Below are positions 1 through 39,956 of a stretch of 39,956 nt of DNA, piece after piece (position 1 is the first letter of the stretch; the number at the start of each line of letters is the position of its first letter). The stretch is from contig CAWBMV010000023.1 in the NCBI GenBank assembly GCA_963789955.1, positions 1 to 39,956 on the forward strand. The letters run 5' to 3'. Made by a program: the position numbers and the translations under genes. The notes under the pieces were generated by a model, which was not told the DNA's origin, did not search any database, and saw only the letters and a list, made by a program, of their open reading frames with translations. The DNA is from an uncultured Candidatus Rokubacteria bacterium (lineage in GTDB: Bacteria > Methylomirabilota > Methylomirabilia > Rokubacteriales > CSP1-6).

Positions 1-19
1 ATGGACGACTCGCAGCAGA

Positions 20-577
20 TCATTTGGCGATCTTGCTGATCTTCGACCCTTGTAGCCCGGCTCCGGCCATCAGGCCCTTCTGGTCGAAGATGAGCGCGTA
101 GATGTCCTGCGTCACGGTCGAGCTGGTCGTCGACTTTCCCGCGCCCTCATCCAGGACCACGATGCTCGGCCCCACGCCGACCTCGAACCCGCCGCTCTTG
201 TCCAGATAGCTGAGTGCTGCGTCGTTCATGAAGAAGAGCGCGTACCCGAACGCCTGCGCACCCGCCTGCCAGCCGTAAGAAGCTGCGACCGTGTTGTAGT
301 AGCCGACGCTCTTGTTCCCCTTGCGAAGGACGCCCTCGCCGTACTGGGCGCCGAACATGAACCCGGCCTTGTAGATACTCGGAAAGATGAGAATGGCCTT
401 GGCCTCAGACGCCAGCTTCTTGGCGTCCGGCTTGTGTGCGTAGAGCTTGGCCAGCACCGCGTTGGCGTCGCGGTTGATGTCCGCGGCCGATGTCGCCAGC
501 GCGGGTCGAGTGTTCACCGAGGACGTCGCGGCCAGGGCCACTGCCAGCAGGGCGGCTACGAGCCGTGCTTTCACCAT
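20..577 (-). CDS. Secreted Ysc84/SYLF (DUF500)-like lipid-binding protein
   Basis: Signal-peptide-like N-terminus; motifs AILIFPSIYKAGFMFGAQYGEGVL, SYGWQAGAQ and QKGLMAGAGLQGSKI typical of bacterial Ysc84-domain proteins. Confidence 0.8.
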   Translation of the reverse strand: MVKARLVAALLAVALAATSSVNTRPALATSAADINRDANAVLAKLYAHKPDAKKLASEAKAILIFPSIYKAGFMFGAQYGEGVLRKGNKSVGYYNTVAASYGWQAGAQAFGYALFFMNDAALSYLDKSGGFEVGVGPSIVVLDEGAGKSTTSSTVTQDIYALIFDQKGLMAGAGLQGSKISKIAK

Positions 578-614
578 TGTTGGCTCCCTCCAATCTCCAC
601 GGTCCTTCGCTGAC

Positions 615-1094
615 CTACTTGACGAGCGGGATGCCGCGCGCGAGCTCGTAGTTCACGAGGGCCCGAGCCTTGTTCTCGATCTGGTACAGCTTCGCGACCT
701 TCAGGGGTGGCAGAACTTTGCTGAAGCGCGGCTGGTACGACGTCAGTATCGCGACGTGATCGCGCTCGATGGCCAGGAACTGTTTGACGAGGGTCGTCGC
801 CTGCTCGTCGGTCATCGACTGGTACGTCTTGGCGTAGGTGTCGAGGAATTTCAACACACGATCGTAGTGACTGACCATGTCGCTCTGATAGGCGTTGTAG
901 ACCGGCCAGAATGCCTTGGCCTCGCCTTCGGTGAGCTCGAGCACCGCGGCCACCACGGCCTTCTTGTCCGCTCGCAGCTTCTCGCGCAGGGCTTCCATAT
1001 CGTCGGCGGGCTTGTCCTGCGCGACGGCCACCCCACCCACGAGACAGGCGAGGACGCTTCCGAACGCGAACAGATTCCGTAGTGCATACCTCAT
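615..1094 (-). CDS. Secreted helical hypothetical protein (Spy/CpxP-like LTxxE..FWPVY type)
   Basis: Signal peptide ending AVA-QD; LELTEGEAKAFWPVYNAY motif; AAGGAG upstream on the - strand; coding-like codon usage. Confidence 0.7.
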   Translation of the reverse strand: MRYALRNLFAFGSVLACLVGGVAVAQDKPADDMEALREKLRADKKAVVAAVLELTEGEAKAFWPVYNAYQSDMVSHYDRVLKFLDTYAKTYQSMTDEQATTLVKQFLAIERDHVAILTSYQPRFSKVLPPLKVAKLYQIENKARALVNYELARGIPLVK

Positions 1095-2040
1095 GGGCCG
1101 TTGGCTCCTTCAGCTGGCTGCGGCACAACGCCGGGGTACGATACCCGACCTTTTCGACCTCCGCTACGGGACCACCGACTCGCCCGGCTACTCGCCGCGC
1201 AGGGTCGGGTCGAGGAGGTCGCGGAGCCAGTCGCCGGTGCGGCTCACCACGATGGAAGTGAGCATCAGCACGATCCCCGGCGCCGTCGAGATCCACCACG
1301 CCGAGTCGAGATACTCGCGCCCCTCTTGGACCATGCCGCCCCAGGAAGGCGTCGGCGGCTGGACGCCGAGTCCGAGGAACGAGAGCGTCGCCTCCAGCAC
1401 GATCGCGCGCGCGAGCTCGAGCGTGGCGATGACGACCAGCGACGAGAGCACGTTGGGCAGCACGTGCCGGGCGATCACGCGCAAGACCGAGCCGCCGAGC
1501 GCGTGGATCGCGTCGACGAACTCGCGTGAGCGGAGCACCAGCACCTGGGAGCGAAGCACGCGCGCGTAGGTCACCCAGCCCGAGAGCCCGATGACGACGA
1601 TCAAGGTGGGTAAGCTCGGGCCGAGCACCGCGATGATCCCGATCGCCAGCAGGATGAACGGGAACGCGAGCTGGGCGTCGGCGAGCGTCATGATCACGCT
1701 GTCGGCCCAGCCCGCGCGGAACCCGGCCAGCAGTCCGAGCGAGGCGCCGAGCAGCCCGCCCACGATCACCGCGGCGAAGCCCACCAGCAGGGATACCCGC
1801 GCGCCGAAGATCACGCGCGAGAGGACGTCGCGCCCGAGGTGGTCGGTGCCGAGCAGATGGGCTTTGCCGTCGGCCCCGGCGAACGTGGGCGCCGAGAGCC
1901 GGCCCCGGAGGGACTGGCGAATGGGATCGGCGGGCGCGATCAACGGCGCGGCCAGCGCCGCCAGGATCAAGAGCGCGACGAATACGGCGCCGCCGATCGC
2001 GAGGCCGCGGGTCCGGCGCGCGCGGCTCGCCGGCGCGCGC

Positions 2041-2973
<933 letters not shown>

Positions 2974-2974
2974 T

Positions 2975-3001
2975 GGGGCGGAGCCTCGCGGGCTCCGCCC
3001 C
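2975..3001. other. Intercistronic stem-loop between binding-protein and permease genes
   Basis: GGGGCGGAGCC-TCGCG-GGCTCCGCCCC, perfect 11-bp stem, no U-tract; usual position for an mRNA-stabilising hairpin. Confidence 0.6.
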
Positions 3002-3012
3002 GGGCAACCGGT

Positions 3013-4557
3013 CTACGCGCGGCGGAACTTGAAGTTGAAGCGACGGATCTCGAGCTGCTGGAGCGGATCCGGTGTCCACTCCACGTACTTCTGAAGGCCG
3101 TAGTCCTCGTACGGCTGGATCACCGGGACCCACGGGAAGTGCTCGAGGAAGAGCTGCGTCATCTTCTTGTACGCGTCGGCGCGGAACTTCTCGTCGACCG
3201 AGAACCGCGCGGCGGTGCCCAGCTCGTCGAACTCCGGGTGGCGCCAGTAGTCCTGAGGACCGCCCGGACCGAGGAGCCGCCACATCATGCCGTCAGGATC
3301 CCGCAAGGTCGAGGTGGGATCCGACCACCAGAGCCCCTTGAAGCTCTTCTCGCGGATCTTCTGGGCGCGGACCGAATACTCCAGGACCTCGACCTTCGAG
3401 TTGACGCCCACGTCGCGCCACATGGCCTGGATCGCCTCGGCCATCGGCTTGTCGCCGGCCATGTAGCCCACGGTGGTCTCGATAACGACTTCCTCGCCCT
3501 TGTATCCAGCCTTCTTCAGCCGCGCCTTCGCCTCGCCCGGATTGAAGGCCAGCGGCGGCAGTGAGGCGTCGAAGTGATTGTCGCCCTTGGCGATCATGCC
3601 GCTCGGCACGACGCCGCGACCGCGCCACAGCTCCTTCACGATGGACTCGCGATCGATGGCCAGCGACAACGCCTGCTTCACGAGGGGATTGTCGAGCGGC
3701 GGCCGCTTCGAGTTCACGGCGAGGACGTAGAGCCCGCCGTAGAGCGCTCCGCTGACCACGGTGCCGGCATTGCCCTTGACCCGCTCGCCCTGGTCCGGCG
3801 GTACCTGCGTGATCAGGTCGACCTCGCCCTTGAGCAGCGCGGCCACGCGCGGCGCCATCTCGGGCAGCGCCCTCACGATGAGGCGATCGAAATCGACGCG
3901 GCCGCCCCAGTAGTCCGGGTTCGCCTCGAGCACGAGCTTGTCGTCCTTGGTCCACGACACGAACCGGGTCGGACCGGAGCCGACCGGCTTCGCGTTGAAG
4001 GCGTCCGGACCGACCGTCTCGACGTATTTCTTCGGGATGATCTGGCCGCCGTAAAAGCCCAGCCGCGCCGGCAGCAGCGGATCCGGCTTCTTGGTGTGGA
4101 CGACGGCGGTTCCGGGATCCGGGGTCTCGACCCGCTCGACCGTCGTCAGCACGGTGTTCACCCGGTTGCCCTTGAGGTTGACGTCGAGCGAGCGGTCGAT
4201 GCTGAACTTCACGTCCGCCGACGTGAGCGGGTCACCGTTGTGGAACTTGACCCCGGACCGGAGCTTGAACACCCAGGTCGTCTGGCCCTGGAGCTTCCAC
4301 TCCGTCGCCAGGCCGGGCAGGAGCTTTCCGTCGGGGCGCCGGCTGGTCAGGTTGTCGAAGATGTTGAACGAGATGCGGATGTCGTTCGAAGACGTGCTCA
4401 GATGCGGGTCCAGCGCGGCGATGTCACCGCCCTGGGCGACGACGAGCTCGCGCTTCTGCGTGCCCTGCGCCAGCGCGGCCTGCGGCAGCCCCGAAAGCGT
4501 GGTGGCCGCGCCGGCGGCCGCGATCTTGAGCACGTCACGTCGAGTCATTTCTGTCAT
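3013..4557 (-). CDS. ABC substrate-binding protein, family 5 (DppA/OppA/NikA), Tat-exported
   Basis: TRRDVLK twin-arginine leader; LDPH, PGLATEW, FKLRSGVKFHNGDPLTSADVKFS, PVGSGP, NPDYWG motifs; GGAGG upstream. Confidence 0.93.
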   Translation of the reverse strand: MTEMTRRDVLKIAAAGAATTLSGLPQAALAQGTQKRELVVAQGGDIAALDPHLSTSSNDIRISFNIFDNLTSRRPDGKLLPGLATEWKLQGQTTWVFKLRSGVKFHNGDPLTSADVKFSIDRSLDVNLKGNRVNTVLTTVERVETPDPGTAVVHTKKPDPLLPARLGFYGGQIIPKKYVETVGPDAFNAKPVGSGPTRFVSWTKDDKLVLEANPDYWGGRVDFDRLIVRALPEMAPRVAALLKGEVDLITQVPPDQGERVKGNAGTVVSGALYGGLYVLAVNSKRPPLDNPLVKQALSLAIDRESIVKELWRGRGVVPSGMIAKGDNHFDASLPPLAFNPGEAKARLKKAGYKGEEVVIETTVGYMAGDKPMAEAIQAMWRDVGVNSKVEVLEYSVRAQKIREKSFKGLWWSDPTSTLRDPDGMMWRLLGPGGPQDYWRHPEFDELGTAARFSVDEKFRADAYKKMTQLFLEHFPWVPVIQPYEDYGLQKYVEWTPDPLQQLEIRRFNFKFRRA

Positions 4558-4630
4558 GTCAGCCTCCGTGTGGTTCTCGGGTCAGTGGGGGTCTATATGG
4601 GGGAGCTTTCGGAATCCTGTCAAGCGCCCG

Positions 4631-5971
4631 CTACGCGGCCGGCGCCGGCTCGGGCTGGGCGAGGGGCGAGCGCCGCACTCGAGCCTGCACGTCGGTGACG
4701 ACGTCCCGCTCGAGCGTGATCTCGACCTCGTGCTGCTCGATTGACCAGCGACGTACGGTCGACAGCCAGCCGAGGCGCCGTCGCCCCTGCGGCACGACGC
4801 GACGCCCGCGGTAGAGTAGCGTACGGCGCGGCGTCGTGAGCTGCTCGTGCTCTTCCGCGTCGGGTCCGCAGATTCGTAAGACTTCTTCGTACGTCGTGTG
4901 CCCCGGCACGATGCGCGCGAGCGTCTCGCGGGAAAAGACGGCACCGGTCTCGCGGTCGGCGCTCGCGGGCCCGATCTGGACGCGAGCCGTCAACGCCGCG
5001 CTCACCCGGCGGACGAGCATCATGAAAAGCGGCATCGCCAGGTTCCCGAGCGCGAAAAACGCGATCGGGATCAGCACCGGCGCCCAGGACCGCATGCCGC
5101 GAAAGTAGCCGAACTGCACGGTCAGCACCTGGGGCGAGATGCCTTCGGAGCTGTCCAGGAAGAGCGTGATCTCCTCGGTGGAGTCGAGGGTCTCGCTGAG
5201 GCGGCGCCGCGCCGAGCCCGGGTAGAACTCGTAGATCTTCAGATGATCGGCGTCCGTGAGGTTGACGAGGAGCTGCGACGGATCGTCGGCGAGGCGAACG
5301 ACGCGGTCGCGGCGCTCGAAATAGACCGGGAACAGCGCGCGCGCCCGCACGTCGTTGAAGGTGAGCGAGACCGTGTGCTGCGGACCCCAGAAGAGATCCT
5401 CGATCCACGTCGCCTTCCGCCGCTTCATGAGATCGGTCAGCTCCATCCGGAGGTTCATCTGCCAGGTGCGATTGGCGAGCAGCGGCGTCCACGGGATCCG
5501 CACGTACGTGACCGGAGTCGTGAGCCCGAGCGGGCCGCCCTGGCGCACGAACGTCACGAACGGGGCGCCGCCGCGAACGGGCTCGGGCGGCAGCTCTTCG
5601 CCGATGCGGTAGAGGCTCTTGGCGAAGAGCGGCAGGCGGCCTTCCGCGATCGGGGTGAAGCCGCGGCTCTTCACGTAGGCGGCCAGCGCGGGATCGGGCG
5701 CGCCCGAGCTCGAGTCGCCGTCGACCGCGTTCGGCCAGAGGAAATAGAGATCTTGCTCGATGGCGGCGCCATTCGCATTCGGAGGGATCACGAGGCTCCA
5801 GAGGACGTCGAGGGTCACGACTTCGGTTTCGGGTGTGACGGTGGCCCGGATGAACAGGGGACCGATCGTGAACTCGGGATTCGGGCGCGAGGCGAGGAAG
5901 ACCTGACCGCACGCGATGTCCGGCGCAGCCGCGGCCAGCACCAGCGCGAGAGTCCAGGCGGCGCGTCTCAT
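4631..5971 (-). CDS. Hypothetical membrane-anchored protein, paralogue 2 (signal peptide, exported domain, TM helix, C-terminal SmpA/BamE-like domain)
   Basis: Start placed at ATG 5971 (MRRAAWTLALVL...); collinear similarity to 5986..7359 along the whole length (GQVFLASRPNPEFTIGPLFIRA vs GQVFIASQPKPEFTVGPLFVRA). Confidence 0.8.
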   Translation of the reverse strand: MRRAAWTLALVLAAAAPDIACGQVFLASRPNPEFTIGPLFIRATVTPETEVVTLDVLWSLVIPPNANGAAIEQDLYFLWPNAVDGDSSSGAPDPALAAYVKSRGFTPIAEGRLPLFAKSLYRIGEELPPEPVRGGAPFVTFVRQGGPLGLTTPVTYVRIPWTPLLANRTWQMNLRMELTDLMKRRKATWIEDLFWGPQHTVSLTFNDVRARALFPVYFERRDRVVRLADDPSQLLVNLTDADHLKIYEFYPGSARRRLSETLDSTEEITLFLDSSEGISPQVLTVQFGYFRGMRSWAPVLIPIAFFALGNLAMPLFMMLVRRVSAALTARVQIGPASADRETGAVFSRETLARIVPGHTTYEEVLRICGPDAEEHEQLTTPRRTLLYRGRRVVPQGRRRLGWLSTVRRWSIEQHEVEITLERDVVTDVQARVRRSPLAQPEPAPAA

Positions 5972-5985
5972 TCCGACCGATTCGT

Positions 5986-7359
5986 TCAGGCCGGCCCCGG
6001 CTGGGTCAGCGTGCTCCGGTTGACCTGCGCCTGGACATCGCGGACGCGGTCCCCCTCGAGCTCGATCTCGACCTCGTGGTGCTCGACGTCCCAGCGGTTC
6101 ACGGTCGCCAGCCACGCGAACCGCCGCCGGCGGTGCGGCACCACGCGGCGCCCACGGTAGACCAGGGTGCGGCGCCCGGGCTCGCTCAGGCGCTCGCGCT
6201 CTTCGGGATCGGGCCCGCAAAGATCGAGCACCTGGGCGTGTGTCGTTTCGCCAGGCGCGATCCGCGCGAGCGCCTCGCGCGGGATGATCGTGCCGGTTTC
6301 GCGCTGCCCGGGCGCGCCGCTCGAGGGCCCGAGCTGGATGCGTCCCTGCAGTCGCGCGCCGACGGTCTTGACGAGCATCGTGACGAGCGGGCCGGCGAGA
6401 TTACCGAGCACGAAGAAGAGCGTCGCGAAGAGGACCGGAGACCACGCCTTCCAGCCCGTGAAGTACCCGTATTGCACCGACAGCACCTGAGGCCGGATGC
6501 CCTCGGACGGATCGAGATAGGCGGACACGATCTCGGTCGCGCGTCGCGTCTCGCTCGTGCGCCGCTGGCTCGAGCCCGGATAGACCTCGTGGATCTTCAG
6601 ATGGTCCGCGTCGGCGAAGTTGACGGTGAGCTGCGAGGGATCGTCGGCCAGGTGGACGACGCGGTCGCGGTACGCCAGGTACATCGGAAAGGTCGCCCGT
6701 GTCCGCACGTCGTTGAAGCTCAACGTGAGGATGTGACGCTCGCCCCACAGCGCGTTTTCGAACCAGGTCGCTTGCTTCTGTCGCCGCAATCCGGTCAGAC
6801 GCATCTGGAGCTCGATGAGCCACGTCCGGTCGGCGAGCCGCGGCGTCCACGGGATCCGGATCCAGCTGGCCGGCGTGCCCTGCCCGAGCGGCCCGGGTTC
6901 GCGCGTGTACGCGACGTAGGGAGCGCCGCCGGCAATCGGCTCGGGCTTCGGCCGGTTGCGCCCGACGGCGATCGCGCGCGCCGAGAGCGGCAACCGTCCT
7001 TCGCGCGTCACCTCGAAGCCGCGGCCCTCGATGCTCTTGCGGAGCGCGGGATCCGGCGCTCCGGCCACCGCCTCGCCGTCCACCTCGCCGGGCCAGAGAA
7101 GGTAGAGGTCTTGCGCGAGTGCGTCGCTCTTGACCGTGGTCGGCACGACCAGGCTGAACAGCACACTGACCTCGACCGGTCCGTGCCTGGGTCCGACGTT
7201 GGCCCGCACGAAGAGCGGACCGACCGTGAACTCGGGCTTGGGCTGGCTGGCGATGAAGACCTGCCCGTACGCGGCGGCCGGCGTCGCCGCGAGCGCCAGC
7301 GCCGCGAGGAGCGCCCGGCTAAATCCGGACAGGCGTGAACTCTCGCGTGTAGTGCTCAT
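5986..7359 (-). CDS. Hypothetical membrane-anchored protein, paralogue 1
   Basis: Signal-like segment LLAALALAATPAAAYG; TM WSPVLFATLFFVLGNLAGPLV; C-terminal IAPGETTHAQVLDLCGPDP pattern; start uncertain (41-bp overlap with the upstream gene). Confidence 0.8.
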   Translation of the reverse strand: MSTTRESSRLSGFSRALLAALALAATPAAAYGQVFIASQPKPEFTVGPLFVRANVGPRHGPVEVSVLFSLVVPTTVKSDALAQDLYLLWPGEVDGEAVAGAPDPALRKSIEGRGFEVTREGRLPLSARAIAVGRNRPKPEPIAGGAPYVAYTREPGPLGQGTPASWIRIPWTPRLADRTWLIELQMRLTGLRRQKQATWFENALWGERHILTLSFNDVRTRATFPMYLAYRDRVVHLADDPSQLTVNFADADHLKIHEVYPGSSQRRTSETRRATEIVSAYLDPSEGIRPQVLSVQYGYFTGWKAWSPVLFATLFFVLGNLAGPLVTMLVKTVGARLQGRIQLGPSSGAPGQRETGTIIPREALARIAPGETTHAQVLDLCGPDPEERERLSEPGRRTLVYRGRRVVPHRRRRFAWLATVNRWDVEHHEVEIELEGDRVRDVQAQVNRSTLTQPGPA

Positions 7360-8290
7360 CGAGCGGGAGCTTCTTCTTGATCAGGCCGTACTCCAGCAGA
7401 GTGGCTTGCATCACGGCCAGCGCTTCCACGTTGATGCTTCCATCGACCGGCAGCAGGGGACCCGAGATCTTGTGGGCGCCGAGCACGGCCTCCGGGGTCC
7501 AGCCGAGCTTCTTCGACACGAGCTGCGCGGCCTCCTTGGGGTTGTCACGCATCAGCTTGATCGCGCGGAAGAGGGCCTTCTGGCTCTTTCGGATCGCGTC
7601 GGCCTGCTTGGCGATCGCGTCCTCCGACGCGTACTGGATCTGGCTGATCCATTTCGGCGTCACCGAGTCCAGGCGCATGAGCACCTTGGACTTGCCCTGC
7701 AGCTCGGTCACGGCGCCGCCGTCGCCCCAGACGTAGGCGGCGATCTCCTTGCGCGCCATCGCCGCGAGCTGAGCGTCGAGGCCGCCGAGGCCGACGATCT
7801 GCACGTCCTTGTCCGGATCCCAGCCCTCTTTCTTGGCGACCATGCGCGCGAAGACCCACGTCGTCGCGCCCACGCGGGTGACGCCGATCGTCTTGCCGCG
7901 CAGGTCGGCGACCTTCTGAACCTCGGGCGCCACGTTCAGGGTGAAGTGGTTGCCCTCGGTGTGGGTCGCGATCATCTTGATCGGCGAGCCGGCTTCGCGG
8001 AAAACGAAGATGTCGGTGCTGCCGGTGATCCCGATCAGACATTCACCCGCCATCACGGCCTTGAGGAGATCGGGGCCGCCGCGAAAGGGCACGTACTCGG
8101 CGGCGAGGCCCTCGGTTTTGAAGTAGCCCTGATCGAGGGCGACGATGACCGGCCCGGCCATCGAATAGTCGCCGAGCACGGCACTCCCGATCTTGACCGC
8201 CGTCTGCGCCCGGGCGGCGCGCGCGAACAGCGGCGTGGCTCCCGTCGCGAGCGCGGTGGTGAGGAACCTACGACGCGTGGTCACGGGCAT
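7319..8290 (-). CDS. NitT/TauT (NMT1/SsuA-like) ABC substrate-binding protein, Tat-exported
   Basis: Start at ATG 8290 after AAGGAG; TRRRFL leader; ALDQGYFKTEGL, FRGG, VADLRGKTIGVT motifs. Confidence 0.88.
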   Translation of the reverse strand: MPVTTRRRFLTTALATGATPLFARAARAQTAVKIGSAVLGDYSMAGPVIVALDQGYFKTEGLAAEYVPFRGGPDLLKAVMAGECLIGITGSTDIFVFREAGSPIKMIATHTEGNHFTLNVAPEVQKVADLRGKTIGVTRVGATTWVFARMVAKKEGWDPDKDVQIVGLGGLDAQLAAMARKEIAAYVWGDGGAVTELQGKSKVLMRLDSVTPKWISQIQYASEDAIAKQADAIRKSQKALFRAIKLMRDNPKEAAQLVSKKLGWTPEAVLGAHKISGPLLPVDGSINVEALAVMQATLLEYGLIKKKLPLDEHYTREFTPVRI

Positions 8291-8440
8291 GGGCGATGGC
8301 TCCTTTGACCTCAAGGGTCGACGCGCCCGGCGGCCTTGACATTCCACCGGCACGCGGTGATCGTACAACTTCGTGAGTCTCATCGACAATTTGTCGTGTC
8401 AGTGTCGTGGGCGAGTCGCGCAACGTGACGGAGCTTCTCG

Positions 8441-9235
8441 ATGACCGAATCACCCGTCACCTACGAAGCGCGGGACGGAGTCGGTTGGATCACCTTGAAC
8501 CGACCGGCCGTACTCAACGCGCTGTCCACCGAGCTCGCGAGCGCGCTCGCCGATCACGCGGAGACCGCCGCCGCCGACCCGCGCGTGATGCAGGTGATCG
8601 TGCGGGGCGCGGGGCGCGCGTTCTGCTCGGGCATGGATCGGACCGCGCTCGCCGCGGGCACGATCGGCGAGGCGTTCTTCCGGCACTGGAACCGCGCGCT
8701 CGACTGTCTCGAGGACATGCCGAAGATCACGATCGCCGTCCTGCACGGCTACTCGATCGGCGGCGGCTTGCAGCTGGCGCTCGGCTGCGACCTCCGGCTC
8801 GCCACCGAGGACGCCGTGCTCGGCCTGGGCGCTACGCGTCACGGGCTGGTGCCCGACGGCGCGGTGCTGCGGCTCGCGCGCGTGGTCGGCGTGGGACGCG
8901 CCAAGGAGCTGGCGCTCCTGAACGATCACGTGAGCCCGGCCGAGGCGCGGGCGATCGGCCTGGTCAACTGGGTGTGCGCAGCGGCCGAACTCGACCGGAC
9001 GCTCGCCTCGATCATCGACAAGGCGCGCGGCGCGGCGCCCACCGCGACCGCCCATACCAAGCGTTTGCTCCAGGCGTCGTTTCACCACGACCCGCGCACG
9101 ATCCTCGAAGACGTCCTGCGAGCGCAAGGCGACTGCGCCGCGTCGTGGGAGATGGACGAAGCCAACCGGGCGTGGCGCGAAAAGCGCGAGGCTCGCTTCG
9201 ATCCGCCGGAGCACGGGCGGCTCCGTGATGGCTGA
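8441..9235 (+). CDS. Enoyl-CoA hydratase/isomerase (crotonase) family protein, non-canonical catalytic residues
   Basis: WITLNRPAVLNAL, GAGRAFCSGMD, GYSIGGGLQLALGCDLR, GLVN motifs. Confidence 0.9.
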   Translation: MTESPVTYEARDGVGWITLNRPAVLNALSTELASALADHAETAAADPRVMQVIVRGAGRAFCSGMDRTALAAGTIGEAFFRHWNRALDCLEDMPKITIAVLHGYSIGGGLQLALGCDLRLATEDAVLGLGATRHGLVPDGAVLRLARVVGVGRAKELALLNDHVSPAEARAIGLVNWVCAAAELDRTLASIIDKARGAAPTATAHTKRLLQASFHHDPRTILEDVLRAQGDCAASWEMDEANRAWREKREARFDPPEHGRLRDG

Positions 9236-9975
9236 CGACATCATCCTCGAGACCGAGGGCCTCACCAAGGAGTTCCACGGGTTCGTCGCCGTGAAGAACG
9301 TGGCGCTGCGGGTGCGCCGCGGGACGATCCACGCGCTCATCGGGCCCAACGGCGCCGGCAAGACGACCTGCTTCAATCTGCTGACCCATTTCATGACGCC
9401 GACCCGCGGGCGCATTCGCTTCAACGGTCGCGAGATCACCGGCTCCCGGCCCGCGGATATCGCGCGGCTGGGGCTCGTGCGCTCGTTCCAGATCTCGGCC
9501 GTGTTCCCACATCTTTCGGTTCTGGAAAACGTGCGCATCGCCCTCCAGCGCCAGCGCGGCGCGTCGTTCGACTTCTGGCGATCCGAGCGCGTGCTCGGCG
9601 GCCTGAACGGTCGCGCGCTCGAGCTGATCGACGCAGTGGGCCTCGCCCCGTTCGCGCGCACGCCGGCGGTGGAGCTGCCGTACGGGCGCAAGCGCGCCCT
9701 CGAGATCGCGACGACCCTCGCGCTCGACCCCGAGATGATGCTGCTCGACGAGCCGACGGCGGGCATGGCGCACGAGGACGTGGAGCGCATCTCGGCGCTG
9801 ATCAAGCGCGTCGCGGCGAACCGTACGGTGCTGATGGTCGAGCACAACCTCAGCGTGGTCGAGAACCTCTCGGATACGATCACCGTTCTGGCGCGGGGAG
9901 AGGTGCTCGCCGAGGGCGACTACCAGACCGTGGCGCGGAGCCCAGAGGTGATCCAGGCCTACATGGGGTCGGGCC

Positions 9976-9983
<8 letters not shown>
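9228..9983 (+). CDS. livG: Liv-type (HAAT) ABC ATP-binding protein, LivG family
   Basis: Walker A GPNGAGKT, RSFQ, LPYGRKRALE, LLDEP, VEHN. Confidence 0.92.
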
Positions 9984-10680
<697 letters not shown>

Positions 10681-10720
10681 TCCCCGCTAAGCCAACGTCG
10701 ATCGCAAAGGAGCGGAGAGC

Positions 10721-11932
10721 ATGACCATCGCACGTATCGCGGCCTTCGTCGCCGTACTCAGTCTGGGTGCCGGCCCGGCGCTCGCGCAGATCTCGGACGG
10801 CGTCGTCAAGATCGGGGTGCTCAACGACCAGTCGAGCCTCTATGCGGATCTGGCCGGACAGGGCTCGGTGGTCGCGGCCCGGATGGCCGTCGAGGACTTC
10901 GGCGCCGCCGCGAAGGGCCTGAAGGTCGAGATCATCTTCGCCGACCACCAGAACAAGGCCGACGTCGGCTCGCAGATCGCGCGCCAGTGGTACGACGCCG
11001 ACAAGGTCGACATGATTCTCGACGTGCCGAACTCGGGCGTCGCGCTCGCGGTCAATCAGATCACGCGTGACAAGGGCAAGGCCTTCGTCGTCTCCTCGGC
11101 GGCGTCGTCCGACCTCACCGGCAAGGCGTGCTCGCCGAACACCGTTCACTGGACTTACGACACCTGGGCGCTCGCCAACGGCACCGGTACGGCCGTCGTG
11201 AAGACGGGCGGCGATTCGTGGTTCTTCATCACCGCCGACTACGCGTTCGGCCACGCCCTCGAGCGGGACATCGAGGCGGTCGTGCTGAAGAACGGCGGCA
11301 AGGTGCTCGGCAAGGTCCGACATCCGCTCAACACCCAGGACTTCTCGTCGTTCCTGCTGCAGGCGCAGGCCTCGAAGGCCAAGGTCATCGGCCTGGCCAA
11401 CGCCGGCGGCGACACCACCAACGCGATCAAGCAGGGCGCGGAGTTCGGCATCGCGCAAGGCGGCCAGAGCTTCGCCGGGCTGCTCGTGTTCCTCACCGAC
11501 GTGCACGCGCTCGGCCTCGAGAAGGCGCAGGGCCTGATCGTTCACCGAGACGTTCTACTGGGACATGAACGACCAGACCCGCGCGTTCGCCAAGCGCTTC
11601 GCCGAGCGCAATCGGCAGATCCATCCGACGATGATCCATGCCGGCGTCTACGCGGGGTCCTGCACTATCTGAAGGCCGTCGAGGCGCTCAAGAGCGACGA
11701 CGGTGCCAAGGTCATCGCCAAGATGAAGGAGCTGCCGACCGACGATCCGCTCTTCGGCAAGGGGACGATTCGCGTCGACGGCCGCAAGATCCACCCGGCG
11801 TACCTCGTCGAGGTCAAGAAGCCTTCGGAGTCGAAGGATCCCTGGGACTACTACAAGATCCGCGCGACGATCCCTGCCGAGCAGGCGTTCCGTCCGCTCG
11901 ATCAGGGTGGCTGCGAGCTCGTGAAGAAGTAG
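10721..11932 (+). CDS. Liv-type ABC substrate-binding protein (aromatic/organic-acid-binding type); internal compensated frameshift about 11540-11655
   Basis: Signal peptide AQISDGVVKIGVLNDQS, DHQNKAD, FITADYAFGHALE; the expected TETFYWDMNDQTRAFAKRF segment lies in another frame. Confidence 0.88.
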   Translation: MTIARIAAFVAVLSLGAGPALAQISDGVVKIGVLNDQSSLYADLAGQGSVVAARMAVEDFGAAAKGLKVEIIFADHQNKADVGSQIARQWYDADKVDMILDVPNSGVALAVNQITRDKGKAFVVSSAASSDLTGKACSPNTVHWTYDTWALANGTGTAVVKTGGDSWFFITADYAFGHALERDIEAVVLKNGGKVLGKVRHPLNTQDFSSFLLQAQASKAKVIGLANAGGDTTNAIKQGAEFGIAQGGQSFAGLLVFLTDVHALGLEKAQGLIVHRDVLLGHERPDPRVRQALRRAQSADPSDDDPCRRLRGVLHYLKAVEALKSDDGAKVIAKMKELPTDDPLFGKGTIRVDGRKIHPAYLVEVKKPSESKDPWDYYKIRATIPAEQAFRPLDQGGCELVKK

Positions 11933-11936
11933 CGTT

Positions 11937-12112
11937 GCGCCGGGGCCGAGGGCGGGTCGGGGGACGGTGAGGGGTGCGGCGACCACGCGGCACGCGCGCG
12001 CCGGACCCGGCGCGGCTGGGCTCCATCCCGGCGCGGCTCTTCCGACGTTCGCAAGGAGGGAACGGGTCGGCGCACCCCTCACCGTCCCCCGACCCGCCCT
12101 CGGCCCCGACGC
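11937..12112 (+). repeat. Long-stem/80-nt-core intergenic element, copy A
   Basis: 48-bp arms 11937-11984 and 12065-12112 (2 mismatches) enclosing an 80-nt core ACGCGGCACGCG...CGGCTGGGCTCCATCCCGGCGC...GGAGGGAACG. Confidence 0.9.
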
Positions 12113-12120
12113 CGTCATGC

Positions 12121-12183
12121 GTAGGACGACGGCGAATCTGCCGCAAGGGATATTCGGGCGGGTCGGAGCCACGCCGCGCCTAC
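12121..12183. repeat. Degenerate GTAG...CTAC REP-like inverted pair
   Basis: GTAGGACGACGGCG at 12121 versus CGCCGCGCCTAC ending at 12183; imperfect pairing. Confidence 0.35.
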
Positions 12184-12207
12184 AGCACGCCACCCTCGGT
12201 ATGAGCC

Positions 12208-12247
12208 GGTCGCTCGCTCCAATACAGTGGTCGCTCGCTCCAATACA
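12208..12247 (+). repeat. Direct tandem repeat GGTCGCTCGCTCCAATACA x2 (21-bp period)
   Basis: Identical 19-mers at 12208-12226 and 12229-12247, ending 3 nt before ATG 12251. Confidence 0.9.
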
Positions 12248-12250
12248 ACA

Positions 12251-13121
12251 ATGACGCAGGCGCTGTTCGGGCAGCTCCTGATCGGGCTGATCAACGGCGC
12301 GTTCTACGCTCTGTTGAGCCTGGGGCTCTCGGTCATCTTCGGATTGCTGAACATCATCAACTTCGCGCACGGCGCCCAGTACATGATGGGCGCGTTCGTC
12401 GCGTACTTCCTGCTTCAGTGGGTCGGGCTCGGCTACTGGTGGGCGCTGCTCATCGCGCCCATCGTCGTGGGCATCGTCGGCATCGTGCTCGAGCGCACGA
12501 TGCTCAAGCGCCTCTATCAGCCTCGACCACCTGTACGGGCTCTTGCTGACGTTCGGCTTCGCGCTGATCATCCAGGGCCTGTTCCGGAACCAGTACGGCT
12601 CGTCCGGGCTGCCCTACGCGATGCCCGCCGCAGCTCGCGGGCGGCCAGAACCTCGGCTTCATGTTCCTGCCCAACTATCGGGCGTGGGTCATCGTGTTCT
12701 CGCTCGCGGTCTGCCTCGCGACCTGGTACGTGATCGAGCGGACGCGGCTCGGCTCCTACCTGCGCGCGGCGACCGAGAACCCGGCGCTCGTGCAGGCGTT
12801 CGGGATCAACGTGCCGCGGATGATCACGCTGACCTACGGCTTCGGCGTGGGCCTGGCCGCGCTCGCCGGCGTGCTCGCGGCGCCGATCTACCAGGTGAAC
12901 CCGCTGATGGGCGCCGATCTCATCATCGTGGTCTTCGCGGTGGTCGTGATCGGCGGCCTCGGCTCGATCATGGGCTCGATCGTCACCGGCTTCGGCCTCG
13001 GCGTCGTCGAGGGCTTCACGAAGGTCTTCTACCCCGAGGCGTCCAACACCGTGATCTTCGTGATCATGGCTGTCGTGCTGCTCGTGCGGCCCGCCGGGCT
13101 CTTCGGTCGAGCGCGTCGTGA
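12251..13121 (+). CDS. livH: Liv-type ABC permease LivH family (frameshifted in this sequence)
   Basis: QLLIGLINGAFYALLSLGLSVIFGLLNIINFAHG; later frames give TRLGSYLRAATEN, VIGGLGS, VRPAGLFG. Confidence 0.85.
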
Positions 13122-14111
13122 CTCGCGCACGAGCGAGTCAGTACGCCGGCGCGATCGTACCGCGACGGTCCCCGGCGATGCTCGACGGCGTCACGTCGTC
13201 GCCTTCGTGGTCATGGCGACGGTCCTCGTGGTCGGCGCCGTTCTTCGTCTACCCGGTGTTCCTCATGAAGGCGCTCTGCTTCGCGCTCTTCGCCTGCGCC
13301 TTCAACCTGCTCATCGGCTACGTCGGGCTCCTGTCGTTCGGCCACGCGGCCTTCCTCGGCTCGGCCGGCTACGCGACCGCGCACGCCGCGAAGGTGTGGG
13401 GCTGTCCGCCGGAGCTGGCGATCCTCTTCGGGACCGCGGTGGCGGCCGGCGCTCGGCGTCGTCATCGGCGCGCTCGCGATCCGGAGCCAGGGCATCTACT
13501 TCGCGAACATCACGCTGGCGTTCGCGCAGATGGTCTTCTTCTTCTGCGCTGCAGGCGACGTTCACCGGCGGCGAGGACGGCATCCAGGCGGTCCCGCGCG
13601 GGACGCTCCTCGGCGTGCTCGATCTCCGGCAGACGCTGACGCATGTACTTCGTCGTGCTCGCGATCTTCCTGCTCGGCTTCCTCTCGATCTACCGCGCGA
13701 TCCACTCGCCGTTCGGCCAGGTCCTGAAGGCCATCCGCGAGAACGAGCCGCGCGCGATCTCGCTCGGCTACCGCGCCGAGCAGTACAAGCTGCTCGCGTT
13801 CGTGCTCTCGGCGACGCTCTGCCGGGCCTCGCCGGCGGCGACCAAGGCCATCGTCTTCCAGCTCGCGTCGCTCACCGACGTGCACTGGACGATGTCGGGC
13901 GAGGTCGTGCTCATGACGCTGCTCGGCGGCCTCGGCACGGTCTTCGGCCCGGTGGTCGGGCGCCTTCATCATGATCACGCTCGAGAACTACCTGGCGCAG
14001 CTCGGCGCGTGGGTCACCGTCGTCCAGGGCGTGATCTTCGTCGTCTGCGTGCTGACCTTCCGCCGCGGCGTGGTCGGCGAGCTCGGCCGCATTCTGCGGA
14101 AGCCGCTCTGA
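13118..14111 (+). CDS. livM: Liv-type ABC permease LivM family (several frameshifts)
   Basis: FNLLIGYVGLLSFGHAAF, FTGGEDG, SPFGQVLKAIRENEPRA, LLGGLGTVFGP spread over three frames; stop TGA 14109-14111. Confidence 0.83.
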
Positions 14112-14131
14112 GCACGTGAGCGGGAGGCCCC

Positions 14132-14934
14132 ATGACGTACACGCGACGTCCTCTACGAGAAGAAGGACGGCGTCGCCTGGATCACCATCAACCGTCCCGA
14201 GGTCCGCAACGCGTTCCGCACGACGCACCGTCGCACGAGCTGACCGACGCGTTCCTGGACGCGCGCTGGGACCCGCGCGATCGGCGTCGTCGTGCTCACC
14301 GGCGCCGGCGACAAGGCCTTCTGCTCCGGCGGCGACCAGAAGGAGCGCGGGCAGGGCGGCTACTCGGGCGCGGCGGCGCAGCGAGCAGGCCCGATGGACG
14401 TCGAAGCGCTGCACAGCGCGATCCGCCACATCCCGAAGCCGGTGATCGCGATGGTGAACGGCTTCGCGATCGGCGGCGGCCACGTGCTGCACGTGCTCTG
14501 CGATCTCTCGATCGCCGCCGAGACACGCGATCTTCGGCCAGACCGGGCCCGCGCGTCGGCAGCGTCGACGCCGGCCACGGCACCGGCTATCTCGCGCGCG
14601 TGGTCGGCGAGAAGAAGGCGCGCGAGATCTGGTACCTGTGCCGCCAGTACTCGCGCGCAGGACGCGCTCGCGATGGGCCTCGTCAACAAGGTGGTCCCGC
14701 TGAAGGAGCTGCGCGCCGAGGTCGAGCAGTGGTGCGCGCGAGCTGCTCGAGAAGAGCCCGACGGCGCTCGCGCTCGCCAAGCAGTCGTTCAACATCGACT
14801 CCGAGCCGCGCGCTGGCGTGGCGCAGTTCGCGAGCACCGCGCTCGACCTCTACTACCAGACCGACGAGGCGATGGAAGGACGCAACGCGTTCGTCGAGAA
14901 GCGGCCGGTCGATTTCAAGAAGTTCCGAAAATGA
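14132..14934 (+). CDS. MenB/BadI-type crotonase (2-ketocyclohexanecarboxyl-CoA hydrolase / naphthoate synthase-like), frameshifted
   Basis: Reassembled: [98 protein letters not shown]. Confidence 0.85.
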
Positions 14935-15072
14935 CAAAACTGGTAGGACGGGGCGGTCCGGTGTCGTCAGGCTGACACCCCGTCCGGCGCGGTCGAGTCG
15001 CGATAGACCGAGCTTTTTCAATGATCTAAGCGGCCTCCGCCACCTGGCAGGGGGATTGCCCCATCGAGGGAC

Positions 15073-15327
15073 ATGACGTGGCGAGAGATCATGTCCTTCG
15101 TGGTGATGCCGGCCGCGCTCGCGCTGGCCGCGGCTCTGGCGCTCGGCGCGGTCGTTGTGAGCGGCGAGGATTCCAAGGTGCGTCCGGCGGTTCTGGTCGG
15201 CGACGATCTGCTTCGCATCTTCCAGGAAGGCAAGGACGCCGCCGAGCAGGCGGACCCGCCCGAGATCAGTCTCGGCACCGCGTTCGACCCGCAGCAGCCG
15301 CAGCCGACTTCGACGGACTACCGATAG
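15073..15327 (+). CDS. Small hypothetical protein with N-terminal hydrophobic segment
   Basis: GAGGG RBS, ATG start, one TM/signal segment, GC3-rich codons; fills the intergenic gap. Confidence 0.55.
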
Positions 15328-15359
15328 CGTCCCGCTCGATGTAGACTGCCGCCCGGCAC

Positions 15360-16767
15360 ATGGCCGGGCTCCTCTCCCGCTACTTCGGCTTCAGAGAGCG
15401 ATCGACCGATCTCGCGACCGAGGTTCGCGCGGGCGTCACGACGTTCATGGTGATGGCCTACATCATCTTCGTGAACCCGATCATTCTCGGCTTCACCGGC
15501 GTCCCGGGCCTCGAGGGCAAGGGACTTCCGTTCGCGGCGACGCTGACCGTGACGTGTCTCACGGCGGGCTTGCTCTCGATCGCGATGGGGCTGTCGAGCA
15601 ACTATCCGTTCGCGCTCGCCGCCGGGATGGGGCTCAACGCGGTCGTCGCGTTCGAGCTGGTCGCCGGCCGCGGGCTCACGTGGCCGCAGGCGATGACGGT
15701 GGTCTTCCTCGAGGGCCTCGTCATCACGGTGCTCGTGCTGACGCGCTTCCGCGAGGCGCTGATGGACGCCGTGCCGATCGCGCTCAAGCGCGCGATCAGC
15801 GTCGGCATCGGCCTCTTCATCGCCTTCATCGGCTTCTTCACCTCGGGCTTCGTGGTGAAGCCCGCGGCGGGGCCGCTGCCCGTCGGGCTCGGGACGTTGC
15901 GGGGGCTGCCGATCGCGGTCTTCCTCATCGGCTTCGTGCTGACGGCGTGGCTGATGGCGCGCCGGCGCGTGGGGCGCTGCTCCTCGGCATCCTGCGCGAC
16001 GACGATCATCGCGATCGTGCTCAACGGGCTCTTCGCCGGCTGGCAAGGGCTTCGCGACGCCGGGCGCGGCGCAGATCCCGTCGGCGCATCGTCCAGGCGC
16101 CGGACTTCTCGACGTTCGGCCGTCTCGACTTCGGGCTCTTCGCGAAGCTCGGGGTCGCTCGGCGGCGATCCTCGCGATCTTCTCGATCATGCTGAGCGAC
16201 TTCTTCGACACCATGGGCACGATCATCGGCGTGGGCGGAAGCGGCGGCTTCCTCGACCACCGCGGTCAGCTGCCGCGCGTCGAATCGCGTGCTGCTCGTC
16301 GATTCGATCGGCGCGATGTTCGGCGGCCTCGCGAACGCCAGCAGCAACACGACCTACATCGAGAGCGCGGCCGGCGTGGCCGAGGGCGGGCGCCGGACCG
16401 GCCTCGCGTCCGTCGTGACCGGACGTGCTGTTCCTCGCTCGCGATGTTCTTCGCGCCGCTGGCCGGCGTCATCCCCGCCCAGGCGACCGCGCCGGCGCTG
16501 ATCATCGTCGGCTTCTACATGATGGCGATCGCGCGGGACATCGCGTGGGACGACGTACGAGGAGGCCATTCCCGCGTTCGTGACGATGCTGGTGATGCCG
16601 TTCACCTGGTCGATCACCAACGGCATCGGCGCGGGATTCGTCACGTACACCGCGATCAAGCTGCTTCGCGGGCGCGGCCACCAGTTGAGCTGGATGCTCT
16701 ACCTCGCGTGCGCGGCGTTCATCGTCTACTTCTGCCTGCCGCTGATCGAGGAGCGCGCGCCAAGTAG
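15360..16767 (+). CDS. NCS2/AzgA-family nucleobase permease (frameshifted)
   Basis: TEVRAGVTTFMVMAYIIFVNP, AAGMGLNA, DFFDTMGT, TTYIESAAGVAEGGRTG, MPFTWSITNGI. Confidence 0.9.
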
Positions 16768-16840
16768 GGGGAGCCGGCACGCGCGCGGCGTTCCACCAGG
16801 GGACACGCGTCGCGTAAGTGCTCGTTATCCCGGCAATTTC

Positions 16841-16869
16841 TTGACACAGCCGCCGCGCTTGGCTAGACT
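16841..16869 (+). promoter_or_regulatory. Sigma70-type promoter for the acyl-CoA synthetase/ABC operon
   Basis: TTGACA (16841-16846), 17-nt spacer, TAGACT (16864-16869), about 100 nt upstream of the GGAGG/TTG start. Confidence 0.7.
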
Positions 16870-16972
16870 CGCGCCACCAGGAGCGGGTCCGCGCGCCGGG
16901 CTCGAGCCGGCATCGGCCCGCTCGGATCTGCCCTCCCTCGAGGCAGTAACCTTGACTGATCGCGGAGGCGAC

Positions 16973-18926
16973 TTGAAGGCAGTCTCGCGACGCACGACAC
17001 GTTTCCCGAAGCTCGTGCGCGAGAACGCGCGAGCGCCTCCCCGACAAGGTCGCGATCCGCGAGAAGGATCTCGGCATCTGGCAGTCGTACACGTGGTCGC
17101 GAGTATTTCGAGCAGGCGCGCCTCATCGCGCTCGGCCTCGCGTCGCTCGGCTTCGCGCGCGGCGACCGCGTGGCGATCGTCGGCGACAACCGCCCGCAGC
17201 TCTACTGGGCGGTGATGGCGGCGCAGGCGCTCGGCGGCGTGCCCGTACCGATCTATCAGGACTCCATCGAGCGCGAGATGGAGTACATCGTCGAGCACGC
17301 CGAGGCGCGGTTCGCGATCGTCGAGGATCAGGAGCAGGTCGACAAGCTCCTGGACGTCCGGGCCCGCTGCCCGCCACCTCGCAGCACGTCGTCTACGACG
17401 ATCCGCGCGGCATGCGCGCCTACAGCGAGCCCGGGCCTCATGAGCCTGGCCGAGCTCGCCGAGCAGGGCCGGAAGTTCGAGGTGAGCCATCCCGGGCACT
17501 TCGACGCCGAGCTCGCCAAGGGCGCCGCCGACGACACCGCGATCATCTGCTACACCTCCGGGACCACCGGCGCGCCGAAGGGCGCGATGCTCTCGCATCG
17601 GAACCTGATCGTCACCGCGCGCAACGCGGCGACCTTCGAGGGGCTCGGCGAGGACGAAGAGAGTGCTCTCGTACCTGCCGATGGCGTGGGTGGGCGACCA
17701 CGTCTTCTCCTACGCGCAGTCGATCGTCACCGGGTTCACGATCAACTGTCCGGAGAGCGCGGCCACGGTGCTTCGCCGATCTGAAGGAGATCGGCCCGAC
17801 CTACTTCTTCGGGCCGCCGCGCATCTGGGAGAGCATCCTCACCAGCGTCATGGTCCGGGTCGAGGACTGCCGCCGGCCCAAGCGCACGCTGGTCCACTTC
17901 TTCCTGCGCCTGGCCCAGGACATCGAGCGCAAGCGCCTCGGCCGGCCAGCCGATCCCGCTCTGGCAGCGCCTCCTGTACCCGCTCGGCAGCCTGCTCGTC
18001 TACGGGCCGCTCAAGGACAATCTCGGCATGCTCGCGCGTGCGTCGCGCCTACACCGCGGGCGAGGCGATCGGCCCGGAGATCTTCCTGTTCTTCCGCGCG
18101 CTCGGCGATCAACGTCAAGCAGCTCTACGGGATGACCGAGGCCAGCGTGTTCGTGACGATCCAGCGGGACGGCGACGTGCGGCTCGATACGGTGGGCACG
18201 CCGATCACCGACGTCGAGATCCGGATCTCCGACACGGGCGAGGTGCTGTTCCGCAGCCCCGGCGTGTTCCAGGGCTACGCGAAGAACCCGGAGGCCACCC
18301 GGCAGACGCTCGAGGACGGCTGGATCCACTCGGGCGACGCCGGATTCCTCGACCGCGACGGCCATCTCGTGATCATCGATCGGGCCAAGGACGTGAGCCG
18401 GCTCGCGGACGGCACGATGTTCGCGCCCAAGTTCATCGAGAACAAGCTCAAGTTCTCGCCCTACGTTCGCGAGGCGGTGTGCATCGGCCAGGCCCGGCCG
18501 TGCGTGACCGCGTTCATCAACATCGATCTGGCGGCCGTCGGCAGCTGGGCGGAGCGGCGGAACATCGCGTACACGAGCTACGGCGATCTCGCGCAGAAGC
18601 CGGAGGTCTACGAGCTGATCCGCGGAGAAGTCGAGCGCGTGAACGCGAGCCTGGCCGAGGACGACGTCTTGCGCGGGGCACAGGTCAGGCGGTTCCTGAT
18701 CCTCCACAAGGAGCTCGACCCGGACGACGAGGAGATCACGCGCACCCGCAAGGTGCGGCGCGGGTACATCGCGCAGAAGTACGCGGCGCTCATCGACGCG
18801 CTCTACTCGGGACAGGATCGTGTGCAGGTCGAGGCGAAGGTGACCTACGAGGACGGCCGCACCGGCACCATGCGGGCGGACGTGGTGATCCGCGACGTCG
18901 GGGCGCCGGTTCCGGTGGCGCGGTGA
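16973..18926 (+). CDS. Long-chain acyl-CoA synthetase (AMP-binding), copy 1, several frameshifts
   Basis: AIREKDLGIWQ, YTSGTTGAPKG, YLPMAWVGD, KQLYGMTE, SGDAG, IIDRAKD, EITRTRKVRR; TTG start after GGAGG is tentative. Confidence 0.87.
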
Positions 18927-19709
18927 ACGAAGCCGGAGGGCCGCTGCTCGAGGTGGACGGCGTGAGCGTGCGGTTCGGCGCGCTGCTCGCGGTCCACCAG
19001 GTCAGCCTGAGCGTCCCGCAGCGGGAGATCGTGGCGATCATCGGACCCAACGGCGCCGGCAAGACCACCTTGCTCAACGCCGTGAGCGGGTTCTATCAGC
19101 CGTACGAGGGGCGGATCGCGTTCGAGGGACGCGATCGCACGCGCCTGTCACCGCCGGACGTGGCCGCGCTCGGCATCGCGCGCACGTTCCAGAACGTCGC
19201 CCTGTTCAAGGGCATGAGCGTGCTCGACAACATCATGACGGGCCGGCTCCTGAAGATGCGCGGAAGCTTCCTGACGCGAGGCGCTCTACTGGGGCCCGGC
19301 CAAGCGCCAGGAGCTCGAGCACCGGGCCGTCGTCGAGCGGATCATCGACTTCCTGGAGATCCAGGCGATTCGCAAGACGCCGGCGGGCCGCCTGCCGTAT
19401 GGCCTGCAGAAGCGGGTCGAGCTCGCCCGAGCGCTGGCCGCCGAGCCCAAGCTCCTGCTGCTCGACGAGCCGATGGCCGGGATGAACGTCGAGGAGAAGG
19501 AAGACATGTGCCGCTTCATCCTCGACGTCAATCAGGAGTTCGGCACGACGATCGTCCTCATCGAGCACGACATGGGCGTGGTCATGGACATCTCCGATCG
19601 CGTGGTGGTGCTCGACTACGGCCGCAAGATCGCCGACGGCCCGCCGGCTCGGGTGCGGAGCGACCAGGCGGTGCTCGACGCGTACCTGGGTGTCGCGCAT
19701 GAGTCTTGA
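18923..19709 (+). CDS. LivG-family ABC ATPase, module 1 (frameshift about 19275)
   Basis: GPNGAGKT, ARTFQN, LPYGLQKRVE, LLDEPMAGMN, IEHDM; GTGA overlap with the upstream gene. Confidence 0.88.
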
Positions 19710-19782
19710 TCGAAGGGGGCCTCGACGGCCCCCTCCGAGCCTCCCCCAGATCCGGATTGCGCCGGCAAAGCCGGCGCTCGAA
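19710..19782. repeat. Double-hairpin REP-like intergenic element (second family, single copy here)
   Basis: AGGGGGCC-TCGAC-GGCCCCCT hairpin, C-rich linker, then GCGCCGGC-AAA-GCCGGCGC (19759-19777). Confidence 0.55.
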
Positions 19783-19796
19783 CGCGGACAACACCG

Positions 19797-20735
19797 ATGG
19801 TAGAGCTCCTGTACGCGGTGGCGGTCGCGCCGTTCAAGGACATGGCGGGTGCGCCGGCGTTCCTCGTCGAGGTGCTGATCGGCGGGATCTTCGCCGGTCT
19901 CATGTACTCGCTGGTGGCGCTCGGTTTCGTGCTGATCTTCAAGGCGTCGGGAGTCTTCAACTTCGCGCAGGGTGTGATGGTGCTGTTCGCCGCGCTCACC
20001 CTGGTGGGCCTGCTGGAGCGCGGCGCGCCCGTCATCGTCGCGCTCGTGTTGACGACCGGCGTCATGGTGGCGCTGGCGTTCGCGATCGAGCGGCTCGTGC
20101 TGCGTCCGCTCGTCAACCAGGCGTACATCATCCTGTTCATGGCGACGATCGGCCTCAACTTCTTCCTCGAGGGCTTCGGCGAGATGTTGTGGGGCGCCAA
20201 CGTCAAGAAGCTCGACATCGGGATCCCGGATCGCTCGTTCATCGTCCGCGGCGTGCAGATCAACCAGCTCGAGCTGACGGCGGCGATCACCGCCGCCGTG
20301 CTGGTCACCGTGCTCGCCGTGTTCTTCCAGCGGACCCGCATCGGCCGCGCGCTCCGCGCTGTCGCCGACGACCACGAGGCGGCGCTCTCGATCGGTATCC
20401 CGCTCAAGACGATCTGGATCGTGGTGTGGTCGGTGGCGGGTGTCGTGGCGATGGTCGCCGGGCTGATGTGGGGCGCCAAGAGCGGCGTGCAGTTCAGCCT
20501 CTCGCTCATCGCGCTCAAGGCGCTGCCCGTGCTCATCCTGGGCGGCTTCGAGTCCGTGCCGGGTGCGATCGTCGGCGGGCTCATCATCGGCGTCGGCGAG
20601 AAGCTCGGCGAAGTCTACTGGGGCCCGCTGGTCGGCGGCGCCATCGAGAACTGGTTCGCCTACGTGCTCGCTTTGGGCTTTTTGCTGGCGCGGCCGCAGG
20701 GATTGTTCGGCGAAAAGATCATCGAGCGCGTATGA
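19797..20735 (+). CDS. LivH-family ABC permease, module 1
   Basis: YSLVALGFVLIFKASGVFNFAQG, TRIGRALRAVADD, ILGGFES, RPQGLFGEKIIERV. Confidence 0.92.
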   Translation: MVELLYAVAVAPFKDMAGAPAFLVEVLIGGIFAGLMYSLVALGFVLIFKASGVFNFAQGVMVLFAALTLVGLLERGAPVIVALVLTTGVMVALAFAIERLVLRPLVNQAYIILFMATIGLNFFLEGFGEMLWGANVKKLDIGIPDRSFIVRGVQINQLELTAAITAAVLVTVLAVFFQRTRIGRALRAVADDHEAALSIGIPLKTIWIVVWSVAGVVAMVAGLMWGAKSGVQFSLSLIALKALPVLILGGFESVPGAIVGGLIIGVGEKLGEVYWGPLVGGAIENWFAYVLALGFLLARPQGLFGEKIIERV

Positions 20736-20772
20736 CGTCCCTGAACGCTCTCACTCTCCGCTCGAGCCGGAA

Positions 20773-20919
20773 CGCCCCGCGGGGCCGGCCGGGCGGGGAT
20801 CTCCCCGGCGACCACGCTAACGAACACCCGTGGCGGCGACAGCTCCAGCGGTACGGTCCGGACATCCCTGACAACACGGGTCGCCGGGGAGATCCCCGCC
20901 CGGCCGACCCCGCGGGGCG
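20773..20919 (+). repeat. Long-stem intergenic element, copy B (divergent 65-nt core)
   Basis: 41-bp arms 20773-20813 and 20879-20919 (1 mismatch); same junctions GACC|ACGC...ACG|GGTC and an internal GCTCCA as in the 80-nt copies. Confidence 0.8.
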
Positions 20920-20961
20920 CCACAACGTGATCTCTAGGTGTCTTCACGGCGTGATTCGAGC

Positions 20962-22038
20962 GTGATTTATCGGGAGGCGGGGCAGTTCAAGACGTCGTAT
21001 GCGGCTGACCAGGCCGTGTTTCCGGTCGTGCAGGATCGCGTGGTCGTCGCCGCGGCGGTCGTGGCGGCGTTCGTCGTGCCGCCGCTCGTCGCCAGCGAAT
21101 ACTGGCTGCAGGCGGTGCTGATCCCCTTCCTGGTCTACGCGCTCGCGGCGATCGGGCTGAATCTCCTGACGGGCTACGCCGGCCAGCTTTCGCTCGGCAC
21201 CGGCGGCTTCATGGCCGTCGGCGCGTACGCGGCGTTCAAGCTGACGACGGCGTTCCCGCAGCTGAACATCATCGTCGTCTTCGTGCTCTCGGGGCTCGTG
21301 GCGGCCGCCGTCGGGCTGTTCTTCGGGATCCCGAGCCTCAGGATCAAGGGGTTCTATCTCGCGGTCGCCACCCTCGCCTCGCAGTTCTTCCTGATCTGGC
21401 TGTTCAACAAGGTCGCGTGGTTCACCAACTATGCGTCGTCGGGCACCATCACGGCGCCGGATCGAACGCTCTTCGGCGTCCTCGTCACCGGCCCGAACTC
21501 GACGGCGGCGGCGCGCTACCTGACTGCGCTCGGCCTCGTCGCCGTGTTCGCGGTCATCGCCAAGAACCTGGTGCGCGGGCGGGTCGGCCGCTCGTGGATG
21601 GCGATCCGCGACCGCGACATCGCCGCCGAGATCATCGGCGTGCGCCCGCTGCGCACGAAGCTTCTCGCGTTCGGGATCAGCTCGTTCTACTGCGGGGTCG
21701 CCGGCGCCGGGCTGGTGTTCCTCTACCTCGGCAGCGCCGAGACGCTCGCGTTCGACATCAGCATATCGTTTCTCGTGCTGTTCATGGTGATCATCGGCGG
21801 CCTCGGCAGCATCCTCGGCTCGTTCCTCGGCGCCGCGTTCATCGTGCTGATGCCGATCGTCCTCGCGAATGTGCCGCACGCCGTGGGGCTCCGGCTTCCG
21901 GTGGCGCTCCAGAAGCAGATCGAGCTGATGGTGTTCGGTGGACTGATCATCTTCTTCCTGATCGTCGAGCCGCGCGGCCTGGCGCGGCTCTGGCAAATCA
22001 CGAAAGAAAAGCTGCGACTGTGGCCGTTTCCCCACTAG
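20962..22038 (+). CDS. LivM-family ABC permease, module 1
   Basis: GTG start IYREAGQFKTSY; GLNLLTGYAGQLSLG, LRIKGFYLAVATLA, AIRDRDIAAE, LRLWPF. Confidence 0.92.
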   Translation: MIYREAGQFKTSYAADQAVFPVVQDRVVVAAAVVAAFVVPPLVASEYWLQAVLIPFLVYALAAIGLNLLTGYAGQLSLGTGGFMAVGAYAAFKLTTAFPQLNIIVVFVLSGLVAAAVGLFFGIPSLRIKGFYLAVATLASQFFLIWLFNKVAWFTNYASSGTITAPDRTLFGVLVTGPNSTAAARYLTALGLVAVFAVIAKNLVRGRVGRSWMAIRDRDIAAEIIGVRPLRTKLLAFGISSFYCGVAGAGLVFLYLGSAETLAFDISISFLVLFMVIIGGLGSILGSFLGAAFIVLMPIVLANVPHAVGLRLPVALQKQIELMVFGGLIIFFLIVEPRGLARLWQITKEKLRLWPFPH

Positions 22039-22058
22039 ATGCGCGAAAGGAGAGTGTC

Positions 22059-23372
22059 ATGAGGATGAGGAAGATATGGCTCGCGGTGCTGGCGGCGCTG
22101 GCGCTCACGGCGCCGATGCTGGCGGCCGCCCAACCCAAAGAGGTATTCATCCCGCTGCTCGTCTATCGCACCGGCCCGTACGCGCCGAGCGGGATCCCGA
22201 TCGCCGACGGCTTCGTCGACTACTTCACGCTCCTGAACGAGCGCGACGGCGGCATCAACGGCGTCAAGCTCGCGTGGGAAGAGTGCGAGACGCAGTACGA
22301 CAACAAGCAGGGCGTCGAGTGCTACGAGCGGCTGAAGGGCAAGGGCCCCGTGCTCGTGAACCCCTACAGCACCGCGATCACGTACTCGCTGATCCCGAAG
22401 GCCCCCGTCGACAAGATCGTGGTGTTCTCGATGGGCTACGGCATGAGCGCCGCGTCCGACGGCCGGTGGTTTCCGTGGGTGTTCAACTTCCCGACGAATT
22501 ACTGGAGCCAGGCCTCGGCCGTCATCCGCTATATCGGCCAGCAGGAGGGCGGGCTCGAGAAGCTGAAGGGCAAGAAGATCGCCCACATCTTCCACAACAG
22601 CGCGTACGGCAAGGAGGCCAACCCGACGCTCGACGAGCTCTCGAAGAAGTACCAGTTCGAGCTCTCGCTGCTCGCGGTCGATCATCCCGGTCAGGAGCAG
22701 AAGGCGACCTGGCTCCAGGTGCGGCGACTGAACCCGGACTGGATCTTCATGTCGGGCTGGGGCGTCATGAACCAGGTCGCGATCAAGGAAGCCGCGTCGG
22801 TTGGCTTCAAGATGGACCACTTCATCGGCAACTGGTGGTCGGCCAACGATTCGGACGTCGTGCCGGCCGGTGAGGGCGCCAAGGGGTACAAGGGCGCCAC
22901 GTTTCATGCTCCGGGCACCAGCTTCAAGGTGCATGCGGACCTGATGAAGTTCGTCTACGACAAGGGGAAGGGCTCCGCGAAGAAGGAAGACCTCGGCGCT
23001 CCGCTCTACAACCGCGGCCTCGTCAACGCGATGCTGGCGGCCGAGGCGATCCGCACGGCGATGACGAAGTACGGCAACAAGCCGCTCACGGGCGAGCAGG
23101 TCCGCTGGGGCTTCGAGAACCTCAACCTGACCGAGCAGCGCCTCGACCAGGTCGGCATGAAGAGCTTCACGCACCCGGTCAAGGTCACCTGCGAGGACCA
23201 CGAGGGCAGCGGTCCCGTGCTGATCCAGCAGTGGGACGGCAAGAAGTGGACCGTCGTCTCCGACTGGATCGCGCCGATGCGTGACGTCGTCCGGCCGAAG
23301 ATCGAGGCGGCGGCGATCGAGGAGGGCAAGAAGCTCGGCTACACGATGCGCGACTGCGCGAAGGAGAAGTAG
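22059..23372 (+). CDS. Liv-type ABC substrate-binding protein, module 1
   Basis: AAGGAG RBS; signal peptide; YRTGPYA, GGINGVKL, CET, GVECYERLK, SAYGKE, TCEDHEG. Confidence 0.92.
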   Translation: MRMRKIWLAVLAALALTAPMLAAAQPKEVFIPLLVYRTGPYAPSGIPIADGFVDYFTLLNERDGGINGVKLAWEECETQYDNKQGVECYERLKGKGPVLVNPYSTAITYSLIPKAPVDKIVVFSMGYGMSAASDGRWFPWVFNFPTNYWSQASAVIRYIGQQEGGLEKLKGKKIAHIFHNSAYGKEANPTLDELSKKYQFELSLLAVDHPGQEQKATWLQVRRLNPDWIFMSGWGVMNQVAIKEAASVGFKMDHFIGNWWSANDSDVVPAGEGAKGYKGATFHAPGTSFKVHADLMKFVYDKGKGSAKKEDLGAPLYNRGLVNAMLAAEAIRTAMTKYGNKPLTGEQVRWGFENLNLTEQRLDQVGMKSFTHPVKVTCEDHEGSGPVLIQQWDGKKWTVVSDWIAPMRDVVRPKIEAAAIEEGKKLGYTMRDCAKEK

Positions 23373-23380
23373 GCACGGCG

Positions 23381-24199
23381 GTGGCGAGCGACACGCCGCG
23401 GCCGCTCCTGGCGGTGAGCAACATCGAGGTCATCTACGACCACGTGATCCTCGTGTTGAAAGGCGTGTCGCTCGCGGTCGCCGAGGGGGGCATCGTCGCC
23501 CTCCTCGGCGCCAACGGCGCGGGCAAGTCCACGACGCTCAAGGCCATCTCGGGACTTCTGCGCACGGAGCGCGGTGAGGTGACGAAAGGCACGATCGAGC
23601 TCGCGGGCAAGGCGATCCACCGGCAGGACCCGTCCGAGGTCGTGAAGCACGGCGTCGTGCAAGTCATGGAAGGGCGGCACGTGTTCGAGCACCTGACGGT
23701 CGAGGACAATCTCCTGACCGGCGCCTATACGCGGCGCAACGGCCAGTCCACTCGCAGCGATCTCGAGCGCGTCTATCACTATTTCCCGCGGCTGACCGAG
23801 CGCCGCATGTTCAAGGCGGGTTACATCTCCGGCGGCGAGCAGCAGATGGTCGCCATCGGCCGCGCGCTGATGGCGCGACCGACGTTGATGCTCCTGGACG
23901 AGCCGTCGATGGGCCTGGCGCCGAGGCTCGTGACCGAAATCTATGAGATCGTTACGCGGCTCAACCGCGAGGAGCGGCTCGCAGTGCTGTTGGCCGAGCA
24001 AAACGCGACCATGGCATTACAGGTTGCTCAGCATGGCTATGTTATGGAGAATGGCCGGATCGTCCTGGACGGGGATGCCCGGACGATCAGCGAGAATGAG
24101 GACATCAAGGAGTTCTATCTGGGCCTGACGGGTGTAGGCCAGAGGAAGAGCTATCGGGACGTGAAGCACTACCGACGACGAAAGCGGTGGCTCTCATGA
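23381..24199 (+). CDS. LivF-family ABC ATPase, module 1
   Basis: NIEVIYDHVILVLKGVSL, GANGAGKS, SGGEQQM, LDEPSMGLAP, C-terminal KHYRRRKRWLS. Confidence 0.93.
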   Translation: MASDTPRPLLAVSNIEVIYDHVILVLKGVSLAVAEGGIVALLGANGAGKSTTLKAISGLLRTERGEVTKGTIELAGKAIHRQDPSEVVKHGVVQVMEGRHVFEHLTVEDNLLTGAYTRRNGQSTRSDLERVYHYFPRLTERRMFKAGYISGGEQQMVAIGRALMARPTLMLLDEPSMGLAPRLVTEIYEIVTRLNREERLAVLLAEQNATMALQVAQHGYVMENGRIVLDGDARTISENEDIKEFYLGLTGVGQRKSYRDVKHYRRRKRWLS

Positions 24200-24991
24200 G
24201 CGCGCTCCTGGAAATCCGCGAAGCGTCCAAGGCGTTTGGCGGCGTCCAGGCCGTCACCCGTGTCTCTCTCGAAGCTCAGAAGGGCGAGATCCTCTCGGTC
24301 ATCGGGCCCAACGGCGCCGGCAAGACCACGGTGCTCAACATGATCAGCGGCTTCTATCATCCCGATACCGGCCGCATCGTCCTCGAGGGCCGCGACGTGA
24401 CCGAGCTGGCGCCGAGCAAGATCGCCGAGCTCGGCATCGCCCGAACCTTCCAGAACATCGCGCTGTTCCGTGGCATGACCGTCCTCGACAACCTGCTCCT
24501 CGGCCGACACGTCCACATGAAGACCGGGGTGCTGGGCGCGTTCGCGTACTGGGGATTCGCGCAGAAGGAGGAGGTCATCCACCGGCGACGCGTCGAGGAC
24601 ATCATCGACTTCTTGCGAATCCAGGACCTTGCGCCGCCGGCCGACCGGCTCGCTCGCCTATGGTCTCCAGAAGCGCGTCGAGCTCGGCCGCGCGCTCGCG
24701 CTCGACCCGAAGATCCTGCTGCTCGACGAGCCGATGGGCGGATGCAATCACGAAGAGAAAGAAGACATGGCGCGCTTCATCCTCGACGTGAACGAGGAGT
24801 GGGGCGTCACGGTGATCCTGATCGAGCACGACATGGGCGTGGTCATGGACATCTCCGACCGCGTCGCGGTGCTGGACATGGGCCAGAAGATCGCCGACGG
24901 CACGCCCGACGAGGTTCGGGCCAACCCGCGCGTGATCAAGGCGTACCTCGGAGAGACCAAGACCGACGCCTCGGGAGGTTCCCGTGGTTGA
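24196..24991 (+). CDS. LivG-family ABC ATPase, module 2 (frameshift about 24630)
   Basis: GPNGAGKT, ARTFQN in one frame; LAYGLQKRVELGRAL, LLDEPMGG, IEHDM in the next. Confidence 0.88.
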
Positions 24992-26904
24992 GAGCACGCT
25001 CGCCCGATTGCTGCAGCGCAACGCGCGCGACCTTCCACGACAAGCCGGCGATCCGCGAGAAGGATCGCGGAATCTGGCAGACCTGGACGTGGCGTCAGTA
25101 CCACGACGAGGTCCGTGATTTCGCCCTCGGCCTGGCCGCGCTCGGCTTCAAGCGCGGCGAACGGCTCTCGGTCATCGGCGACAACCGTCCGCGGCTCTAC
25201 TGGGCACAGGTCGCCGCGCAGGCGCTCGGTGGAGTGCCGGTGCCGGTCTATCAAGACTCGATCGCGAAGGAGCTCGCGTTCGTCTGGAACCACGCCGAGT
25301 GCGCGGTGATCGTGGCCGAGGACCAGGAGCAGGTCGACAAGGTGCTAGGACTCCGGGCCGAGCTCCCGGCGCTGCGTCTCGTCGTGTACGACGACTCGCG
25401 CGGAATGCTCCACTACAAGCAGCACGACTGGCTCCGCTCCTATCAATCCGTCCAGGAGCTCGGGCGCGAGTTCGCCGCCAAGAACCCCGGCTACTTCGAA
25501 GCCGAGGTGGAGAAAGGCAAGCCCGAGGACGTCGCCATCATCTGTTACACGTCTGGCACCACCGGCAACCCGAAGGGCGTCATGCTGACGCATGCGAACG
25601 CCATTGCCATCGCGGACGCGTTCCGCAAGGCCGACGACGTCCGCCCCGAGGACGACGCGCTCGCGTACCTGCCGATGGCGTGGGCGGGCGACGCCGCATA
25701 CACCCTGTTCCTCAGCCTCGTGGTGGGCTTCTGCGCCAACTGCCCGGAGAGCCCCGAGACGGTCCAGCGTGACCTGCGCGAGCTGGGGCCGACGATCGTG
25801 CTGGCGCCGCCCCGCATCTGGGAAAACATGTTGACGGGCATCCAGGTGAAGGCCGCCGACGCGCCCGCCCTCAAACGGTGGGTCTTCGAGACCTTCCGGG
25901 GCGCCGCCGAGCGGGCGGAGATCCTTCGCGCCGACGGCAAGCCGATTCCGCTCGCCCTGCGGCTGGCGTGCATGCTCGGTAACGTGCTCGTCTACACGCC
26001 GATCCGCGATCAGCTCGGACTGCGGCGCGCCAAGTGGGCGCTGACGGGCGGGGCACCACTCGGACCGGACACGTTCCGCTTCTTCCGGTCGATCGGCGTC
26101 AACCTCAAGCAGGTCTACGGCTCGACGGAGACGACGGGCCTGGTGTCGCTGCAGCCGAGCGACGAGGCCAACCCGACGACCGCCGGCCGGCCGTGTCCGG
26201 GCATCGAGGTCAAGATCGCCGATCGCGGCGAGGTGCTGGTCCGGGGGCCGGTCGTCTTCAAGGGCTACCTGAAGAACGACGAGGCCACGCGCGAGGTCAT
26301 CGATTCGGACGGCTGGTTCCGCACCGGTGACGCGGGGTTCGTGGATCCGCGCGGCCACCTCGTCATCATCGATCGGGCCAAGGACGTCGGCGCCCTCCAC
26401 GACGGCACGCCGTTCGCGCCGCAGTTCATCGAGAACAAGCTGAAGTACAGCCCCTTCATCCGCGAAGCGGTCGCGTTCGGCAACGAGCGCGACTTCGTCA
26501 CCGCCATGATTGCCATCGACCAGAACACGGTGGGGAACTGGGCCGAGCGCCGCGGGATTGCTTACACGAGCTACATGGACCTGAGCCAGAAGCCCGAGAT
26601 CTGCGATCTGATCCGTGAAGAGATCCGGAAGGGCAACGAGACCTTGCCGGAATCCACCCGGATCCGACGCTTTCTGCTGCTCACCAAGGACCTGGAGGCC
26701 GACGACGCCGAGATGACGCGGACACGCAAGGTGCGGCGGCGCTTCGTCGCCGAGAAGTACGCCCCGGTCATCGACGCGTTCTATTCCGGAGGTCACACGG
26801 TCGAGCTGGCGACGACCATCACCTACGAAGACGGCCGCCAGGCCACGCTGAACTCGCGCGTGAGCGTGGAAGACGTCGAGGCGAAGGTGGCGGCCCGTGT
26901 CTGA
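24984..26904 (+). CDS. Long-chain acyl-CoA synthetase, copy 2 (frameshift about 25035)
   Basis: GGGAGG then GTG 24984; AIREKDRGIWQ, YTSGTTGNPKG, KQVYGSTE, TGDAG, IIDRAKD, EMTRTRKVRR. Confidence 0.9.
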
Positions 26905-27794
26905 CGACCTCGGATTCTTCTTCCTGCTGATCTCGAATGGGCTCCTGACCGGCCTGATGTACTCGCTGATCGCGCTCGGTTTCGTGCTGGTCTACAAGGC
27001 CACCGACGCGATCAACTTCGCGCAGGGCGAGTTCGTCATGATCGCCGGCTTCGTCGCGGCCGGCGCCCTCATGGTCTGGGGCGCGCCGCTGTGGCTCGCG
27101 GTCCTGCTGGCGATCGCCAGCCTGGTCCTGTTCGGCTTCGTGCTCGAGCGGGTCATGCTGCGCAAGCTCATCGGACGGCCGGTGATCGCCGTCGTCATGG
27201 CCACGATCGGGCTCGCGTCGATCTTGCGCGGCGTCGGGCCGTTCACGATCTTCTCCGGGACCAAGCCGCTGCCGCTGCCGATCCGCGACGAGCCGTTCAT
27301 GCTGGGCCCGCTATTCATTCCGCCGATCCAGCTGCTGGGCGCCGGCGGTGAGCCTGGCGTTCCTGGCCGGCTTCGGCTGGTTCTTCTTGAAGTCGCGCAA
27401 GGGCATCGCGATGCGGGCGGTCGCCGACAACCAGCAGGTCGCGATGGCCATGGGCATCGACGTCGAGCGCTACTTCGGCGTGGCGTGGGCGATGACCGGC
27501 ATCGTGTCGGCCCTGGGCGGGATCCTCTGGGGCAACCTGCTCGGCGTCGACATCAACCTCGCGCTGGTCGGCTTCAAGGTGTTTCCGGTGGTGATCCTCG
27601 GCGGGCTCGACTCGATTCCCGGCGCGATCCTCGGCGGCCTGATCGTCGGCGTCGTCGAGAACATCGCCGCGGGCTACGTCGATCCCGTCGTCGGCGGCGG
27701 CACCAAGGATTTCGCGCCGTACGTGCTCATGATCGTCGCGCTCATGGTTCGCCCGTACGGCATGTTCGGCAAACGCATCATCGAGCGAGTCTGA
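26897..27794 (+). CDS. LivH-family ABC permease, module 2 (frameshift about 27345)
   Basis: YSLIALGFVLVYKATDAINFAQG; GIAMRAVADN, ILGGLDS, RPYGMFGKRIIERV. Confidence 0.9.
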
Positions 27795-27806
27795 GCGTGT
27801 ACATCT

Positions 27807-27974
27807 GGCTTACGGCGGCGGGGTGGGGTGGGGGGAGGGGTGCTGGGACCACGCGGCACGCGTTCGCGCTGCCCGGGGCGGCTGGGCTCCATCCCGGCGC
27901 GCCTCGTCCGCATTCGACTTGGAGGGAACGGGTCCCAGCACCCCTCCCCCCACCCCACCCCGCCGCCGCAAGCC
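27807..27974 (+). repeat. Long-stem/80-nt-core element, copy C
   Basis: 44-bp arms 27807-27850 and 27931-27974 (1 mismatch); 80-nt core 27851-27930 aligns without gaps to copy A. Confidence 0.92.
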
Positions 27975-28098
27975 CTCGGACGACTCGCTCAGAGCCGTTC
28001 GACGCGTTTGCCTCGCTCCCGTTCTATGAGCCTAGCCACATTCCGCGCATAAAACTGCCTTCGCGATCCGTCTCATGTTGCACATCCCGGTGGCACGA

Positions 28099-28264
28099 GT
28101 GGAGGCGTCGGAGGTGGGATGGTGCGGGGGGTGTCGGGACCCGTTCCCTCCAGGCGAGCGGCGGACCAAGTGCGCCCGGATGGAGCCCAGCCGATATGGG
28201 AAGTGCGAACGCGTGCCGCGTGGTCCCGATACCCCCCGCACCGTCCCGCCTCCGACGGCTCGAC
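28099..28264 (-). repeat. Long-stem/80-nt-core element, copy D (inverted relative to C)
   Basis: Arms about 28099-28141 and 28222-28264; the reverse complement of 28142-28221 is an 80-nt core with the same three conserved blocks. Confidence 0.92.
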
Positions 28265-28278
28265 GCGTGGAGACGAGG

Positions 28279-29347
28279 ATGATCCAACGCGAGTGTGGAG
28301 TGCTGAAGACGAGCTATGAAGCGGATATGGGGCTCTATCCGCTGCCAATCGCGAAGTGGACCGTTGCGGCGGTGGCGGTGGTGTTCTTTCTCGTCATCCC
28401 GCTTACCTTGCACGAGTATTTCCTGTCGGTGGCCAACCTCGTGTGGGTCGCCGTCATCGGCGCGCTCGGTCTCAACATCCTGGTCGGCTACACGGGGCAG
28501 GTGTCGATCGGCCACGGGGCGTTCATGTCGGTCGGCGCGTACACGGCCGCCAACCTCGCCAATCGCCTGGGCTCGCCGTGGCCCGTGAATCTGCTGGCCG
28601 GCGGGTTGATGGCGGCGGTGATCGGCGGCATCGTCGGGATCCCGTCCTTGCGCATCAAAGGGCTCTACCTGGCCATCGCCACCCTGGCCGGTCAGCTGAT
28701 CATCGAGTGGACGATCAATCACGTGACCTTCATCAGCGGCGGGGTGCAGGCGTCGATCGAGGTGGCGCGGCCGCGGCTGGGCCCGATGGTGCTGAGCAGC
28801 CAACGCGACATGTACTACTTCCTGCTCGTGTTCGTCGTCCTGGCCATCATCGGGCACGATGAATCTCATGCGAAGTCGAGTCGGGCGCGCGTTCATCGCG
28901 ATTCGCGACCACGACATCGCCGCCGAGATCATCGGCATCAACATCTTCCGCTACAAGCTGCTCGCCTTCGCGATCTCGTCCTTCTACGCCGGGGTGACCG
29001 GGGTGCTGTACACGTACTTCCTCGGCATCGCCAACTACGAGCAGTTCCAGATCGGCGTCTCGATCGACTATCTGGCGATGATCATCATCGGCGGGCTCGG
29101 GTCCGTCCTGGGCTCGATCTTCGGCGCGATCTTCGTGACCCTGCTGCCGATCGTCATCCGCTACGCCATGGAAGCCTTCGGCGGGGTCTTCTTCGACCAG
29201 TCAACCGTGCTCAATCTCATTCCCAACCTCCGCCTCATGATGTTCGGCGCCCTCATCATCTTCTTCCTGATCGTGGAGCCCGAGGGACTGAACCGTCTGT
29301 GGCGGAACATCCGAAGCTACTTCAGGGTCTGGCCGTTCGCGTACTGA
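28279..29347 (+). CDS. LivM-family ABC permease, module 2 (frameshift about 28855)
   Basis: MIQRECGVLKTSY, GLNILVGYTGQVSIGHG, LRIKGLYLAIATLA; AIRDHDIAAE, FRVWPFAY. Confidence 0.9.
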
Positions 29348-29370
29348 GTACGCGAGCAAGGAGAACGCAC

Positions 29371-30625
29371 ATGAGACAGTTCCTGGCCATCGCGACGGCG
29401 TTGATTCGTGGCGGCGGGCAGCCTGCTGACGGCCGATCCGTCCTACGCCCAGTCGAAGGGCGAGATCGTGATCGGCGTGCAGTGCGACCGCACCGGACCG
29501 ACCCAGATCGTCGGCACGGTCCTGTGCCCGGGCTTTCACGACTACATCGCCCTGGTGAACTCCAAGGGCGGCGTCGAGGGCTACAAGATCAAGGCCCTCG
29601 AGATCGACCACGAGTACAAGGTGCCGCCGGCCGTCGAGTCCTACGAGCGCTACAAGAAGGAGGGCGCCGTGACGATGGCGATCTACGGCACGCCGCAGAT
29701 CTACGCGCTGGCGGCGAAGCTCACGGAGGATCGCATCCCCGGCACCTCGCCGGGCTTCGGCAGCGCCGCGGCCGCCGACGGCGTCCGCTATCCGTACATC
29801 TTCCCGATCGCCGCGACCTACTGGTCGCAGGGCGCGGCCGCGGTCGACTTCGTGAAGAAGCAGCTGGGCGGCAGTCTCAAGGGCAAGAAGATCGCCTACA
29901 TCTTCTACGACAACCCGGCCGGCCGCGAGCCGATCGAGGTCATCGAGGACCTCGCGGCGAAGGAAGGCTTCCAGCTCAAGACCTTCGCGGTGCCGCCGCC
30001 CGGCGTCGAGATGGGCGCCCAGGTGCTCGACATCGCGCAGCGCTACCGCGCCGACTTCGTGATCGCGCACCTCTTCGGCGGCGCGCCGTCGGTGTCGATC
30101 AAGGAGTTCAAGCGGGTCGGCTATCCGCTCCGCAAGGTCGTGTCGTTCGTGTGGGGCTCGGCCGAGGCCAACATCGACGGTGCCGGCGGCTTCGCGGTCG
30201 CCGAGGGCTACCACGTGATGCAGTTCGCCGGCGTGGGCACCGACTATCCGGTGCTGAACGAGATCCGCGAGATGTACAAGAAGCAGGGGAAGGAAGCGCC
30301 GAAGGAGATGGCGTCGACGGTGTTCTACAACCGGGGCGTGCTGGTGGCGGCACTCCACGTCGAGGCCATTCGCAACGCGTTGAAGGCCAAGCCGAACGGC
30401 AAGATCACCGGCGTCGACACCAAGAACGGCTTCGAGAAGATCTCGAACTTCACCCTGGGCGGGCTGGTGCCGCCGCTCAAGATCACCAACACGGACCACG
30501 AGGGCGGCGGGCTCGTGCAGATCTGGCAGGTCAAGGACGGCAAGTTCGTGAAGGAGACCGACTGGTTCGCCGCGTATCAGGATGTGGTGGCCAAGCACAT
30601 CAAGGAGAGCGGGGCGAAGAAGTAA
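29371..30625 (+). CDS. Liv-type ABC substrate-binding protein, module 2 (frameshift in the signal peptide about 29405)
   Basis: AAGGAG then ATG 29371; DRTGPT, GGVEG, YERYK, DNPAGRE, TDHEGG; distant paralogue of 22059..23372. Confidence 0.9.
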
Positions 30626-30635
30626 GAGCCCGGTG

Positions 30636-31430
30636 ATGCTGAGCCTCAACAACATCGAGGTCATCTACGACGGCGTGATCCTCGTCCTCAAGGGCGTGTC
30701 GCTCAACGTCCGCGAGGGCGGGATCACGACGTTGCTCGGCGCCAACGGCGCCGGCAAGACCACGACGCTCAAGGCGATCTCGGGTCTCTTGCGGTCCGAG
30801 CGCGGCGACGTCACGAAGGGCTCGATCGAGTTCAAGAACGAGCGGATCGACCGGCTGCCGCCGCACGCGGTGGTCCGGCGCGGCATCGTGCAGGTGTTCG
30901 AGGGCCGCCGGGTCTTCGAGCACCTGACGACCGAAGAAAACCTGATCGCCGGCGCGCACATTCAGAAGGACCGGCACAAGGTCACCGCCGGGATCGAGCG
31001 CGTCTACGGCTACTTTCCGCGTCTCAAGGAACGGCGCGCTGTCCAGGCCGGGTACCTGTCCGGGGGCGAGCAGCAGATGCTGGTCATCGGCCGCGCGCTG
31101 ATGGCCGATCCCCACGTGATACTCCTCGACGAGCCGTCGCTCGGTCTGGCGCCGATGCTGGTCGAGGAGATCTTCGGCATCGTGCAGCAGCTCAATCGGC
31201 AAGAGAAGCTCACCGTGCTGCTGGTCGAGCAGAACGCGTCGCTCGCGCTGACCATCGCCGAGCACGGCTACGTGATGGAAAACGGGCGGATCGTGCTCGA
31301 CGGCACCGCGGCGATGCTCACCCAGAACGCCGACATCAAAGAGTTCTATCTCGGCCTCACCGAGGTCGGCGGTCGCAAGTCGTATCGGGATGTCAAACAC
31401 TACAAGCGCCGGAAACGTTGGCTCTCCTGA
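30636..31430 (+). CDS. LivF-family ABC ATPase, module 2
   Basis: NNIEVIYDGVILVLKGVSL, GANGAGKT, LSGGEQQM, KHYKRRKRWLS. Confidence 0.93.
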   Translation: MLSLNNIEVIYDGVILVLKGVSLNVREGGITTLLGANGAGKTTTLKAISGLLRSERGDVTKGSIEFKNERIDRLPPHAVVRRGIVQVFEGRRVFEHLTTEENLIAGAHIQKDRHKVTAGIERVYGYFPRLKERRAVQAGYLSGGEQQMLVIGRALMADPHVILLDEPSLGLAPMLVEEIFGIVQQLNRQEKLTVLLVEQNASLALTIAEHGYVMENGRIVLDGTAAMLTQNADIKEFYLGLTEVGGRKSYRDVKHYKRRKRWLS

Positions 31431-31444
31431 GAGGAGCGGACTCG

Positions 31445-31897
31445 ATGCGTCTGAGGCGAGGGATTGGACTGTGGATGGTGGTGGTCGTCGCGACGCTGAA
31501 CCTCGCGGCGTGCGCGACGATGGGCGATCCGCCGCCGACACTCTACAAGCGGCTGGGCGGACGCGAAGGCATCGCGATCGTGGTCGGCGACTTCGTCACC
31601 AACATGACCGGTGACAGCCGAGTCAACGCGCGGTTCAAGGACATGAAAGGCCCCGACGTCGAGAAGCTGAAGTCGAACCTCGCCGACCAGATCTGCGACG
31701 CGACCGGCGGGCCCTGCTCTTACCTCGGGCGCGACATGAAGGCGGCGCACAAGGGCATGAACATCACCGACGCCGAGTGGAACGCGACCGTCGAGAACCT
31801 CACCAAAGCGCTCGACAAGAACAACGTCGCGCCCAAGGACAAGAGCGAGCTGCTCGGCCTGCTCGGACCGATGAAGGCGGACATCGTCGGCCAGTAA
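31445..31897 (+). CDS. Group 1 truncated haemoglobin (2/2 globin) with lipoprotein signal
   Basis: GAGGAG RBS; lipobox LAA-C; LYKRLGG, TGGPCSYLGRDMKAAH (proximal His), ITDAEWNA. Confidence 0.9.
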   Translation: MRLRRGIGLWMVVVVATLNLAACATMGDPPPTLYKRLGGREGIAIVVGDFVTNMTGDSRVNARFKDMKGPDVEKLKSNLADQICDATGGPCSYLGRDMKAAHKGMNITDAEWNATVENLTKALDKNNVAPKDKSELLGLLGPMKADIVGQ

Positions 31898-31915
31898 ATC
31901 GGTAGGTATGGGTAG

Positions 31916-33439
31916 ATGAGCGCCCAGGCGTTCACGGTCTACGACCTGCTCGTGCGGGGCGCGTCGCTCCATGGCGACGCGCCCGCGCTGATCCAATCCA
32001 CGCGGCAGTGGACCTTCCGTCAGCTCCTCGAGCGCACCGACCGCCTGGCGGCCGGGCTGGCGGGCCTCGGGCTGTCCAAGGGCGATCGGATCTGCATCCT
32101 CGCCCAGAACGACGTGGGCTACGTCGATCTGTACGGCGCCTGCGCCCGCCAGGGCATCATCGCGTACCCGATCAACTGGCGCCTGACGGCGCCGGAGGTC
32201 GAGCGCGTCCTGGAGCGCGCGTCGCCGGTGATGATGGTGGCGGACGCGTCCACCCTGCCGGTCGTCGGCGAGTGGCCGCGGACCAAGCGCGGCATCGCGC
32301 ACTGGTACCAGCTCGGCGAGGCACCGCCGGCGCCAGGTTTCACGGCGCTGGCGAGCCTCTACCACGACGGCGAGGCGCCGCCGGTCGCCGACGTGGCCGG
32401 CGACGACCCCTTCGCGGTGATCTCCACGGCGGCGGTGGACGTGATCCCGCGCGGCGCCGTGCTCACGCACGCGAACATGATCACGGCGTCGCTCGTGGTC
32501 GTGCAGAGTCTCGGGTTCACGGCCGTCGATCGCTACCTGCTCGCGCTGCCGCTGTTTCACATCACGGCGCTCGGCAACTTCGTGGCGCACCTGCACGCGG
32601 GCGGCGCCTGCGTGCTGGTCCCGCGCTATGACGCCGAGGAGGCGGTGCGCCTGATCGACGCGCATCGCATCACCCACCTTTCAGACTTTCCGCCGGTGCT
32701 CGTCAACCTGCTGGACGCGGCGAAGAAGCTCGGGAGCAAGCTGCCGAGCTTGAAGCACGTGTCGGGGCTCGACGCGCCGCCCACCATCCAGCGACTGCAC
32801 GACGAGACCCACGCGCAGTTCTGGACGGGCTTCGGGCAGTCCGAGACCACCGGGTTTGTCAGCATCCAGCGCGTCCGCGACAAGCCCGGCGCCGCCGGTC
32901 GCCCGATCCCCGTGTGCCGGGTGCGGCTCGTCGACGACTACGATCGCGAGGTGGCGACCGGCACGCCCGGCGAGATCGTGGTGCGCGGGCCGGTCGTGTT
33001 CCAGGGCTACTTCGGCCAGCCCGACGTGACCGCGTACACCCTGCGCAACGGCTGGCACCACACCGGCGACGTGGGCCGCTTCGACGACGAGGGCTGGCTC
33101 TACTACGTCAGGCGCAAGCCGGAAAAGGAGCTGATCAAGCCCGGCGGCGAAAACGTCTACCCGGCCGAGGTCGAGTCGGTGATCGTGCAGATGGACGGTA
33201 TCGGCGCGGCGTGCGTCTACGGCGTCCCCGACGTCAAGTGGGGCGAGTCGATCAAGGCGGTCGTCGAAGTGCGGCCGGCCGACCACTATACGGCTCAGCA
33301 GGTGATCGACTTCGTGGGCTCGAAGATCGCCCGGTTCAAGCGCCCACACGCGGTGGTGTTCACCGATGCGCTGCCCCGGACCGCCGACGGCGCCGTGGAC
33401 CGCGAAGCCGTGAAGGCCAGGTGGGGCACCGGAGCGTGA
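31916..33439 (+). CDS. AMP-binding (ANL superfamily) protein with degenerate catalytic motifs
   Basis: LPLFHI, GFGQSE, GEIVVRGP, GWHHTGDVG, GGENVYPAEVE present; P-loop reads STAAVDVIPRG and the C-terminal Lys motif reads PRTADGAVDR. Confidence 0.88.
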   Translation: MSAQAFTVYDLLVRGASLHGDAPALIQSTRQWTFRQLLERTDRLAAGLAGLGLSKGDRICILAQNDVGYVDLYGACARQGIIAYPINWRLTAPEVERVLERASPVMMVADASTLPVVGEWPRTKRGIAHWYQLGEAPPAPGFTALASLYHDGEAPPVADVAGDDPFAVISTAAVDVIPRGAVLTHANMITASLVVVQSLGFTAVDRYLLALPLFHITALGNFVAHLHAGGACVLVPRYDAEEAVRLIDAHRITHLSDFPPVLVNLLDAAKKLGSKLPSLKHVSGLDAPPTIQRLHDETHAQFWTGFGQSETTGFVSIQRVRDKPGAAGRPIPVCRVRLVDDYDREVATGTPGEIVVRGPVVFQGYFGQPDVTAYTLRNGWHHTGDVGRFDDEGWLYYVRRKPEKELIKPGGENVYPAEVESVIVQMDGIGAACVYGVPDVKWGESIKAVVEVRPADHYTAQQVIDFVGSKIARFKRPHAVVFTDALPRTADGAVDREAVKARWGTGA

Positions 33440-34584
33440 AGGTCTTCGCCGAGCATCACGAGATGTTCCGCGCGAGCGTGCGCGCCTTCGTCGAGCGCGA
33501 GGTGGCGCCGCACGTCGAAGCGTGGGAGGCCGCGGGTCGGATCCCGAAGACGATCTGGCCCCGCATGGGCGAGCTCGGCCTGCTCGGCGTCGAGTACGAC
33601 GAGAAGTACGGCGGCGCGGGCGCCGATCTCTTCACGACCGCCGTCCTGCACGAGGAGTGCGCGCGGTCGCGGTCGGGCTCGTTCGCAATGGCCGTCGGCG
33701 TCCACACCGATATGGCGTCGCCCCACCTCTACTGGACGGGCAGCGAGGCGTTGAAGGAGAGGTACCTGCCCGGGATCTGCCGCGGCGAGAAGCTCTGCGC
33801 GCTCGCCGTGACCGAGCCGGGCGGCGGCAGCGACGTCGCCGCGATCCGTACGCGCGCCACCCGCGACGGCGATCACTACGTCCTGAACGGCTCGAAGATG
33901 TTCATCACCAACGGCGCCCTGGCCGATCTCTACTTCGTCGCGGCCCGCGTCGAGGCCGGCGACATCGGCCGCCGTCATCGCGGCATCTCGGTGTTCCTGG
34001 TCGAGCGCGAGACGCCGGGCTTCGCCGTGAGCCGCACCCTGGCCAAGACGGGAATGCTCGCCTCGGACACCGCCGAGCTCTCGTTCCAGGACGCGCGGGT
34101 TCCCGCCGAGAATCTGCTCGGCCGCGAGGGCGTCGGCTTCTACGAGGTCATGCGCGTCTTCCAGCGCGAGCGGCTCGTGGCCGGACTGCACGCGGTCGCG
34201 ATGTCCCAGCGCGCGCTCGAGGACACCATCGCCTACGTGCGCGAGCGCCAGGCGTTCGGCGGGCCGCTGTCGGACAAGCAGGTCGTGCGACACAAGCTCG
34301 CCGACCTGGCGACCCTGATCGAGGCCGGCCGCCAGCTCACCTACGCCGCGTGCCGGCACTACGCGGACGGCGAGGAGGCGGTGCTCGAGGTCTCGATGGC
34401 CAAGCTCTTCACCGCCGAGCTGGCCAACCGCGTCGCCTACGATTGCGTGCAGCTCCACGGCGGCTACGGGTACATGCGCGAGTACGCGATCGAGCGCTTC
34501 GCGCGCGACGCCCGGCTCTTCACGATCGGCGGCGGCACCAGCGAGATCATGAAGGAGATCATCGCCAAGGAGCTCAAGCTCTAG
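33436..34584 (+). CDS. Acyl-CoA dehydrogenase (LCAD-like)
   Basis: GTG start overlapping the upstream stop; AVTEPGGGSD, NGSKMFITNG, ERL, RQAFG, QLHGGYGYMRE, IGGGTSEIMK. Confidence 0.93.
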   Translation: MKVFAEHHEMFRASVRAFVEREVAPHVEAWEAAGRIPKTIWPRMGELGLLGVEYDEKYGGAGADLFTTAVLHEECARSRSGSFAMAVGVHTDMASPHLYWTGSEALKERYLPGICRGEKLCALAVTEPGGGSDVAAIRTRATRDGDHYVLNGSKMFITNGALADLYFVAARVEAGDIGRRHRGISVFLVERETPGFAVSRTLAKTGMLASDTAELSFQDARVPAENLLGREGVGFYEVMRVFQRERLVAGLHAVAMSQRALEDTIAYVRERQAFGGPLSDKQVVRHKLADLATLIEAGRQLTYAACRHYADGEEAVLEVSMAKLFTAELANRVAYDCVQLHGGYGYMREYAIERFARDARLFTIGGGTSEIMKEIIAKELKL

Positions 34585-34591
34585 TCCCGGT

Positions 34592-35434
34592 GTGAGCGCG
34601 CCTGACTTCGTCGCCATCGGGCACGTCACGCTCGACCGCTTCGGCGAAAGCACGCGCCCGGGCGGCTCCGCGCTCTACGCCGCCGTCACGGCCCATCGCC
34701 TGGGCCTCTCCGTCGGCCTCCTCACCAGTCACGGCGACGACTTTCCCCTGGACGTGATTCCGTCGAAGATCGAGGTCGTCAGCTTGCCGGCCGACGAGAC
34801 GACCGTGTTCGAGCACCGGCACGAGCCGAGCGGCCGCGTCTCGCACGTCCGCGGCGTGGCCAGCCCGCTGACGGCGGCCGACGTGCCCGAAGACTGGCGC
34901 GAGGCCGCGTTGACCCTGCTGGCGCCCGTGGTCGACGAGGTCGATCCGATGATCGCGACGCTCTTCACCGACGGCGCCGTGGGCGCCGCCGCGCAGGGCT
35001 GGGTGCGGCAGGTGAAGCCGGACGGGCTCGTCATCCCGCGCCCCTGGCAGTCGCCCGAGCGCCTGCTGCAGTCGGTCCAGGCGCTGTTCCTGAGCCGCGA
35101 GGACATCATCGGCCAGGAGGCCCAGGTGATCGAGTGGTTCCAGCGCATACCCGTCGGCGTCCTCACGGCCGACCGCGCCGGCGCCTTGCTGTTCGTGAAC
35201 GGCGAGCGGTACGAGGTTCAGCCGCGGGCGGCGCGCGAGGTCGAGCCGACCGGCGCCGGCGACGTGTTCGCCGCGACCTTTCTCATCCAGTACCAGCGCG
35301 ACGGTGACCCGTGGGAGGCGGCGGCCGCCGCGGCCTGCGCCGGCTCGCTCGCGGTGGAGGGCGAGGGGTGGTCGTCGGTCGCCGACCGCGCCGCGCTCGA
35401 CGCGGCGCTCGCGGAGTACCAGCGCAACGCTTGA
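34592..35434 (+). CDS. PfkB/ribokinase-family carbohydrate kinase
   Basis: N-terminal IGHVTLD and PGGSALY; C-terminal EPTGAGDVFAA. Confidence 0.9.
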   Translation: MSAPDFVAIGHVTLDRFGESTRPGGSALYAAVTAHRLGLSVGLLTSHGDDFPLDVIPSKIEVVSLPADETTVFEHRHEPSGRVSHVRGVASPLTAADVPEDWREAALTLLAPVVDEVDPMIATLFTDGAVGAAAQGWVRQVKPDGLVIPRPWQSPERLLQSVQALFLSREDIIGQEAQVIEWFQRIPVGVLTADRAGALLFVNGERYEVQPRAAREVEPTGAGDVFAATFLIQYQRDGDPWEAAAAAACAGSLAVEGEGWSSVADRAALDAALAEYQRNA

Positions 35435-35435
35435 G

Positions 35436-35557
35436 GCTCTCGGTCCGGTCGCGGGTGAGGCTGGGGGCCGGTGCTGCGACCACGCGGCACGCGTTCGCTG
35501 CTCCTCCGCGGCTGGGCTCCATCCCGGCGCCTGTGCGCCCGTTGATGCTTGGAGGGA
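35436..35557 (+). repeat. Long-stem/80-nt-core element, copy E (right arm missing)
   Basis: G-rich left arm ending GACC (35478-35481), then ACGCGGCACGCGTTCGC...GCGGCTGGGCTCCATCCCGGCGC...GGAGGGA; similarity stops 6 nt before the IS target duplication. Confidence 0.85.
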
Positions 35558-35579
35558 GCTTGCTCCACGGTGCCGCTTC

Positions 35580-37171
35580 TGTCGCTGTTCAACGAGAATG
35601 TCCTCCCCGCTGTTAAATAGAAATGTCCTCCTCGGTCGGTGGTGCGGCGTGTCGAGCACGTTGGCGACGTGAGAACGTCGCGTTCCAGGGATGCGTGGGC
35701 GAATTGCGCCGGCGGGATGAGGCCGGCGGTGGGCCAGGCGGTGGGGTGGTCTGGGGGGTCGGGAGAGGGCGGGCCGCCTCGTGATCGCGCGGCCTGGGGG
35801 CGCGTGGGTTCTCGGGATCCAGGCGTGGGCGCGATGGGAATGGCGCGCGCGCCGAGGTGAGCGGAGCGCGCTCGAGCTCACCGAGCGCGTGACGCAGAGG
35901 CCCGCGCCGGGGACGCCGGCGGGCCTGCCCGGGCCCCTCGCGCGGCTTGAGCACGAAGGCGGGGCCGGGCGACGGCTGCCGGGCGATCACGGTGTCGTGG
36001 TAGAGCGACGCGGAGGTGGCCGTCGAGGCGTTCGCTGGACCTGGACGTGACAGCCGGCATAGGAGCGCCCGCGAGGGCCGGGGGGAATCTGCACCCAGCG
36101 CGCCCCGAGGTGCACGGTGTTGTCGCGGGCCACCGTGCGCGGATAGCGGCAGCTCAAGAGGTCGGCGAGATCGCGCGGCACCGGGCGCCAGGCGGGGGTG
36201 GCATCCGCGGGCGGCTGCGCAAAGCGGCGCGTGAAGTCGGCGAGGAACTCGGGCAGGAAGGCGTTGCCGTCCTCGAGCGTGCGGATGCCGCGCAGCCGCA
36301 ATTCGCTGGTGAGGCGATCCTGGAGGGTGCCCCAGAGCCGTTCGATGCGGCCTTTGGCTTGCGGCGAGTGGGCCCGAATGAAGCCGATGCCGAGGGCCTG
36401 CAACATGCGGCCGAAGTGCGTGGGGTCCTGGTGGCCCTGGAGCTCTTCGGCGAGCGTCCAGTGGGCATCGTTGCGCGCGAAGACGTTGAGGCGGTCGCCG
36501 TAGAGTTCCAGCGGCAGGCCATACATCCGGCAGGTGCGCTCGAGCACGGCGACGTAGCCATGCAGATCCTCATGGGGACGGAACCACAGGGCGAGCGGCG
36601 TGGAGGTCGCATCATCGATCACGCCATGCAGGGTCGCCAGGGGGCCGCGGTCCTCGAACCAGGCGAAGGGGCTGGCGTCGAGCTGGGCCAGTTGGCCGAG
36701 GGCCGGTTTGCGGGGGCGCCGGCTACGATGCTGCGGGGCGGACCGCCGGCGCGTGGCCGGGTGCCCCAGCGCCAGGCGGATGCGAGCGCACCGCGGAGCG
36801 ACTGACGGCGAGCTGATGGACCTCGCGCAGCTTCTCCGTGAGATGGACGTCATTGAAGCCGGCGTAGGTCGTGGTCATGAGCGCGGCGATCTGCTCGCGC
36901 GCCTGCGGGGCCAGGCGCCGGTTGCCGGGGCGCCCCCGCAGGGCGTGGAGCAGGCCCGGGCGCCTCCCTCCCGGAAGCGCCTCTTCAGTCGTCGGAACTG
37001 CCGGACGCTCAACCCCAGCGCCCTCGCTCCTTGCGCATTCGTGATGCGTCCGGCCAGCGCGGCTTTGAGCAACCCGGCCCGCGGCACTTCCTTGCTGCTC
37101 ATCGAGAAGGTCTCCATGGGGGGACACTTCTATCGAACAGATAGGGAGGACAGTTCTATTTAGCAGCGGCA
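35580..37171 (-). mobile_element. IS1202-family (ISNCY, IS481-like DDE) insertion sequence, 1592 bp, 16-bp target duplication
   Basis: Ends TGTCGCTGTTCAACGAGAATGTCCTCCC and, as reverse complement, TGCCGCTGCTAAATAGAACTGTCCTCCC, each with a second internal repeat; flanked by TCCACGGTGCCGCTTC at 35564-35579 and 37172-37187. Confidence 0.9.
35613..37117 (-). CDS. IS1202/ISNCY DDE transposase (frameshifted; sequencing error or pseudogene)
   Basis: N-terminal HTH (ARALGLSVRQFRRLKRRF); QLDAS, LYGDR, SPQAKGRIERLWGTLQDRL DDE motifs; C-terminal HPW; split over several frames. Confidence 0.88.
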
Positions 37172-37187
37172 TCCACGGTGCCGCTTC

Positions 37188-37217
37188 TTGACTTGCGTTC
37201 GAAGCGGAGCCTAACCT
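37188..37217 (+). promoter_or_regulatory. Candidate sigma70 promoter, probably giving a leaderless mRNA
   Basis: TTGACT, 18-nt spacer, TAACCT; ATG 37225 follows after 7 nt with no clear SD in between. Confidence 0.5.
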
Positions 37218-37224
37218 GAGCCGG

Positions 37225-37596
37225 ATGGACCGCGCGATCCGGATCACAGCAGGCTCTGTCTCGGCCGGGGCACGGCTCAACGAGTCGAAGACGGCGGGCG
37301 CGATCTGGGATGCGCTGCCGATCGAGGCGAAGGGCCAGACGTGGGGCGACGAGATCTACTTCGACATCGGCCTGACGGCGCCCGCCGAGAAGGCGCGCGA
37401 GGTCGTGGACGTCGGCGACCTCGCCTACTGGCCGCCCGGCCAGGCGTTTTGCATTTTCTTCGGGCGGACACCGGCGAGCCTGGGCGATGAGTGTCGCGCG
37501 GCGAGCCCGGTGAACGTCGTGGGCAAGATCATGGGCGACGCCCGAGTGTTCACGACGGTGCGCTCGGGCTCGCGCGTGACGATCGAGCGGCAATGA
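37225..37596 (+). CDS. Cyclophilin-like fold protein (DUF369/TM1367-like)
   Basis: TAGAIWDALPI, WGDEIYF, VGDLAYWPPGQAFCIFFGRTP, SPVNVVG. Confidence 0.85.
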   Translation: MDRAIRITAGSVSAGARLNESKTAGAIWDALPIEAKGQTWGDEIYFDIGLTAPAEKAREVVDVGDLAYWPPGQAFCIFFGRTPASLGDECRAASPVNVVGKIMGDARVFTTVRSGSRVTIERQ

Positions 37597-37629
37597 CCCG
37601 GCCGGCCATTCACTGAGAGGGAGGGCGCG

Positions 37630-38280
37630 ATGAAGATCTTTCTCGACACGGCGAGCATCAGCGAGATCAAGGAAGGCGTGGCGCTGGGCGTGGTCGATGG
37701 CGTGACCACCAACCCGTCGCTGATCGCCAAGGAGAAGCGTCCGTTCCGTCCGCTGGTCGAGGAGATCTGCGCGATCGTCCCCGGCGACGTGAGCCTGGAG
37801 GTGGTCGCGACGGACTTCGAAGGCATGGTGAAGGAAGGCGAGGAGCTCGCGCAGGTCGCGCCGAACGCCGTCGTGAAGTGTCCGCTCACCAAGGACGGCC
37901 TCAAGGCGGTGAAGTACCTCTCGGGCAAGGGCATCCGCGTGAACCAGACCTTGTGCTTCTCGGCGACCCAGGCGCTGCTCTCCGCGAAGGCGGGCGCCGT
38001 CTACATCAGCCCGTTCCTCGGACGTCTCGACGACATCTCGCACGTCGGCATGGACCTGGTCCGCGACATCTGCGAGATCTACCGCGTCCAGGGGTTCAAG
38101 ACCCAGGTGCTCGCGGCTTCGATCCGCAACCCGCTGCACGTCATCGACGCCGCCAAGGCCGGCGCGCACGTCGTGACGCTTCCGTTCGCGGTGCTCGAGC
38201 AGCTCATGAAGCACCCGCTGACCGACATCGGGCTCAAGAAGTTCCTCGAGGACTGGGCGAAGCTCGGCGAGAAGATCTGA
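37630..38280 (+). CDS. tal: Transaldolase (short TalC/FSA family)
   Basis: [16 protein letters not shown], Schiff-base Lys in [26 protein letters not shown]; Glu in SLEV and Phe in SPF indicate transaldolase rather than FSA. Confidence 0.93.
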
Positions 38281-38461
38281 GCCGGCGGCACCGGCCCGGC
38301 ATAGTCCGGTAGTCCCGAACTTACACCGCCCTGGAGAAGGTACACGCTTCTCGAGGGCCCGTGGTGCGCGAAACCCGCCAAAAACCTATTCCTCCAAGTG
38401 GCAGAAGGCTTGCTCTGTATGTGTGTCGCAGTGCGCGAGATCCCAGGAGGAGATACTCCAG

Positions 38462-38854
38462 ATGCCACAAGCGGGGACGTTCGCAAGCAAGCGCTCGCCG
38501 ACGATCGAACGTGGCCTCCGTACGGTGACCGACGCGAGCTTCGCGGCCGACGTCGAGCGATCGCCGCTCCCGGTGCTGCTCGACGTGTGGGCGCCCTGGT
38601 GCTGGCCTTGCCAGATCATCGGGCCGGTGGTCGAGGAGATCGCGATCGAGATGGCGGGCCGATTGCGCGTAGGCCGGGTCAACGTCGACGAGAATCCGTC
38701 GACGACCGCGCGCTTCGAGATCAACAGCATCCCGACCTTACTGCTCATCGAGCGCGGACGCGAGATCGATCGGATCAGCGGAGTTCAGACCAAGGCCGAG
38801 ATCGCGCGGAGGATCGCGCGGATCCTTCGCACGGGCTCACGCGCGGCGTCATGA
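38462..38854 (+). CDS. Thioredoxin family protein (WCWPC active site)
   Basis: VTDASF, VLLDVWAPWCWPC, VNVDEN, SIPTLL; AGGAGG upstream of ATG 38462. Confidence 0.85.
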   Translation: MPQAGTFASKRSPTIERGLRTVTDASFAADVERSPLPVLLDVWAPWCWPCQIIGPVVEEIAIEMAGRLRVGRVNVDENPSTTARFEINSIPTLLLIERGREIDRISGVQTKAEIARRIARILRTGSRAAS

Positions 38855-39036
38855 TTCGCCGTCGCGCCCGGTAAGTTCTCTATAGAGAGACTACCCGAGA
38901 GAACTACCCGCCGCCCCGGGAGCCCGGGCGGAACCTCACGACTTTCCTGATCGCTCGATCATGGCAGGCTGCTTGCTCCTTGGGGAGATTGGGGCGCTCG
39001 TCGGGAGCTGTGCGGTGAGCGCGCCGGGAGGCAGTC

Positions 39037-39516
39037 ATGCTGAGTCGAGGTCGTGTTGCCGGATTAGCGTGGGGATTTCTTGCCGTGGCCGCCGTGGCGG
39101 GCTGTGCGACTCAACGAAGCGCCGTCGCGCCCGTCGCGATGGAACGGAGCAGTTCCTCGGATACCGCCTCGATCGCGGGCGTGTGGGAAGGCGAAGTGTG
39201 GGAGATGCCGACGCACTACATCCAGGGTGTCCGCCGCATCACGTTGAACGTCCATCAGGACGGGTCGTGGACCGCGACGAGCGCCGGGGTCCAGTGTGCC
39301 TCGGGAACCGCGTCGGTTCGCGGCGGCCTGGTCGTACTCGCCGGTACGCGGACGGGCCCGGATTTCTGTATGCCGTATTCGCTCACGTCGAAGGACGGAC
39401 GTATGAAGGCCGTGTTCGACACCTCGTTCAAGGCGCGTGAGACGTCGGCGATGATCGATCTCACGCGCGTCAAGGAGCCGCTGCCCGCAGCGGCGCAGGC
39501 GCCGACCCAGCCCTAG
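39037..39516 (+). CDS. Hypothetical lipoprotein
   Basis: GGGAGG RBS; lipobox VAG-C; IAGVWEG beta-strand start; two further Cys. Confidence 0.65.
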   Translation: MLSRGRVAGLAWGFLAVAAVAGCATQRSAVAPVAMERSSSSDTASIAGVWEGEVWEMPTHYIQGVRRITLNVHQDGSWTATSAGVQCASGTASVRGGLVVLAGTRTGPDFCMPYSLTSKDGRMKAVFDTSFKARETSAMIDLTRVKEPLPAAAQAPTQP

Positions 39517-39639
39517 CACTCGTTCGAGCCGCCGGCAGGCCGAGCGCGTCCCGCCGAGGCGGCAGGCATCGCCTCGGCGTCGACATCATTCTCGGTTGCC
39601 TCGCGTCGCCTGCCGTAGAATGCCTAGCGGTCACGACGA

Positions 39640-39956
39640 ATGGTTTCCCGCCGAGAGGAAGCGCTCATTCCCGCGCCCGCAAGGCTCACGCGCCGCGAAT
39701 TCGGCGGCGGGCTCGTCGCGACGCTGGCCGTTCTGGGCGGTGGCTGCGCGACCCTCTCGCCCAGCGAGGAGCGCAAGCTCGGAGAGGAGGCCGCCGAAGA
39801 GGTCGAGCGGACGGTCGGGCTCGTCGAGCGATCCGACAGCTCGTCGGCTACGTCCGGCAGGTGGCCGGCCGGATCGCGGCGGCGGCGAAGCGCCCCGACG
39901 TGACCTGGGAGGTCAGCGTGACCGACGACGAGCAATACGATGAGTCAGGCACCAGA
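39640..39956 (+). CDS. M48-family (BepA/YfgC-like) metalloprotease lipoprotein, N-terminal fragment
   Basis: LTRREF Tat-like motif, GGG-C lipobox, SPSEERKLGEEAA, then after a frameshift LVGYVRQVAGRIAAAAKRPDVTWEV; HExxH not reached in the window. Confidence 0.55.

What the first reader, a model, noticed from the sequence alone, without database searches (positions are those of the whole stretch)
11937..35557. Intergenic element family: copy-specific long stems around a fixed-length 80-nt core
Seen in sequence: copies at 11937-12112 (A), 27807-27974 (C), 28099-28264 (D, inverted) and 35436-35557 (E, truncated), plus a divergent relative at 20773-20919 (B). In A, C and D the core between GACC and GGTC is exactly 80 nt and aligns without gaps. 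Its conserved blocks are ACGCGGCACGCG (core 1-12), CGGCTGGGCTCCATCC(C/G)GGCGC (29-50) and GGAGGGAACG (71-80), separated by two variable windows. The 41-48 bp arms differ strongly between copies (all G-rich then C-rich), yet each pairs almost perfectly with its own partner. MITEs and REPs usually show the opposite, with conserved ends and a variable interior. Inference: structure is maintained in the arms while sequence and spacing are maintained in the core. That fits a structured ncRNA or ssDNA mobile unit or a recombinase substrate that I cannot assign to a named family. All copies are intergenic, four of them inside ABC operons, and no cognate enzyme gene is in the window.
Basis: partly seen in the sequence, partly recalled or inferred. 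Interest (0 to 1): 0.85.

Follow-up and report, generated by a model that had tools for sequence, protein, structure and literature searches.

The report
Eroded mini-transposon with conserved, swappable core
These hairpin repeats in a soil bacterium match the inner part of a small transposon whose intact copies in related genomes carry the ends of a known jumping-gene family; the copies here lack those ends and are likely immobile, yet their centre has stayed nearly unchanged for a reason that is still only inferred.

Summary
The repeats are real: 36 copies in this genome and copies in 16 of 16 congeners; the host is inferred to be a Rokubacterium. The core is 77-82 nt (mode 78), not fixed at 80. 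B is a sister core family. In relatives the best-preserved copies are 243-263-bp elements flanked by CTAG on both sides, with ends matching complete IS630 insertion sequences (best 31 of 32 nt): they are MITEs. The window copies are the inner ~170 bp and lack those ends. Three things are unusual. The same core also sits between IS1380-type ends. Both MITE ends resemble the IS630 right end. At 19 orthologous end-less sites the core blocks are 96-99% identical against 72% at four-fold degenerate sites, while arms drift yet stay paired; cores are occasionally inverted or replaced by a sister core. No Y1/RAYT gene was found in 17 genus genomes; Rfam has no match. The scan met this family before on other DNA (four notes, one more with IS1380 ends); I found no note of the IS630 link. 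Verdict: new MITE variant, core function unresolved.

The parts
11937..12112 (+). Copy A, core family F1; 48-bp arms, core 11985-12064; no transposon ends; follows the stop of a branched-chain ABC binding-protein gene
   Evidence: same orientation in all 15 relative copies mapped to this site
27807..27974 (+). Copy C, F1; 44-bp arms; first of two copies between two ABC permease genes
   Evidence: the spacer is empty in L022, has one copy in L001, three in L017 and an unrelated 169-bp insert in L023
28094..28269 (-). Copy D, F1; 48-bp arms; opposite orientation; ends 9 bp before the ATG at 28279
   Evidence: best window match to the full-length MITE profile (E 1.4e-20)
28066..28093 (+). Possible eroded remnant of an IS630-type end outside copy D (resemblance by eye to L145; below the 8-bit threshold of the end profile)
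   Evidence: not established
35436..35557 (+). Copy E, F1; 5' arm plus most of the core, 3' arm deleted; starts 2 bp after a pfkB-family stop codon; the nearest congener has the same arm with the core inverted
   Evidence: L147
20773..20919 (+). Copy B, sister core family F2 (tag GTGT(A/T)G(G/T)CA on the minus strand, otherwise variable 57-67-nt loop), 41-bp arms
   Evidence: a relative has a truncated F1 copy in this spacer (L105)
35580..37171 (-). ISNCY-family insertion sequence (frameshifted transposase, NF033594) with a 16-bp target duplication; a neighbour, not the cognate element
   Evidence: two more copies in the genome at 94-96% identity

Best explanation
The window copies match the inner ~170 bp of a 243-263-bp miniature inverted-repeat transposable element (MITE) whose intact copies carry IS630 ends flanked by CTAG; they lack those ends, so they are likely immobile relics of insertions that an IS630 transposase likely made in trans. 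Shown: intact copies with CTAG on both sides and ends matching complete IS630 elements; four near-identical intact copies at different loci of one genome; partly eroded ends in the same genus; no recognisable ends in this genome. Inferred mechanism: (1) the MITE probably arose by fold-back duplication of one IS end, since both of its ends resemble the IS right end and the core has no match in the IS body; (2) it inserts by cut-and-paste at TA within CTAG; (3) after insertion the outer ends decay, while the two arms keep correcting each other (template switching or arm-to-arm conversion), which makes them copy-specific yet paired and now and then flips the core; (4) the three core blocks are held by selection, most likely as a recognition site for a DNA-binding factor acting on the hairpin or cruciform, because orientation relative to transcription is unbiased; (5) inner cassettes (core plus 10-35 bp of arm) are sometimes overwritten by another copy or a sister core.
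For: Ends: 12 distinct full-length F1 elements, best end match 31 of 32 nt to the IS in L443, which encodes an IS630 transposase (NF033545, 259 bits, cut-off 100). A complete IS630 with an 81% identical transposase and matching ends lies in congener G007. G089 holds four intact copies of 257-258 bp, 89-95% identical, at different loci. CTAG on both sides in 36 of 350 elements against 9 of 1030 control spacers. One site shows a single CTAG in G000 and two around an element in L102, whose left end is deleted. Erosion in the genus: intact in G003 (L450, L420), decayed in L128 and L049. In 11 of 12 elements both ends match the IS right end better than the left over 18 subterminal bases; cores have no match in six IS bodies (best E 0.04). 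Constraint: blocks 96%, 97%, 99%; windows 78% and 64%; arms 68%; four-fold sites 1824 of 2538 = 72% (19 site pairs). Arms change in step at orthologous sites. Inversions at 3 of 28 mapped sites (4 against 107 same-orientation calls) plus L048/L288. IS630-family elements insert at and duplicate TA (passages of PMC2170065; the CTAG preference from a title in its reference list).
Against: Only 25 of 277 F1 copies with flanks carry ends (21 IS630-type, 4 IS1380-type), and none of 126 element flanks in this genome does (one weak unrelated hit genome-wide), so descent of the window copies from an IS630 insertion is inferred, not seen. Stops next to elements in G000 are not enriched for CTAG (5 of 27 against 562 of 4433, p 0.38). 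No IS630 match to the L443 protein in G000 at E 1e-10 (87% complete). L157, L048 and L095 share core and inner arms at 82-93% at unrelated loci yet have no ends, which transposase action alone does not explain. The same core in two unrelated end types fits capture of a pre-existing cassette equally well. No clean filled/empty pair for a complete MITE was found. Block identities are biased upwards by motif-based parsing. Step 4 has no direct evidence; a core hairpin with G-T wobbles only on the plus strand points towards RNA instead.
Confidence: 0.6

Rival explanations
1. The end-less hairpin cassette is the primary element. It spreads by overwriting resident hairpins through an unknown, strand-specific route and has secondarily been captured by, or has invaded, MITE shells of IS630 and IS1380, which then move it as cargo.
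For: F1 cores lie in both end types, F3 cores in IS1380-type ends, and one F2 copy beside an IS1380-type remnant; the same IS630 ends occur with other interiors or none (L447, L451, L455, L456). Eight G000 sites with an F2 or F3 core hold F1 in a relative (six, one, one), two with similar outer arms between two few-contig assemblies (L260, L245). End-less subfamily at unrelated loci. Arm mismatches are strand-biased: A-C 123 against G-T 44 on the F1 plus strand in 153 copies, 25 against 9 in G000 alone (p 0.009), 25 against 7 in F2 loci.
Against: No candidate enzyme: Y1 0 of 17 genus genomes, no reverse transcriptase in G000 and 2 of 5 congeners, no HUH-motif protein among 690 neighbouring ORFs, no gene-flanking long version. 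Re-use of rare CTAG sites (0.31 per kb) could put different families in one spacer without exchange. The strand bias could come from mutation or repair and does not name the active strand.
Confidence: 0.25
2. The cassette is kept mainly as a structured RNA element in the mRNA (a long stem for RNase III or 3' protection, with a conserved multibranch core), as proposed for Correia/NEMIS and ERIC elements.
For: Core helix 31-39/45-53 tolerates G-U only on the plus strand, and positions 29-56 and 30-55 covary (113 and 103 Watson-Crick pairs of 188, 55 and 67 expected). Many copies start within about 15 bp of a stop codon. RNase III processing of MITE transcripts is described (passages of PMC2229807, PMC10969869).
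Against: In co-directional gene pairs 12 copies are sense and 10 antisense. Arms are depleted of G-T on the plus strand. No Rfam match. The helix was chosen with G-U allowed, 22 copies have T-T at 29-56, and relatedness was not controlled.
Confidence: 0.1
3. A REPIN/REP family mobilised by a RAYT (Y1 HUH) enzyme.
For: Vertical persistence at fixed spacers, mixed families at one site as reported for REPINs (passages of 10.1101/2024.10.14.618302), GTAG/GTGG-like tags in F2-F4.
Against: No Y1 domain in 17 of 17 genus genomes; the 19 Y1 loci from other genera carry none of the four cores; REPINs have conserved arms and a less conserved spacer (passages of PMC3116915).
Confidence: 0.03
4. A programmed invertible switch (inverton) flipped by a site-specific recombinase.
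For: Inverted cores in the same arms at E and other sites.
Against: 18 of 18 shared sites have the same orientation in the two few-contig assemblies; inversions were seen only in fragmented assemblies, one contig of which is chimeric through the core, so some may be artefacts; arms have no conserved crossover sequence; no recombinase next to a copy.
Confidence: 0.02

Closest known systems
IS630-mobilised bacterial MITEs (RUP of Streptococcus pneumoniae; also Correia/NEMIS and ERIC, TA-flanked) (PMC2229807, passages read)
   Same: Under 300 bp, non-coding, intergenic, long stem-loop, ends matching an IS630 element, TA target within CTAG.
   Different: Most copies (252 of 277) lack ends yet keep a strongly conserved interior; arms are 40-85 bp and copy-specific; both ends resemble the IS right end; the same core also occurs in IS1380-type ends; cores are inverted or exchanged.
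IS1380-end MITEs of Rokubacteria (this work; earlier scan note e1-1489088)
   Same: CTAG-flanked, 210-245 bp, long hairpin with conserved core; four F1 copies and three F3 copies have such ends.
   Different: Most end-bearing F1 copies (21 of 25) have IS630 ends; the IS1380 assignment rests on one partial transposase (125 bits, cut-off 180 for the full length).
REPIN-RAYT systems (PMC3116915; 10.1101/2024.10.14.618302; passages read)
   Same: Hairpin repeats persisting in the same spacers across a lineage, several families per genome, mixed occupancy of one site.
   Different: No RAYT/Y1 gene in the genus; conserved loop rather than conserved arms; DDE-type ends in intact copies.
Quasi-palindrome template-switch mutation and hairpin loop inversion (recalled; also named in earlier scan notes)
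   Same: Arms perfected against each other, loop occasionally inverted.
   Different: A mutational process, not a family; it does not explain the conserved core blocks.

Membership tests
IS630-type MITE (intact copies in relatives) | Short, non-coding, terminal inverted repeats | tested here: met
   12 elements of 243-263 bp closed by inverted ends
IS630-type MITE (intact copies in relatives) | Ends match an autonomous IS of the family | tested here: met
   25-31 of 32 nt to the L443 end; L443 protein is NF033545; L483 in the same genus
IS630-type MITE (intact copies in relatives) | TA target duplication | tested here: inconclusive
   CTAG on both sides of all intact copies; one filled/empty pair agrees but its left end is deleted; no clean pair for a complete copy
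IS630-type MITE (intact copies in relatives) | Several near-identical copies at unrelated loci | tested here: met
   four copies in G089, 89-95% identical over 257-258 bp
IS630-type MITE (intact copies in relatives) | Derived from the IS by internal deletion (left and right ends kept) | tested here: not met
   both ends resemble the right end in 11 of 12; core absent from IS bodies. This is the usual origin (PMC3189936), not a strict criterion
IS630-type MITE (intact copies in relatives) | Moved in trans by the transposase | not testable with these tools
   needs a transposition assay
IS630-type MITE (window copies A, C, D, E) | Terminal inverted repeats and target duplication present | tested here: not met
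   0 of 126 flanks in G000 reach 8 bits; filed as likely relics, not as intact MITEs
REPIN/REP with RAYT | Cognate Y1 transposase in the genome, flanked by the repeat | tested here: not met
REPIN/REP with RAYT | Conserved arms, variable spacer | tested here: not met
   non-orthologous arms 52%, cores 76% identical
Known structured RNA family (Rfam 15) | Match at gathering threshold | tested here: not met
   0 in the window; only sub-threshold hairpin matches at C-D
Inverton | Both orientations within one population, linked recombinase | tested here: inconclusive
   orientation differs between some assemblies; no raw reads were available; no linked recombinase
Retron / RT-dependent repeat | Linked reverse transcriptase | tested here: not met
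   none in G000, 2 of 5 congeners; whether those RT loci lie near a copy was not examined

The most novel reading that the evidence does not exclude
A family of non-coding hairpin cassettes that parasitises MITEs: the core is a separate replicator that rides in the shells of two unrelated transposase families (IS630 and IS1380), flips inside its stem and overwrites resident or sister cores by a strand-specific route with an unidentified enzyme, so that it outlives the transposon ends that first spread it.
Probability: 0.25. Interest if true: 0.8.

Novelty: new variant of a known kind. Interest (0 to 1): 0.5.

Why it matters
It explains an apparently 'inside-out' repeat as a late stage of a bacterial MITE and shows the series in one lineage: autonomous IS630, intact MITE burst, eroded ends, end-less hairpin with a core still under constraint. 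It suggests two little-documented processes: MITE birth by fold-back of a single IS end, and sharing of one interior between IS630 and IS1380 shells. With 20-40 copies per genome across a common soil genus and a cognate transposase in a congener, both mobility and the purpose of the core can be tested. The general kind of element is known, and the core's role is not shown, which caps the score.

Tried and rejected
Rfam at gathering and E-value thresholds: nothing relevant. Enzyme searches in G000: Y1, RT and DUF559 none; IS110 one, tyrosine recombinases ten matches, resolvases two, GIY-YIG one, DDE_Tnp_1 one weak, none beside a copy; the Y2 search is uninformative because its control was silent. 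Neighbour-ORF clustering and genes between element pairs gave metabolic and housekeeping genes by inspection; singleton clusters were not scanned against Pfam. Viral contigs: 0 matches. F2 interiors as captured spacers: no convincing genomic source. RNA: only assembled contigs were available; one 270-nt contig with 6 differences covers copy D in run X15, which cannot show strand, ends or level, and no silent control stretch was laid. Orientation against local GC skew: 26 of 51, no bias. CTAG stop-codon enrichment in G000: not significant. The inversion at E first looked like a switch; the few-contig comparison argued against it. One search had a slicing fault and was redone; one search failed and was redone. 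The mismatch count ran beyond the arms and showed no bias (203 against 219); I rely on the restricted counts. No covariance model, protein-database search or structure prediction was run. Literature searches: Rokubacteria + repeat + palindrom (5 papers, none on this by listing), long inverted repeats/conserved loop (0), IS630 + CTAG + MITE (3), IS1380 + CTAG + miniature inverted (0), for background. ISfinder could not be consulted.
Full report
OBSERVATION. A profile of three cores finds 36 copies in the 6.77-Mb genome at E below 1e-5 and nothing more until E 2.7. An independent scan finds 77 long hairpins, 59 with the G-rich arm first and 2 with the C-rich arm first; 63 fall into four core families, F1 36, F2 17 (B belongs here), F3 6 and F4 4, with a few more F2 and F3 found later. 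The F1 loop is 77-82 nt, mode 78 (148 measurable of 173 distinct copies). A strict F1 pattern is in 16 of 16 congeners, 4 of 20 other genomes of the family and 0 of 24 genomes of other families. Record titles of the collection scan are mostly Rokubacteria/Methylomirabilota (115 loci of an estimated 580 stretches); the host of the window is inferred from that. Four hits in distant taxa did not pass the profile, while copies in records titled Binatia and Myxococcales did. Rfam has no match.

BEHAVIOUR AT FIXED SITES. The C-D spacer is empty in one congener, holds one, two or three copies in others and an unrelated insert in one. Arms at one site change between species on both sides together. Between G000 and the other few-contig assembly G011, 18 sites are shared in the same orientation, 11 lack F1 in G000 and 4 could not be mapped. 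At 19 site pairs the blocks are 96, 97 and 99% identical, the windows 78 and 64%, the arms 68%, and four-fold degenerate sites of flanking genes 72%. Parsing needed parts of the blocks, so these values lean high; the 5' block, which the metagenome pattern did not fix, still matches 95% of positions in 128 copies. The ortholog is the closest core in only 4 of 18 pairs. Over all loci, F1 orientation agreed in 107 calls and was inverted in 4, at 3 of 28 sites; L048 and L288 are a further inverted pair. All inversions involve fragmented assemblies and one contig is chimeric through the core, so part may be artefact. Eight G000 sites with F2 or F3 hold F1 in a relative; in L260 and L245 the outer arms look homologous by eye. 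Re-use of rare CTAG sites is an alternative for the others.

THE INTACT ELEMENT. Comparing copies at unrelated loci showed shared sequence beyond the arms. The best-preserved copies extend to about 125 bp from the centre and end in CTAG on both sides: 36 of 350 elements against 9 of 1030 control spacers. Searching 131 family genomes for this end gave pairs 1145-1197 bp apart that enclose IS630 transposases and pairs 243-263 bp apart that enclose F1. Twelve distinct intact F1 elements match the L443 end at 25-31 of 32 nt; four copies in G089 are 89-95% identical. Congener G007 has a complete IS630 with an 81% identical transposase and matching ends; 7 of 16 congeners have IS630 matches, G000 none with this query. 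G003 has intact copies and other genus loci show decayed ends. IS630-family elements transpose by cut-and-paste and duplicate TA (passages of PMC2170065; the CTAG preference is from a title in its reference list), and RUP was assigned to IS630 on the same kind of evidence (passages of PMC2229807). In 11 of 12 elements both ends resemble the IS right end and the cores have no match in six IS bodies, so fold-back of one end is more likely than internal deletion, the usual origin (passage of PMC3189936); this step is inference.

A SECOND SHELL. A different CTAG-flanked end surrounds four F1 copies and three F3 copies, and a remnant lies beside one F2 copy. The same end precedes a partial IS1380 transposase in L466 (125 bits over 161 residues, full-length cut-off 180) and occurs in 53 of 131 family genomes. 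An earlier scan note reported an IS1380-type, CTAG-inserting MITE in Rokubacteria; I saw it only. Among 277 F1 copies with flanks, 21 have IS630 ends, 4 IS1380-type ends and 252 none; 0 of 27 F2 copies passed either profile.

THE WINDOW COPIES. They align to the inner part of the 258-position profile (positions 41-189 in the reported alignments) and none of 126 element flanks in G000 reaches 8 bits with the end profile, nor do 2237 controls. Stops beside elements are not enriched for CTAG. They are therefore relics by inference. L157, L048 and L095 share core and inner arms at 82-93% at unrelated loci without ends, and the L157 and L048 sites hold other F1 types in other genomes, which suggests overwriting of resident copies.

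WHAT HOLDS THE CORE. A hairpin at positions 31-39/45-53 tolerates G-T only on the plus strand and pairs 29-56 and 30-55 covary, without a phylogenetic control. Arm mismatches lean the other way, A-C over G-T on the plus strand, which shows strand-specific processing but not which strand. Orientation in co-directional gene pairs is 12 to 10. I therefore favour a DNA-level recognition site over an mRNA element, with low confidence. No HUH, RT or recombinase partner was found.

NOVELTY. No paper on this family came up in the searches; of the papers cited I read search passages only, no supplements, and most subscription papers and ISfinder are outside the library. Earlier scan notes describe the family on other DNA as undescribed and REPIN-like and one as an IS1380-type MITE; the three look-ups returned none with the IS630 link or the sharing of a core between shells. 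Quasi-palindrome template switching is recalled knowledge. Verdict: new variant of a known kind, interest 0.5.

Noticed in passing
window 35580-37171; G000 C37:70036-71628 and C16:4879-6382: ISNCY-family IS (NF033594) in three copies at 94-96% identity, with a 16-bp target duplication in the window.
   Followed up: partly
G000 C34 about 1,049,900-1,063,700: A second version of the window's ABC/pfkB region at 87-91% identity, with C and D present, B collapsed and E absent; paralogy or strain mixing (contamination 5.1%).
   Followed up: partly
window 12227-19700 and 27000-29350: Many genes are split by frameshifts, probably assembly indel errors.
   Followed up: no
window 12208-12249: A 19-bp direct repeat in tandem just before the permease start; most relatives have one copy.
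   Followed up: no
L023 (G007:C55), permease spacer; G000 C34:715001-715131: An unrelated 169-bp insert fills the C-D spacer in G007; a separate 29-bp-arm hairpin outside families F1-F4 occurs in G000.
   Followed up: no
L455, L456 (G082:C7); L415, L447, L451, L457: MITEs with the same IS630 ends but a different interior (236-275 bp) or collapsed forms of 43-123 bp.
   Followed up: no
G061, G134, G123, G150, G109: Large bursts of the IS1380-type end, 37-91 matches per genome.
   Followed up: no
L089, about 90-110 bp from the core: A possible third type of outer inverted repeat around an F1 copy.
   Followed up: no
G000 C1:827456-827477 and C37:258389-258410: The interior of an F2 copy matches the arm of an F1 copy at 22 of 22 bases (E 1e-5); may be chance in GC-rich DNA.
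   Followed up: no
G000 C34:6296-7012: A different repeat forms a hairpin and also flanks a 152-aa secreted-type protein gene in inverted orientation.
   Followed up: partly
G000 C6:288636-294953, C17:39571-47214; L150, L151: Another dispersed ~55-bp intergenic repeat that resembles the F1 middle block by eye.
   Followed up: no
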